From: Candidatus Omnitrophota bacterium
GTDB taxonomy: Bacteria > Omnitrophota > Gorgyraeia > JABMRG01
Assembly: GCA_043823785.1 (NCBI GenBank)
Contig: JBDRAM010000026.1
Span: 1-47,104 of the forward strand
Length of the DNA stretch: 47,104 bases
Direction of reading: 5' to 3'
Part shown: positions 1 to 47,104 of the stretch, in pieces
How the letters are laid out: each line of letters starts with the position of its first letter
How positions within the stretch are numbered: position 1 is the first letter of the stretch
Notes under the pieces: generated by a model
The model's input: the letters and a program-made list of their open reading frames with translations, nothing else
The model's database searches: none
What the model was told of the DNA's origin: nothing
Translations under genes and position numbers: made by a program

Positions 1-547
1 GGGCTTTGTTTAGGAAGGAATCTATTACGCTTCGCCATGCGGTATCTTTGTGTTCTAACTCCCCGCCGCAAAGCGGGCAATTTACCTCTTTAACAGGCCT
101 TTCAATGATTCTATCCGCGTTATCTTTCGAGATTCTTCCCCCGCCCGTTACCTTTATGCCCTAATCTGGCGCCGCCTTTCTTTTTTCTGTTCTCTTCTAA
201 GGTATTTTCTTTAATAGTATAGGAAATTATATCTTTACCCCGGCTCATATGATGTGGGCAAATTCTCTACGACAATTTACCCGCATTCGTCGGGGTCTGC
301 GGAAAATCTGCTAAAGCCTCTGCCCAAAGGGCAGATTTTCCTTGACAGGGAGTTTAGAAGATGGCGTAGATGACCCAAAAAACGGCTGATTATCTTTTTC
401 GTCACGGTATTTTAACTTCGCGTCCGCGGATTTTAGGCGTTCCCTTAATCTGTCAATTTCGCATTGCTTTTGAAAGCAGCCTTCACAGTATGCACCGAAA
501 GAAGTTACTTGCCCGCTTTTGGTTATATTATTTTTAAACCTACCCAT
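1..547 (-). pseudogene. IS66-like transposase (TnpC) 5' part, disrupted; continues beyond window start
   Basis: ORF 311-547 has CxxC, a coiled coil and 'FGSSTPSSK'. Reading on by hand gives 'KENTLEENRKKKGGARLGHKG' then, after a frameshift, 'NCPLCGGELEH', the IS66 GGxxGHxG plus zinc-finger layout. An apparent ~130-bp insertion adds a stop codon. Confidence 0.6.
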
Positions 548-716
548 GATTTATTTTTCCTAAAAGTTTTTTTATAAACCGTGTTATCTGTTTTATGAAA
601 CTGTCTTTTTTACCTGGTCTATCAAAGGCTTCTAATTTGTGCTGCAAAAATATGTATCTTTCCTTTAGCTTTTTAATGCGTTTATCGTATCTGTCACACT
701 CTTTACAATGACTCAA
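540..716 (-). CDS. small CxxC/coiled-coil protein (58 aa, TTG start), probably IS-associated
   Basis: Manual translation MSHCKECDRYDKRIKKLKERYIFLQHKLEAFDRPGKKDSFIKQITRFIKKLLGKINHG*; GAGG upstream; fills the gap between flanking ORFs; below the ORF-track cutoff. Confidence 0.45.
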   Translation of the reverse strand: MSHCKECDRYDKRIKKLKERYIFLQHKLEAFDRPGKKDSFIKQITRFIKKLLGKINHG

Positions 717-728
717 TGCCTCGTATCC

Positions 729-1091
729 TTATAGTTTTTTGTGATGATAACGCAGTATCTCAAAGTTTATCTCACTTATCTGGTATATGAGTTTTATTAA
801 GCCCTGATATTGTTCTACGCCTTTAACTGCGTAAGATAATTTTTTCTTAGTTAAGAATATCATATTGGTTTTTGCCTTTGAGCGGTGAGATAAATACTTA
901 TATGGGCCGTGTAAAGCAGGATTATGCTCTCTTTTACACTTGCAGCCTGACTTACCGCATATGTTGCCTCTTTCAATAATTGTACCTCGCAGGAGGTATT
1001 TGCAGTTATTTAATCTGCCAAGCAAGGAATCCCGTTTTTTAGCCAGTTGATTTAATTGTGGTATTGATTTAGCTTTTTTCATTTCGGACAT
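729..1091 (-). CDS. DUF6788-like transposase-associated protein
   Basis: Motif LLRGT...CGKSGCKC...HGPYKYL; next to the IS66-like remnant; true start may be the ATG at 1082. Confidence 0.6.
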   Translation of the reverse strand: MSEMKKAKSIPQLNQLAKKRDSLLGRLNNCKYLLRGTIIERGNICGKSGCKCKREHNPALHGPYKYLSHRSKAKTNMIFLTKKKLSYAVKGVEQYQGLIKLIYQISEINFEILRYHHKKL

Positions 1092-1120
1092 ATTATATCA
1101 TTGCTCGGAAATTTTGTCAA
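1092..1120 (-). promoter_or_regulatory. sigma70 promoter TTGACA-17-TATAAT
   Basis: Perfect consensus on the minus strand (-35 at 1115-1120, -10 at 1092-1097). Confidence 0.7.
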
Positions 1121-1162
1121 CAAAAAAATTAAAAAATTACAATATTTTTACTGGACTCATAT

Positions 1163-1188
1163 TTCGCGACAGAGGGGCCTCCTCTACG
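1163..1188 (-). repeat. GTAG-type REP-like element (diverged copy)
   Basis: cGTAGaggaggcccctctgtcgcGAA; same length and ends as the copies at 13436 and 31577. Confidence 0.45.
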
Positions 1189-1226
1189 CCCCACCGTAAC
1201 TCACCCATTACGGATATTGCTTGAGC

Positions 1227-4200
1227 TTATGCTGATGATAATATGGCGGCATATACTTTCTTCATTTCTGATGTAACCGTCTCAAAAGGTTCGGGGAACT
1301 CTCCTCTCAGCGCTGCTTCTAATATTGCGACAACAGACTCTACCTTCTCTTTTATATAGTCCAACTCGTCAAGAAAAGAATCTTTTTCTTTCAAGTATCC
1401 CGTTTCGAAAACATGCATTTGCTGCAGGCCATTTATAATATTCGAATCTTCTTCCAAAAGACTCAATTCATCTAAAATAGCTGCTATCTCCACTTCGGTA
1501 ACAAGTTTCCTTTTTTCCGGTGATCTCAGCTTCTTAACAATATCCAACGCTTCATAAAAAGCCATATAATAAACACTTGCTTCGGATTCAGCCACTGCAT
1601 CTATCGGTAGCAGCATCAACTCTTTTCTTTTCTTCTTGCCTTTCTTTTTTTCTTTTTCAGTAGTTTCTGCTTCCTTATACTTATATACAGATTCACTTAA
1701 TCCATCAAAAAGATCTTTTATTCCGTTAAGCGCAACCTCTATAGAGCGGGCGTCTTCCGTGTCTATCTCCTCCGAATCAAGAAGCCCCTTAAAGGTGAAA
1801 AACTGGTTTTTTATCCTTTTAAAAACACGGTTTATGTCTAAATAAGGGTATGAACTTATAACTTCCGTTTCTCCATAGAAATCTTTGATTTGCTTAAATA
1901 TATCTTCGATTGTTTTGATATTTTTATCAATGCTAGAAACGAATTCACCTAAATCGCGGCTTGCTCCATAATCCAAAAATTTCCTCCATTCGTTATATAG
2001 CATTGTAAAGTTTTCATATAAAAGTCGTTTTAGTCTCTTTGGTTCTTCTACCATTGAATATATTTTATGCATAAGATCCTCTACCATAGCACCTTCTTCA
2101 GCTGAAACTTTACCTGTCTCCACATACAAATTATGCATAGCGTCTGAGAGGTTTAAGATAATACCCATATCTTCCCGAAGCAGGGCCTCCCTGCAAAACC
2201 CGACACATGTGTTAAAATCTATAAAACCTAATAGGTCCAGTAGAAAAACGTATATATCCACATCTTTAAGTACTTCGATATCGTCTTTACCTTTTGCGTT
2301 TTTTGCGTAACTTACTGATCGATACATACGCTCAAGCTCTTTTCTTTCTCTGAAAAAAGCGGTTTTTATCTGTAAAAACGAATCAAGGTCTCTTACCTTT
2401 CCTTCCAGGCTCAGAAGGCCCTCCGACCTGAGGGCATCTCCTAATTGCCTCTGCCACTTGGGAGGATACGATATCGTGCCGTCAGCCTCTTTACGCAGCG
2501 CGCTCTTGCGCCTGACCAATCTCATATGTTCCAGATATTCATCCCATAGTTCTTTTGCAACAAAACCTAAATCGTATAGTATAAAATGAAAGATGTATGA
2601 ATCTTCCGGCCATTCAATAAACATATTTTCCGCCGCATCTGTGTATTTTTTGCGTAGGTTGCTAAACCTGCATTTGTCGGTCCCCATTTTAAGCAATGTA
2701 TAATTTATACTAAGCAGAGTCTTTAGGTCTTTAAATATATATGCCTTCTCGGCCTCATCATATACAAGCTTCTTCTCACCCATCTGCAATTCGTCCAGAA
2801 GAACCTTCTGCATCTCATCGTGCCACAACTGCCATTCTTCCTTTGAGGGGAACTGTCTCTCAGAAGATATATATTTGACTGTGCTTCCCGCACTGCTTGA
2901 CTTCTGCGGCTCGGATGGTAACGCCCTTCCCAAAATTTTAATACCGTCTAGGCAGGTGCTTCTGCTCTTCTCGCCTAATTCTTTTGATCTCCATAGCATG
3001 TATAATTTTGTATATATCTGCTCTATATCTTTTATATCGATAAGACCGGCTTTTTGTATATTATCTAATTCGATCAGCAATTCAAGCCATGTATCTTCAT
3101 AGGCCTCGAGCTCTAATGCGTTTATAATTCGAGCATCTGTGATAACTCTGTAAGCTTTCTTAATATCTTCCGGAGCTACCAGATCTAAATCTTCCGCAGA
3201 TGCGGCAAACTCTATAGTCTCCTGCACTTCTTCAAGAACCTCTATGCTATCTAACATTAGCATCTCTTCTTTCTGCAATATTTCCGGGCCAAGCTCCATG
3301 TCAGGCATTATAAGTTCTCCGTCGATTACCATCCCTGCTGCTTCTACATCACTCTTTCCTCTCTTAGCTATCTTATAAAATTCCTTAGCACCGCTATTAC
3401 TCAACAAAAAATGCCTCATGCTTCCTTCGGACTCCTTTAAGAGCACTGCTATCTCTCCTAAACTCCTGCCTGCTACAGCTTTCCAATTTTCTGCAAAGAA
3501 TCGGGCCATCTTTGTCTTCCGCTTGACACCCGGAAGATACTTCCAGTTCTTTTCTTCTTCCTTGATCTTCTTATCCTTTTTAGATTTTTCTGCCTTTACT
3601 GCCTTTACATATTCAGGGGCCTTTTCAAATAAGCTACTCTCGCCCAATACCTTTCTGATTATCAGTTGTTTTTCAAGCATAGGCCTTTTTCCGATCTTCT
3701 CCCACTTATAGACCGTGACCTCCTTTGCCTTTATGTTTTCGGTATTAAACTTCAAGCCTGCCTTCTCCAGCTCCTCTATGAATTTTCTTGTCCCCCAGCC
3801 TTTTCTTAGCCTGCATAGGTATATCTTGTCTTTATCCTTCAGCCCAGTGCATATATCATCCCAGCTTCTTCCCTTTATTATGAAGATCGGGTCTATCTTT
3901 AAGGCCTTTGACAGCTTGCATATCTTTTCAGGATGGGTAAGTTTTTGCAGGTTCTCGATCATACGATATTGGTTAGGATCTATGCCTACCTCTTTGCATA
4001 GATCCTTTATCTCTTTTTTGCGTGCTGTTCTTACTGCCTCGAGCCTATGCCAATAACTTGTCATATCAAGCAATCTCTTCAGCACATCCTCAGGCAAGGG
4101 GATTGTCTCATATCCTAAAAATAGAAAGTCTCTTAAGTAACCGAGCCTTTTCTCATCAGAGATGCCGTATAATACCTTGCGGTTAGAGCGGGTTATGAAC

Positions 4201-4469
4201 TCAAGAAGGATTTCAGCAGTATCCAGCTCTGGATGTTTTTCTATTATGCGCCTGAACTTTTCAGCCCTTGCAGGCTCTTTATTTTTATCTCCTGCACTGC
4301 TGGCTTTCTGTAATATGAAAGAAGTCTCTATGTTTTGTGAAATTCCTGAAGCCATAGGCCTCAGGGTAAAATATGAGTTCTGCGCATAAGATGCGGGAAG
4401 ACAGTCTAATCCTATTGACTGTAAAAAAGAGATTAGTATTAGACATATTTTATTTGAAAAGTTAAACAT
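1227..4469 (-). CDS. large hypothetical protein with signal-peptide-like N-terminus, LRPMA motif, repeated SSAG/SSA motifs and two XRE-like HTH domains
   Basis: 1080-aa ORF; hydrophobic N-terminus; KASSAG, KSSSAG and C-terminal ILSSA; HTH-like segments at about aa 140-275. Confidence 0.75.
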   Translation of the reverse strand: MFNFSNKICLILISFLQSIGLDCLPASYAQNSYFTLRPMASGISQNIETSFILQKASSAGDKNKEPARAEKFRRIIEKHPELDTAEILLEFITRSNRKVLYGISDEKRLGYLRDFLFLGYETIPLPEDVLKRLLDMTSYWHRLEAVRTARKKEIKDLCKEVGIDPNQYRMIENLQKLTHPEKICKLSKALKIDPIFIIKGRSWDDICTGLKDKDKIYLCRLRKGWGTRKFIEELEKAGLKFNTENIKAKEVTVYKWEKIGKRPMLEKQLIIRKVLGESSLFEKAPEYVKAVKAEKSKKDKKIKEEEKNWKYLPGVKRKTKMARFFAENWKAVAGRSLGEIAVLLKESEGSMRHFLLSNSGAKEFYKIAKRGKSDVEAAGMVIDGELIMPDMELGPEILQKEEMLMLDSIEVLEEVQETIEFAASAEDLDLVAPEDIKKAYRVITDARIINALELEAYEDTWLELLIELDNIQKAGLIDIKDIEQIYTKLYMLWRSKELGEKSRSTCLDGIKILGRALPSEPQKSSSAGSTVKYISSERQFPSKEEWQLWHDEMQKVLLDELQMGEKKLVYDEAEKAYIFKDLKTLLSINYTLLKMGTDKCRFSNLRKKYTDAAENMFIEWPEDSYIFHFILYDLGFVAKELWDEYLEHMRLVRRKSALRKEADGTISYPPKWQRQLGDALRSEGLLSLEGKVRDLDSFLQIKTAFFRERKELERMYRSVSYAKNAKGKDDIEVLKDVDIYVFLLDLLGFIDFNTCVGFCREALLREDMGIILNLSDAMHNLYVETGKVSAEEGAMVEDLMHKIYSMVEEPKRLKRLLYENFTMLYNEWRKFLDYGASRDLGEFVSSIDKNIKTIEDIFKQIKDFYGETEVISSYPYLDINRVFKRIKNQFFTFKGLLDSEEIDTEDARSIEVALNGIKDLFDGLSESVYKYKEAETTEKEKKKGKKKRKELMLLPIDAVAESEASVYYMAFYEALDIVKKLRSPEKRKLVTEVEIAAILDELSLLEEDSNIINGLQQMHVFETGYLKEKDSFLDELDYIKEKVESVVAILEAALRGEFPEPFETVTSEMKKVYAAILSSA

Positions 4470-4575
4470 ATTAGTCCTTAGTATGCATAGCGTAGCCCAT
4501 AAAACATAACCCTGCCTTTGATTTGATAGCCAGGGTTTATTAAGTCTTAATTACATAGTTATAAAAGGTATTAGT

Positions 4576-4604
4576 ATTATAATATAAAAAAAAGGTGCTG
4601 TCAA
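4576..4604 (-). promoter_or_regulatory. sigma70 promoter TTGACA-17-TATAAT for the 1080-aa gene
   Basis: Perfect consensus, -35 at 4599-4604, -10 at 4576-4581. Confidence 0.7.
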
Positions 4605-4624
4605 TGTAAAACAGTGTAAAAATT

Positions 4625-4720
4625 TTATTTTTTTGAGAGGATCCTGCTATAGCAAAAAATGACAAGAGTTATTATAAAGGACCATGACAAGATCATAAAT
4701 ATCCAGCCACCTGTATTCAT
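4625..4720 (-). CDS. small single-TM protein, MetS-like NSS transporter small subunit (31 aa)
   Basis: MNTGGWIFMILSWSFIITLVIFCYSRILSKK*; GGGAG RBS; directly downstream of the NSS transporter; absent from the ORF track. Confidence 0.7.
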   Translation of the reverse strand: MNTGGWIFMILSWSFIITLVIFCYSRILSKK

Positions 4721-4764
4721 AATAACTCCCTGGTACAATAATCAGGTATAAAAATATATTACAC

Positions 4765-4840
4765 CTGATTACAGTGATTATTTCAGATTACAGAGATTAA
4801 AACTTTAATCGCTGTAATCTTTTTTAATCTTGTTAATCAG
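4765..4840. repeat. inverted pair of degenerate 9-bp tandem arrays (GATTA-core arm / TAATC-core arm), no gene between
   Basis: ctgattacagtgattatttcagattacagagatta ... taatcgctgtaatcttttttaatcttgttaatcag. Confidence 0.65.
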
Positions 4841-4866
4841 ATGCCCCCTCTTTTTTTGTAGGGCAT

Positions 4867-6423
4867 CTAATGGTAGGTCTTCATCTTACGCTTGCGCCAG
4901 GCTATCTTCACCATAACACAAAGCGTAGTAAATATCGCTATAAGGCCCAATCTCGTACCGAGAACAAAAGGTTTGTTCGCCTCAGAGACCCCCTTCATTA
5001 AAATCGTAGGTATGCCTTGCTGGATAAACCAGAAACCTAAGATAAAAAGCAGAAAAAGTGGCGTAATATATTTTATAATAAATTTGTATATTTTTGGTAT
5101 ACGAAGCATGGCACCGCTATGCATCTCATCCCATGCTTTATCTATGCCAAATACCCAGGCAAAGACTATAGTCTCAACAGTCGCAAAGAGCACAAGGCAG
5201 AATGTCCCGCCCCAGAAATCAAGCTCATCAACTACACCTTTCCCAAGAAAAAATATCGCGGGCTGGCATAGCAAAAATGTAACAATGCCAAAGATCCAGG
5301 CTGCTCTTTTTCTGTTTATATTAAACTCATCTTCTAAAAAAGCTATTGCCGGCTGTGCCAATGATATTGAGGATGTAACGCCCGCTAAAAAAAGCATTGC
5401 GAACCATAAGAAGCCGAATATGGCTCCCGAAGGAATATGCTCTAATATAACAGGCATTGTCACAAAACTTAAATTAAATGCTCCTCCATTTGCTACTTCC
5501 ACAATCCCTATAGGGCCAAAAAACGCGAACGCGGCCGGTATTATGATAGAAGCGCCGAGTATTACTTCGGCAAATTCATTGGTACTTGCGGCTGAAAGCC
5601 CTGAGAGCGCAACATCATCTGACTTTCTAAGATAGCTTGCGTAGGTAAGAATTACACCTATACCGACGCTTAGCGTAAAAAACATCTGCCCTGCCGCGGC
5701 AAGCCAGACCTTTGCGCTCTTCAAGGCTGAAAAATCAGGATTCCATAAAAATCCAAGCCCGTTCAACGCGTTCCATGCGGGCTTAGCTGCATCCGGAGCG
5801 CCCATAGTCAGGACTCTTAACATTATAATAAACGCGAATATAAAAAGCGCGGGCATTGCAAACTTGCATAGCCTTTCTATGCCGCCTCTTATGCCGTAAT
5901 AGACAACGACTACGTTTAATATAAATGTGATTGTAAAGAAAAGGTATGCTGCCCGCAACCCGCTGAAATGCTCATTCTGCTTTAAACCTTGAAAACCTTG
6001 GAGAAAATCGACCATGCCTGCCTGGGTAGCAGCGCCTTTGTATTTACCCATTATCGAGAATACGCTGTAGGCAAGGCACCATGATTCGATATACGTGTAG
6101 TAGATAAAAATGATCATGGGACCGAAGATACCGATAACACCGAAATACTTTATGAAGCGGCTCTTCTGCCACATGCTGTGGAAAATGCCAGGAGCTGTGG
6201 AGTGCTCAAAACCGCCTCCAAATCTTCCCGCGGTCCACTCTATCCACATTAGAGGAATACCAAGAAGCAGAAATGATATAAAATAAGGTATCATAAAAGC
6301 ACCGCCGCCGTTTTGCGCTGCCTGCACAGGAAACCTCAAAAAATTTCCTAATCCCACAGCGCTTCCGGCTACCGCTAGAACAATACCTAATCTAGAACCC
6401 CATCTTTGTCTCTGCTTAGCCAT
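4867..6423 (-). CDS. sodium-dependent transporter, NSS/SNF (LeuT-like) family
   Basis: RQRWGSRLG...GSAVGLGNFLRFP...NGGGAF motifs; start moved to MAKQR because the longer ORF start lies inside a repeat array. Confidence 0.95.
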   Translation of the reverse strand: MAKQRQRWGSRLGIVLAVAGSAVGLGNFLRFPVQAAQNGGGAFMIPYFISFLLLGIPLMWIEWTAGRFGGGFEHSTAPGIFHSMWQKSRFIKYFGVIGIFGPMIIFIYYTYIESWCLAYSVFSIMGKYKGAATQAGMVDFLQGFQGLKQNEHFSGLRAAYLFFTITFILNVVVVYYGIRGGIERLCKFAMPALFIFAFIIMLRVLTMGAPDAAKPAWNALNGLGFLWNPDFSALKSAKVWLAAAGQMFFTLSVGIGVILTYASYLRKSDDVALSGLSAASTNEFAEVILGASIIIPAAFAFFGPIGIVEVANGGAFNLSFVTMPVILEHIPSGAIFGFLWFAMLFLAGVTSSISLAQPAIAFLEDEFNINRKRAAWIFGIVTFLLCQPAIFFLGKGVVDELDFWGGTFCLVLFATVETIVFAWVFGIDKAWDEMHSGAMLRIPKIYKFIIKYITPLFLLFILGFWFIQQGIPTILMKGVSEANKPFVLGTRLGLIAIFTTLCVMVKIAWRKRKMKTYH

Positions 6424-6427
6424 TGCT

Positions 6428-6494
6428 TCGTCGTTCGTATGTCGTATTTCGTATGTCGAAAATTGCGACATGCGATATGCTATATACGATATAC
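6428..6494. repeat. inverted pair of 7-bp tandem arrays (CGTATGT type), no gene between
   Basis: tcgtatgtcgtatttcgtatgtcg ... cgacatgcgatatgctatatacgatatac. Confidence 0.8.
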
Positions 6495-6498
6495 AAAA

Positions 6499-7254
6499 TT
6501 AATACCTAACTCTCACAAGGCTCAGGCCTTTCGCAGGAGCTGTAGGCCCAGCCTGCGTCCTATCTTTAGCGCGCAGTATCCTTTTCATGCTTCCTGAGTG
6601 AAGCTTGCCCCTTCCTATCTCGATAAGCGTACCGACTATATTCCTGACCATATTATATAGAAAACCGTTTGCCTCAATATCTATATTTATGATAGGGCCG
6701 TCTTTTCTTATGGATATCCTTCTTATATTTCTTACAGACATCCTCTCTTTTTTGTCTGCTGCCTGAAAAGACTTAAAATCTTTCCTTCCTATCAGTATTC
6801 TTGCCTCACGCGTCATAAGCCTTACATCAAGCTTATAAGAAACGTGATATTGATAAAGCCTGTCAAAGGCCATAGAATAATCGCGGTTTAATATCTGATA
6901 GCGGTAGGTTTTAGAGCGGGCATCATACCTGGAGTTAAAATCAGGCTTTACTTCTTCAATATCTACAATAACTATATCTTTAGGCAAGAGCGCGTTAAGA
7001 GCTCTCTGCATAACAGCCATTGGCATCTTTGACTTTGTCTTAAAATTTGCCACCTGGCCCAAGGCATGCACGCCTGAGTCAGTCCTTCCTGCCCCGATAA
7101 TCCTTATCTCATCCTGCAGGATACCGCTTAAGACTCTTTCGATAACGCCCTGTATGGTCTTTTCAATGCCTATCTCATCAGGCTTTTTCTGCTGTATCTG
7201 CCAGCCTTTATAGTTTGTGCCGTCATATTCTATCGTTATCTTTATATTTCTCAT
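6499..7254 (-). CDS. truA: tRNA pseudouridine(38-40) synthase
   Basis: YDGTNYKGWQ, GAGRTDSGVHA, GFLYNMVRNIVG, AGPTAPAKGL. Confidence 0.97.
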   Translation of the reverse strand: MRNIKITIEYDGTNYKGWQIQQKKPDEIGIEKTIQGVIERVLSGILQDEIRIIGAGRTDSGVHALGQVANFKTKSKMPMAVMQRALNALLPKDIVIVDIEEVKPDFNSRYDARSKTYRYQILNRDYSMAFDRLYQYHVSYKLDVRLMTREARILIGRKDFKSFQAADKKERMSVRNIRRISIRKDGPIINIDIEANGFLYNMVRNIVGTLIEIGRGKLHSGSMKRILRAKDRTQAGPTAPAKGLSLVRVRY

Positions 7255-7662
7255 TATAGCATATGGCTTAGAGCACAGAGCTTAGAGTTTTGCCCTGAAA
7301 GCTCTTATCCTCTTGGTTAATATTTCAGACCTTTCATATAATCTTTTAAATCTAGATTCGGCCATTAAGTTCCTCTTTTTGCAAACTGCTAAAATAGATA
7401 CAACTTCATACATTGAACGACAAGAATAATTTAAAAAATTTCTAAATTCCTGTCTTGAATCACTACCCGAACCTTCTGCTATATTATTTGGCACCGACAA
7501 ACTAGCCGATCTAAGCTGGGATGCTATATTATATTGTAAATTTTTAGGTAATTCTTCAGCAAACTCGAGTAAATCTGTGCAAAAGTTTATCGCTTCATGC
7601 CAAATATCTAAGGATTCAAATCTATACATGGCAACCCTATGCTCTAGGCCCTATACTCTTAG
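7255..7662 (-). mobile_element. putative cassette: four-helix-bundle gene between inverted TAGAGCT-type 7-bp arrays
   Basis: Arms at 7255-7289 and 7633-7662 are reverse-complementary arrays; the unit fills the whole asd-truA junction. Confidence 0.6.
7282..7629 (-). CDS. four helix bundle protein (23S rRNA IVP / Avd-like superfamily)
   Basis: FESLDIW...SQLRSASLSVPNNIAEG...EFRNFL...S..E family signature. Confidence 0.92.
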   Translation of the reverse strand: MYRFESLDIWHEAINFCTDLLEFAEELPKNLQYNIASQLRSASLSVPNNIAEGSGSDSRQEFRNFLNYSCRSMYEVVSILAVCKKRNLMAESRFKRLYERSEILTKRIRAFRAKL

Positions 7663-8667
7663 CTATTCACTCTTCACTAACAACTCTGCTATCTGCACGG
7701 CATTTAAGGCCGCGCCCTTGCGCAGGTTGTCCGCTACTATCCATAGCCAGAAAGCATTTTTTACAAAAGGGTCCTTACGTATTCTGCCGACATAAACAGA
7801 GTCTTTTCCTTCGGCAAATACCGGTAAAGGATATCTTCCGTTACCGGGATCATCTATAACTTCCGCTCCGGGAGCTTTCTTCAAAAGTTCTCTTAATTTA
7901 TTAACAGATATTCCTTTCTTAGTTTCAATATATACTGCCTGTGAGTGCCCTGTTACCACAGGGACTCTGACACAGGTAGAGGTTATCTTTATTTTGCTGT
8001 CATGAAATATCTTATGAGTCTCTCTTACGGTCTTCCACTCCTCGCTGGTATAAGACTCATCCTGAAATCCACCGATATGAGGAAATACATTAAACGCTAT
8101 TCGCTGGGGCATGGCAGAAGCTGTTACCTCCTTTCCTTCAAGCAGGTCTTTCGTCTGCGCCTTAAGCTCATTTACCGCGCTGCGGCCGGCGCCTGATACT
8201 GCCTGATATGTAGCTGCCACTATGCGCTTTATGCCAAGCTTTTTATGAATGGGCCAGAGAGGTATAAGCATCTGTATAGTACAGCAGTTTGGATTTGCTA
8301 TTATGCCTTTGTGCTTTTTAGCATCCTTTGGGTTGATCTCAGGCACAACCAGAGGCACATCCTTCTCCATCCTGAAATCAGCGCCATTGTCAATCACGAC
8401 CGCGCCTTCTTTTATGGCTGCGGGTGAATAAGTAACAGCCGCGCCCTTCTCACCCTCTGTGCCGGCAAATAGAGCTATATCTATACCCCTGAAAGCCTGG
8501 GCATCTATCTTAAGCACATGGTATCTTATGCTGTCAACGTCTATATCTCTTTCGCTTCTCGCGAATACCTTAAGCTTATCTATAGGAAAATTACGCTGTT
8601 TTAATACGCGCAGCATCTCGATCCCTACCGCGCCAACACCAACCACCGCTACGTTATAACGTTTCAT
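7663..8667 (-). CDS. asd: aspartate-semialdehyde dehydrogenase
   Basis: VPEIN, IIANPNCCT, YQAVSGAG, CVRVPV, DNLRKGAALNAVQIAE; start MKRYN follows a GGAG RBS. Confidence 0.96.
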   Translation of the reverse strand: MKRYNVAVVGVGAVGIEMLRVLKQRNFPIDKLKVFARSERDIDVDSIRYHVLKIDAQAFRGIDIALFAGTEGEKGAAVTYSPAAIKEGAVVIDNGADFRMEKDVPLVVPEINPKDAKKHKGIIANPNCCTIQMLIPLWPIHKKLGIKRIVAATYQAVSGAGRSAVNELKAQTKDLLEGKEVTASAMPQRIAFNVFPHIGGFQDESYTSEEWKTVRETHKIFHDSKIKITSTCVRVPVVTGHSQAVYIETKKGISVNKLRELLKKAPGAEVIDDPGNGRYPLPVFAEGKDSVYVGRIRKDPFVKNAFWLWIVADNLRKGAALNAVQIAELLVKSE

Positions 8668-8690
8668 TGGTAAATACTCCTTTTGCATAA

Positions 8691-8744
8691 TAGAGCTTAG
8701 GGCTAAGAGCTTAGTTAGGGTCCTATGCTCTACGCCCTATGCTA
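8691..8744. repeat. inverted TAGAGCT-type 7-bp arrays, no gene between
   Basis: tagagct tagggct aagagct ... cctatg ctctacg ccctatg cta. Confidence 0.75.
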
Positions 8745-9794
8745 TCACAAATTCTCGACTACCAGATCACCGACTTCACTGGTCGAATAACCCATCTTTC
8801 CGGCTGAAAGAGATTTTAGCTTATTCGCTGTCACATACATTATAGACTTCTCGAGTGACTCTGCTCCCCCTTCTTCACCTATATGGCTAAGAAGCATCTG
8901 TAAAGCTGCTATTGCCGCCAGAGGATTAATAACATTCTTGCCTGTGTATTTAGGGGCTGAACCACCGATAGGCTCAAACATAGAAACTCCTTTAGGATTT
9001 ATATTGCCGCCGGCAGCTATTCCCATGCCGCCTTGTATCATTGCTCCTAAATCAGTTATTATATCTCCAAACATATTATCCGTAACTATAACGTCAAACC
9101 ACTCTGGGTTTTTTATCATCCACATGCATGTAGCGTCTACATGAGCGTAGTCTGTCTTAATATCTGTATATTCCTTTGCCACCTCATCAAACGTCCTCTG
9201 CCAAAGGTCCCATGCATACGTCAATACATTTGTCTTTCCGCAAAGGGTAAGATTCTTCTTTTTGTCGCGTTTACGCGTAAATTCAAACGCATACCTTACG
9301 CAACGCTCAACTCCTTTACGCGTATTATACGATATCTGGGTAGCCACTTCATCTTGCGTGCCTTTATCTCTAAACTCGCCCATTCCTTTGTAAAGGCCTT
9401 CGTTATTCTCACGCACTACCACAAAATCAATATCATCGGGCCCCTTATCCTTAATAGGCGTCCATACACCAGGATATAATTTAACAGGGCGAAGATTTAT
9501 ATACTGCTCAAGCTCAAATCTGGTATGGAGCAATATCCCTTTCTCAAGTATGCCGGGTTTGACATCAGGATGGCCTATAGCTCCCAGATATATAACATCA
9601 AACTTCTTAAGTTCATCTATTCCGTTTTCAGGCATAACTTCGCCAGTCTTGAGATATCTCTCACCGCCCCAGTCAAAGGTAGTAGTCTCATATTTAAAAT
9701 TAAACTTTTTTGAAAGTGCCTTTAAAACCTTAAGGCCCTCTCTTACAACCTCAGGCCCTGTGCCATCTCCGGGCATAACCGCTATCTTGTACAT
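8745..9794 (-). CDS. leuB: 3-isopropylmalate dehydrogenase
   Basis: GDGTGPEV, NLRPVK, VVRENNEG, NMFGDIITD, FEPIGGSAP; next to leuCD. Confidence 0.9.
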   Translation of the reverse strand: MYKIAVMPGDGTGPEVVREGLKVLKALSKKFNFKYETTTFDWGGERYLKTGEVMPENGIDELKKFDVIYLGAIGHPDVKPGILEKGILLHTRFELEQYINLRPVKLYPGVWTPIKDKGPDDIDFVVVRENNEGLYKGMGEFRDKGTQDEVATQISYNTRKGVERCVRYAFEFTRKRDKKKNLTLCGKTNVLTYAWDLWQRTFDEVAKEYTDIKTDYAHVDATCMWMIKNPEWFDVIVTDNMFGDIITDLGAMIQGGMGIAAGGNINPKGVSMFEPIGGSAPKYTGKNVINPLAAIAALQMLLSHIGEEGGAESLEKSIMYVTANKLKSLSAGKMGYSTSEVGDLVVENL

Positions 9795-9827
9795 TAACTT
9801 CTCCTGGTATAATACGTTAAAAACCCT

Positions 9828-9962
9828 GGTCAGGTAGTAGGGTTAGGGTCAGGATGCCTGTTTAGTGTTTGGGTCAGGTAGTAGGTATGTTCTTGTATTT
9901 TCACCAACTACCTAACCTAACTACTATGCTGGCTTCCTGACCTTTACCTAACAACATGACCT
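9828..9962. repeat. inverted degenerate ~6-bp arrays (GGTCAG/GGTTAG versus CTAACC/CTGACC)
   Basis: ggtcaggtagtagggttagggtcagg ... ctacctaacctaactact ... cctgacctttacctaac. Confidence 0.6.
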
Positions 9963-9969
9963 CTCGTTT

Positions 9970-10461
9970 TCATTTTACCCTATTACTTATATACTTCATC
10001 AAGCCGCCGGCTGTGATGAGCTTTTGCATAAACTCAGGAAACGGCTGTGTATTATACTCATCACCGGTAGTATTATTCATGATCTTGCCTTTAGCTAAAT
10101 CTATTGACAGGTTATCGCCTTCTTTAATTTTTTTAGCTGCCTCTGAGCTTTCTAAAATGGGTAGTCCTATGTTAATCGCGTTCCTGTAAAAGATACGCGC
10201 AAAACTTTCCGCTACAACACAAGAAACCCCGCATACCTTTATAGAAAGAGGCGCATGCTCTCTCGACGAGCCGCAGCCAAAATTTCTTCCGCCTACAATA
10301 ATATCGCCCTTCTTTACCTTTTTAGCGAAAGAGGGGTCCGCATCTTCCATGCAATGCGCACCAAGCACCTTTGGGTCTATGGTATTAAGATAACGTGCCG
10401 GAATTATCTCATCCGTATTTACGTTATCACCAAACTTATATGCTTTACCTTTTAATTTCAT
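9970..10461 (-). CDS. leuD: 3-isopropylmalate dehydratase small subunit
   Basis: GDNVNTDEIIP, NFGCGSSREHA, SFARIFYRNAIN; start moved to MKLKGK. Confidence 0.94.
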   Translation of the reverse strand: MKLKGKAYKFGDNVNTDEIIPARYLNTIDPKVLGAHCMEDADPSFAKKVKKGDIIVGGRNFGCGSSREHAPLSIKVCGVSCVVAESFARIFYRNAINIGLPILESSEAAKKIKEGDNLSIDLAKGKIMNNTTGDEYNTQPFPEFMQKLITAGGLMKYISNRVK

Positions 10462-10482
10462 CCTTTTCACTCTCTCACTCTC

Positions 10483-10543
10483 TAACCAGGTTAAAAATGG
10501 CACTTTTTAACCTGGTTAAAAACATGGGTTTTTAACCAGGTTA
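10483..10543. repeat. three alternating copies of the near-palindrome TAACC(A/T)GGTTA, 25-bp period
   Basis: taaccaggttaaaaa tggcac tttttaacctggttaaaaa catggg tttttaaccaggtta. Confidence 0.75.
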
Positions 10544-11803
10544 GATTTCGTCTGGGTGCGCAATCCGCCCCTTTATCGCGCTTGCCGCGGCTACCGCGGG
10601 GTTTGAAAGATATACAAAGGATTTTGGATGCCCCATCCTTCCTACAAAATTTCTGTTTGTAGTGGCTATCGCGACCTCACCTTCCGCCAATATGCCAGCG
10701 TGTCCGCCTAAACATGGGCCGCATGTGGGCGTTTCAACAGCAGCGCCCGCGTTTACAAATATTTCAAGAAGGCCCTCTTTTATCGCCTGAAGATATATCT
10801 TTTGGGTTGCGGGTATTACTATCATACGCACACGCGAATTTACCTTCTTCCCCTTTATGATCTTTGCGGCTATGCGCAGGTCAGATATTCTTCCGTTTGT
10901 GCATGAACCTATAACCGACTGGTCTATTGAGACATTTCTTAGCTTACTGACACCTTTTACATTACTCGGTAAGTGAGGGCAAGCAATCTGCGGCTCAATC
11001 TTTGATATATCCCATTCATAGACTTTTTTATACATCGCATCTTTATCCGATTTATAATATACAGTTCTTCTTTTACGAGCAACTAACCCCTCGTACCCCC
11101 TAGTAATAGCATCAGGTTCAATAATACCGTTTTTTCCGCCTGCCTCAATAGCCATATTGCACATCGCGAATCTATCATCCATGGGAAGTTTTTTTATCGC
11201 AGGGCCTTGAAACTCCATAGCCATATATAAAGCACCGTCAACGCCTATCTTTCCTATGGTAAAGAGCATCATATCTTTACCGCCGACCCACTTCCCTGCC
11301 TTTCCTTTATATATAAACTTAATAGATTCAGGCACCTTAAACCAGCAGCGGCCTGTTGCCATTACTGCCGCGAGGTCTGTCGAGCCAACTCCTGTTGAAA
11401 AAGCTCCTAAAGCACCATATGTGCAGGTATGAGAATCCGCGCCAATTATCAGATCCCCGGGCCCTACTAACCCTTGCTCAGGCAAAAGCGCATGCTCAAC
11501 GCCTACTCTACCTTGCTCAAAATAATGTTTAATATTATATTTTTTGGCAAAATTTGCCAAAACCATGCACTGCCTTGCACTCGCCGCGTCCTTATTAGGT
11601 GTAAAGTGGTCCGGCACAAGAGCAACCCTGTTTCTGTCCCATACTTTCTTTACGCCTGCTTTTTCCAATTCCCTTATAGAGATAGGAGCTGTAATATCAT
11701 TACCCAGGCAAAAATCTACCTTTGCGTTTATAAATTCACCCGGCGAAACTCTTCTTTTACCGCAGTGTCTGGCTAGTATTTTTTCTGTAATAGTCTGTTT
11801 CAT
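10541..11803 (-). CDS. leuC: 3-isopropylmalate dehydratase large subunit
   Basis: ADSHTCTYGALGAF, GSCTNGR, CGPCLG, TTNRNFVGRMG. Confidence 0.95.
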   Translation of the reverse strand: MKQTITEKILARHCGKRRVSPGEFINAKVDFCLGNDITAPISIRELEKAGVKKVWDRNRVALVPDHFTPNKDAASARQCMVLANFAKKYNIKHYFEQGRVGVEHALLPEQGLVGPGDLIIGADSHTCTYGALGAFSTGVGSTDLAAVMATGRCWFKVPESIKFIYKGKAGKWVGGKDMMLFTIGKIGVDGALYMAMEFQGPAIKKLPMDDRFAMCNMAIEAGGKNGIIEPDAITRGYEGLVARKRRTVYYKSDKDAMYKKVYEWDISKIEPQIACPHLPSNVKGVSKLRNVSIDQSVIGSCTNGRISDLRIAAKIIKGKKVNSRVRMIVIPATQKIYLQAIKEGLLEIFVNAGAAVETPTCGPCLGGHAGILAEGEVAIATTNRNFVGRMGHPKSFVYLSNPAVAAASAIKGRIAHPDEI

Positions 11804-11806
11804 ATT

Positions 11807-12233
11807 CGTATTGCGTATTGAGTATTGCGTATTGCGTGTTAAAGTTTTTTAATAAGGTTAAAAACCATCCTTGAAATATGGTCTATTCTTTCTAGTATTT
11901 CTTGCTCTTCAGATTCTTTTAAGTATAATAAATTTTTAGCAATTGTAGCTTGTGTTTCGAGTTCTGCGCAACTTCCTAATGAAATATATAAAAAATGCCT
12001 GTATTCCTTGTTATGACGTCTTCTAAAGCCTTCTGCAACATTAGATGGAACTGATACAGATGCTCTTCTCATTTGACTACTTAATCCGTATATTTCAGTA
12101 TTTGGAAATTGATTAGTTAGCATATAAATTCTACTAACCAACTCAATAGACTTTTTCCAGATATCTAAATCTCTATATGTCTTTATTTTTCCATTCATCT
12201 TTACGCAATACACACGACGCACGACGCAATACG
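11807..12233 (-). mobile_element. putative cassette: four-helix-bundle gene between inverted GTATTGC-type 7-bp arrays
   Basis: Left arm 11807-11839, right arm 12202-12233; the same arms occur without a gene at 16180-16245 and 21570-21642. Confidence 0.7.
11839..12198 (-). CDS. four helix bundle protein (23S rRNA IVP / Avd-like superfamily)
   Basis: TYRDLDIW...FPNTEIYGLSSQMRRASVSVPSNVAEG...SLGSCAELETQ; start MNGKIK. Confidence 0.95.
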   Translation of the reverse strand: MNGKIKTYRDLDIWKKSIELVSRIYMLTNQFPNTEIYGLSSQMRRASVSVPSNVAEGFRRRHNKEYRHFLYISLGSCAELETQATIAKNLLYLKESEEQEILERIDHISRMVFNLIKKL

Positions 12234-12243
12234 AATTTCAATT

Positions 12244-12702
12244 TCACAGCCTAAGCATCATGGCCTGTTCATCGCAATTCGGGAACTTATGGCACTTAAG
12301 GCACTCTGTCCATATCTTATGCGGAAGTTTCTTTCTCGAAATATTCTTAAAACCAAACTTCCTAAAAAACTTTGGTACATATGTAAGGCAGAATACCTTC
12401 TTTGCCTTAAGCGCTTTGGCTTCTTTGAGCGCGGCATTTACCAACTTTCTGCCTATGCCTTTCTTAGCTTCTTTCTCATCTACTGCCAATGCCTTTATCT
12501 CCGCTAAGTCTTCCCAGCATACATGCAATGCGCAGCAGCCAAGTATCTTACTCCCTTTTGAAACAATAAAATAGTCCCTTATATTCTCATAGATCTCAAT
12601 AAGGGAGCGGGATAGCATGGCATCCTTTTTTGCATACCCAGCTATCATGCTTTGTATCTTCTTAGCATCCTTTATGTCTGCTTTCCTTAAAACTATGTTC
12701 AT
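12244..12702 (-). CDS. GNAT acetyltransferase, short ArgA-like N-acetylglutamate synthase
   Basis: IYENIRDY, WEDLAEIKALAV, LPHKIWTECLKCHKFPNCDE. Confidence 0.85.
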   Translation of the reverse strand: MNIVLRKADIKDAKKIQSMIAGYAKKDAMLSRSLIEIYENIRDYFIVSKGSKILGCCALHVCWEDLAEIKALAVDEKEAKKGIGRKLVNAALKEAKALKAKKVFCLTYVPKFFRKFGFKNISRKKLPHKIWTECLKCHKFPNCDEQAMMLRL

Positions 12703-12728
12703 AGTATTCTCCTAATATATGAGTAAGT

Positions 12729-12757
12729 ATTATATAATATATGGTGAGAGTTTGCAA
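12729..12757 (-). promoter_or_regulatory. sigma70 promoter TTGCAA-17-TATAAT for the argA-leu-asd-truA operon
   Basis: -35 at 12752-12757, -10 at 12729-12734. Confidence 0.55.
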
Positions 12758-12787
12758 GAAAATTGCTTTAGGTAACATCAGATATGG

Positions 12788-13432
12788 TTATAGTTTGATT
12801 ACGCGGTCGGAGATGAGTTTTATGACGGCGGGGTCGTGAGAGATGAATAACAGGGCAAGGTTCTCCTCTTTTTTAAGTTTCGAGAGAAGCTTTAAGATGC
12901 GAGCCTGAATGGGCAGGTCTAAAGACGATAAAGGCTCATCGCATATAAGAAGCTTTGGCTCTACTGAAAGAGCGCGCGCGATATTCACGCGCTGTCTTTC
13001 GCCTCCGGATAACTGATGCGGATATTTATCCAGGATGTCGGGCTTTAACTCAACTTTCTTCAGCAGCTCTTTTACTTTTTGCGGCATCTTTTTTCTGGTA
13101 GCCTTCTTGTGTATTATAAGCGGCTCACTCAAAATATCCTTTATACGCATCTTGGGATTTAGGCTCGCGAATGGATCCTGAAATACTATCTGGACCTTTT
13201 GCCTGAATTTTTTGAGAGTACTTCTCTTAAGCTTAAATATATCTTCACCACGATATAGTACTTTCCCCTCTGTGGGCTTTATTAAGCGCGCTACTATCTT
13301 TGCCAAAGTCGTTTTTCCGCAGCCGGATCTGCCGACAATGCCGACAGACTCACCATAGTCTATTTTTAGGCTTACGCTATCAAGGGCCTTTACGTCGTTA
13401 AAGTATTTTGTTACTTTTATGAGTTCTATCAT
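12788..13432 (-). CDS. peptide/nickel ABC transporter ATPase (OppF/DppF-like, short)
   Basis: GRSGCGKTT, VFQDP, LSGGERQR, CDEP. Confidence 0.92.
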   Translation of the reverse strand: MIELIKVTKYFNDVKALDSVSLKIDYGESVGIVGRSGCGKTTLAKIVARLIKPTEGKVLYRGEDIFKLKRSTLKKFRQKVQIVFQDPFASLNPKMRIKDILSEPLIIHKKATRKKMPQKVKELLKKVELKPDILDKYPHQLSGGERQRVNIARALSVEPKLLICDEPLSSLDLPIQARILKLLSKLKKEENLALLFISHDPAVIKLISDRVIKL

Positions 13433-13435
13433 AGT

Positions 13436-13461
13436 TTCGCCGCCAGGAGGCGGCTCCTACG
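13436..13461 (-). repeat. GTAG-type REP-like element
   Basis: cGTAGGAGCCGCCTCCTGGCGGCGAA; identical 26-bp copy at 31577-31602. Confidence 0.7.
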
Positions 13462-13474
13462 TTTAGCTATCCAC

Positions 13475-13508
13475 AATAGTAGGGCACGTTTAAACGTGCC
13501 CTACTATT
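13475..13508. repeat. perfect 34-bp palindrome, GTAGGG...CCCTAC REP-like
   Basis: aatagtagggcacgttt|aaacgtgccctactatt. Confidence 0.75.
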
Positions 13509-13510
13509 AG

Positions 13511-14305
13511 TTAAAGCTTTAGTCTCTCGGGCATAGAGTCGAGCAGCATCTGCGTATAAGCATGCTTGGGCTTTTCAAACAGTTTCGCTGTCTCTTCTAC
13601 CTCTACAATTTTACCATTGTACATAACTGCGGCTCTGTCTGCAAATCGCCTTACCAGACGTATGTCGTGAGTAATTATTAATATTGACAGAGACATCTCC
13701 TCGCGCAAGTCTGAAAGCAGTTGTAAAATCTCTGATTCTGTATCTACATCAAGCGCGGTTGTAGGTTCATCCGCTATAAGAAGTTTTGGCCTTGTGGATA
13801 TTGCCATAGCTATCATAGCGCGCTGTTTCATTCCGCCTGATAGCTGGTGTGGATATGACTTAAATACACGTTCGGGGTTATCCAGCCTTGCCTCTTTTAA
13901 AGAAGCCATGGCTTTAATCTTTGCTTCTTCTCTTGTCCTTACTATCCTGTGCACCAACAGCGCCTCCTTTATCTGTTCACCGATACTAAATACAGGATTT
14001 AGTGACGTTGCCGGTTCCTGAAATATATATGAGATACTCTTTCCGCGAATATCACGTAATTCATCCGCGGAAATTCTAAGAATATTTTTTCCTTCAAAAA
14101 CAACTGACCCTGATACAACCCTTCCATCTTTTGGGCCTATTAAGTTTGTAATAGAAAGCCCGAGTGTAGATTTGCCGCATCCTGACTCACCCACGAGCGC
14201 GAATATGCATCCCTTTGGTATCTTAAGGCGCACGCCATCAACAGCCTTTGTCTCTTTTTGATCCTTAAAATAGGATGTCTTTAGGTCGTTTATCTGTAAT
14301 ATCAT
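13511..14305 (-). CDS. peptide ABC transporter ATPase (OppD/DppD-like)
   Basis: GESGCGKS, YPHQLSGGMKQR, ADEPTTALDV. Confidence 0.93.
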   Translation of the reverse strand: MILQINDLKTSYFKDQKETKAVDGVRLKIPKGCIFALVGESGCGKSTLGLSITNLIGPKDGRVVSGSVVFEGKNILRISADELRDIRGKSISYIFQEPATSLNPVFSIGEQIKEALLVHRIVRTREEAKIKAMASLKEARLDNPERVFKSYPHQLSGGMKQRAMIAMAISTRPKLLIADEPTTALDVDTESEILQLLSDLREEMSLSILIITHDIRLVRRFADRAAVMYNGKIVEVEETAKLFEKPKHAYTQMLLDSMPERLKL

Positions 14306-14307
14306 AA

Positions 14308-15120
14308 TTACTTGTGTGGGCTAAAATATTCTCTTAAGCCCTCTCCTAACAGGTTATAACCTAAAACAGTTATGAATATCGCAAGCCCGGGAAATAACAT
14401 GAGCCACCAGCATACACCAAGAGATGATTTTCCTTCCATAAGAATATTTCCCCAACTTGGCGTCGGGGGTTGGACACCTAAACCCAAAAAGCTTAAAGCA
14501 GATTCTACCAATATCGCTGCCGCTATTCCTAAAACCGCGCTTACTAAAACAGGCGCTATAGCATTTGGTATAAGATGAAATACTATTATCCTAAAATCAC
14601 TCGCGCCTAAAGCGCGGGCTGCCAGAATAAATTCACGTTCTTTTAAGCTTAATATTTGAGCTCTTATAAGACGCGCTACCCCCATCCAGCTTGTTATTCC
14701 GATGACTATCATAATGTTCATAATATTCGGCTCCAATATCGCGACTACCGCAAGCATCAGAAAAAATGACGGGAAGCATAACATGATATCTACAAATCTC
14801 ATGAGAACCGCGTCTGCCTTTCCTCCGTAGTAGCCGGCAACAGAACCTATTATCATACCAATAAGCACTGATACCCCAACCGCTACAAAACCGATCGATA
14901 AAGATATTCTTGAGGCATAGACCATTCTGCTGAATACATCCCTGCCAAGATAATCTGTACCAAGGATATGTCGGCTTGAAGGCGCAAGCAGGGCTGATGG
15001 AATATCAACCTCTCCAGGATCATATGGCGCAATAAGAGGCGCGAATATCGCCGACAGAGCCAATATGCCAACCACTGTTGCGCCAAAAAGTGTGAGTTTA
15101 TTTTTTAGTAATTCTTTCAT
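14308..15120 (-). CDS. peptide ABC transporter permease (OppC/DppC-like)
   Basis: HILGTDYLGRD, EAA loop, ESALSFLGLGVQPPTPSWG. Confidence 0.94.
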   Translation of the reverse strand: MKELLKNKLTLFGATVVGILALSAIFAPLIAPYDPGEVDIPSALLAPSSRHILGTDYLGRDVFSRMVYASRISLSIGFVAVGVSVLIGMIIGSVAGYYGGKADAVLMRFVDIMLCFPSFFLMLAVVAILEPNIMNIMIVIGITSWMGVARLIRAQILSLKEREFILAARALGASDFRIIVFHLIPNAIAPVLVSAVLGIAAAILVESALSFLGLGVQPPTPSWGNILMEGKSSLGVCWWLMLFPGLAIFITVLGYNLLGEGLREYFSPHK

Positions 15121-15159
15121 GGTTTAGTGGGCTTTTTATTTTTCCCTTTTTACTTCCTG

Positions 15160-15191
15160 CCCCGTACCCGAGCGAAGCGAGTGGTTCGGGG
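15160..15191. repeat. short hairpin element CCCCGTACC...GGTTCGGGG with a GAGCGAAGCGA loop
   Basis: Imperfect inverted repeat; ends resemble the IR at 37766-37867. Confidence 0.5.
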
Positions 15192-15192
15192 T

Positions 15193-16170
15193 TTACTTAT
15201 CCCCATACCTTATCCTCGGATCCGCGAATGAGTATGATATGTCTGCCAAGATGTTACCTATCAACGTTAAGAACGCGCCTATGATTAATGCGGCCATTAT
15301 TACAGGATAATCCCTTCCCATTACTGATTCAAAAAAAAGTCTCCCCATTCCAGGTATGCCAAAAACAGACTCAAATATCACGCTTCCGCCTATAAGTCCT
15401 GGTATAGATAAACCAAGTATGGTTATTATAGGCAAAATAGCATTCTTAAGCGCGTGTTTATATATTACTGTTGATTCGGGTAACCCCTTAGCCCTTGCTG
15501 TCCTCACGTAGTCCTTATGAAGCACCTCAAGCATACTGCTTCGCATATAACGGCTCATGCCTGCTAATCCTCCGAAAGCAGATACAAATATTGGAAGTAA
15601 AAGGTGTTTGGCTATATCGAAAAATTTGCCCGCGCTTGATAGATTATCAAAATCTAAGGATGCTATTCCCTGCACCGGCAGCCAGCCCAGCCTTATTCCA
15701 AAAAAAGATATCAGCATAAGCCCCAGCCAGAAACCTGGCATCGCAAAACCCGTAAAGACAAATGCGGCCATGAAGCGATCATAGAAAGAGCCCTGCCTTA
15801 CAGCACTTGATACCCCTATGGGAATAGCTATCAGTAAGATAAGAAATATGGATAATATATTTATAAGAATGGTTATGGGGATTCTTTCCGCTATTTTTTC
15901 TTTTACTTTTCGGCCATCTCGGTATGAACTACCAAAATCGAGCATAATAATGCGCCTTACCCATCGCCAATATTGTATATAGAGAGGTTTATCAAGGTCA
16001 AACTGTTTTATGAGTTTTTCCCTGGCCTCAAATGATACCTTTACATTAAGACTCGTTTCTGCATCTACAGGAGTCCCTGGCGCAAGATGTATAACCGCAA
16101 ACGAGATAATCGAAATCCCAATAAGCATCGGAATAATAGATATTAGGCGTCTTATAATATAGTTTTTCAT
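15193..16170 (-). CDS. peptide ABC transporter permease (OppB/DppB-like)
   Basis: YIIRRL...[11 protein letters not shown]...KHALKNA...DPRIR; start moved to MKNYII because the longer start lies in a repeat array. Confidence 0.94.
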
Positions 16171-16179
16171 AATACTGTC

Positions 16180-16255
16180 CGTATTGCGTATTGAGTATTG
16201 CGTATTGCGTGTAGTCGCGATACGCAATACGCACGACGCACGACGAGGCCTACGC
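16180..16255. repeat. inverted GTATTGC-type arrays, no gene between
   Basis: The 33-bp left arm is identical to 11807-11839. Confidence 0.85.
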
Positions 16256-17895
16256 TAATCCTTATACTTCTGCTGATTTTCCGGGACGTACCAGTCGATA
16301 AAGTTATAGCCGATGCCGGCGGGCGCTGGCTCTATGCCCTTAAACCTCTTGTGCACTATTGGCAAAGCATCCGCTACCCATAAAAACATATAGGGCTGCT
16401 CATCATATAGTATCTGGTGCGCCCTGTAATATATTCGGGCACGCTTATCCTGATCGAATGTGCGCCTGCCCTCATCAAGCAGTGCGTCAACTTCTTTGTT
16501 CTTATAGCTGATAAAATTAAATTCTCCCTCTCTTGTTTTTGATGAGTGCCAGATATCATAGCAATCCGGATCACGCGAAAGGCCCCAGCCAAGCAGTACA
16601 GCCTCAAATCTCTTCTTATTTACAAATTCCGTTAAAAAGACACTCCACTCAACTATCTTTATCTTTACATTTACACCTATATTTGTGAGTCTATGCTGTA
16701 TTATCTCAGCCGCAAGCTTTCGCTGATCATTGCCTTGATTTGTAAGTATAGTAAATGCGAAAACCCTGCCGTCTTTATCAAGCCATCCATCACCATCTGT
16801 ATCACTGTAACCTGCTTCATAAAGCAGCTCTTTAGCTTTCTCGGGATCAAATGGGTTGGGGCTTACATCTTTATTGTAAGCCCATGACTCCGGGACAAAA
16901 GGCCCTGTGCATATTCTGCCTAAACCCATTAAAACACCATCGATAAGCTCCTGTTTATCAACAGCCATGTTTAGGGCCTGTCTTACTCTTTTATCCTTGA
17001 ATCTATCATCAAGCAGGTTGTAACCGAGATAAGAATAACCGAATGCCGGATAGCGAAATTTATTATAATGAGCCTTAAAGAAATCTTTATCGGTCTGCCT
17101 ACGATATTGCAGAGGCGTCAAACCCATCATGTCTATACCTTCTGCCTGAAGTTCAAGAAACGTGGTCGCTGTATCAGGGATTATGCGGTAGATATATCTG
17201 TCAAAAAATGGACGGCCTTCGAAATAGTCATCATTAGCAGTTAGATCTATACGCTGAGCGCTATTCCATCTTAAAAACTTATACGGGCCTGTGCCTATAG
17301 GGTTACGGCTGTATTTTGTAGCACTTAGATCTTCATCCTTTAGTATATGTTTCGGGATAATCCACATACCCCAGGATGAGAGCGCGGGTGAAAAAGGTTC
17401 CTTGTATGTGACCTTTATGGTGTATGGATCTAAGACTTCAAAGGATTCTATTTTTAAGAAATCGCCGCTGTAAGGAGTCCTTACTTTAGGGTCGATCAGT
17501 TTCTCATAAGTAAACAACACATCTTCTGCTGTAAATGCTTCTCCGTCATGCCACCTTACATTCTGCTTAAGATGAAATATTATAACCTGGCCGCCTTCTT
17601 TTATCTCCCAGCTTTTGGCAAGCTCTCCTACTATATTTAAATTCTTATCATATTTGATTAATCCATTGTAGACTAATCCGCATATATCATGCGAAGCAGA
17701 GTCTGATGCTACGATAGGTATCAAGGTGGTGGCATCACCAATAGAACTTACAACTATAGAATCGCCATATGCAGGTTTTCCTTCTTCATCATAATCAACA
17801 GAAGGCATGCGGCTGCCGCATCCATAAAGGCCGGTGAAAATAAAAAAGACCGCTGAAATTATCAGCGGCCTTATATAAGGTTTTTTAAGACTCAT
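16255..17895 (-). CDS. peptide ABC transporter substrate-binding lipoprotein (family 5)
   Basis: Lipobox LYGC; WHDGEAFTAEDV; PIGTGPYKF. Confidence 0.94.
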   Translation of the reverse strand: MSLKKPYIRPLIISAVFFIFTGLYGCGSRMPSVDYDEEGKPAYGDSIVVSSIGDATTLIPIVASDSASHDICGLVYNGLIKYDKNLNIVGELAKSWEIKEGGQVIIFHLKQNVRWHDGEAFTAEDVLFTYEKLIDPKVRTPYSGDFLKIESFEVLDPYTIKVTYKEPFSPALSSWGMWIIPKHILKDEDLSATKYSRNPIGTGPYKFLRWNSAQRIDLTANDDYFEGRPFFDRYIYRIIPDTATTFLELQAEGIDMMGLTPLQYRRQTDKDFFKAHYNKFRYPAFGYSYLGYNLLDDRFKDKRVRQALNMAVDKQELIDGVLMGLGRICTGPFVPESWAYNKDVSPNPFDPEKAKELLYEAGYSDTDGDGWLDKDGRVFAFTILTNQGNDQRKLAAEIIQHRLTNIGVNVKIKIVEWSVFLTEFVNKKRFEAVLLGWGLSRDPDCYDIWHSSKTREGEFNFISYKNKEVDALLDEGRRTFDQDKRARIYYRAHQILYDEQPYMFLWVADALPIVHKRFKGIEPAPAGIGYNFIDWYVPENQQKYKD

Positions 17896-17946
17896 CTTTT
17901 ACAGAAGCATTAGACACTTTATCTTGGATAAGCGTCTGACAGCTTT

Positions 17947-18429
17947 CTATTCCTCTGTTTGCGCAGGCATTACCGTTTCAGAAGATACCATATCCTCGAC
18001 TGCCTTGATATCGCCTTCTGTAACAGGGAGGGTCTCTTCCCTTGTGACTGTTTCTTCCCCTGTTATGGGGTCTATCTCGACATGCTTAACCGTAGTCTTT
18101 GCTGCCCGCTTAACATCATCAGCCATGTCGGTAACCGCGGCTGGAAGTCCGGCTCCGGGAGGCATTATAATATTTGCGCCCTCCATAAGAGACTTCTGCC
18201 TTCTGCTTGATAATACAGCGAGAGACAACGATGTGCACAAAAAAAGCACCGCGCTTACAGTCGTGGCTTTAGTAAGAAAAGCAGATGCCTTCTGGCCGAA
18301 TATCGTAGTTTGCGAACCACCGCCGCCAAAGGTATCAGCTAGGCCTCCGCCTTTTCCTGCCTGAAGGAGGATTACCGCAACCATGATAAGTGAAACAATT
18401 ATATGCACTATTAGAATAAATATATACAT
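17947..18429 (-). CDS. secG: preprotein translocase subunit SecG with extended acidic C-tail
   Basis: ILLQAGKGGGLADTFGGG...FLTKAT; follows tpiA. Confidence 0.92.
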   Translation of the reverse strand: MYIFILIVHIIVSLIMVAVILLQAGKGGGLADTFGGGGSQTTIFGQKASAFLTKATTVSAVLFLCTSLSLAVLSSRRQKSLMEGANIIMPPGAGLPAAVTDMADDVKRAAKTTVKHVEIDPITGEETVTREETLPVTEGDIKAVEDMVSSETVMPAQTEE

Positions 18430-18433
18430 CTTA

Positions 18434-19192
18434 CTATCGCACTGCTCCTTTCACTATATGACTGAATAAGTCTATCTTCAAGCTTGCACCACCCACCAGA
18501 GCTCCGTCTACATCCTCTTCAGCCATAATCTCTTTTACATTTTCCGGTTTAACGCTTCCGCCGTATTGTATTCTTACGCCAGCCGCTATCTCTTCGCCAA
18601 AAAGTTTGGCAACTAATTCTCTTATATACTTGTGGACTTCTTCTGCCTGCTTGGGCGTTGCGGTTTTGCCTGTTCCAATAGCCCAGACAGGTTCATAAGC
18701 TATTATTGTCTTCTTAATGTCTTCACTGCTTAAGCCTGACAACGAACCTTCCACATGATTTTTTACAACATCAAAGGTCTTTCCAGCTTCTCGCTCTTCC
18801 AGCTGTTCACCCACACAAACTATAGGCAAAAGGCCTGCGGCTAAAACTGCTTTTAATTTCTTATTTACAGTCTCATTTGTCTCATAGAAATATATTCTTC
18901 TCTCTGAATGGCCTATGATCACATAGCTGCAGCCGGTATCTTTGAGCATCTGTGAAGAGACCTCACCCGTAAAAGCGCCCTTTTCTTCCCAGTAGACATC
19001 CTGCGCCCCAAGCTTTATATTAGAGCCTACGAGGAGTTCATTAACATCAGATAAAGCCGTATACGTAGGGCATACAACAATATCAACTTCGGTTATGCTT
19101 GAAAGCTCTCTCTTCAAACCATTAACGAGCCCTACAGCCTCTTTAATAGTATTATGCATCTTCCAGTTACCGGCGATTATAGGTTTTCTCAT
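18434..19192 (-). CDS. tpiA: triosephosphate isomerase
   Basis: AGNWKM, IGHSERR, AYEPVWAIGTG, YGGSV, LVGGASL. Confidence 0.98.
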   Translation of the reverse strand: MRKPIIAGNWKMHNTIKEAVGLVNGLKRELSSITEVDIVVCPTYTALSDVNELLVGSNIKLGAQDVYWEEKGAFTGEVSSQMLKDTGCSYVIIGHSERRIYFYETNETVNKKLKAVLAAGLLPIVCVGEQLEEREAGKTFDVVKNHVEGSLSGLSSEDIKKTIIAYEPVWAIGTGKTATPKQAEEVHKYIRELVAKLFGEEIAAGVRIQYGGSVKPENVKEIMAEEDVDGALVGGASLKIDLFSHIVKGAVR

Positions 19193-19218
19193 TTTATTCC
19201 TTCTAATTCTTGTGCCTT

Positions 19219-19287
19219 GTATATCGTATGTCGCATTTCGTATATCGCGAAAACCGATATGCGATATGCTATATACGACATGCGAAA
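19219..19287. repeat. inverted CGTATGT/CGTATAT 7-bp arrays, no gene between
   Basis: Shares 20 identical bp (19259-19278) with 6470-6489. Confidence 0.8.
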
Positions 19288-19304
19288 CAGCTCTATTCCG
19301 TCTT

Positions 19305-20504
19305 TTAAACGCTGGCGGACTCTTTATCTGCCAATGCTGCTATGCCAGGCAGTATCTTTCCCTCAAGATACTCTAAGGACGCTCCTCCGCCTGTTGAGAT
19401 ATGAGACATCTTATCCGCAACACCGAATTTTGCTACCGCGGCAGCTGTATCACCGCCGCCGATAACAGAAGTAGCGGTTGATTCCGCGACAGCTTCGGCC
19501 AATGCCCTTGTCCCGGCAGCAAATTTATCATTTTCAAAAATACCAACCGGCCCATTCCATACGATCATCCTGGCCTCGGATATCTTTTTAGAAAATAGCT
19601 TTACGCTCTTTGGGCCTATGTCAACCCCCATCCATCCTGATTCTATAGATTCTGCCTCGGTAGTCTTTACATTTACAGAAGACTCTATATTATCAGTGAC
19701 TATATGGTCTATCGGCAAAACTATATCAACGCCTTTCAACTTTGCCTTATCAAGAATAGTCTTTGCTGTTTCAAACATCTCATTTTCCACGCGGGAGGAT
19801 CCAACATCCACTCCCTTGACCTTCATAAAGGTATAGGCCATTGCGCCGCCTATAAGAATAGAGCTGGCTTTTTCCATCATATTCTCAATAACAGGTATCT
19901 TATCAGCAACCTTCGCGCCGCCCAATATGAATATAAACGGCTTATCGGAGCTTGTGAGCACTTTTTCAAAATACTCTATCTCCTTCTCAACCAGGAATCC
20001 TGAAACAGATTCAAGGTATTTTGTTACACCTTCGGTTGAGGCGTGCGCCCTGTGGCATGTTCCAAAAGCATCATTTATGAAAATATCCGCTAAAGACGCG
20101 AGCTTCTTGGCAAATTCAGGATCGTTTTTTGTCTCCTGCTTATAGAACCTCAGGTTCTCAAGCATTATGATATCACCGTCAGCCATAGAGGAGGCCGCTT
20201 CCTTTACCTCATCACCAAGGCAGTCTTTAAGCATCTTAACGGGCTTACGTAGAAGTTCGCTAAGCCGCGCAGCTGTGGGCTTGAGAGAAAATTCAGGCTT
20301 GATCTCTCCTTTTGGCCTTCCCAGATGGCTCATAAGAATAAGCTTAGCGCCGTTCTCAACTATATATTTAATTGTTGGTAAAGCTGCCCTTATCCTGTTG
20401 TCATCTGTAATATTCTGCTCTTTATCAAGCGGGACATTAAAATCTACCCGCATTAGAACACGCTTACCAGCTATATCAACATCCTTAACGGATTTTTTAT
20501 TCAT
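19305..20504 (-). CDS. pgk: phosphoglycerate kinase
   Basis: RVDFNVP, SHLGRP, NDAFGTCHRAH, ISTGGGASLE. Confidence 0.98.
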   Translation of the reverse strand: MNKKSVKDVDIAGKRVLMRVDFNVPLDKEQNITDDNRIRAALPTIKYIVENGAKLILMSHLGRPKGEIKPEFSLKPTAARLSELLRKPVKMLKDCLGDEVKEAASSMADGDIIMLENLRFYKQETKNDPEFAKKLASLADIFINDAFGTCHRAHASTEGVTKYLESVSGFLVEKEIEYFEKVLTSSDKPFIFILGGAKVADKIPVIENMMEKASSILIGGAMAYTFMKVKGVDVGSSRVENEMFETAKTILDKAKLKGVDIVLPIDHIVTDNIESSVNVKTTEAESIESGWMGVDIGPKSVKLFSKKISEARMIVWNGPVGIFENDKFAAGTRALAEAVAESTATSVIGGGDTAAAVAKFGVADKMSHISTGGGASLEYLEGKILPGIAALADKESASV

Positions 20505-20523
20505 ACTTGCAGGCTCCGGACTA

Positions 20524-21543
20524 TTAGCAGGTAACTGCTGCCTTTGTCATATATTTAATAAGATCTATGACTCTGCAGCTGTAACCCCATTCGTTGTCAT
20601 ACCAGGAAAGGATCTTTACCATATCACCTATGCAGAATGTCTGCTCAGCATCCACTATCGAAGAAAGAGGATTCTTCTTAAAATCTATAGATACCAACGG
20701 CTCCTGGCTTACGCCAAGTATATTCTTCAGCTTGCCGGACGCTGAATCAATAAGGACCTTATTTATCTCATCCTTGGTGACTTCCCTTCCAACCTGCATT
20801 ACCACATCCACTATAGAGACTGTGGGTGTTGGAACGCGGATCGAAAGGCCGTCTATTTTTCCCTTTAGCTCAGGTATTACAATGCCAACCGCTTTGGCAG
20901 CGCCTGTTGTAGTAGGTATCATAGATAGCGCTGCTGCGCGTGCCCTGCGAAGATCATTGTGAGGAAGGTCCAATATGCGCTGATCATTTGTGTATGAGTG
21001 TATTGTTGTCATAAGGCCCTTCTTTACTCCAAAGGCATCCTTTATTACCTTTACTATCGGCGCTATGCAGTTAGTTGTGCATGAGGCATTCGACACAATA
21101 TTATCCTTTGCTGGATCGTATTTATCCTCATTCACGCCGAGCACAAAAGTGGGTACTCCGCTGCCCTTTGCAGGCGCGGATATTATAACTTTCTTAGCCC
21201 CTGCTTTTATATGAGCGCCTGTTTTTTCTGCGTCACGAAATATGCCTGTCGACTCCACTACGATTTCAACTCCAAGATCACCCCATGGAAGTTTTGAAGG
21301 GTCTTTCTCGGAAAAAACATTCAGCTTTTTGCCGTCAATCACTATAAAATTACCTTCCACTTTTATATCATTGGGAAGAATTCCAAAATTTGAGTCATAT
21401 TTCAAAAGATGCGCGAGAGTAGGCGCATCAGTAATATCGTTTACACCCACTATCTCTATATCCTTAGCTCCCCGCTCTAATGCTGAGCGAAAAACTAAAC
21501 GTCCAATTCTGCCAAATCCGTTAATACCAACTTTTACCGACAT
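20524..21543 (-). CDS. gap: glyceraldehyde-3-phosphate dehydrogenase
   Basis: [29 protein letters not shown]. Confidence 0.98.
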
Positions 21544-21569
21544 CCTTACTCCTCCTTGTTCTTATAGTC

Positions 21570-21642
21570 CGTATTGAGTATTGAGTATTGAGTATTGAGT
21601 TGAAAGTTTTTTTCGCAATACGCACGACGCACTACGCAATAC
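21570..21642. repeat. inverted GTATTGA/GCAATAC arrays with a 12-bp spacer resembling the 3' end of the four-helix-bundle gene
   Basis: Right arm is 27/29 identical to 12204-12232; spacer tgaaagtttttt versus ttaaagtttttt at 11839. Confidence 0.8.
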
Positions 21643-22652
21643 TATACGTTAATTTTGGGTTCTCTTAAATATCTACTGGCGGTCTCAGGCGGTGTAGGAT
21701 TAATATAGAATCCTGTCCCCCACTCAAAGCCTGCGATCTTACTAAGCTTCGGCATAATCTCTACATGCCAATGGTAGTACTCACTTTCATCACCATTGCC
21801 GTTGAGAGGGGTGGTATGTATGATAAAATTATAAGGCGGGTCCTTCAGAGCAACCTTCATCCTCATGAGTATCTCTTTGAGTATCTTTGCAAAATTATTT
21901 ATTTCTGATTCTGTAATATCCGTAAAATAGGCTGCATGCTTTCTCGGCACTATTGATACCTCAAAAGGTGAGCGCGAAGCAAACGGGCAGAATGCTATAA
22001 AATCATCATTCTCCAATATCTCCCTGTGCCTGTATTCCAACTCCTGTCTTACGATATCGCAAAAAACGCAGCGTTCTTTATAATCGTAATAGCGATGAGC
22101 GCACTCCATCTCTTCCATAACGCGCCTTGGCACTACTGGTAAAGATATAAGCTGTGTGTGGCTATGCTCCAAAGAGGCGCCTGCAGCTAGGCCATAATTT
22201 TTAAAGATCAATACATACTTAAACCTATCGTCCTTCGCAAGCTCCAGGCTTCTTCTCTTATATACTCTAATAACCTTCTTTATCTGCTCAATATCAAGGT
22301 CAGCAAGCTGCTCATCATGCTTGACACCTTCTACAATTACCTCGTGCTCGCCTACCCCGTTCATCATATCGAACATCCCGACGCCTGTGCGATTGAGGTC
22401 TGGTTCGTTCTTTAACGCAGGAAACTTATTAGGAACTGTTCTTGTCTCCCAGCCCGGCGTATCAGCAGCAGTGCCATCCGGACGGTCTGCATCAACTTCA
22501 GGCGGAGTCAGCTTTTCACTACCAATGCAGAAAGGACATGTTCCACCCATAAGAACCGGACTTTCTATAATGTAGCCGTCGGGCCCAAGATTCTTTTCAC
22601 TGCTTATAATGACCCAGCGTGCGGTCATAGGATCAAGTCTTAATTCACCCAT
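21642..22652 (-). CDS. galT: GalT-like hexose-1-phosphate nucleotidyltransferase (HIT superfamily)
   Basis: CPFC, NKFPAL, GASLEHSHTQL (intact HxHxQ), HWHVEIMP, AGFEWGTG. Confidence 0.85.
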   Translation of the reverse strand: MGELRLDPMTARWVIISSEKNLGPDGYIIESPVLMGGTCPFCIGSEKLTPPEVDADRPDGTAADTPGWETRTVPNKFPALKNEPDLNRTGVGMFDMMNGVGEHEVIVEGVKHDEQLADLDIEQIKKVIRVYKRRSLELAKDDRFKYVLIFKNYGLAAGASLEHSHTQLISLPVVPRRVMEEMECAHRYYDYKERCVFCDIVRQELEYRHREILENDDFIAFCPFASRSPFEVSIVPRKHAAYFTDITESEINNFAKILKEILMRMKVALKDPPYNFIIHTTPLNGNGDESEYYHWHVEIMPKLSKIAGFEWGTGFYINPTPPETASRYLREPKINV

Positions 22653-22658
22653 TGTTTT

Positions 22659-22690
22659 CGTCCTGCGTCCTGCGTCCTGCGTATTGCGTA
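22659..22690. repeat. solo 7-bp array (CGTCCTG x3 plus CGTATTG)
   Basis: cgtcctgcgtcctgcgtcctgcgtattgcgta. Confidence 0.7.
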
Positions 22691-22704
22691 TAAGATTTCA
22701 TAAG

Positions 22705-23748
22705 TTAAACTTTCTTTCCAGCGTGAATATCCACTTCTCGTAAAAACTGCGCTGATTCTTCAGGCGGGGTAGGATTGATATAGAATCCTGTGCCCCATTC
22801 AAATCCCGCTACCCTTGTCAGGCGAGGTATTATCTCAATATGCCAGTGATAATCCTGATCTATTGTGCTCCAGTATCCTGCTTTCGGGCGCCTGTAGGGC
22901 GCTGTATGCAATATGTAATTATAAGGCGGATCTGACAATAGGTTGTTTAACCTAAGAAGCACTTCCTTTACCACCTTTCCCAGGTCAGCCATGCTCTTAT
23001 CTTCGGTATTGGTAAAATCCGCGGAATGCTTCTTTGGCAGTATCCAAGTCTCAAAAGGAAATCTCGCGGCAAAAGGAGCTATAGCGACAAAGCCATCTAT
23101 ATTCAATATAAGCCTTTTCTTTTCGCTCAACTCCTGCGCGATTATATCGCAGAATACACATCTATCTTTGTAATCGAAATATTTTTTTGCGCCGTTTAAT
23201 TCGCCTTTTACACTTTTTGGACATACCGGCAAAGCTATGAGCTGGCTGCGGCAGTGTCTCATCTTTGCAGAACCAGCGGCAGGCTTATGGTTTTTAAATA
23301 CAATGACGTGTTTGAAACGTTTGTCTTTTTCGAGGTCGATTATTCTTTCCTTATATATTGACATAACCTTGGCAATCTGCTCCTCACTTAATGAACTCAT
23401 GCGGTCTATATGTTCGGGGGTCTCTATAATTATCTCGTGAGCGCCTATGCCATTCATCATATCATATATACCATGAGGGGTCTTGTTAGGGTCTCCTTCT
23501 ATGCGCAATACAGGCGAAACGCTAGGGACAACTCTAACATCCCAACCCAGGTTATCAGCCTTGGAGCCTGCATGCCTGGCCGCTGTTATCTCCGGAGGGG
23601 TAAGGTTCTCATTGCCCGCGCAGAAAGGGCATGGAGAAACTTCAGCCATACCTTCTGCATCGGGCTTAAAATCATTTGGCCTTTTAGCCCTATCCGTGGC
23701 TATTATTACCCAACGTCCTATTATCGGATCTTTACGTAGTTCGGGCAT
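22705..23748 (-). CDS. GalT-like paralog lacking the catalytic histidine
   Basis: ELRKDPIIGRWVIIA, CPFC, but HxHxQ reads HCRSQ. Confidence 0.85.
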   Translation of the reverse strand: MPELRKDPIIGRWVIIATDRAKRPNDFKPDAEGMAEVSPCPFCAGNENLTPPEITAARHAGSKADNLGWDVRVVPSVSPVLRIEGDPNKTPHGIYDMMNGIGAHEIIIETPEHIDRMSSLSEEQIAKVMSIYKERIIDLEKDKRFKHVIVFKNHKPAAGSAKMRHCRSQLIALPVCPKSVKGELNGAKKYFDYKDRCVFCDIIAQELSEKKRLILNIDGFVAIAPFAARFPFETWILPKKHSADFTNTEDKSMADLGKVVKEVLLRLNNLLSDPPYNYILHTAPYRRPKAGYWSTIDQDYHWHIEIIPRLTRVAGFEWGTGFYINPTPPEESAQFLREVDIHAGKKV

Positions 23749-23872
23749 AGTTTAGTTCACAGTTAATAGTTTACAGTTCACAGTTAATAGTTGATAGTTT
23801 CAGCCGCATGCTCCGTAGGCGCATCTGCCTGCGGCAGAGGCTGACCAGCCTTTGGCTGGTATAGTTTATAGT
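23749..23872. repeat. solo 7-bp array (A(T/C)AGTTN) interrupted by GC-rich hairpins
   Basis: agtttagttcacagttaatagtttacagttcacagttaatagttgatagttt...ccagcctttggctgg atagtttatagtt. Confidence 0.6.
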
Positions 23873-23891
23873 TAAAAATAATTTAGTGGAT

Positions 23892-23988
23892 ATTATAACA
23901 TATAAAAATTTTAGTGCAAGTAAAATATTTACATAATTTATGTAGCTGATTTTAATATATAGGACATAAATTATATGTAAATATTTTA
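23892..23988 (-). promoter_or_regulatory. promoter TTGCAC-16-TATAAT with an upstream 15-bp perfect inverted repeat (candidate operator)
   Basis: -10 at 23892-23897, -35 at 23914-23919; taaaatatttacata (23921-23935) / tatgtaaatatttta (23974-23988). Confidence 0.5.
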
Positions 23989-24034
23989 TCCCAAAGGCGC
24001 GATGAATAAGAGCGCCTGAGGGATCCCAACCTAA

Positions 24035-25471
24035 TTATTTTAGTGCCTCTTCGCCTCTCCTGCATATCTCCTTCGCGTAAAGCGTCCATGCTCCCTCGCC
24101 CCAGTATCTGAAACAGCTTGTCTGCGACAGCAAAAGATAAAGCAAGGCCTTCTTATATTTTGGATCCCGCACATCAGTATCGGGCTCGTTAAAACGTTTA
24201 TGGAAATTAATGCTCAATTTAACTATAGGGCCTATGACATCTTCATACCCCTTTACCCAGTTCTTATCGCTTGTCCATGAACCTTTATCTAGATTAAAGT
24301 CATGATGATCCTGCTTGATCTTATCTATGGCATCATCGCAAGCACCAGGCCGATACCCTTCTTTAACTACCTCCCAGATCCTGTGTTGGGAAATAGGCTG
24401 AACAGGGATAAAAGACCCACCATCCACCCCCATCTTTTTAATAAATTCAAGATACTCAGAACCGTTCATTGAAACCACGCCTTCCGTGCCTATCTGGCCA
24501 AAAGCCTGTTTGTAGCCTTGAGGAAACTCATTCATCATGACTCCGCCATTTTCGCCATCTCCGATCTGAAGCACGTATGGCGGCATCTCAACTCCAGCGT
24601 ATTCCTGATGGCCCACAGATCTTGCCTCATAATAAGGCTGCATCTGGCCAATCAGCTTAGTATCAGAGCCTTGGGTCTTTATCAGTATAGTTATCTCTTC
24701 TGTCTCGCCTAATGAGTTCTTAGCAAGCAGCTTATGAGGAAAATGAGGGCGTCTTATACCGCTTGCGTCCAGATTCTCTATTGTATGCTCCTGAACCATG
24801 AGCCATTCATAGCCGCAATCTTTTAATGCTTTAACATACGCATAGCATACATCGGGATGTATAGGAAGGTGCATCTCCGGAGGAGAAAATCCCTTGACCC
24901 TCCTTGCCGCGTCTTTACCAAATATAGAGGCGAAGTGTTTTCTCCAGGCCATTATGTGGAGTTTTATATCCGGCACGGGCGTAGAGGTAACTACCGCATG
25001 AGACCACATTGTCCCTAGCCACTCTACGTATCTATGGTATTTCTTATCGCAGGTTACCAATTTCAAATTTTCAAGGACTCTCCCCTCGCCCATCTGCCTT
25101 AATCCCCACAACAGATTCCCTGAATAATCGAGCATTATACGAGGGTTGCGCCCATCAGATACAAGCTCTCTTATAAAATCTGATATTCTCGAATAGCAAT
25201 TAATAAAAACCGGGGCATTGTGGTTATCGCCGATATCCTTATGCTCCATCATATATTGCAAATTTGAAATCAGATTTGCTTCTTTTAAAACATCTGTTTC
25301 CGCGGGTATCGTAGGCTGGTGCATGTGGAGGGCAACGCCAAATGAGGATTGTATATTATCAAAAGAAATATTTGAGAAAGAAGCATAGATCTCTTTCTTA
25401 TGACTTGAGAGATTCTCTATATCCTTCTGGTCAAATGTTATATCAGGTAACGATTCGACAAACTCTGGCAT
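24035..25471 (-). CDS. glycoside hydrolase family 57 protein
   Basis: LHMHQP, GFSPPEM, IGDGENGG. Confidence 0.85.
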   Translation of the reverse strand: MPEFVESLPDITFDQKDIENLSSHKKEIYASFSNISFDNIQSSFGVALHMHQPTIPAETDVLKEANLISNLQYMMEHKDIGDNHNAPVFINCYSRISDFIRELVSDGRNPRIMLDYSGNLLWGLRQMGEGRVLENLKLVTCDKKYHRYVEWLGTMWSHAVVTSTPVPDIKLHIMAWRKHFASIFGKDAARRVKGFSPPEMHLPIHPDVCYAYVKALKDCGYEWLMVQEHTIENLDASGIRRPHFPHKLLAKNSLGETEEITILIKTQGSDTKLIGQMQPYYEARSVGHQEYAGVEMPPYVLQIGDGENGGVMMNEFPQGYKQAFGQIGTEGVVSMNGSEYLEFIKKMGVDGGSFIPVQPISQHRIWEVVKEGYRPGACDDAIDKIKQDHHDFNLDKGSWTSDKNWVKGYEDVIGPIVKLSINFHKRFNEPDTDVRDPKYKKALLYLLLSQTSCFRYWGEGAWTLYAKEICRRGEEALK

Positions 25472-25479
25472 ATTAAATA

Positions 25480-27132
25480 TTAGACCGAAACGGCTTCCTT
25501 GCTTGCGTTTTCAGATATGCTTGAAACATCCGAAGTCCTATCTTCTATATAATATTTCGCGCATTCAATGTCACTGAATAAGTTATCTCTATTTTCAACC
25601 TCACTTAACCAGTCTTCATCTATGGAATTATTTATAATATCCACATAAAGCCTGTTAAACCTGCCTATATGAAGCTTTACCCTTTTATGAGCATACGCGA
25701 CCATAGTGCCGGTTTTCATAATAAACGGCCAATCGCTTGCCTGCATTAAAAAAAGTTCTCTGGCAGCCTGGTTCATGGCGCGCCTAATAAGGCTGCCGCT
25801 TTCCTGGCCTGAAAATTTATCCGCAAGCTCAAGCATTCTCTGTCCGGCCTTATGCGTGTGACGGTAAAGCCAATCGTTTCCACCTTCAAGCCAAACCTCA
25901 TTATACCCCTTCCAACCCCAGCTTGATTGAGACGGCATCGACATCTGATTTGTCTGATATTCCGAAAGATATCCTGAAGGTGTGATCATTTTTACGGTAT
26001 TCTGATCATATGCCATCTTTCTGGCAAGAAAATCTATCCACATAGGCCCTTCATACCACCAATGGCCAAAGAGTTCCGCGTCGTATGGCGCGACTATTAT
26101 GGGTTTTCTATCCATATAAGAAGAGAGGTGCTCTATCTGTTTTTCGCGGTTAAACATAAAATTCCCAGCGTGCATAGCGGCCTTTTCTCTTGCCCAGTCA
26201 GGCCTATAGGCTTCTTTATATTCGGTATTTCCTGTTATTCTCCAGTATTTAAGGCCTGTGTTTATCCGGAAGCCCTGATCATGGATATATGGTTTTATGT
26301 AATCATAATCTAGCTCATGTCCTATATCCTTATAATATTCACGGTAATCTGGGTCACCAGGATAGCCCTCTTTTGAGCTCCAGACCTGTTTTGATGATTC
26401 AGAATCCCTGCCAAATGCCGCTACGCCGGATGGGCAGAATAAGGGAGCGTATACTCCATACCTAGGCCTTGGATCTGCATTCATAATTCCATGAGAATCC
26501 ACAAAGAAATACCTGATACCTTCGGCTTTAAGAAATTCATCTACCCCTGGATAGTAGCCGCATTCAGGCAGCCAAAAACCTCTCGGCGCTCTGCCGAATG
26601 CCTTTTTATAATTTTCTACTCCGGCCATTATCTGCGCTTTAACATCAGATGGGTTAACAGAAAGTATTGGTAAAAAACCGTGTGTCGCGCATGAAGCGAC
26701 TATCTCAAGACAGCCTAGATCCTGGAATTTTTTAAACGCTGAGGCAAGATCCATATTATATCTGTTGACAAAGGCCTCTTTCGCCTCTACAAGTTTACTG
26801 TGATACATAAGGGCAAGGCCGCTATAATGAGGTTCATAGGCTGTTCTATCAAGTTCTTTTTCTGCCAGCTCTATCAAGCTATCAATGTGACGTATGTAGC
26901 GGTTCCTTAAGAGTTCATCTTGGAACATCGATACCAGGGTAGGCGTAAGTGACATTGTTATGCGGAAGTATACGCCATCGGCTGCAAGGCGTTCAAATAC
27001 ATCTAGAATAGGCAGGTAGGTTTCTGTGATAGCTTCATAAAGCCATCTCTCTTCCAGAAAATGCTCCTCTTCAGGATGGCGCACATAGGGGAGATGCGCA
27101 TGCAGCATTAAACAAAAGTAACCTTTATGCAT
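25480..27132 (-). CDS. GH57 1,4-alpha-glucan branching enzyme (DUF1957 type)
   Basis: LHAHLPYV, FWLPECGY, PYDAELFGHWWYEG, QASDWPF. Confidence 0.92.
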   Translation of the reverse strand: MHKGYFCLMLHAHLPYVRHPEEEHFLEERWLYEAITETYLPILDVFERLAADGVYFRITMSLTPTLVSMFQDELLRNRYIRHIDSLIELAEKELDRTAYEPHYSGLALMYHSKLVEAKEAFVNRYNMDLASAFKKFQDLGCLEIVASCATHGFLPILSVNPSDVKAQIMAGVENYKKAFGRAPRGFWLPECGYYPGVDEFLKAEGIRYFFVDSHGIMNADPRPRYGVYAPLFCPSGVAAFGRDSESSKQVWSSKEGYPGDPDYREYYKDIGHELDYDYIKPYIHDQGFRINTGLKYWRITGNTEYKEAYRPDWAREKAAMHAGNFMFNREKQIEHLSSYMDRKPIIVAPYDAELFGHWWYEGPMWIDFLARKMAYDQNTVKMITPSGYLSEYQTNQMSMPSQSSWGWKGYNEVWLEGGNDWLYRHTHKAGQRMLELADKFSGQESGSLIRRAMNQAARELFLMQASDWPFIMKTGTMVAYAHKRVKLHIGRFNRLYVDIINNSIDEDWLSEVENRDNLFSDIECAKYYIEDRTSDVSSISENASKEAVSV

Positions 27133-27177
27133 AATCTAATTACTCCGATCCATCTGTGTTTCTTGTACGACAGGGGA

Positions 27178-28506
27178 TTAACCCTGTTCTTCTGTTTTCG
27201 TTTCTGCGCGCTCTACCGAGGTCCTTATAGCTCGCCTCTGAATCTTATCTTTTGATATAGCTACAAATTCAAGCGGGATCTTTCCGTCAGGAAGGCTTAA
27301 CCGCAGAGAAAATGTTCCGTCTTTATAAAGCTTTATTTTTTTGTCGCCAAGCCATACTTCAGCATCAGGCTCTGTCCGGCCATAAACAATAAGCTCACAG
27401 CCTATATTAAAAAAGAACTTCCTCTCTTTCTTTTCTCTTTCACTGGCTCCCGGCTTATTAAGAGATTCGCTGGCACCGCCCTTTAGGATCGACTCTTCGG
27501 ATAAACCAATCTTTATCTTTTTTATAAACTCTTTGCCTGGTAATCCGCCTGTAAGAATATCCTCAATTAATATATCCGCTCCCTCAATTGATATATATCC
27601 AGGCAGTCTGCCGCCCTTTGCTGAAATAAGACGGCTTAAAACAGGAAAAAGCTTTGAATAGTACGCTCTTATATCGTCATCTGTTAAAAAAATCTTTCGG
27701 CCTATCTTTCTCGCGCCTCTGCCTTGTGTTAACATGGTAAAGGCCTGTAAGTTATGGTCCGCAAAGATGGCCGGTTCTTCCTGCAGCTCTTTCTTCACCT
27801 CCATCCAGACCATGTCATTGCGGCTGGAGGAATCTAAACGTGGAGTAGTAACAAAATTAGACCTTGCAAAAGAGTGAAATCTTCCTTCTGGCGTGCGCAT
27901 GCCTATTTCACCGCAGTACGTAACATTATCACCCAAAATATTTATATACCAATTATTAGAATGCGGGCCCACGTCAAGGTCAAAGGAGTGGTTCGCGTTC
28001 TCTCCATTAAAATCTTTATATGTGACATCGTACATGCGCAGCACATATGAAGACCTCGCAAACTCTCCGCCTCCGATATCAGCCTTGACCTTTTCTATAA
28101 ACATTGGTGATATTTCCCAGTAAGCGTATATCCAGTGCGGGCCCCTTGCGATTAAAGTAAGATGGGTGGAATTGTATGATGCTGGTATATCATAGCTATC
28201 GATAAAAGGCTTCTTCTCTTTAGCGGGTAATTTAAGCTTATCACTTTTTTGTATTTCGGATCGCGGCTGTGGAGATGGAATAATTCGTGATTTTCCCTGT
28301 GGCATCAGCCTGCTGGCAGTTTGGGTATTTTCAGAGAGTATTGTTTTTAAATTAGAAATATTTATTTTGGAACGAGAGGGCACAGCTTTCGCCTTTTCTT
28401 TTTTATCCCCCTTCGCCCTGTAATTAGCAGAAGATGGTAGGGCTACGGAGGACTGCGCGTCCTTTGGCCGCTTGCTTTTTACTTCTTGCTTTTTACTTAT
28501 AGCCAT
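27178..28506 (-). CDS. DUF4912 domain protein
   Basis: LIARGPHWIYAYWEI, LRMYDVT, C-terminal ELIVYGRTEPDA. Confidence 0.85.
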   Translation of the reverse strand: MAISKKQEVKSKRPKDAQSSVALPSSANYRAKGDKKEKAKAVPSRSKINISNLKTILSENTQTASRLMPQGKSRIIPSPQPRSEIQKSDKLKLPAKEKKPFIDSYDIPASYNSTHLTLIARGPHWIYAYWEISPMFIEKVKADIGGGEFARSSYVLRMYDVTYKDFNGENANHSFDLDVGPHSNNWYINILGDNVTYCGEIGMRTPEGRFHSFARSNFVTTPRLDSSSRNDMVWMEVKKELQEEPAIFADHNLQAFTMLTQGRGARKIGRKIFLTDDDIRAYYSKLFPVLSRLISAKGGRLPGYISIEGADILIEDILTGGLPGKEFIKKIKIGLSEESILKGGASESLNKPGASEREKKERKFFFNIGCELIVYGRTEPDAEVWLGDKKIKLYKDGTFSLRLSLPDGKIPLEFVAISKDKIQRRAIRTSVERAETKTEEQG

Positions 28507-28517
28507 CTATTCTACCT

Positions 28518-29678
28518 TTAACTATTATAAACCGTGAGCACTTCATCCGCTATTACGTCCCATGAAAATACCGTCTCTACCGCAACGCGCCCGTTTCTTC
28601 CCATCCATCGCGCATGGTCAAAATCAGAGAATAGAGTTCCTATGCCCCATGCTACAGATTCAGGATTGTTATAGGTCTTTAAGCCATTCACATCATGCCA
28701 TACTATCTCTGAAGGCCCGCCTACTGAGGAAGCTACTACAGGCTTTCCCGCGCTCCAGGCCTCAAGTATGACTATTCCAAAAGGCTCATTTCTGCTTGGA
28801 ACACATACACAATCAGTGGCCTTGAAAAGATTCTTAAGCCTCCAGCCATTTGTATATCCTAAGAACCTGGTTGCGTGGCTCACCCCTAAGCTGCGCGCTC
28901 TCTCTTCGACGCCCCAGCGCATTTCGCCATCGCCGGCAAAGACAAATTTCGCGTTACCGCAGTGATGAAGTATCAAGGGTATAGCCTCTGCTAAAATATC
29001 CGGGCCTTTCTGGTATACCATTCTCCCAGCGAACAAAACCATAGGATCCATCGGGTCTATTCCATACATCTTCTTAACATCTGCGGGATCTGTCCAGCCA
29101 TCATATGACTTATATGTTATACCATTATAAATAGCGTTGACTTTCCAATCCGGTAAACTGTACATCCAGATCAATTCATTCTTCAGAGCTTTAGAGACTG
29201 CGATAACACTATCGGCGCTATAAGCGCCGTGCCATTCTATATGCCTTATCTTTTCAGAATTACCGTTAAAGAAATTATTACCGCATCTTCCATATTCGCT
29301 GGAGTGCAGGGTAAGAACCGATTTCCTGCCCCTGCCTTCTTTTATCCAGCTCATCGCGTTTGCTGTCAGCCAATCATGAGCATGTATAATATCGAACCTT
29401 CCTACATAATCCTCTGTCCGGTAAAAAGCTTCTACAAAGGAGCGGCACATGTTGTTTATCTCTTCAATAAAATCCGGGTTTGAACTGAAATAACAGCGAT
29501 GGTAGTGGACACCGTGTATACGTTCATACGCAGCATGATCTGGGCGCCCCATACGAGTAAATAGATGGACTTCATGCCCTTTACGTTCCAGGGCACATGC
29601 AAGCTCTGTAACATGAAAAGCTATGCCCCCTATGCTTATCGAGTGCATAGACTCCCATGAAAAAATAGCTACGCGCAT
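28518..29678 (-). CDS. GT4 glycosyltransferase, glycogen/alpha-glucan synthase-like
   Basis: SWE...GG, HAHDW, QKG, PSRNEPFGIVILEAW. Confidence 0.88.
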   Translation of the reverse strand: MRVAIFSWESMHSISIGGIAFHVTELACALERKGHEVHLFTRMGRPDHAAYERIHGVHYHRCYFSSNPDFIEEINNMCRSFVEAFYRTEDYVGRFDIIHAHDWLTANAMSWIKEGRGRKSVLTLHSSEYGRCGNNFFNGNSEKIRHIEWHGAYSADSVIAVSKALKNELIWMYSLPDWKVNAIYNGITYKSYDGWTDPADVKKMYGIDPMDPMVLFAGRMVYQKGPDILAEAIPLILHHCGNAKFVFAGDGEMRWGVEERARSLGVSHATRFLGYTNGWRLKNLFKATDCVCVPSRNEPFGIVILEAWSAGKPVVASSVGGPSEIVWHDVNGLKTYNNPESVAWGIGTLFSDFDHARWMGRNGRVAVETVFSWDVIADEVLTVYNS

Positions 29679-29706
29679 TACGCTCCTGCTGTTTTTTAAT
29701 ATATAA

Positions 29707-30210
29707 CTATATAGTCAGTACTGAGTTATACCCGCCGTACAAATTCTGGGTAGTGTCAGGATTCATTGGATCTGTTAACCATTCACCATCAACTATGAAC
29801 TTATACTCATACCTGCCAGGGTCCAATGTCGCAGTTGTCTTCCAAAGCCCGCTTCTTCCCTTTTTAAGCGTGCTCCTGTTTGTATCCCACGAATTGAAAT
29901 CTCCTGCAATCAGCACATTCTTCGCGCTGGGAGCAGTAAGCTCAAATGTGACCCTTTTCTTTTTTGTGGTCTGTTTTTTTGTGGCCATTTCTATTGCCTC
30001 CTTTCTTACTTTTATACGTTCCGGACGTAATATTTGTTCTGGTGTTACGTTAAGTATTTTCGATAGCTTATCTAACGTAGAAGCCTTAAGCTCTCGTCTA
30101 TCACCTTCCCACATACAGATAGCTTGGCGGGTCACTCCCATTTTTTTTGCGAGTGCGCCTTGAGTCATATTCTTAGTTAGTCTTAATTTTCTTAATACTG
30201 AGCCCACCAT
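29707..30210 (-). CDS. XRE-family HTH fused to an AMPK-beta-like glycogen-binding domain (CBM48); likely internal start at 29988
   Basis: LRKLRLTKNMTQGALAKKMGVTRQAICMWE plus AGDFNSW...GRYEYKFIVDGEW..DP. Confidence 0.88.
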   Translation of the reverse strand: MVGSVLRKLRLTKNMTQGALAKKMGVTRQAICMWEGDRRELKASTLDKLSKILNVTPEQILRPERIKVRKEAIEMATKKQTTKKKRVTFELTAPSAKNVLIAGDFNSWDTNRSTLKKGRSGLWKTTATLDPGRYEYKFIVDGEWLTDPMNPDTTQNLYGGYNSVLTI

Positions 30211-30250
30211 TGGGTTTTTCCTTTGCTAATAAGCAGTAGCTTTTAAACTA

Positions 30251-30323
30251 ATGACACAGCTTGTTAACACTTCTAAGGCAGCTGCGGGAAAAATATTATG
30301 ACACAGTGCGTTAACTTTGTCAA
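30251..30323 (-). promoter_or_regulatory. promoter TTGACA-17-CATAAT with two 18-bp direct-repeat candidate operators
   Basis: -35 at 30318-30323, -10 at 30295-30300; atgacacagNNNgttaac at 30251-30268 and 30298-30315. Confidence 0.65.
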
Positions 30324-30344
30324 GCAAATTTATTTTGCGGGTAG

Positions 30345-30460
30345 TTGCTTGATCCTGAGGCCCCGGCAGGGCCGAAGGATTTAAAAGCAAATTTATACGC
30401 CAAAAAGTTTGCTTGATCCTGAAGCTCAAAGAGCTAAAAGGATCTAAGAGCAAATTTATA
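30345..30460. repeat. two tandem ~52-bp ATCCTGA...AAGGAT hairpin repeats
   Basis: Copies at 30345-30397 and 30409-30460; related copy at 45806-45839. Confidence 0.65.
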
Positions 30461-30540
30461 TAAATGGGGCACGTGAGAACAATGCGTTACGCATACTGCT
30501 GATAAGATTTAATTATGAGAAACTTATAACCGGGGAATGA

Positions 30541-32628
30541 CTAAGAAACTACGATATCCAGCAGGATGGACTTGACACACTTATGATCTAATCTGAACTT
30601 AAATACCGGAATGATGCAGGTAGCCTGGTAGTTCTCCTCTACGCCGCGCTCTGACTGAGATATCGTGTTAACACAATATCTGTAAACTTTATCGGCTTTT
30701 TCTGAAAATTGGAGCTTTATTTTTAAGCTCAAAACCTCATCGCGCAGTATTAATGAGCTGATCTTTTTTAACTCCGCATTTATGCTGTCTTTTGTAAGCG
30801 AAAAATTAAGCTCCGGCGCGAAGTTTAATACAGCCTGCTCCTGAGACAGGTTTGCTATCTTGTAGCTTACAGATATTTTATTTTGCGCAGGGGTGAAAAA
30901 AAACCGCTTATTTATCTCAATAGGCTGTTTATCTACATGCCCCATTCTCCTTAAGATGATATTTTTACCGCTTGCCTTTGATATGGAATAAGCATTGTTA
31001 ACAAAATCACCTTTCTCCTCATGCAGGTTACTTATTATCTGTTTCAGGGTGGCTTTTTTAGAAAGAAAATGGTCTTTGAGCAATGCCCTGCGGCCTTTAT
31101 CATAGTAGAGCTTCTTTCCGGCTATATCTTTCTTTGACAATCGGGACTTATGTATCGTTTCCGGGCCATCATCATTCATGCCTCCTAACGCAAATTCTTT
31201 TAGTTTTTTATGATACGGCTCTTTTTTACGGGAAATGGTATTTACTATATTGATGGATTTTTTCTTTATATCCCACTCTGTTATAGTAGCTCCCTCAGCC
31301 GTATCTATTGTAAAGGTATCAAGAGGCGTAGATACTATGAACTCTTTATGGCCGTCACAGTCAAAATCTGACGCTTCTATCTTTAACCACTTCTTTCCAT
31401 TGTTTTCTACGGAATCCAATAGCTTATCCGCGGATATTATATGTTCATATATTGCCTGCCTCAGATGATATAGATAGAGCCCGCCAAATACACCATGCCA
31501 GTATGCGCAATTGCACTGTGACTTAAGAAGCTCTTTCTTTGCTTCATCTATTCTTTTAGCCTGGCCTTTGCTATGGTTCGCCGCCAGGAGGCGGCTCCTA
31601 CGCCTAAGTCTTTTACTAACCAGCAGCATCCTCTTATGCATCTGGTTGGATTCAGGATATTTGATAAGAAAGTTTCTCCAAAATCCCCCTCGTATAAAAT
31701 CTGCGTATTTATCAAAGCTTCTCTCGTCATTTAATTTCTTTAGTATATCTTTGAACGCCTGAGCAGAATCTACGGGCAAAGACCATTCACCCATCTCCTG
31801 ATATGACGCGGTGGGTAGATATATCCTGCCTTGCGAAGGATTATTTTTCATATATTCTGATATCTTCTCAGTCTTGACCCATGATGAATTTTCACGCAAA
31901 AACTTAAGAAATTTATAGAGCCATTTTTTTTCATAGACCCACTTATAGGTTCCGGGCCATTCACCGAATTTCTCCCCATCGTCACCATATAACACACAAT
32001 TGCTATTGAATTTATCTCTAACCTTATGAAAATAACTTAGTGTTTCTTCCTGGGGATTAAAAGGTATGTTGTAGCGTAAAAATTTATCTGACGGGAATAT
32101 GTTTAAGCAATTGCCATCGTCTTCTGTTATGTAATAACCATATAATTTATCCTGCTTAAGCCCCGCGTATCTTAAATGCGTATCATCTACAATAGTATAT
32201 CTTATGCCTGCCTTTTTAAAAATGCCCGCGAGATGAGGCTCCCATACCCTTTCGGGGAGCCATGCGCCTTTGGCACTTACGCCAAATTCATCTCTCAAGA
32301 AAGAAGAAAGCATCCTTATCTGATCAGAGCTGTCTTTATCCGGAAGACATGAAAATATCGGCTCATAAAAACCTCCGCCTAAAATCTCAACCTGCCCCTT
32401 CTCCGCCAATCTCTTTATTCTGGACAACATGGAACTATTATGTTTTTTAAACCATTCGAGCAAGCAGCCGCTATAATGCAGGTTAAACTTGATATCCGGG
32501 AAATCTTCTATTGTATCAAGGAACGGTTCATAACATCTGCGGCATGCCCTTTCAATAACAGAGTCAAAATTTCCAACTGGCTGATGAAAGTGTATGGTCT
32601 GTAAAAAAAATAGGGGTTCTTTAGTCAT
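30541..32628 (-). CDS. GH57 alpha-amylase / 4-alpha-glucanotransferase (DUF1926 type)
   Basis: HFHQPVGN, WLPERVWEP, GDDGEKFGEWP, YWHGVFGGLY, SQSERG. Confidence 0.92.
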   Translation of the reverse strand: MTKEPLFFLQTIHFHQPVGNFDSVIERACRRCYEPFLDTIEDFPDIKFNLHYSGCLLEWFKKHNSSMLSRIKRLAEKGQVEILGGGFYEPIFSCLPDKDSSDQIRMLSSFLRDEFGVSAKGAWLPERVWEPHLAGIFKKAGIRYTIVDDTHLRYAGLKQDKLYGYYITEDDGNCLNIFPSDKFLRYNIPFNPQEETLSYFHKVRDKFNSNCVLYGDDGEKFGEWPGTYKWVYEKKWLYKFLKFLRENSSWVKTEKISEYMKNNPSQGRIYLPTASYQEMGEWSLPVDSAQAFKDILKKLNDERSFDKYADFIRGGFWRNFLIKYPESNQMHKRMLLVSKRLRRRSRLLAANHSKGQAKRIDEAKKELLKSQCNCAYWHGVFGGLYLYHLRQAIYEHIISADKLLDSVENNGKKWLKIEASDFDCDGHKEFIVSTPLDTFTIDTAEGATITEWDIKKKSINIVNTISRKKEPYHKKLKEFALGGMNDDGPETIHKSRLSKKDIAGKKLYYDKGRRALLKDHFLSKKATLKQIISNLHEEKGDFVNNAYSISKASGKNIILRRMGHVDKQPIEINKRFFFTPAQNKISVSYKIANLSQEQAVLNFAPELNFSLTKDSINAELKKISSLILRDEVLSLKIKLQFSEKADKVYRYCVNTISQSERGVEENYQATCIIPVFKFRLDHKCVKSILLDIVVS
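31577..31602 (-). repeat. GTAG-type REP-like copy inside a CDS
   Basis: 26/26 identical to 13436-13461; translated within RRRSRLLAAN. Confidence 0.75.
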
Positions 32629-32651
32629 GTATTACCTTGCATCTTTTTACC

Positions 32652-33977
32652 TCAACCTTTGAATAAGATATCTCGTATCTTATCCTTTATGTCCCTGGCA
32701 GCTACTACCTTGTAATAGTAATTATGCTTTTCATCGTCGCTTATTTTTGAGGCTGTTAATGCCCTGTAAGCGTTAAAGATAACCTCTTCCTGCAGTAAGA
32801 GGCCTTTATTTATCAGGTTTATGTCCCACATAGGCCTTCTGCTAGCCCACCACCATTGGCAGCTGTAGATAGCCCTGTCCATAAGGCTTCTTGCCATATC
32901 TGCCGATGATTTTGATTCAAAAGTAATTGACACGGGATCATTTGCCTTATTTACAAGCTCAAGGCATATATTTACATGTTCCCACTGATATCTATGTATC
33001 ATATTATTAGGATCGTTCCAAAGCGGAAAAGGACTATTTTTCGCGATATCCTCATCAGACGTGGACCAACTGGAAGGTTTTGGCTCAACAGTTTCCGCTT
33101 TTTGGAAATGCTCTATAATCTCGCTTATAGTTACCACCTTTATCTTGCTCATATCAACAGAATCCAGTATCTTCTTATGGCCCTTGGCCAGGCACAGCCT
33201 CTGCTTTATCTTTTTAAAGGTTCGCGGAGTAACCGCAAGCGCTTCATAAACAGCTTGCAAAAAAAGTTTTTCCCAGTTTCGTATATGATGCCCGAAAGTC
33301 TCCGCATCCATCGCCGTTACAACATATATATCATTTTCGTGAGCTGAGGGGCCGTCTTTCTGCTGATGCTTATGTATGTTGCTAAGATGCTCAAGAAAAC
33401 CCTTGCTATCTATCCCGTGAAAACTTATATTATTGCTCAATATATCATCGCGAAATAATACTCTCATATCCTTACCCTTATTATTTTTAAGTCCATACAC
33501 CTTATTCATAGGCCATGGCTTCGGGCAGGCTATGCCACTTAGGAGAACCCATTCGTACCCCGCTTCCGCGATAGGGGCGGTTACCCTTTCGGAATAGCAC
33601 ATCTCAGGGGGGAAGAAACCTTTTGGGCGATAGCTATTCTTAAAAAAGAAACTATTGGTCTTATCATTAAGTTCAATCTGACGCCTCATCTCCTCTTCGG
33701 GTATAAGAGGCAGTATGGCATGGTATTTGGATGAACCAACAAATTCAAGCTGGCCTCGATGGGCTATGGTCCTTAATCCTTTTACAATATCATCTCCACC
33801 GTGATCCATTAAAAGCTCTGTTAAGGAACCGCTTATATTTACTGTGACCTTCGCGGAAGGATGCGTCATAAAGAGTTTGACAAGCGGCCTGTAAGACTCT
33901 TTGCATATCTTTTTTAAGACAGCGTGAAATTGTGTAGGTGGTTGATAAAAATGCAGGAACGGTGCCCAGTATATCAT
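32652..33977 (-). CDS. glycoside hydrolase family 57 protein
   Basis: LHFYQP, FFPPEMCY, AMDAETFGHH, SCQWWWAS. Confidence 0.87.
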   Translation of the reverse strand: MIYWAPFLHFYQPPTQFHAVLKKICKESYRPLVKLFMTHPSAKVTVNISGSLTELLMDHGGDDIVKGLRTIAHRGQLEFVGSSKYHAILPLIPEEEMRRQIELNDKTNSFFFKNSYRPKGFFPPEMCYSERVTAPIAEAGYEWVLLSGIACPKPWPMNKVYGLKNNKGKDMRVLFRDDILSNNISFHGIDSKGFLEHLSNIHKHQQKDGPSAHENDIYVVTAMDAETFGHHIRNWEKLFLQAVYEALAVTPRTFKKIKQRLCLAKGHKKILDSVDMSKIKVVTISEIIEHFQKAETVEPKPSSWSTSDEDIAKNSPFPLWNDPNNMIHRYQWEHVNICLELVNKANDPVSITFESKSSADMARSLMDRAIYSCQWWWASRRPMWDINLINKGLLLQEEVIFNAYRALTASKISDDEKHNYYYKVVAARDIKDKIRDILFKG

Positions 33978-34033
33978 ATTATCTCCTTTTATATAGGCAC
34001 TATGATATATCGTAAATTTAAAAAATACAAATA

Positions 34034-34966
34034 TTATCTTCTAAAAATCATATCTTTCTTAAGAGGCTTACCTCTTAAGAATTCCGCCGCATGGAGAGGT
34101 TTTTTTCCTTCCAGTTGAAGCTTTTTTACCAGTAGAGATCCATTGCCGCAGGCTACAGATATGCCTTTATCGTTTACATCTGTTATTTCCCCGGGCTTAT
34201 GAATATCATCTCCCGGCAGCAGATCAGCATCGAGGATCTTTAGCATTTTGCCTTCGATATATGTATATGCGGACGGCCAGGGAAAACAGCCGCGTATAAG
34301 GTCTCTTATGGATAAGGCGTCTTTTTCCCAGCCTATAAGCCCATCCTCCTTTTTAAGCTTTGAGGCATAGGAAGCCTCCGCCCCAGACTGCGGTGAGAAT
34401 TTTACATCTTCAGATTCTATAATATCCAGGGCATCGGATATCATCTCTGCTCCAAGGATCGAAAGCTTATTGCTCAGCGTAAGCGAGTTATCGTTTTCAT
34501 CAATGGCTATCTCTTTTTGGCTCAATATGTCTCCCCCATCGAGGCCTTCATTCATCCGTATTATGCTTATGCCGGTTTTTTTGTCACCGTTAATAATAGC
34601 GCGCTGGATCGGAGCTGCTCCACGATACCTTGGAAGCAGCGAAGCGTGTATGTTTATAGAATATAATGCCGGTACCCCCAAGAGATCTTTCTTTAATATC
34701 TGGCCAAACGCGGCTACTACAAAAATGTGTGCTGCTTCTTTCTTTAATGATTCTATCGCGTCCTTAGAATTCACATCAGGAAATTTCAGTATCTTTACAT
34801 TCTGCTTGTCGGCGCACTCTTCGACAGGCTGCGGAAGAACCTTAAGGCCCCTTCCCTTCTGCCTTACAGGTTGAGTAATTACAGCTGATACCTCGTGCCT
34901 GCTGTTTAAAATAGCTTCAAGAGGCTTTACCGCAAACTCTGATGTCCCGAAAAACACTATACGCAT
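34034..34966 (-). CDS. fmt: methionyl-tRNA formyltransferase
   Basis: FFGTSEFA, NIHASLLPRYRGAAPIQ. Confidence 0.97.
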   Translation of the reverse strand: MRIVFFGTSEFAVKPLEAILNSRHEVSAVITQPVRQKGRGLKVLPQPVEECADKQNVKILKFPDVNSKDAIESLKKEAAHIFVVAAFGQILKKDLLGVPALYSINIHASLLPRYRGAAPIQRAIINGDKKTGISIIRMNEGLDGGDILSQKEIAIDENDNSLTLSNKLSILGAEMISDALDIIESEDVKFSPQSGAEASYASKLKKEDGLIGWEKDALSIRDLIRGCFPWPSAYTYIEGKMLKILDADLLPGDDIHKPGEITDVNDKGISVACGNGSLLVKKLQLEGKKPLHAAEFLRGKPLKKDMIFRR

Positions 34967-34988
34967 ATTAGGCTGCCTTTCGTAATTC

Positions 34989-37025
34989 CTACATAGGGTC
35001 TACATCAACTGTCAGAATCACACCGTGCGGTTTCCTGAACTCCTTAAGGCATTGCTTGAGCTTAGGGTTAAATTCGCACGGGTCCTTCACCTTTAATATT
35101 ATATTCCATCTATACTGCCTGCGCAACCTGAAAACAAAATCCGGCGCAGGCCCCGCAAGGTCTATAAGCCCCTGGAGGTTCTTTTTTAAGATATGCCCTG
35201 CTAAGTCTTCCGCGCACTTTTTGGCCCTTTCTTCCTTATAAGAACGAGATGTTAAACATATGATATGAGAAAATGGCGGCAAAAATATCTCCCTCCTTAA
35301 CGCTATCTCCTTTTTATAAAAATCCTTAAAATCATGATTTATCGCTGAAATCACCGTATAGTGATGAGGTACAAATGTCTGGACAATAACCTTACCCGGC
35401 ACAAGCCCTCTTCCTGCTCTTCCCGCAACCTGCGTAAGCAGCTGGAACGTCCTCTCACCGGCCCTGAAATCAGGGAGATTTAATGCCGTATCTGCCGATA
35501 TGACGCCCACCAGCGTAACGCTTGGAAAATCATGCCCCTTCGCGACCATTTGGGTGCCTATCAATATCTCTGTTTTGCCTTGTTCAAAATCTTTCAATAT
35601 AAACTTATGAGACTCTCTCTTTTTTGTAGAGTCGCTATCCATCCTGCTTACTGTATTCGTAGGAAAATATCTATGCAGTTCACTCTCTACCCTTTGTGTC
35701 CCGAATCCAAAATAGTCTATATATGAACTATTGCAGGACGGGCATATATTAACAGGTTCTTTCTGATAGCTGCAGTAATGGCAAAGGAGCACCTTCTTAT
35801 CTGAGTGATAGTTTAAAGCGACATTGCACTTTTTACACGTTTCGACATAACCGCATTTTTTGCAGTTTGCGTAGGTTGAGAAGCCTCTTCGATTCAGGAA
35901 AAGTATTATCTGCTGCTTATCGCTCAGAACCTTTTCCATCGCCTCCTTGAGAAGCCTTGAAAATATAAGGCGCCTTCTTTTACGTTCTATAAGCTCTTTC
36001 CTCATATCTACAATTTTGACTTCGGGAAGAGGGCGCTTTTCAATACGTTCCTGAAGCTGAAGTAGTTTATACTCTCCGGCTTTAGCCTTTGTATAAGATT
36101 CCAAAGATGGTGTCGCTCCTCCTAATATCACTACCGCGTTATTAAGTTTCGCGCGCATTATAGCTACGTCTACAGCATTGTAACGCGGCGAATCATTCTG
36201 CTTATACGAGGCGTCATGCTCCTCATCTACTATTATCAATCCGATATCTTTTATAGGTGAAAATATCGCGGAGCGCGCACCGACAACAATATGGCAGATG
36301 CCATCCTTAAGCTTCTTCCATTCCGTATATTTCTGCCCCTGGGTAAGGCGGCTATGGAATACCGCGACCCTCTCCTGGAACCTGCCCTTAAACCTCTCTA
36401 GGGCCTGCGGAGTCAATGATATTTCAGGCACAAGCACTATGCAGGATAGGCCTTTTTCTAAAACCCTGCCGATAGCCTGAAGATATACCTCTGTCTTTCC
36501 GCTTCCTGTCACGCCATGAAGCAAAAAGACGCTGTGCGTTGAATCATCTATTGATCTTAATATAGATTTAAGGGCTGCTTCTTGCTGAAGAGTAGGTTTT
36601 AATTTCTCAGTCTGCTGGATAGGCGAGTGGCCTTCTTTGACTCTCGCCTTTACCTCTGTCTTACCTTTCTTAAGGCTTGAGGGGATTACCGCGCCTATCG
36701 CCTCACCCCATGAACAAAGGTAATAATCAGATACCTGTTTAGTAAGTTTGAGCATCTCATCATCCAAAATAGGCTCTTTATCTATCACATCCAATATAGG
36801 CTTTGTATATTCTACTACTGTATCTGTATCTATACCAACTACATAACCTATGAGCTTTCTGGGCCCAAAATCAATCCAAACCCTTTTACCTATCGATAAA
36901 GCTTCAACAAACTCAGCAGGTATATGATAATCAAACGGCCCTTCTACGGGGAGGTTTAATAGAACTTTAGCGTATAGTTTGTGGCGGGTAGCGGATTGAT
37001 TTGTTTTAAGTGTTGCGTTTTCCAT
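34989..37025 (-). CDS. priA: primosomal protein N'
   Basis: GVTGSGKTEVY, DEEH, LNRRG, Cys cluster, GTQMVAKG, QVAGRAGR, DVDP. Confidence 0.97.
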   Translation of the reverse strand: MENATLKTNQSATRHKLYAKVLLNLPVEGPFDYHIPAEFVEALSIGKRVWIDFGPRKLIGYVVGIDTDTVVEYTKPILDVIDKEPILDDEMLKLTKQVSDYYLCSWGEAIGAVIPSSLKKGKTEVKARVKEGHSPIQQTEKLKPTLQQEAALKSILRSIDDSTHSVFLLHGVTGSGKTEVYLQAIGRVLEKGLSCIVLVPEISLTPQALERFKGRFQERVAVFHSRLTQGQKYTEWKKLKDGICHIVVGARSAIFSPIKDIGLIIVDEEHDASYKQNDSPRYNAVDVAIMRAKLNNAVVILGGATPSLESYTKAKAGEYKLLQLQERIEKRPLPEVKIVDMRKELIERKRRRLIFSRLLKEAMEKVLSDKQQIILFLNRRGFSTYANCKKCGYVETCKKCNVALNYHSDKKVLLCHYCSYQKEPVNICPSCNSSYIDYFGFGTQRVESELHRYFPTNTVSRMDSDSTKKRESHKFILKDFEQGKTEILIGTQMVAKGHDFPSVTLVGVISADTALNLPDFRAGERTFQLLTQVAGRAGRGLVPGKVIVQTFVPHHYTVISAINHDFKDFYKKEIALRREIFLPPFSHIICLTSRSYKEERAKKCAEDLAGHILKKNLQGLIDLAGPAPDFVFRLRRQYRWNIILKVKDPCEFNPKLKQCLKEFRKPHGVILTVDVDPM

Positions 37026-37062
37026 ATGTTAAAAATAAACCCTACAGCCTAGGACATAGGCC

Positions 37063-37767
37063 CTACACCGTTTTTAAATAGTCCCGAATCTTTTTCATAT
37101 CTTCCCATACCAGTTTTTTTTCGCTTGGGTTACGTAAAAGATACGCGGGGTGAAATGTCGGCATTACTTTTATGCCATCAAGATCGTAAAACTTGCCCCT
37201 TGCCCTGGATATGGGCTCATCAGACACGAGTAGAGTCTGCATCGCAAACTTTCCAAGACAGCATATGACCTCAGGCCTTATGATCTCGATCTGCTTTAAA
37301 AAGAATTCTCTGCAGGAAAAGACCTCTGAAGGCAGGGGATTACGATTCTGCGGCGGGCGGCACTTAAGGCAATTCGCGATATAAACATCTTTTCTTTTTA
37401 AAGAGATGGCTTCTATTATCTTTGTAAGTAAGATCCCCGCTTTCCCCACAAAAGGCTTTCCCTGGATATCTTCTTCAAGCCCCGGGGCCTCTCCGATGAA
37501 CATCAATGCTGCGTCGGGATTACCTTCGCCAAAAACAAGGTTTCTCCGTGACTGAGAAAGAGCGCACTCCCTGCAGGCTTCTACCTTTTGCCTTAGCTTA
37601 TCCAGGTCTCCCTTTTTGTCAGCTTCGAAGGCTTCATCGCTGTATGATTCTTTTCTTTTAATTTTTAAGATACTGCTTAGCATGAACTCATCAAGCCCTG
37701 ATTCTTTTTCAAGCTCGATAAAATTCTTTATATCTTTTATGATATCACCGAGAGTATGTTTATCCAC
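37063..37767 (-). CDS. uracil-DNA glycosylase, family 4
   Basis: GEAPG, PFVG, KCRPPQNR, HPAYLLR and Fe-S cysteines. Confidence 0.93.
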   Translation of the reverse strand: MDKHTLGDIIKDIKNFIELEKESGLDEFMLSSILKIKRKESYSDEAFEADKKGDLDKLRQKVEACRECALSQSRRNLVFGEGNPDAALMFIGEAPGLEEDIQGKPFVGKAGILLTKIIEAISLKRKDVYIANCLKCRPPQNRNPLPSEVFSCREFFLKQIEIIRPEVICCLGKFAMQTLLVSDEPISRARGKFYDLDGIKVMPTFHPAYLLRNPSEKKLVWEDMKKIRDYLKTV

Positions 37768-37867
37768 CCCGTACGACTCCTAGGAAATATGTATTTTGCA
37801 GTTAAATATTTTATATGTTATACTTTATATCCCGCTAAACTCTGTTTGGTTAGGAGTCGTACGGGGT
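37766..37867. repeat. 17-bp perfect inverted repeat covering the udg RBS and the 3' end of the upstream gene
   Basis: accccgtacgactccta (37766-37782) / taggagtcgtacggggt (37851-37867). Confidence 0.75.
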
Positions 37868-38994
37868 CCATATATAGTTCCTATCACCAATCTTACGATA
37901 TCGCTGGCAGCATTTGGCCTGGCAAGCTTATGGATATCCTGGCTTATCTCGTTTAATTTCCCGGGTGAGCGGAAGAAAACACTTACTATGCCATTTACTT
38001 CATCTACCCTGCTCAGCTTAAACCCTATGTTATTTTCAAACAGAAAACCCGCGTTATGCATCTCTTGTCCAGGTATAGGATTAATTGTCAAAACCGGTAA
38101 ACCTTCCGCGAGTGTTTCCGCGCATGTTATGCCGCCTACCTTTGTGACCATGATATCGCTTGCCGCCATAATATCATCTATGTTTTTGTAAAACCCAAAT
38201 ATATATGTCGATTTCGCAAAACCTGTTTTCAGGGCATTAAGCCTATGCGCTAATTTGGAATTATGACCGCATACCGCGACTATCTGGCAATCAAAATTAA
38301 GCTTTTGTAAACTAAGGACTGTCTTTTCGATCGGGCCTACCCCAAAGCCGCCTCCCATAACCAGCACGGTAAACTTATATGGGTCTAAGCCTGATACCTT
38401 GCGCGCCTCTTCTTTGGATAGATTAGCGCCAAAACCTTTGCGCAAAGGTATGCCTGTTACCCTTATCTTGCCTTCATCAACGCCTCTTTTTATAAGCTCG
38501 GCCTTTGTATATTCCGCGGCAACAGTATATATATCTACCTTTTCAGACTGCCAGTAATAGTGTGGCTTAAAATCTGTAAGCACAGCAATAAGAGTAGATA
38601 AAAGGGCGCCTTTTTTCTTGAGGTGTGAGATGACTTCTACCCCTAAAAAATGCGTCGCTAAGATAAGGTCGAATCTCTCATTAACCAGAAACTGTTTCAG
38701 CCTTTTGGTATTTAAAGCATTGATAAGCCTGCGTAATGGACTGTTAAGATTAAAGAAAAACCTGTTATCAAGAAGATAATAGACAAAACCCCATAAGGTA
38801 GGGAGGTATTTAACCAGAATAATATAACCTACTCTATAGCAGCTACTGAAAAATCTGTTGGTATAATCTAAAGAATCAATGAGCGTTACTTCTATATCTT
38901 TTTCACTTGAGCTCATAAAGGCATTATTTAATGCCTCCGCTGCCCTCTTATGCCCATCTCCCGCAGATGCGTGTATTATCAAAACTTTTTTCAT
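37825..38994 (-). CDS. MGDG-synthase/UgtP-like diacylglycerol glycosyltransferase (GT28)
   Basis: ASAGDGHKRAA, TDF, TGIP, MGGGFG, PIPGQE. Confidence 0.88.
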   Translation of the reverse strand: MKKVLIIHASAGDGHKRAAEALNNAFMSSSEKDIEVTLIDSLDYTNRFFSSCYRVGYIILVKYLPTLWGFVYYLLDNRFFFNLNSPLRRLINALNTKRLKQFLVNERFDLILATHFLGVEVISHLKKKGALLSTLIAVLTDFKPHYYWQSEKVDIYTVAAEYTKAELIKRGVDEGKIRVTGIPLRKGFGANLSKEEARKVSGLDPYKFTVLVMGGGFGVGPIEKTVLSLQKLNFDCQIVAVCGHNSKLAHRLNALKTGFAKSTYIFGFYKNIDDIMAASDIMVTKVGGITCAETLAEGLPVLTINPIPGQEMHNAGFLFENNIGFKLSRVDEVNGIVSVFFRSPGKLNEISQDIHKLARPNAASDIVRLVIGTIYGPRTTPNQTEFSGI

Positions 38995-39002
38995 ATGATT
39001 TA

Positions 39003-39083
39003 CTCCAGCTCTAGGTTCCAGGCTCTAAGGCATAGGGATTTTAACTCTAATCCCTGCAACCTACGGCCTAGGACCTACAACCT
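39003..39083. repeat. degenerate inverted 7-bp arrays (TAGG / CCTA cores) overlapping a gene 3' end
   Basis: ctaggtt ccaggct ctaaggc ataggga ... tccctgc aacctac ggcctag gacctac. Confidence 0.55.
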
Positions 39084-39945
39084 CTCTGACCCTCCGTATA
39101 TGTTGCGGCGTAGTGCCGCAGCAGCCACCGATAATATTTGCACCTGCCTCAATAAGCTCAGGAATATATTTAGCAAATTCATCGGGAGACTCATCATAAA
39201 CAGCCTTTCCGTCAACAAGTTTAGGCATACCGGCATTTGGCTGAGCTATTAAAAACGCTGTACTTAAAGTGCGCAATTCAGCTATCAGGCCTATAATGTC
39301 CGCTATTGTAAGGTTACAGTTTGTGCCTATAACGTCGCAACCCGCCAAAAGCGCTTCATTCACAAATTGAGGTATGCTGACACCCGATGTAGTCCTAAAG
39401 CCTTTTCCTTGAGTCTTCTGAAATGTCATACTAGCGATAAGCGGAAGTTTCGTATTCCCCTTTACCGCCATTATAGCTTGTTTTAATTCCTCCATATCCG
39501 ACATGGTCTCTAATATAATAGCGTCTACCCCGGCTTCATTCAACACTACTACCTGCTCCGCGAAACATTCAAGCATTTGAGCAGGCTCAATATTGCCAAC
39601 AGGCTTCATATATTCACCTGTAGGCCCGATATCACCCAAAACATACGCCTTATCACCTGCGGACTCCTTTGCGGCCTCGACAGCTATCTTATTTATAGAC
39701 TGGGCCTTTTTTTCAATATTATATTTTTTCAGTTTTATGCTGTTGGCGCCAAAGGTATTGGTCGTTATCATATCAGCGCCCGCATCAATGTAGGATTTAT
39801 ATATGGAGGCCATAACTTTTTTATTCTTAGCGCCCCAGTCATCCGGAGAAGCTCCTTCAGGCATGCCGCTTGACATAAGTATGGTGCCTATCGCCCCGTC
39901 ACAGACTAGCCTCTCTTCCTTCAACCGCTCTATCAGATCCTTCAT
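39061..39945 (-). CDS. homocysteine S-methyltransferase domain protein (stand-alone MetH N-terminal module)
   Basis: DGAIGT, TTNTFGAN, GTNC, PNAGMP, GGCCGTTP. Confidence 0.9.
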   Translation of the reverse strand: MKDLIERLKEERLVCDGAIGTILMSSGMPEGASPDDWGAKNKKVMASIYKSYIDAGADMITTNTFGANSIKLKKYNIEKKAQSINKIAVEAAKESAGDKAYVLGDIGPTGEYMKPVGNIEPAQMLECFAEQVVVLNEAGVDAIILETMSDMEELKQAIMAVKGNTKLPLIASMTFQKTQGKGFRTTSGVSIPQFVNEALLAGCDVIGTNCNLTIADIIGLIAELRTLSTAFLIAQPNAGMPKLVDGKAVYDESPDEFAKYIPELIEAGANIIGGCCGTTPQHIRRVREVVGPRP

Positions 39946-39967
39946 CGCAAACCTCGTACTTTATGAT

Positions 39968-40186
39968 GTTACGTAGGTTACGGAGGTTACGGAGGTTACG
40001 AAAGTTACATTTTTCAAAAAGGTACTCCGTAACATTCGTAACATTCGTAACATTCGTAACATTCGTAACATTCGTAACATTTGTAACATTTGTAACATTC
40101 GTAACATTCGTAACATTCGTAACATTCGTAACCTCCGTAACCTCCGTAACATTCGTAACATTTGTAACATTTATAACATTTATAAC
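39968..40186. repeat. inverted 9-bp tandem arrays: 5x GTTACGGAG-type versus 18x GTAACATTC-type
   Basis: Units counted directly; spacer about 20 bp. Confidence 0.9.
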
Positions 40187-40203
40187 TTTATTTTTATTAT
40201 ACC

Positions 40204-40764
40204 CTATATACTGTTCTTCAATATAACATCTTTTACTGCACATAAAAGATCTCTGCAGGTATAATCAGGTTGCGTTTGCCAGAGCTTCATGTCTTTCCTG
40301 TTATAATAACCGGAAAGCACCGCTATGGTCCTTACCCCATAGCTTTTCCCCGCAGCAACATCCCTCTCTGTGTCACCTATAAAAAATGAGTTCTTCTTAT
40401 CTATCCTAGACTTGCCAACCGCTTTTTTAATAAGCCCTGCTTTAGGTTTTCTGCAGGCACAGCCGGCATCGGGATGATGCAGGCAATAGAAAGCCTTTCT
40501 TATCTTTCCGCCTTTAGCCTCTATGCCTTTAATCATCTTTTCAGTTATTCCTTTAAGGTCATCCCTAGAAAAGAGGCCCTTTGCTACCCCAGCCTGATTC
40601 GATGTGACCACTATATCAAATCCTGCTTCCGTAAGCATCTTTACCGCCTCCGTAACGCCCGGCAAAAGTTTAAACTCCGCTGCCTTCTTTATGTAATCAT
40701 ATCGAATGGGATTCTTATTAATGACTCCATCTCTGTCTAAAAATATCATTCGCTTTCGCTTCAT
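40204..40764 (-). CDS. gmhB: D-glycero-D-manno-heptose 1,7-bisphosphate phosphatase
   Basis: FLDRDGVIN, SNQAG, CLHHP..CACRKP, IGD. Confidence 0.88.
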   Translation of the reverse strand: MKRKRMIFLDRDGVINKNPIRYDYIKKAAEFKLLPGVTEAVKMLTEAGFDIVVTSNQAGVAKGLFSRDDLKGITEKMIKGIEAKGGKIRKAFYCLHHPDAGCACRKPKAGLIKKAVGKSRIDKKNSFFIGDTERDVAAGKSYGVRTIAVLSGYYNRKDMKLWQTQPDYTCRDLLCAVKDVILKNSI

Positions 40765-40771
40765 CGTTCTC

Positions 40772-40929
40772 CTCTATAGAAACTTTTGTGTGCTCGGCAC
40801 TGAAATTTTTTGCAATCTTGCAAGCTGCGGGTATTGTTCGCAAAACTATTATTTTCGCCTCTCCCTTGAACTCAGGGCGAAAAAAATAAAGTTTTGCTTT
40901 ACACAATACCCGCAGCTTGCTTCTCTATA
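40772..40929. repeat. long stem-loop element bounded by 7-bp direct repeats (CTCTATA)
   Basis: 18-bp perfect stem 40820-40837/40903-40920 with further pairing inside; direct repeats at 40772-40778 and 40923-40929. Confidence 0.55.
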
Positions 40930-40937
40930 AAATTCAT

Positions 40938-41366
40938 TTACCGCACATCCCATTTTTTGTTAGTCCAATAGAATAATCCTTTTATCTTAGCAACTAATTG
41001 CCATTTTTTAATTAATGGTATGTTAATAACTGAATATTTATAACTTATCTCATATGCTACTGCGTTATCTTCTGGTATTTTTGGTACTTGTACTCCGCAT
41101 TGATAAATGCGACCTACCATAAATATATCTTTCTCAAATAAGGGTTTTTGCGGATTATTAACCTCTGGCTGGAATATATCATATTTCAAATCAAAAGCTG
41201 GTGCATTACCTATGTTTTTTAACTCTGTGGAAATATATCTGGTATGTGAAAAATCTTTATCGATTGAAATCACAATATTAGGTCTTACTAAAAACGATAT
41301 CACTAAGACAATAAGCGGAACAAAAACTATTAAGAAATTTTTTATTAGTCTAAAGAAACATTTCAT
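40938..41366 (-). CDS. hypothetical membrane-anchored protein (AT-rich)
   Basis: 142-aa ORF, N-terminal TM segment, AGGA RBS. Confidence 0.65.
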   Translation of the reverse strand: MKCFFRLIKNFLIVFVPLIVLVISFLVRPNIVISIDKDFSHTRYISTELKNIGNAPAFDLKYDIFQPEVNNPQKPLFEKDIFMVGRIYQCGVQVPKIPEDNAVAYEISYKYSVINIPLIKKWQLVAKIKGLFYWTNKKWDVR

Positions 41367-41382
41367 ATTTAATCCTAATTAA

Positions 41383-41620
41383 CAAATAACGTTGTCGCGT
41401 AACAAAGCCACTTGTAAAGAGCTTTTGGGGCCAACCGGAGCAAAACCTTTTCCTGCTTGGCCGGAACCCAATTCAGAGCAGGATGTCCGAAAATTTGAGC
41501 GGGCACGGTTTCCGCCGAAGGCGGAAGAGCGAAAATTTTCGCCAAGCGAGCAAAGCCTCGCTGGGGCTTTGCGAGCGGTCCTGCGAGAATTGGGTTTCGG
41601 GCAAGCAAGAGCCAAATAAC
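41383..41620. repeat. GC-rich long stem-loop element bounded by 8-bp direct repeats (CAAATAAC)
   Basis: 19/21 stem 41454-41474/41587-41607; direct repeats at 41383-41390 and 41613-41620. Confidence 0.6.
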
Positions 41621-42396
41621 TACTGCTCAAGCTTGTCTCTTACGAGCTCCCAATACTTTACCCACTTAATAAAATGAACCCACGCGAATAAAACTGAGAA
41701 TATAAATCCGTATACGCCTTCCTTGAAGCCCTGCTTCTTTACATAGAATTTCCAGAAGAGCTTTACCGGCTTTATCTTTATGTTATAAAGTATCTCTTTT
41801 CTGTCCAGGACCCCTTTTAATTCAAGTATCTCCTTCGACTCGATGTCCGTATAACGGTTTTGTTTTGTAACAAACTGTGAAAAATTATCAAAAGGGTAGT
41901 GTTCTATCTCGGCATCCAGGCTGCCTATCTCGCCGTTAACAATAAGCTCATGATGGACCTTGCCCTGGTACAGGGCGAAGCCTTTTTTAAAAAGATGAAG
42001 AGAGCGGTGATACCACCCACCGTATCTCATGAAATGGCCCATAAAGAAATTCTTGCGCCAGAACTTATAAGCCGCAAACCTATCTTCCTTTTGGAGTATC
42101 TTCACCATTTCATTTTTAAAACCCTCTGTTACCACGTCATCGCCGTCAAGCTGCAGTATCCAGTCTCCTGATGAGTTGTCTATACCAATGTTTCTCTCCT
42201 GGCCAAAATCTCCTCCGAATTCGTGCTGGACGATCCTTGCGTTGTATTCTCTACATATCTCTACCGTCTTATCGGTACTAAAACCATCCACAACAACTAT
42301 CTCATCGGCCCATCTAATACTCTCAAGGCAATCTCTAACCTTATCTTCTATGTTTTTCGTAAGTATAACAGCTGATAATCTCTTGCGGGTATCCAT
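41620..42396 (-). CDS. GT2 glycosyltransferase (LPS core beta-glucosyltransferase-like)
   Basis: ILTKN, VVDGFSTDKT, QRN, WILQLDGDD. Confidence 0.9.
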   Translation of the reverse strand: MDTRKRLSAVILTKNIEDKVRDCLESIRWADEIVVVDGFSTDKTVEICREYNARIVQHEFGGDFGQERNIGIDNSSGDWILQLDGDDVVTEGFKNEMVKILQKEDRFAAYKFWRKNFFMGHFMRYGGWYHRSLHLFKKGFALYQGKVHHELIVNGEIGSLDAEIEHYPFDNFSQFVTKQNRYTDIESKEILELKGVLDRKEILYNIKIKPVKLFWKFYVKKQGFKEGVYGFIFSVLFAWVHFIKWVKYWELVRDKLEQ

Positions 42397-42411
42397 TCCT
42401 TACCTCTCTTA

Positions 42412-43542
42412 TTATAGAATCGACCTTTTCACCGCTTCTACTACTGTCTGTGCAGAAATCTTATTCAGGCAGTCTCTGTGTCCGCATTCAGGTATCTTAA
42501 AATTACGGTAACACGGCCTGCAGCTTAAACTATCATTTCTTATTACAATATGTTTTTCACTAACCGGATACGGGCCATAGACTTTATCATCAACAGGCCC
42601 GAATATTGAAACCGTATCAGTGCCTAAAGCAGCCGCTATATGCAAAGGGCCTCCGTCATTTGCTATAAGCATCCTTGCCTTATCAATAATACCGGCCGAT
42701 GTCAAAAGGTCTGTCTCCCCGCAAAGGTCTATACACCTTGCTTCTTTCTCTTTTATATACCCACACATCTGTTTATCTTCCCCGCTGCCTATCAACACCA
42801 CCTTTAGGTTCAGCTCGCCGCACAGAACCTTTGCTATTTCCAGGAAATTCTCCTTTGGCCATTGCTTGCGAAAAGATGTACCGCCCCAGCTCAAGCCCCC
42901 GCCCGGTGCCATGCATACAAATCCTTCATCATCAGCTATGCCTTTTATTAGCAATAGGTCGCGGGCATTGCGCCTGCTTTTCTCCGGTATGTAGATATGC
43001 ATACAGAGGCCTTCCGGTGATTCTATGCCCGCAAGCGCCATAAGTGATATATAGTATTCAGCCATGTGCTTATCATGGTATCCATCAAGATCTATCTTGT
43101 TAGTTAAAAATATCCCTCTTTTTTTATAATTATATCCGATTCTTTTCTTTATGCCTGCCAATTTCAGGAAAAGGCCAAATTCCCGGGCAAGGGAAAGATC
43201 AAATACAGTATCAAATTTCTCATCTCTTGCTTCTCTCAAAAGGCGATAAAGCTTAAGAAGGCACCTATACTTTGAGATCTTCCAGAGGTGCCTGTACTCA
43301 TCCTTCTCAAATATAAAGCACTTATTTACATTGGGGTCGGATAGAATAAAGGGAGCTGTCCTTATATTGCATATATAACCTATATAAGCATTGGGATATT
43401 GCTTTCTTATAGCCCCTATAATAGGTGTGGTAAAAAGCACATCACCGATACCGAAGGGGTTGACAATGAGTATTCTTGGGGATAGTATGTCGTATGTCGT
43501 ATGTCGTATGTCGCTCAACACAGAACTCTCTATTTTTTCCAT
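42412..43542 (-). CDS. GT9 heptosyltransferase-like protein
   Basis: GIGDVLFTTP, APGG, KQWP, NDGGPLHIAAA. Confidence 0.9.
   Translation of the reverse strand: MEKIESSVLSDIRHTTYDILSPRILIVNPFGIGDVLFTTPIIGAIRKQYPNAYIGYICNIRTAPFILSDPNVNKCFIFEKDEYRHLWKISKYRCLLKLYRLLREARDEKFDTVFDLSLAREFGLFLKLAGIKKRIGYNYKKRGIFLTNKIDLDGYHDKHMAEYYISLMALAGIESPEGLCMHIYIPEKSRRNARDLLLIKGIADDEGFVCMAPGGGLSWGGTSFRKQWPKENFLEIAKVLCGELNLKVVLIGSGEDKQMCGYIKEKEARCIDLCGETDLLTSAGIIDKARMLIANDGGPLHIAAALGTDTVSIFGPVDDKVYGPYPVSEKHIVIRNDSLSCRPCYRNFKIPECGHRDCLNKISAQTVVEAVKRSIL
43485..43513. repeat. solo CGTATGT-type 7-bp array (about 4 units) inside the GT9 N-terminus
   Basis: gtatgtcgtatgtcgtatgtcgtatgtcg, encoding DIRHTTYDI. Confidence 0.75.
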
Positions 43543-43546
43543 GGGT

Positions 43547-44599
43547 TCATTTTAATGCTTTCTTTACCGCTTCAAATACCTCTTCAGGAGTAATACTTCT
43601 CAAGCACTTAAAATTATAGGGGCATTTTCTGTCATAGCATGGCGAGCAGCCGGGATCCTTATGAAATATTACATGGCCCTTACCAAACGGGCTCCATCTG
43701 ACAGGGCTGACTCCGGGAATATTTCTTCCAAAAAAAGCTACTACCTTTTTACCTAGAGCTGCCGCTATGTGCATGGAGCCATTATCATTAGTTATAACAA
43801 GATCGGCCCATTTAAATACCCCCGCAAGCTGGCTTACCGTTAGAAGCCCGGCAAGGTCAAAAACTCTTTTGCGCCCGACATCAGATATTATCTTTTCACA
43901 CACAGCCCTTTCACCCTTTTCACCTATCAAGACTATATTTATATCCGCTGACGACACGAGCCTGCGTATAAGCTCGGTAAAATTTTCTATGGGCCACTGC
44001 TTCGCGGGATTACTGGTTCCGGTACTGATAACCACTATCTTACGATCCCAATCTATCTCATATTTCGCGAATAATATCTCAAAGAAATCTCTGTCCTCAT
44101 CAGGCACGGTTATGGAAGGCGGTATATCCCTCTCTCTTATTCCTATGGTTTCGAGTAATTCTAAATTGTAATTTACCTCATGCGTCTTTCCCTCATCCCT
44201 TTTATCCTTTATTTTGCGGTTAAGAAGCGCTCCCCATTTCCGGTCAAAGCCTACACGCACAGGAATACCCGCTAAAAAAATTGCCAAATGAAGCATCTTA
44301 TGAGGGTTAAGCACTACCGCTAAGTCAAAATTTCTATTTCTTAGCTTCTGGCTTAAAAATAATGCCTTTACTAAAGAAGATTTTCCGGCTATTGTGCTGA
44401 ATATGAGCACCTCTTTAAGGTCTTCTCTGTTTGATACTACTCCTTCAGAATATGCTGAAGTCACAAAGCTTACTTCTGCCTTGGGGAACTTTGTTTTCAA
44501 CGAATCGATTACAGGCGTTGAAAGAAGCACCTCTCCTATTCGGTCAGTCCTTAATACAACGATATTTCGTATCTTCTCAGGATTAGTTTCTTTCATCAT
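43547..44599 (-). CDS. GT9 lipopolysaccharide heptosyltransferase (WaaF-like)
   Basis: DRIGEVLLSTP, KQWP, NDNGSMHIAAA. Confidence 0.9.
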   Translation of the reverse strand: MMKETNPEKIRNIVVLRTDRIGEVLLSTPVIDSLKTKFPKAEVSFVTSAYSEGVVSNREDLKEVLIFSTIAGKSSLVKALFLSQKLRNRNFDLAVVLNPHKMLHLAIFLAGIPVRVGFDRKWGALLNRKIKDKRDEGKTHEVNYNLELLETIGIRERDIPPSITVPDEDRDFFEILFAKYEIDWDRKIVVISTGTSNPAKQWPIENFTELIRRLVSSADINIVLIGEKGERAVCEKIISDVGRKRVFDLAGLLTVSQLAGVFKWADLVITNDNGSMHIAAALGKKVVAFFGRNIPGVSPVRWSPFGKGHVIFHKDPGCSPCYDRKCPYNFKCLRSITPEEVFEAVKKALK

Positions 44600-45800
44600 A
44601 AGATAGGTTGCGAAAGGCTGCGATCACCCCTAGGCACAAAAATAAAAACGCGGCTAAAGTAACGGAATACAAATGCGTGTCTACCCCGCAATGAGCTAAA
44701 AAACCAATCGTTCCTGCCAGCAGCCCAAAAGAGAGATCACGGCTTAAGCCCTTTTTAAAATTGCTCATATTTCTAAGGGAAGAAGCTATTACTGACGCGA
44801 GAAATATCAAAAATATGCTTGAACCCACCACTCCGATCTCAGCTGCCATATGAAGATAGCTGTTATGGGTATATCTAACGTCAGGATAGTCTTTTGGTTT
44901 ATATTTAGGGAAATTTTTAGTGTATGTATTGACACCAAATCCTAAGATAGGGTGCTGCTTTACCATAGCCAAAGTACCGCTCCAGAGCTTCTTTCTTTCC
45001 CATACCGTACCACCTACGCTATCGACCTTCAACAGATCCATAAACCTGCTTTTAACAGAGCCGGGCAGAAGTACGGGAGAAAGCACAAGCAATAGGAGCA
45101 TTATTCCAAATAATCTTTTGCTTTTCATCATGGCCAGAAAAAGCACCGCTATTATAAACCCGAGCCATGCCCCTCTTGAGCTTGTAGCCGCAAGCGACCA
45201 TCCGGCAGTTGATATCAGTATAATAAGCAGTATTCTCTCTTTTATATTGCGTGATTTTGAAAAGAAAAGGCTTAGAAGAACGCTTATTACAACTATAAGA
45301 TATGCTCCAAAATCATTTGAATGCTTGAAGGATGAGGAAACTCGATGCAGGCAATCAAGTGAATCTATCGTGCGCTGCCTTATAAGATCCATACCTGTGG
45401 TATATTGGATTATGCCGTTTACGCAGATAAGAAAACCGAATCCCAGCGCAAATAATAAAAACCTCTCTAGGTTTTTCTTTCCTCGGAAATGGTCTATGGT
45501 AGCTGCAAAAAGGAGTGTCTGTGTTATTACCTTCAGCAAGCCCCTTATGCTGTTATATATATAGGCTGAATTCATAAAAGAGGCCAGATTCCATATTGTA
45601 AAAAGTAACAAGAGCAAAGTGAGCCTGCCACCTGGAATAGAGAGGTCCTTATCCAGTATTTTTCTTATGATCCATAATACGATTATGGTGGTGGTAGCGA
45701 TCTCTGTAAAGGAGTTTGAAAAAGCAACCGCAGCCACCAAAAGATAAAATGAGAAACCCCTAAGCCTATCTAAGATATTCGATATTTTCTGTTTTTCCAT
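44583..45800 (-). CDS. O-antigen ligase family protein
   Basis: Multi-TM; SRGAW, HPILGFG, HNSYL. Confidence 0.88.
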   Translation of the reverse strand: MEKQKISNILDRLRGFSFYLLVAAVAFSNSFTEIATTTIIVLWIIRKILDKDLSIPGGRLTLLLLLFTIWNLASFMNSAYIYNSIRGLLKVITQTLLFAATIDHFRGKKNLERFLLFALGFGFLICVNGIIQYTTGMDLIRQRTIDSLDCLHRVSSSFKHSNDFGAYLIVVISVLLSLFFSKSRNIKERILLIILISTAGWSLAATSSRGAWLGFIIAVLFLAMMKSKRLFGIMLLLLVLSPVLLPGSVKSRFMDLLKVDSVGGTVWERKKLWSGTLAMVKQHPILGFGVNTYTKNFPKYKPKDYPDVRYTHNSYLHMAAEIGVVGSSIFLIFLASVIASSLRNMSNFKKGLSRDLSFGLLAGTIGFLAHCGVDTHLYSVTLAAFLFLCLGVIAAFRNLSYDERN

Positions 45801-45805
45801 AAAAT

Positions 45806-45839
45806 AGATCCTTCGCCCCGAACCTTTGGGGCTCAGGAT
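45806..45839 (-). repeat. ATCCTGAG...GAAGGATCT hairpin repeat
   Basis: atcctgagccccaaaggttcggggcgaaggatct on the minus strand; related to 30351-30382. Confidence 0.55.
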
Positions 45840-45896
45840 AAAATTCGCACCTATAACTTATGTCGCACTGCGCGCTCCATAAGTTATGTGCTCATT

Positions 45897-47104
45897 TTAA
45901 TATGCATGCTCACTTGTAAACAATATCTGAAATATAGAGATCAATATAATCTTAATATCAAACATGACCGACCAGTTTTCGACATAATATATATCGTACT
46001 TTGTCCTCTCTTCTATCGATGTATCTCCCCTTAAGCCATTTACCTGCGCCCAGCCTGTCATGCCGGATCTTATCTTATGCCTCGACATATACCTTGGTAT
46101 ATTCTCTTTAAACTTACCCACGAATTTAGGCCTTTCAGGCCGCGGGCCTACCAGGCTCATCTCCCCCTTAAATACATTTATAAGCTGAGGCAGTTCATCA
46201 AGGTTATGTTTTCTTAAAAGGCCGCCTATCTTTATCCTTCGGGGGTCATCCTTCTTTGCCCAGACCATGCCAACTCCCTTTTCAGCCTTCTCTTTCATGG
46301 TCCTGAATTTAAAAATCGTAAAACGCTTTCCGTCTTCGCCTATTCTTTTCTGCACATAGAATACAGGGCCCTGTGAGGTCAGTTTTATTGCTATCGCTAT
46401 TATAAGAAACAATGGCGAAAGGACTAAAAGCCCAAAAGATGAACCAAAAAGATCTACCCCTCTCTTTAAAATTCTGCTATATGTAAACGCGAGAGGGCTT
46501 TCCTTAAGGCCCAAAAGAGGTACGCCGTCTATATTCTCCATATCCACCTGTGAAGTGATCATACCTAGAAGATCGGCTATAAGCCTGAATTTTACCAATC
46601 TCTTCTCGCACTCAAATATTATGGACATGGTCACATCCCGCGGAAGTGAGGGAACTGTCAAAATGACCTCATCAATGCTCTTACGCGAAAGAATATCAGA
46701 GAGTTCACTGAGCTCACCCAGGATAGGAATACCGCTTAGCTTATCCTGTTTATCATCACCGGGCATAGATACTACGCCCACTATCTTATAATTCCAGTGC
46801 GGGTCATTTTTTATATGGCTTATTATGCGTAAAGCGGCCGGCCCCACGCCGAGTAAAAGCAGATTTGAATAATCTCTTTTCGTGGCCCTTAACGCGAGCC
46901 TTGCCCTATTTATAATAAACCTTCCGAGAGATATAAAGAAGACTAAGCTCAACCAGCAGATAGAAAGCATGACCCTCGAATATGTAAATTCTCTGTAAAT
47001 AAACGTGGCAGCCATGAGGGTAATCATGCCCATAGACGCGGATTTTACTATCATAAAAAATTCATCTAGCACGGAAAGCCTTCTTTTCTCAGTATATAGA
47101 TCGA
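45897..47104 (-). CDS. undecaprenyl-phosphate glucose phosphotransferase (WcaJ-like), 5' end outside the window
   Basis: KRGVD, KFRTM, LDELPQL, MSLVGPRPE, GMTGWAQVNG; frame stays open to the window edge. Confidence 0.93.
   Translation of the reverse strand, partial: DLYTEKRRLSVLDEFFMIVKSASMGMITLMAATFIYREFTYSRVMLSICWLSLVFFISLGRFIINRARLALRATKRDYSNLLLLGVGPAALRIISHIKNDPHWNYKIVGVVSMPGDDKQDKLSGIPILGELSELSDILSRKSIDEVILTVPSLPRDVTMSIIFECEKRLVKFRLIADLLGMITSQVDMENIDGVPLLGLKESPLAFTYSRILKRGVDLFGSSFGLLVLSPLFLIIAIAIKLTSQGPVFYVQKRIGEDGKRFTIFKFRTMKEKAEKGVGMVWAKKDDPRRIKIGGLLRKHNLDELPQLINVFKGEMSLVGPRPERPKFVGKFKENIPRYMSRHKIRSGMTGWAQVNGLRGDTSIEERTKYDIYYVENWSVMFDIKIILISIFQILFTSEHAY

Follow-up and report, generated by a model that had tools for sequence, protein, structure and literature searches.

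The window analysed here, a stretch of 47,104 nucleotides from a Candidatus Omnitrophota genome (contig JBDRAM010000026.1), holds 41 crude gene calls, all on the minus strand. Tandem Repeats Finder and a junction-by-junction listing with folds placed short-unit arrays at or beside every gene-junction coordinate at which the first-pass annotation had reported them. It had also claimed that two pairs of arms each enclose a single four-helix-bundle gene in the orientation of the operon. This was borne out: the window contains two cassettes, at 7255-7662 and 11804-12243, in each of which a PF05635/TIGR02436 gene, co-oriented with its flanks, lies between two arms of about 30 nt built from tandem 7-nt units, the 3' arm being the reverse complement of the 5' arm. 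The gene order is N-acetyltransferase-IVP-leuC for cassette 1 and asd-IVP-truA for cassette 2.

12199..12243, minus strand: cassette 1, 5' arm, GTATTGC/GTCGTGC-type units of 7 nt in tandem
11839..12198, minus strand: IVP1, four-helix-bundle gene, 119 aa from the ATG at 12198
11804..11838, minus strand: 3' arm of cassette 1, about five GCAATAC units, reverse complement of the 5' arm
7630..7662, minus strand: 5' arm of cassette 2, TAGAGCA/TAGGGYY-type units
7282..7629, minus strand: IVP2, four-helix-bundle gene, 115 aa
7255..7281, minus strand: 3' arm of cassette 2, abutting the truA start codon (7254)

IVP1 scores 134 bits against PF05635 and 127.5 bits against TIGR02436, with PDB 2GSC (XCC0516) as a structural homologue (E 1.8e-26); the corresponding scores of IVP2 are 94 and 88.7 bits. 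In cassette 1 the stop codon that ends the N-acetyltransferase gene (12244-12702) is followed after 6-8 nt by the 5' arm, and the 3' arm abuts the leuC start codon (11803); in cassette 2 the 5' arm directly follows the asd stop codon (7663-7665). In whole-cassette minimum free energy (MFE) folds the two arms are joined by 33 long-range pairs in cassette 1 and by 23 in cassette 2.

The remaining arrays have no gene between arms. Most arrays had been described as two-armed, with reverse-complementary arms; this holds for the two cassettes, for eight gene-less hairpins and, weakly, for one more, and fails for four single arrays.

4735..4838, minus strand: double hairpin without a gene, GATTA-core units
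6426..6498, minus strand: hairpin without a gene at the junction of truA and a transporter gene, CGTATAT/ACATACG-family units
8694..8743, minus strand: hairpin without a gene at the leuB/asd junction, MFE -26.7 kcal/mol
9828..9961, minus strand: long hairpin without a gene at the leuD/leuB junction, GGTYAGG-type units, MFE about -60 kcal/mol
16179..16246, minus strand: hairpin without a gene, one arm identical to the 3' arm of cassette 1 (100% over 33 nt)
19221..19281, minus strand: hairpin without a gene, heptamer units, MFE -28.8 kcal/mol
21571..21647, minus strand: hairpin without a gene, 5' arm similar to that of cassette 1 (93% over 29 nt)
39966..40180, minus strand: asymmetric hairpin without a gene, 9-nt units, about 17 versus about 4.6 copies
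38995..39060, minus strand: weak partial hairpin, AGGG/TAGAGC-type units
22659..22689, minus strand: single array of 7-nt units, partner arm not found
23753..23800, minus strand: AACTRTK-type units in a single array that closely precedes a start codon, partner arm not found
37026..37062, minus strand: single short arm, GT-rich TAGGSYY-type units, partner not found
43485..43513, minus strand: single perfect array, 4.1 copies, partner not found

The 9-nt unit of the hairpin at 39966..40180 has no match among the resident cassettes. Since the array at 43485..43513 lies inside the 5' end of an ORF call (42412-43542), the true start codon of that ORF is probably further downstream.

All six PF05635 genes of the genome have arms. 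An arm score of at least 28 is reached at 23 of 30 loci from relatives and, overall, at 74 of 106, a set that spans relatives and many other phyla. Among the cross-phylum loci the count is 51 of 77. Of 144 control ORFs not adjacent to the gene, 7 reach the score; three of these seven are themselves further PF05635 genes, and setting them aside leaves 4 of 141. Thirty-two of the 106 loci fall below the threshold, 14 of them with no array on either side. Arrays occur upstream at 77, downstream at 79 and on both sides at 68 of the 106 loci, so that 156 of 212 real gene flanks carry one, compared with 5 of 212 shuffled flanks. A period of 7 predominates (48 upstream and 52 downstream arrays), followed by 8 (16 and 15) and 9 (4 and 4), and the period is equal on the two sides at 56 of 68 loci. 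The median copy number is 4.4, and the sequence of the unit varies among loci, with period (7, then 8) and copy number conserved. Copies of the gene on cyanobacterial plasmids likewise have heptamer arms on their flanks. These results bear out the suspected co-occurrence of PF05635/TIGR02436 genes with inverted tandem arrays, and confirm that arm-gene-arm units are real and more general than the window alone could show.

Cassettes occupy the space separating one gene's stop codon from the start codon of the co-directional gene that follows, and the geometry originally proposed, with the stop beside the 5' arm and the start beside the 3' arm, recurs: the median distance is 2 nt from the upstream stop codon to the 5' arm and 10 nt from the 3' arm to the downstream start codon. 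The neighbouring gene is co-oriented upstream at 63 of 72 loci and downstream at 55 of 69. Arm-arm pairs close the whole-cassette MFE fold in 71 of 74 cassettes, a closure that follows by construction from the complementarity of the arms. On the sense strand the 5' arm is G/T-rich and C-poor, and its units are enriched in stop codons (43/70, with 33.4 expected) and depleted in ATG (5/70, with 13.1 expected).

Comparison among loci shows that the arms belong to the gene and accompany it into unrelated contexts, genomes and phyla: the same or similar units go with proteins of 53-78% identity in non-homologous flanks (L003/L019/L031, L014/L029, L063/L079, L025/L036 and L002/L044). Orthologous junctions, when aligned across relatives, present filled, empty-hairpin and plain states, which shows gain, loss and exchange of the cassette at individual junctions within groups of close relatives. 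At the argA-leuC junction the genes of G000 and its counterpart G003 are 57% identical and their arms differ, with flanks 73-79% identical. The leuD-leuB junction holds a cassette in the relative G003 and a gene-less hairpin in the window; at asd-truA the states are reversed, and the G003 hairpin there nearly equals the arms of that genome's own argA-leuC cassette. The closest relatives have spacers of 0-20 nt at orthologous housekeeping-operon junctions. A Flavobacterium junction carries a cassette in 17 of 30 species, falling into five cassette clusters; cassette-protein identity is uncorrelated with flank identity (rho 0.16), and filled and empty alleles swap the entire spacer rather than differing by a simple insertion. 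The earlier suggestion of a mobile unit is supported by all of this: arm-gene-arm is a discrete unit that moves and turns over. No target-site duplication was seen, and the reported lack of a linked transposase, integrase or reverse transcriptase stands: none was found in ten window ORFs scanned against Pfam, and RVT_1 has no match in the whole genome. The cassette itself encodes no mobility enzyme, and we know of none that serves it.

Genome-wide there are 333 merged period-7 arrays, with 70% of their bases outside crude ORF calls compared with 10.6% of the genome. Loop lengths are bimodal, one group being no longer than about 120 nt and the other lying near 400 nt, and 63 gene-less hairpins have short loops. 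At least four 7-mers are shared with resident cassette arms in 38 of the 63, which can be assigned to four of the six resident genes; the other 25, chiefly of 9-nt families, match no resident cassette. Identical arm copies of 31-37 nt exist among the hairpins, and the 3' arm of cassette 1 has such gene-less copies (100% identical, 31-37 nt) at no fewer than six other loci of the genome. The kinship claimed between empty copies and cassettes is upheld by these near-identical arms, and on this comparison the cassettes have gene-less arm-loop-arm derivatives with the same arms, which have multiplied within the genome. Of 60 scorable hairpins 59 lie between co-directional genes, which is only a mild enrichment over the 90.5% of all neighbouring gene pairs in the genome that share a direction. 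Across 13 genomes, which are related, hairpin density follows gene count loosely (rho 0.54, p 0.056).

Several readings of these units were weighed. Under the classical intervening sequence (IVS) function the stem would exist for cutting by RNase III, yielding a monocistronic mRNA and a split operon transcript, with processing as its purpose. Stems of about 30 bp, such as the arms would form, are suitable RNase III substrates. Excision by this enzyme at a terminal stem has been shown for rRNA IVSs. Among them is the Coxiella element, in which a 28-bp stem is cut and tandem heptamers precede the S23p start codon (passages of PMC4990558). However, a search of this genome (87% complete) found neither of the RNase III domains PF14622 and PF00636, and a relative's RNase III-like ORF gave a best tblastn E of 0.2 there. 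The enzyme was likewise not found in 28 of the 31 class genomes searched; PF00636 occurs in only three, two of which are without a PF05635 gene, and yet the cassettes of the lineage keep their arms. This makes rRNA-like excision unlikely here, and processing as the purpose of the stem the least probable of the readings, one to which we give very little credence. 

Two independent phenomena could instead coincide, with polymerase slippage and palindrome-driven template switching making the arrays at junctions, and the genes merely tolerated or preferentially inserted there. Heptamer repeats are indeed reported to be over-represented in many bacterial genomes, with inverted pairs but no linked gene noted in Xanthomonas (passages of PMC4692102) and intergenic TAACTGA repeats elsewhere (passages of PMC4679880), and some sampled genomes free of the gene have arrays, such as G013 with 15 per 100 kb and no inverted pairs. 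We nevertheless regard coincidence as very unlikely: arms are specific to the gene against the control ORFs, move with it into new contexts and phyla, and conserve period and copy number across phyla on both sides of it. Four genomes with few or no gene-less hairpins (G008, G017, G022 and G023) still have arms flanking the gene, and the present data point to arms being equally frequent where other heptamer arrays are lacking. Somewhat more can be said for host regulation, according to which the ring protein would be a trans-acting RNA- or DNA-binding regulator acting, in the manner of TRAP, on tandem heptamers at operon junctions and controlling processing, coupling or stability; each paralogue would have as its regulon the hairpins bearing its unit, and its own arms as an autoregulatory site. 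The assignment of several unit families to particular resident genes, the narrow copy number of 4-5 units set against a pentameric homologue, the position of hairpins between stop and start codons and the codon-level constraints in arm units would all suit this. Against it, orthologous housekeeping junctions gain and lose cassettes and hairpins, and the closest relatives do well there with short spacers; cassette types are exchanged irrespective of flanks; a search of 31 genomes of the class found no PF05635 gene in 13; the 25 unmatched hairpins have no resident gene; and the further sites of the cassette, between tRNA genes and inside cas operons, together with the presence of the gene in rRNA, form a pattern typical of selfish elements. 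Host regulation is thus possible but unlikely.

The explanation we favour, and consider probable, is a mobile, compact, promoter-less IVS-like cassette with gene-less derivatives; the window cassettes are best read as belonging with the ORF-bearing 23S rRNA IVS to one kind of element, sited here between protein-coding genes. A cassette is built from a 5' arm (4-5 tandem units of 7 nt, more rarely 8 or 9 nt), a gene of about 115-120 aa and a reverse-complement 3' arm. In the host transcript, in single-stranded DNA or in both, the arms would form a stem of about 30 bp that loops out the cassette. The spacing of the host stop and start codons would then stay near 10 nt, the value at junctions without an insertion, so that the insertion might do almost no harm. 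Where a host has RNase III, this stem may, by analogy with rRNA IVSs, serve as an excision site. Against pairing in RNA, mismatches between cassette arms are G.U and A.C in equal number (66 and 66), which fits copying at the DNA level, or neutral change, better than it fits selection for paired RNA. In the gene-less hairpins of the genome the antisense strand folds better in 41 of 59, and sense-strand A.C mismatches exceed G.U (115 versus 45). Also counting against the explanation are the negative RNase III searches, the lack of a known mobility enzyme or a visible target-site duplication, the whole-spacer replacement at the Flavobacterium junction, the 25 hairpins unmatched by a resident cassette, the loose relation of hairpin density to gene count and the 32 loci below the arm threshold. 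Slippage in the arrays and copying between arms would keep the arms complementary as the unit sequence drifts. Templated repeat synthesis, which had been suggested at the outset, is without support, and slippage, the other suggestion, gains it indirectly from copy-number differences between orthologous arms and between Coxiella strains (passages of PMC4990558). The solved homologue of the PF05635/TIGR02436 protein, XCC0516, is a pentameric ring, and the ring probably recognises the tandem units of its own arms (4-5 units for five subunits) and probably helps the element to spread or to be maintained. We found no paper linking the PF05635 gene to heptamer repeats.

The cassette shares traits with several known systems. 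MITEs and REP/BIME elements are short, palindromic, mainly intergenic and multi-copy, with ends common to a rarer gene-bearing version, and REPs occur inside operons; here too, as in MITE/transposon and REP/RAYT pairs, many short palindromic copies share ends with a gene-bearing cassette. That cassette, however, is without a transposase or a visible target-site duplication, and its ends are tandem arrays that differ by family; the four Y1-transposase-like genes of the genome are flanked by other, non-tandem GC-rich palindromes. Integron cassettes are promoter-less single-gene units, inserted co-directionally and served by a host promoter, whose imperfect inverted repeat folds as a single-stranded DNA hairpin. 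The cassette resembles them in this, with a hairpin in single-stranded DNA as a possibility, but an integron has one 3' attC, an integrase and attI, whereas we find two arms, sites scattered over housekeeping operons and, among the ten window ORFs scanned, no integrase. Avd, the accessory protein of diversity-generating retroelements (DGRs), binds nucleic acid and a partner enzyme and has a distantly related four-helix-bundle fold. Matches to bAvd and Avd are nevertheless weak and below cut-off (27.3 bits against 40 and 22.7 against 80), the protein scores as PF05635, a reverse transcriptase was not found in the genome, and template and variable repeats are absent. TRAP-type rings are alike in manner of working only, as a homo-oligomeric ring with a tandem array whose copy number approximates the number of subunits (a pentamer and 4-5 units here); the fold is unrelated and array binding by the four-helix-bundle protein is putative.

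The closest parallels are the 23S rRNA IVS and the intergenic heptamer repeats, among which the STRR are those of heterocystous cyanobacteria. The IVSs of Leptospira, Coxiella and others encode the same protein family, with the ORF inside a long inverted-repeat terminal stem; the Coxiella IVS has tandem heptamers just upstream of the ORF in strain-variable copy number, and insertion into a transcribed host RNA likewise keeps the host parts together (passages of PMC4990558). The same source carries an old hypothesis that the IVS is a mobile element with an ORF for mobility. Here, by contrast, the host is a polycistronic mRNA or a tRNA cluster and not an rRNA helix, and the searches of the lineage found no RNase III. 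The passages of PMC4990558 do not describe two arms that are both built from tandem units, a period and copy number conserved across phyla, or gene-less derivatives. The heptamer-repeat papers, in the passages searched, describe tandem 7-nt units, often within operons and variable in copy number among relatives, as G-quadruplex formers or translational signals, and make no mention of S23, four-helix or intervening-sequence genes (PMC4692102, PMC4679880). They include 70-75 convergent (inverted) pairs of GGGAATC in Xanthomonas (PMC4692102) and TAACTGA repeats in Beggiatoaceae, cyanobacteria and Bacteroidetes (PMC4679880); Xanthomonas, TAACTGA and STRR units differ in sequence from those of the window. 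The heptamers of one rRNA IVS and the inverted pairs of Xanthomonas are already in print, separately, and the element proposed here would tie rRNA intervening sequences to the excess of 7-base repeats in bacterial genomes.

All 41 gene calls in the window, which are crude, lie on the minus strand, and Tandem Repeats Finder recovers short-unit arrays at the places where the first-pass annotation had described arrays, most of them two-armed, at gene junctions. That observation is borne out: read in gene sense there are ten two-armed places, two around a four-helix-bundle gene and eight arm-loop-arm hairpins that enclose no gene. They are listed here with one weak two-armed place and four single arrays, taken from the junction listing and folds, and with the non-tandem elements of other junctions.

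Repeat elements and cassette genes of the window
4735-4838 (start and end approximate), minus strand: gene-less hairpin, reverse-complementary arms
6426-6498, minus strand: gene-less hairpin, reverse-complementary arms
7282-7629, minus strand: IVP2, PF05635/TIGR02436 four-helix-bundle protein (cassette 2, 7255-7662)
8694-8743, minus strand: gene-less hairpin, reverse-complementary arms
9828-9961, minus strand: gene-less hairpin of 134 nt at the leuD-leuB junction, reverse-complementary arms
11839-12198, minus strand: IVP1, PF05635/TIGR02436 four-helix-bundle protein (cassette 1, 11804-12243)
16179-16246, minus strand: gene-less hairpin, reverse-complementary arms
19221-19281, minus strand: gene-less hairpin, reverse-complementary arms
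21571-21647, minus strand: gene-less hairpin, reverse-complementary arms
38995-39060, minus strand: weak two-armed place
39966-40180, minus strand: gene-less hairpin with a long 9-nt array, reverse-complementary arms
22659, 23753, 37026 and 43485, minus strand: single arrays, one arm each
10504-10540, 13433-13510, 40765-40937, 41367-41619 and 45801-45896: non-tandem junction elements

The non-tandem elements are GC-rich, REP-like palindromes and large self-folding structures (MFE -43 to -94 kcal/mol), with which a 16-bp stem between leuC and leuD is counted; REP types of the window junctions also flank Y1 transposase-like genes elsewhere in the source genome. Two ORF calls, 39899-40243 and 42412-43542, overrun the 9-nt array (39966-40180) and a heptamer array (43485-43513), and such arrays may make gene callers misplace starts or invent ORFs. 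A DUF6788 gene (729-1091) and the gene for a 1080-aa protein with a helix-turn-helix domain as its sole Pfam match (1227-4469) bear no relation to the cassettes.

PF05635/TIGR02436 is, to our knowledge, a very common family of unknown function, and its solved structures are two decades old. Over the whole protein IVP1 scores 134.4 bits against PF05635 and 127.5 bits against TIGR02436, and IVP2 94.1 and 88.7 bits (cut-offs 33.8 and 24, respectively). IVP1 is homologous to the solved protein XCC0516 (phmmer E 1.8e-26), whose PDB entry, 2GSC, holds five chains and which is cited as a pentamer in an excerpt of PMC4990558. The two genes sit among housekeeping neighbours in the order N-acetyltransferase - IVP1 - leuC - leuD - leuB - asd - IVP2 - truA. 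The predicted stem of cassette 1 starts 6-8 nt past the upstream TGA stop and ends immediately ahead of the leuC ATG, and whole-cassette folds contain 33 long-range arm-arm pairs in cassette 1 and 23 in cassette 2. An Rfam search of the window returned no family of any kind, rRNA included; the ten other window ORFs scanned showed no sign of a transposase, an integrase or a reverse transcriptase, and neither IVP1 nor IVP2 matched any family of the PADLOC anti-phage defence models.

The source genome (1.9 Mb in 139 contigs, 87% complete) contains 1109 merged tandem arrays, with period 7 (333 arrays) far above the neighbouring periods; crude ORF calls leave out 70% of the period-7 bases, compared with 10.6% of the genome. 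The first-pass annotation had called for a genome-wide scan for arrays and family matches as a check of their co-occurrence, and the two do go together: inverted arms of tandem 7- or 8-nt units bracket all six PF05635 genes. Where other genes of this genome have complementary flanks, the arrangement is hairpin-gene-hairpin, a REP pair or an IS, and not arm-gene-arm. Within the class the gene is present in 17 of 30 relatives (18/31 with the source genome), and 23 of the 30 class loci returned, two of them from the source genome itself, attain a local arm-complementarity score of at least 28, which was set as the arm threshold. The best 80 of 596 relatives that a scan across phyla, one genome per species, brought up include Planctomycetota, Nitrospira, Bacteroidota (among them cultured Flavobacterium and Sphingobacterium), Firmicutes, Collinsella, Acidobacteriota, Desulfobacterota, candidate phyla and others. 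After removal of four loci at a contig end or with runs of N from a set of 110, the threshold was reached by 74 of 106. Among the cross-phylum loci it was reached by 51/77, compared with 7/144 non-adjoining ORFs of the same loci (Mann-Whitney p 2e-21); three of the seven scoring control ORFs are further PF05635 genes, so the corrected contrast is 51/77 to 4/141. These results define the anatomy of the gene in a family that ranges from Bacteroidota and cyanobacteria to candidate phyla: it sits in a cassette whose arms keep a 7-nt period.

It is the form of the arms that is conserved and not their sequence. Nearly every one of the 106 loci has a different unit, the only common core being a modest enrichment of GT, TA and AG, and yet tandem arrays are found upstream of the gene at 77 loci, downstream at 79 and on both sides at 68, whereas shuffling the flanks (106 loci, two sides) left an array in only 5/212. 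Period 7 accounts for 48 upstream and 52 downstream arrays, period 8 for 16 and 15, and period 9 for 4 and 4, and the two sides agree in period at 56 of the 68 loci; the median copy number is 4.4 (interquartile range approximately 3.7-5.3), giving around 31 nt per arm. Read in sense, the 5' arm is rich in G and T and poor in C (T 801, G 696, A 628, C 272). Its units contain a stop codon in 43 of 70 cases (33.4 expected; 6 of 2000 shuffles reach 43) and an ATG in only five (13.1 expected), and this excess and shortage together suggest that the arms of the sense transcript are exposed to ribosomes. One idea is that a unit length not divisible by three would present a single stop triplet in all three frames; stops close all three frames in only 28 of 74 5' arms.

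The genes next to the 74 good loci are mostly co-oriented with the cassette (upstream 63/72, downstream 55/69), and the fit between them is close, with a median of 2 nt from the upstream stop codon to the 5' arm and of 10 nt from the 3' arm to the next start codon. The cassette's own gene starts a median of 22 nt past the aligned part of the 5' arm. Cassette-free relatives have spacers of 0-20 nt at the same junctions, so that a closed stem would bring back the native spacing. Whole-cassette folds close arm to arm at 71 of 74 loci, a figure that follows from complementarity and is no independent evidence.

Cassettes also occur between tRNA-Val and tRNA-Asp genes (L015, in relative G025) and, with GGTGACA and CTGTCAC arms, between cas6 and cas4 on plasmid pANA02 of Anabaena sp. 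90 (L232). Excerpts of earlier work describe family genes in 16S and 23S rRNA gene insertions of candidate phyla (bioRxiv 10.1101/2024.02.27.582315) and a survey that found 18 family genes within cas loci and suspected a nuclease link (PMC3936711). Presence in cas loci had been taken as a possible Cas-associated function; the cas6-cas4 and tRNA cassettes suggest that the association is incidental, and annotators who infer function by guilt-by-association will be misled here. Copies of the gene on plasmids occur chiefly in Nostoc, Calothrix and Anabaena, and two of four inspected have clear heptamer arms. At two loci of Nostoc sp. PCC 7120 with the same protein accession (L230 on plasmid gamma and L231 on plasmid alpha) the downstream heptamer array is kept and the upstream arm is absent; a transposase gene lies upstream of both, directly adjacent in L230, and the cassette was probably cut by an IS.

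The first-pass annotation had regarded the gene-less hairpins as empty copies of the cassette, and their kinship with it is confirmed by near-identical arm copies in two genomes. In the source genome the 3' arm of IVP1 recurs without a gene at six or more loci, each time with 100% identity across 31-37 nt, and 38 of the 63 short-loop hairpins with tandem arms have at least four 7-mers in common with a resident cassette's arms, four such cassettes being involved; the remaining 25 belong mainly to 9-nt families. In relative G003 the arms of the argA-leuC cassette are repeated almost exactly, as far as their outer ends, in the hairpin at the asd-truA junction. The hairpin is to the cassette what a MITE is to an autonomous element; hairpins may have arisen by loss of the ORF, or cassettes by its gain. 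Loop lengths are bimodal: 56 arrays of the source genome have a complementary partner within 800 nt, which in 48 lies within approximately 120 nt, three are cassettes at around 400 nt, and the long 9-nt array at 39968, together with hairpin-gene-hairpin arrangements, makes up the other five. Nothing among the 56 looks like a decaying form intermediate between the two loop lengths. The loop at 21544-21641 looked by eye like the last codons of IVP1. In a systematic search nearly all matches listed reach no more than 2 nt into the ORF part, the exceptions being two weak matches to cassette 3' ends (C34:11384-11447 and C67:14053-14091) that extend 13 and 19 nt into it and may be remnants of lost genes.

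Of the 60 scorable hairpins in the source genome, 59 lie between co-directional genes, just mildly above the background of 90.5%. In these 59 A.C mismatches on the sense strand outnumber G.U (115 to 45) and the antisense strand folds better in 41, a bias that cassette arms across phyla lack; it may be inherited and not selected, since copies of one family are not independent. When approximately 71-100 kb from each of 12 relatives was added to the comparison, inverted pairs were found in three of seven genomes with the gene (those with 6-7 copies) and in one of six without it, and gene count and hairpin density showed a weak trend (rho 0.54, p 0.056) across these 13 mutually related genomes.

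Presence/absence variation at orthologous junctions, which had been named as a test of the cassette, is seen both in the operon of the class and in Flavobacterium. Across the class a six-gene synteny is kept while junction states vary: leuD-leuB carries a gene-less hairpin in the window and a cassette in G003, asd-truA is filled in the window and carries a gene-less hairpin in G003, and most other relatives have short plain spacers at both. At argA-leuC the flanks of the window and of G003 are 73-79% identical, whereas identity falls to 57% between the cassette genes, which have different arms. Neither of the filled junctions, argA-leuC and asd-truA, shows a target-site duplication. Three loci of a neighbouring family (L154, L156 and L164, in G013, G012 and G014) share a complex palindrome of approximately 175-210 nt (MFE about -56 to -64 kcal/mol) at the leuB-asd or asd-truA junction, another MITE-like insertion in the same operon.

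In 30 species of Flavobacterium the junction between a PRiA4_ORF3-like gene and an NA37 gene is filled in 17, holds a short hairpin of heptamer-like build in ten and other palindromes in three, and nearest neighbours by flank are often in different states. The 16 near-full-length cassette proteins form five clusters with different arms, and their identity (55-95%) is uncorrelated with that of the flanking gene (rho 0.16); at L240 and L241 the flanks are 94% identical in nucleotides and the cassette proteins 62%. Alleles replace the whole spacer, and orthologous arms differ in unit variants and unit number. We claim turnover here and not repeated insertion: outside the set, the nearest relatives of the cassettes are at further Flavobacterium loci, which may or may not lie at this junction.

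Protein relationship, suggested as something to compare with the repeat unit, goes with it for close proteins alone: arm 6-mers are in common in 24% of pairs at 65% identity or more and in 0.4-4% of more distant pairs. Several arm-sharing pairs lack homologous flanks, namely L003, L019 and L031 (three genomes, 67-76% identity), L014 and L029 (77%), and L063 and L079 (66%, Acidobacteriaceae against Gemmataceae), which indicates that the arms move with the gene.

Beyond the observed anatomy, specificity, conservation, placement and turnover of the cassettes and the kinship of their filled and empty forms, we infer that the arms pair. If RNA pairing were selected, G.U should exceed A.C among arm mismatches, and there is no such excess (66 and 66); of the two duplexes the sense one tends to be the more stable, by a modest margin (68 loci against 37, p 4.6e-4), with the reverse bias in the gene-less hairpins of the source genome. 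The equal mismatch counts argue against a purely RNA-level constraint and fit DNA-level copying between arms, which, with slippage within each array, would keep the arms alike. Excision by RNase III was dropped as the working mechanism in the source genome (87% complete), in which PF14622 and PF00636 gave no match and tblastn with an RNase III-like ORF of a relative gave a best E of 0.2. Of the 31 class genomes searched, three alone gave a PF00636 match (G019, G026 and G030), none of them of the window's family or order, and a bacterial class largely without RNase III would be notable in itself. This favours a loop-out stem that would stay uncut: the cassette would be looped out of the operon mRNA, the stop and start codons on either side would remain neighbours, and the start of the cassette's own gene would lie free in the loop. 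In four RNA runs with low, patchy contig cover, one contig spans the end of asd, the 5' arm and the start of IVP2 (7514-7683), and is uninformative as to strand, ends and processing; apparent joints near 11830-12210 have sides under 30 nt and differing inserted letters, and are attributed to other loci with the same repeats and not to excision.

As to what spreads the arms, a retro-element reading was dropped, as no RVT_1 match and hence no reverse transcriptase was found in the source genome. Y1_Tnp, IS200/RAYT-like, matches at four places there (C35:3588-4328, C39:8127-8729, C135:15965-16300 and C42:65392-65649), but such genes are unsupported as mobilisers: around the two inspected, as around one in L063, the repeats are GC-rich palindromes of non-tandem build and not heptamer arrays. 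The narrow range of four to five units, set beside a pentameric homologue, suggests that the protein may read the units. The fuller proposal would make the four-helix-bundle pentamer read tandem heptamers sequence-specifically, each subunit taking one unit, and drive the spread or upkeep of its own arms; it is a speculative one that we consider unlikely as it stands. Were it true, the element would be a new class of mobile element without a recognisable nuclease, recombinase or polymerase gene, and its gene-bearing and gene-less copies would explain much of the heptamer excess (STRR, GGGAATC pairs, TAACTGA arrays) as well as ORF-bearing rRNA IVSs and the cas-locus association; any role of the protein in mobility or repeat maintenance would be a new mechanism.

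The anatomy itself joins ORF-bearing IVSs in rRNA and the recurrence of the gene in unrelated operons, cas loci included, into one picture that can be tested in cultivable carriers such as Flavobacterium, Nostoc and Bacteroides. It also bears on the source of at least part of the bacterial heptamer-repeat excess. Excerpts of two papers report that heptamers are over-represented, with 70-75 inverted GGGAATC pairs in Xanthomonas read as quadruplex formers (PMC4692102), and that TAACTGA repeats are intergenic in Beggiatoaceae, cyanobacteria and Bacteroidetes (PMC4679880); these excerpts nowhere use S23, four-helix (or four helix) or intervening (sequence). In full-text searches of open-access papers we found no link of the family to flanking tandem-repeat arms beyond the Coxiella IVS.

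Among known systems, REP/RAYT elements have a Y1 (HUH) transposase flanked by the repeats it mobilises, and heptamer arrays were not found so placed at the Y1 genes inspected. Avd, the DGR accessory protein, is encoded near a reverse transcriptase with template and variable repeats; here the scores stay below the cut-offs (22.7 bits against NF033474, cut-off 80; 27.3 against bAvd, cut-off 40), and there is no RVT_1 match in the source genome. Like transposons and their MITEs, the cassettes have terminal inverted repeats common to gene-bearing and gene-less copies, many per genome; unlike them, they show no encoded transposase or target-site duplications, and their sole gene encodes a four-helix bundle of 115-120 aa. 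Both window cassettes have, like the rRNA IVS, inverted repeats at their ends that could pair into a long closing stem. The published precedent, the Coxiella IVS as excerpted from PMC4990558, has a terminal stem of 28 bp that RNase III cuts, and heptamers, strain-variable in number, before the S23p start; it is the only IVS so described, and tandem heptamers between stem and ORF start are present in the window cassettes too. An IVS lies in a 16S or 23S rRNA helix, whereas both cassettes lie between protein-coding genes (asd-truA and N-acetyltransferase-leuC). The reading of arm-gene-arm as a cassette is supported, and with it the view of these cassettes as IVS-type elements in operons, with conserved heptamer arms and gene-less derivatives.

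Follow-up and report, generated by a model that had tools for sequence, protein, structure and literature searches.

Inverted heptamer arrays with and without a PF05635 gene at operon junctions of a Candidatus Omnitrophota bacterium

Three related sites in the window

The window, a stretch of 47,104 nucleotides from a Candidatus Omnitrophota bacterium, contains three related sites built of tandem heptamers, all between protein-coding genes and all on the minus strand. At the first, two arms enclose a gene: the 5′ arm (12203–12233; units CGTATTG, CGTCGTG, CGTCGTG, TGTATTG and CGT) begins 10 nt past the stop of a GNAT gene (12244–12702), and the 3′ arm (11807–11838; ACA, CGCAATA, CGCAATA, CTCAATA, CGCAATA and CG) ends 3 nt ahead of the ATG of an aconitase-family gene (10541–11803). 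The cargo gene (11839–12198, the ORF also given as 11839–12222) encodes 119 aa from an ATG at 12198 to a TAA stop at 11839–11841, lies on the minus strand with both flanking genes, and shows no Shine–Dalgarno-like sequence ahead of its ATG. The flanks 11799–11837 and 12203–12241 are 79% complementary and 365 nt apart, with a duplex z of –8.3. The protein matches PF05635, the 23S-rRNA-intervening-sequence protein family (E = 2.6e-39, 134 bits against a cut-off of 33.8), and contains no transposase domain. It is a four-helix bundle, with 2gsc_A as the closest solved chain (E = 1.8e-26) and residues N53, E56, G57 and E79 invariant in 26 relatives; we know of no function for this very large family. 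A second PF05635 cassette (7255–7670, minus strand; gene 7282–7629; flank duplex z –5.1) has arms of another unit family, CTCTAAG/CTCTGTG against CTAGAGC/CATAGGG.

The other two sites have no gene. The hairpin at 16180–16245 separates an oppA-like gene (16255–17895) from the ATG of an oppB-like gene at 16170 and consists of a 5′ arm (16216–16245), a spacer (approximately 16213–16215) with a partial unit, and a 3′ arm (16180–16212). Its arms are 80% complementary and 6 nt apart, and the predicted RNA fold (–33.3 kcal/mol, z –3.0) was equaled by none of 200 shuffles. The hairpin at 21571–21644, between a galT-like gene (21642–22652) and the ATG of gap at 21543, comprises a 3′ arm of four CTCAATA units (21571–21600), a stub (21601–21612) and a 5′ arm (21613–21642), the first unit of which takes in the TAG stop of the galT-like ORF (21642–21644). 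It folds less strongly (–18.8 kcal/mol, z –2.0; 5 of 200 shuffles equally stable), which counts against the explanation proposed below. Farther along, a single array of related units on the minus strand (22659–22689; CGCAATA, three CGCAGGA and CG) ends 6 nt ahead of the ATG of the first galT-like gene and has no complementary arm.

The sequence identities reported in the original prediction all held on recomputation: 11807–11839 equals 16180–16212 at 33 of 33 positions, including the variant GTATTGA unit, 12202–12226 matches 16221–16245 at 24 of 25, and 12204–12232 matches 21614–21642 at 27 of 29. The stub 21601–21612 (TGAAAGTTTTTT) agrees at 11 of 12 positions with 11839–11850 (TTAAAGTTTTTT), which had been described as the last bases of the cargo gene; they are that, with the qualification that 11839–11841 form the minus-strand TAA stop, the final three codons (K K L) filling 11842–11850. 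The seven bases beyond the arm edges differ between copies, and the identity ends at the arms. An exact 31-mer of the arm occurs at five places in the 1.9-Mb assembly, and a degenerate three-unit pattern is matched eight times in the window, where shuffles give an expectation of 0.01.

We consider it fairly probable that the three sites belong to one family of cassettes of the intervening-sequence (IVS) type, the gene-less copies being derived by gene loss. The full form would be an insert of approximately 430 bp, a PF05635 gene enclosed by inverted tandem-heptamer arrays, placed between the stop and start codons of consecutive operon genes. As the cassette is co-oriented with the operon genes, it would be transcribed from the host promoter, and its RNA is predicted to fold with the arms paired, holding the host stop and start close together. 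Such a hairpin probably forms in the cell and may make the insert tolerable at translationally coupled junctions. In the gene-less copies, the gene would have been lost, probably by a deletion promoted by the inverted arms, leaving these and a few bases of the gene's ends in place.

Copies of the arms across the genome

The GTATTGC/GCAATAC family has 23 loci in the genome, of which 1 carries the gene, 17 are gene-less hairpins with two arms and 5 consist of a single arm; an identical 30-nt 3′ arm with CTCAATA as its third unit is found at 9 of the 23. More generally, the genome contains 95 period-7 arrays of at least three units, compared with 1 to 15 for periods 5, 6, 8–10 and 12 and none for period 11. 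The arms mostly have three to five units, and at least six unit families coexist beside six PF05635 genes. The arms of the resident genes match the resident gene-less array families: the arm 14-mers of each of the six recur in 6 to 41 other 500-bp bins of the genome, while the arms of 38 foreign PF05635 genes recur in 0 to 9 bins and those of two foreign genes with GTATTGC arms in 19 bins each.

Heptamers are the commonest of the longer simple repeats in many bacteria, according to the accessible part of PMC4679880, and the numbers of units vary, some arms having expanded to 17–18. Independent microsatellites could thus have grown by slippage at AT-rich spacers, their likeness being convergence and the gene merely lying between two of them. 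We regard this as highly improbable. The order CGCAATA, CGCAATA, CTCAATA, CGCAATA is exact at five to nine sites here, and a 27-mer with the exact unit order is found in 41 metagenome contigs, which upholds the claim that these are copies of one element; the conserved variant order comes close to refuting the microsatellite explanation. The remnants of gene ends described below and the complementary arm pairs also speak against it. Paired flanks (z < –3) were found at 31 of 46 PF05635 genes in this genome and its relatives and at 40 of 79 PF05635 loci of many other phyla, against 1 of 150 control genes; the hairpin-cassette design around PF05635 genes is general across many phyla.

Whether the gene-less copies arose by loss of the cargo gene or as MITE-like derivatives was left open in the original prediction. 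All 17 two-armed gene-less copies differ in their spacers and internal junctions, which is more readily explained by repeated in-place gene loss than by the burst of a single MITE-like master, although it does not settle the choice. We compared the 14 nt ahead of the 3′ arm at 22 gene-less sites with the gene end, using 2,000 composition-preserving shuffles as the null. The observed score was 132 against 106 ± 4.5 for shuffled sequences, and none of the 2,000 shuffles did as well; the gene-less copies retain remnants of the gene's 3′ end, as had been proposed, and the resemblance favors gene loss. Junctions resembling CTTTAA occur, for example, at C105, C107, C62, C61 and 21601 in the window, and gene-bearing copies whose arms are the same, L003 of G004 and L074 of a Sedimentisphaerales MAG, also show the CTTTAA–arm junction. 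As TAAAG pairs with CTTTA, the stub can equally be read as the innermost part of the stem. The change at each single site probably ran from filled to empty. Filled and empty alleles of one site were found in no same-species genome and in no bridging read, the reads at the sites giving low-depth contigs only and none that bridged.

The flanks of the 23 loci, inspected by eye, are rich in T to the left and in A to the right and contain no target-site duplication or direct repeat shared at the edges. No transposase, integrase or reverse transcriptase could be tied to the element, which counts against our explanation. Four Y1_Tnp ORFs (best E = 1.2e-14) are encoded elsewhere in the genome, and the short, intergenic, many-copy palindromes recall REP doublets, so that REPIN-like hairpins moved by a Y1 (IS200/IS605, RAYT-type) transposase with the PF05635 gene as a passenger in the loop are conceivable. 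RAYT genes, however, usually lie between REPs of their own, and here a heptamer array lies within 1.2 kb of only one of the four ORFs and flanks none on both sides. Furthermore, at least six unit families and six PF05635 genes stand against four Y1 ORFs, and the tight association across phyla is with PF05635 genes; we find a Y1-driven origin improbable. Like MITEs and REPINs, the family combines a single gene-bearing copy with numerous gene-less ones, short palindromes that share its ends, in intergenic locations and variably present in related genomes. It differs from them in that the cargo is no known transposase, target-site duplications are not seen, the arms are tandem heptamers and the gene-less copies differ at their internal junctions.

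Junction occupancy in relatives

Across related genera, the three operon junctions are in some cases uninterrupted, the stop and start codons often overlapping, and in others hold hairpins of other heptamer families or, once, another PF05635 cassette. The oppA/oppB junction is uninterrupted with overlapping stop and start in four of the eight informative relatives, and the galT/gap junction is short and uninterrupted in four of the eight syntenic ones. A full PF05635 gene, which the original prediction had thought might be found in relatives, was present in none of the eight at either junction; overall, the interpretation given in that prediction was supported in part. The GNAT/aconitase junction is uninterrupted in 5 of 12 relatives, has hairpins of other heptamer units in 2 and another cassette in 1, that of G003, with CGGTTAG/CGTAAAC arms. 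Arrays of the latter type have 105 matches in G003 and none in G000, while GTATTGM arrays number 34 in G000 and 3 in G003. The same tightly coupled junctions have thus been hit repeatedly by different heptamer families in sister genera. Presence and absence at orthologous sites, the pattern used to recognize MITE-type elements, was observed between genera, not within species.

The arrays may instead be RNA or DNA operators for ring-forming PF05635 proteins, with the gene controlling itself through its own flanking sites. The gene-less arrays would then form a regulon tuning translation or mRNA fate, spread by selection for regulation and not by selfish copying. In its favor, the arrays directly precede start codons and are mostly co-oriented with the neighboring genes (16 of 22 oriented copies here, 6 being antisense; an ORF start within 60 nt at 21 of 35 distinct metagenome loci), the exact unit order is kept in unrelated contexts, single arrays included, and every resident gene is matched by an array family of the same genome. 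The usual three to five units per arm also suit a protein with relatives reported as homopentameric (Lin 2006, cited in the accessible part of PMC4990558). Similar arrangements elsewhere point the same way: paired arrays in Geobacter metallireducens were interpreted as regulator sites (PMC2700814, in part) and TAACTGA repeats in Beggiatoaceae lie just upstream of start codons (PMC4679880, in part). However, the housekeeping junctions are uninterrupted in sister genera or differently occupied, other families being found elsewhere, which looks more like insertion than like conserved regulation. The link between protein and arm sequence is loose: the L074 and L075 proteins share 79% identity while having different arms, and arms of the CCGAAAAC type are found on proteins approximately 50% identical. 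This loose link and the six antisense copies, the latter also outside the model of the original prediction, count against the IVS-type cassette as well. The 94%-complete G027 assembly has GTATTGA arrays and no PF05635 gene, and the expansion to 17–18 units also fits poorly. We consider a purely regulatory origin unlikely, though the least improbable of these alternatives, and prefer the IVS-type cassette.

IVSs and other heptamer repeats

To our knowledge, rRNA IVSs have been without explanation since 1990. ORF-less IVSs also exist in rRNA, and RNase III is the enzyme that excises rRNA IVSs. That enzyme was undetected with three models in the 87%-complete assembly, which counts against our explanation, and PF00636 was undetected in 15 of 15 same-order relatives. 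The accessible part of PMC4990558 describes, in helix 45 of Coxiella burnetii 23S rRNA, an IVS whose loop holds an S23p ORF, with a stem of 28 bp and three to four tandem heptamers before the ATG, and cites ORF-bearing 23S rRNA IVSs in Leptospira, Brucella and Xanthomonas. The cassettes here share with these a PF05635 ORF placed in the loop and running in the same sense as the host transcript, the terminal inverted repeats forming a long stem, the tandem heptamers adjoining the ORF start, as in Coxiella (PMC4990558, in part), and a poor or absent Shine–Dalgarno sequence. Unlike rRNA IVSs, which lie in helix 9, 25 or 45 of 23S rRNA, the cassettes here are hosted by mRNA operon junctions and occur many times per genome, in several unit families, with the gene-bearing form outnumbered by its gene-less and single-arm derivatives; RNase III is undetected here and in the same-order relatives searched. 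The assembly contains no 23S rRNA gene. The four-helix-bundle fold is also related to that of the DGR accessory protein Avd; in this case, the bAvd match (27.1 bits, E = 6.3e-06) falls under the cut-off of 40, the assembly has no RVT_1 (reverse transcriptase) match, and no DGR template/variable repeat pair was seen.

Paired tandem hepta-, octa- and nonanucleotide "global regulator binding sites" of G. metallireducens (PMC2700814, in part) share the opposite-strand pairing, the tens of copies and the intergenic, also intra-operon (proB-proA), location; they are described as protein-binding sites, and the accessible part of that report mentions neither a PF05635 link nor a gene-bearing form. The literature search found no description of a hairpin-PF05635 cassette outside rRNA. 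The window may capture the life cycle of such an element outside rRNA, from gene-bearing cassette through gene-less hairpins, still carrying the gene's last codons, to single arms. It also connects three oddities that had each been noted separately, namely IVS proteins, the abundance of heptamer repeats and paired "regulator sites."

We infer that the PF05635 protein is needed for the spread or upkeep of the arms. More speculatively, and with rather low probability, the ring protein and the arrays could form a self-propagating module of a protein and its binding site, with one 7-nt unit per subunit; the ring would hold transcribed array units, four to five fitting one ring. If so, gene-less and single-arm arrays before start codons would respond in trans to the resident protein, giving a genome-wide posttranscriptional layer at operon junctions in a lineage with RNase III undetected. 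Ribosomal RNA IVSs, the heptamer repeats of cyanobacteria and Beggiatoa and the Geobacter "regulator sites" would then be faces of one system.

The Beggiatoaceae TAACTGA repeats resemble the arrays here in being 7-nt tandem, intergenic, mostly co-oriented, a few nucleotides before a start codon and patchy across phyla, and differ as direct repeats for which the accessible part of PMC4679880 gives no inverted partner or associated gene. Our single-arm arrays may be of the same kind as such heptanucleotide arrays before start codons. Cyanobacterial STRRs are a further case of heptanucleotide arrays before start codons. In the metagenomes, the exact arm stands as a single array at most of its 35 distinct loci, and the cargo gene is absent from all 41 contigs; arrays can therefore exist, and perhaps spread, without hairpin or gene, which counts against our explanation. 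Single-arm arrays are common, a form outside the model of the original prediction.

The hairpin element at three junctions of the window

The PF05635 (23S_rRNA_IVP) gene between the GNAT and aconitase genes sits in the loop of a hairpin with arms of tandem heptamers (11807–12233), and gene-less copies of the hairpin occupy the oppA–oppB (16180–16245) and galT–gap (21571–21644) junctions. The original prediction had described these as filled, empty, and stub-bearing copies of one GTATTGC element, and all its identities were reproduced on recomputation: 33/33 between 11807–11839 and 16180–16212, including the single GTATTGA unit; 24/25 between 12202–12226 and 16221–16245; 27/29 between 12204–12232 and 21614–21642; and 11/12 between 21601–21612 and 11839–11850. 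The identity stopped at the edges of the arms. The core reading, one element copied at three sites with gene remnants in the gene-less copies, was right. An assembly artefact, named in advance as one refuting alternative, was ruled out, since independently assembled genomes show this design too, and even the exact arm.

Three low-depth DNA runs (Logan contigs, depth about 2–6) yielded no contig bridging a site. Joints in the read contigs, such as 11838 to 21609 with four letters between, do not represent alleles of the window sites; they belong to further copies of the family, which have other spacers. A metagenome scan for strain variants of the oppA–oppB junction gave no matches to the oppB 5′ end.

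The minus strand carries every neighboring gene (aconitase-family, GNAT acetyltransferase, oppB-like, oppA-like, tpiA, pgk, gap, and two galT-like), which places all three elements inside co-directional gene strings. In RNA folding, the oppA–oppB hairpin reached –33.3 kcal/mol (z = –3.0), and the galT–gap hairpin, whose 3′ arm consists entirely of CTCAATA units, was weaker (–18.8, z = –2.0). The galT-like ORF stops at a TAG (21642–21644) within the first arm unit; in relatives, the stop is a TAA just ahead of it.

The minus-strand ORF 11839–12222 matched PF05635 with an E value of 2.6e-39; its match to bAvd was weak and under the cut-off of that family, and the nearest solved chain was 2gsc_A (E 1.8e-26). 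The gene likely starts from the ATG at 12198, giving a protein of 119 aa, and stops at the TAA at 11839–11841. Its last codons and stop (AAAAAACTTTAA) directly adjoin the 3′ arm, the arms being ordered as read in the gene's orientation.

Gene-bearing and gene-less copies of the GTATTGC family

The assembly (1.9 Mb in 139 contigs, 42% G+C, 86.8% complete), of which the window is contig C26, contained 23 loci of the GTATTGC family: one with the gene, 17 two-armed but gene-less, and 5 with the 3′ arm only. In the common layout, a 5′ arm in which CGTCGTG and CGTATTG units are mixed is followed by a spacer and then by a 3′ arm that typically reads CGCAATA CGCAATA CTCAATA CGCAATA CG. An identical 30-nt 3′ arm was common to nine loci, and one exact 31-mer was present five times. 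Judged by the flanking ORFs, 16 of the 23 copies were co-oriented with their neighbors, 6 were antisense, and 1 was unclear; for most of the co-oriented ones, a start codon followed 3–30 nt after the end of the 3′ arm.

Several gene-less junctions resemble the end of the gene: AAAAAAACTTTCAA at 21601 in the window, AAAAACTTTTGAA on contig C61, GCTTTAA on C105, ACTTTAA on C107, and ATTTAA on C62. The same CTTTAA–arm junction is found in two copies that have these arms and still contain the gene, L003 in the relative G004 and L074 in a Sedimentisphaerales MAG. With all 22 gene-less sites taken together, the match of the 14 nt ahead of the 3′ arm to the end of the gene (132) exceeded that in composition-preserving shuffles (106 ± 4.5; 0/2,000). 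The TAAAG past the 5′ arm is complementary to the CTTTA ahead of the 3′ arm, making the stub the innermost stem as well. We read the putative direction of change as from gene-bearing to gene-less, since the stub bases encode the conserved C terminus (KKL) of the protein. The spacers of the two-armed gene-less hairpins were 3–21 nt long and different in all 17 cases, which fits repeated independent deletions better than the amplification of one deleted master, although the variety could also come from faster change of the loop or from homogenisation of the arms between loci.

An exact 27-mer of the arm was found on 41 metagenome contigs, 35 of them distinct by their downstream flank, and none of the 41 had a PF05635 gene adjoining the arm. 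Nine were two-armed according to the parser, about six of them convincingly so by eye, and the remainder were single arrays. At 21 of the 35 distinct loci, a co-oriented ORF started within 60 nt downstream of the arm. Single arrays ahead of start codons are therefore common, and they fall outside the filled–empty–stub scheme.

Orthologous junctions in related genomes

GTATTGM arrays were present in 11 of the 41 related genomes, patchily over the families of the class, and PF05635 genes in 27. The housekeeping proteins flanking the junctions were 70–83% identical within the family. The original prediction had looked to relatives for a full gene at the two gene-less junctions; we found none in the eight syntenic relatives at galT–gap, nor in the eight informative relatives at oppA–oppB. 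The galT–gap junction was a short uninterrupted spacer in four relatives, a longer heptamer-free spacer in three, and a gene-less hairpin of CGGTTTT/CGTAAAC units in one (G003). At oppA–oppB, the stop and start codons overlapped (ATGA or GTGA) in four relatives. Elsewhere, this junction held a hairpin of GGTTTTA/CCGAACA units (G005), a single CGCAATA-type array (G009), or a palindromic repeat of another kind, CATTGCGAG ... CTCGCAATG enclosing GAGATTGCTTCG (G003, locus L054; G004, locus L057); in G004, a remnant of the CGCAATA arm, GCAATACGCAATACG, was kept beside the palindromic repeat.

Among 12 informative relatives, the GNAT–aconitase junction was uninterrupted in 5, held other spacers in 4, hairpins that lack the gene and represent two additional unit families in 2 (G009 and G016), and another PF05635 cassette, with CGGTTAG arms, in 1 (G003). 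In G009 (L065), the GNAT ORF continues across a small heptamer hairpin, and its stop overlaps the next start. The window and G003 cassettes, found at the same junction, are not each other's closest kin, as the window protein has its best relatives in L074 (68%) and L003 (67%), both with GTATTGC arms, and is 58% identical to that of G003. This points to independent insertion or replacement, with the junction a probable favored site.

PF05635 genes, their arms, and other heptamer families

All six PF05635 genes of the genome carried inverted short tandem-repeat arrays at their ends, clear for five and weaker for the gene at C2:8165, and the unit differed by gene. Among 40 PF05635 genes of relatives retrieved with flanks, nearly all were bordered at the start codon and at the stop codon by tandem-repeat arms in inverted orientation, with units that differed by gene and a period mostly of 7, sometimes of 6, 8, or 9. 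The 60 nt upstream paired with the 60 nt downstream at z < –3 in 31 of these 46 genes, and several of those missed had their arms further out, as judged by eye. When an eight-protein alignment was used to scan a single genome from each species, at least 603 loci emerged; the 80 kept came from Planctomycetota, Nitrospirota, Bacteroidota, Acidobacteriota, Patescibacteria, Desulfobacterota, Firmicutes, and other phyla. Flank pairing at z < –3 was seen in 40 of the 79 usable loci among these 80, in comparison with 1 of 150 ORFs (≥200 aa) drawn at random from the genome under study.

Proteins more than 60% identical had more arm 6-mers in common (0.08–0.09) than distant ones did (0.025; Spearman rho 0.13, p = 4e-5). 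The coupling between protein and arm was loose. The proteins of L074 and L075 are 79% identical but have CGCAATA-type and CGACATA-type arms, respectively, with both units mixed in the L074 arm; conversely, CCGAAAAC-type arms accompany proteins sharing only about 50% identity. Such like proteins with unlike arms, and like arms on dissimilar proteins, argue against strict base-by-base recognition of the arm by the protein.

Period-7 arrays of at least three units numbered 95 in the genome, while periods 5, 6, 8–10, and 12 gave 1–15 and period 11 none; a looser threshold gave 173 period-7 arrays falling into a few unit families. Counting recurrence with 14-mers, as 12-mers gave excess background, we found the arm words of the six resident genes in 6–41 other 500-bp bins of the genome. 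Those of 38 foreign genes recurred in 0–9 bins, and those of two foreign GTATTGC-armed genes in 19 each. Reciprocally, CGTAAAC arrays had 105 matches in G003, 3–8 in three further relatives, and none in the genome under study. Inverted arrays were also searched for cargo of other kinds, and nothing cassette-like emerged: between the pair on C45 lies an ORF of 156 aa whose CX5R motif is presumably a phosphatase or ArsC-type signature, and those on C122 and C133 enclose long ordinary ORFs. Heptamer loci within 6 kb of each other shared a family in 28 cases against 14.7 under genome-wide label shuffling (1/5,000), and in 24 against 13.5 once the two arms of a cassette were counted as one locus (4/3,000). 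Within-contig shuffling left no excess (24 against 21.7; 694/3,000), and the merge step behind the counts of 24 wrongly united 11807 and 16180; local hopping of the families is therefore not claimed.

The classification that suits the element best is an IVS-type hairpin cassette resident in operon junctions, with the design of the 23S rRNA IVS and another location. For the Coxiella IVS, PMC4990558 describes an S23p ORF in the loop of a 28-bp stem formed by terminal inverted repeats, three to four tandem GACAGAT heptamers ahead of the ATG, and the stem as an RNase III cut site, and raises a past mobility role of the ORF as an idea. In Geobacter metallireducens, PMC2700814 interprets paired arrays of tandem hepta- to nona-nucleotides, located in spacers, as regulator sites, and TAACTGA arrays directly upstream of start codons appear in PMC4679880. 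A literature search covering few subscription journals gave no publication in which PF05635 genes located outside rRNA are linked with heptamer arms and copies lacking the gene.

The assembly gave no hit to 23S rRNA, RVT_1 reverse transcriptase, or RNase III (PF14622, PF00636, TIGR02191). Only 7 of the 41 relatives had a PF00636 match, and none of these was among the 15 of the same order (79–97% complete); RNase III thus went undetected in this assembly and in the searched genomes of its order, short of proven absence. Its presence had no clear relation, by eye, to PF05635 counts in the 41 relatives. The RNase III-poor genomes of the class are nonetheless rich in long transcribed inverted repeats. 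Of four Y1_Tnp ORFs in the genome, only one had an array within 1.2 kb.

Tandem Repeats Finder identified many further period-7 arrays in the window, where a degenerate three-unit pattern had 8 matches against 0.01 expected. A second PF05635 cassette (7255–7670; gene 7282–7629, minus strand) has arms of a different unit family and lies between the minus-strand ORFs 6499–7254 and 7663–8688. Two gene-less hairpins (6435–6492 and 19219–19285, the latter between pgk and tpiA) belong to the TCGTATG/GCGATAT family, which also supplies the arms around the C22 PF05635 gene. Single unpaired arrays were found at 22659–22689, 23753–23799, and 43485–43513; the two galT-like genes, arranged in tandem, have their start codons 6 nt and 0–5 nt past the ends of the first two arrays, respectively. 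A hairpin of 9-nt units (39965–40180) combines an arm of about 4 units (GTTACGGAG) with an expanded arm of 17 (CGTAACATT; Tandem Repeats Finder score 243). Long imperfect palindromes of short units occur at 9828–9961, 4762–4843, and 10481–10545, with arms of 59, 40, and 32 nt, respectively; the GGTCAGG/TAGTAGG-like units of the first resemble the sequences flanking the C2 PF05635 gene. Finally, a 22-nt inverted repeat pair at 70–519, its copies 406 nt apart, encloses small Cys-containing ORFs of 55–78 aa.
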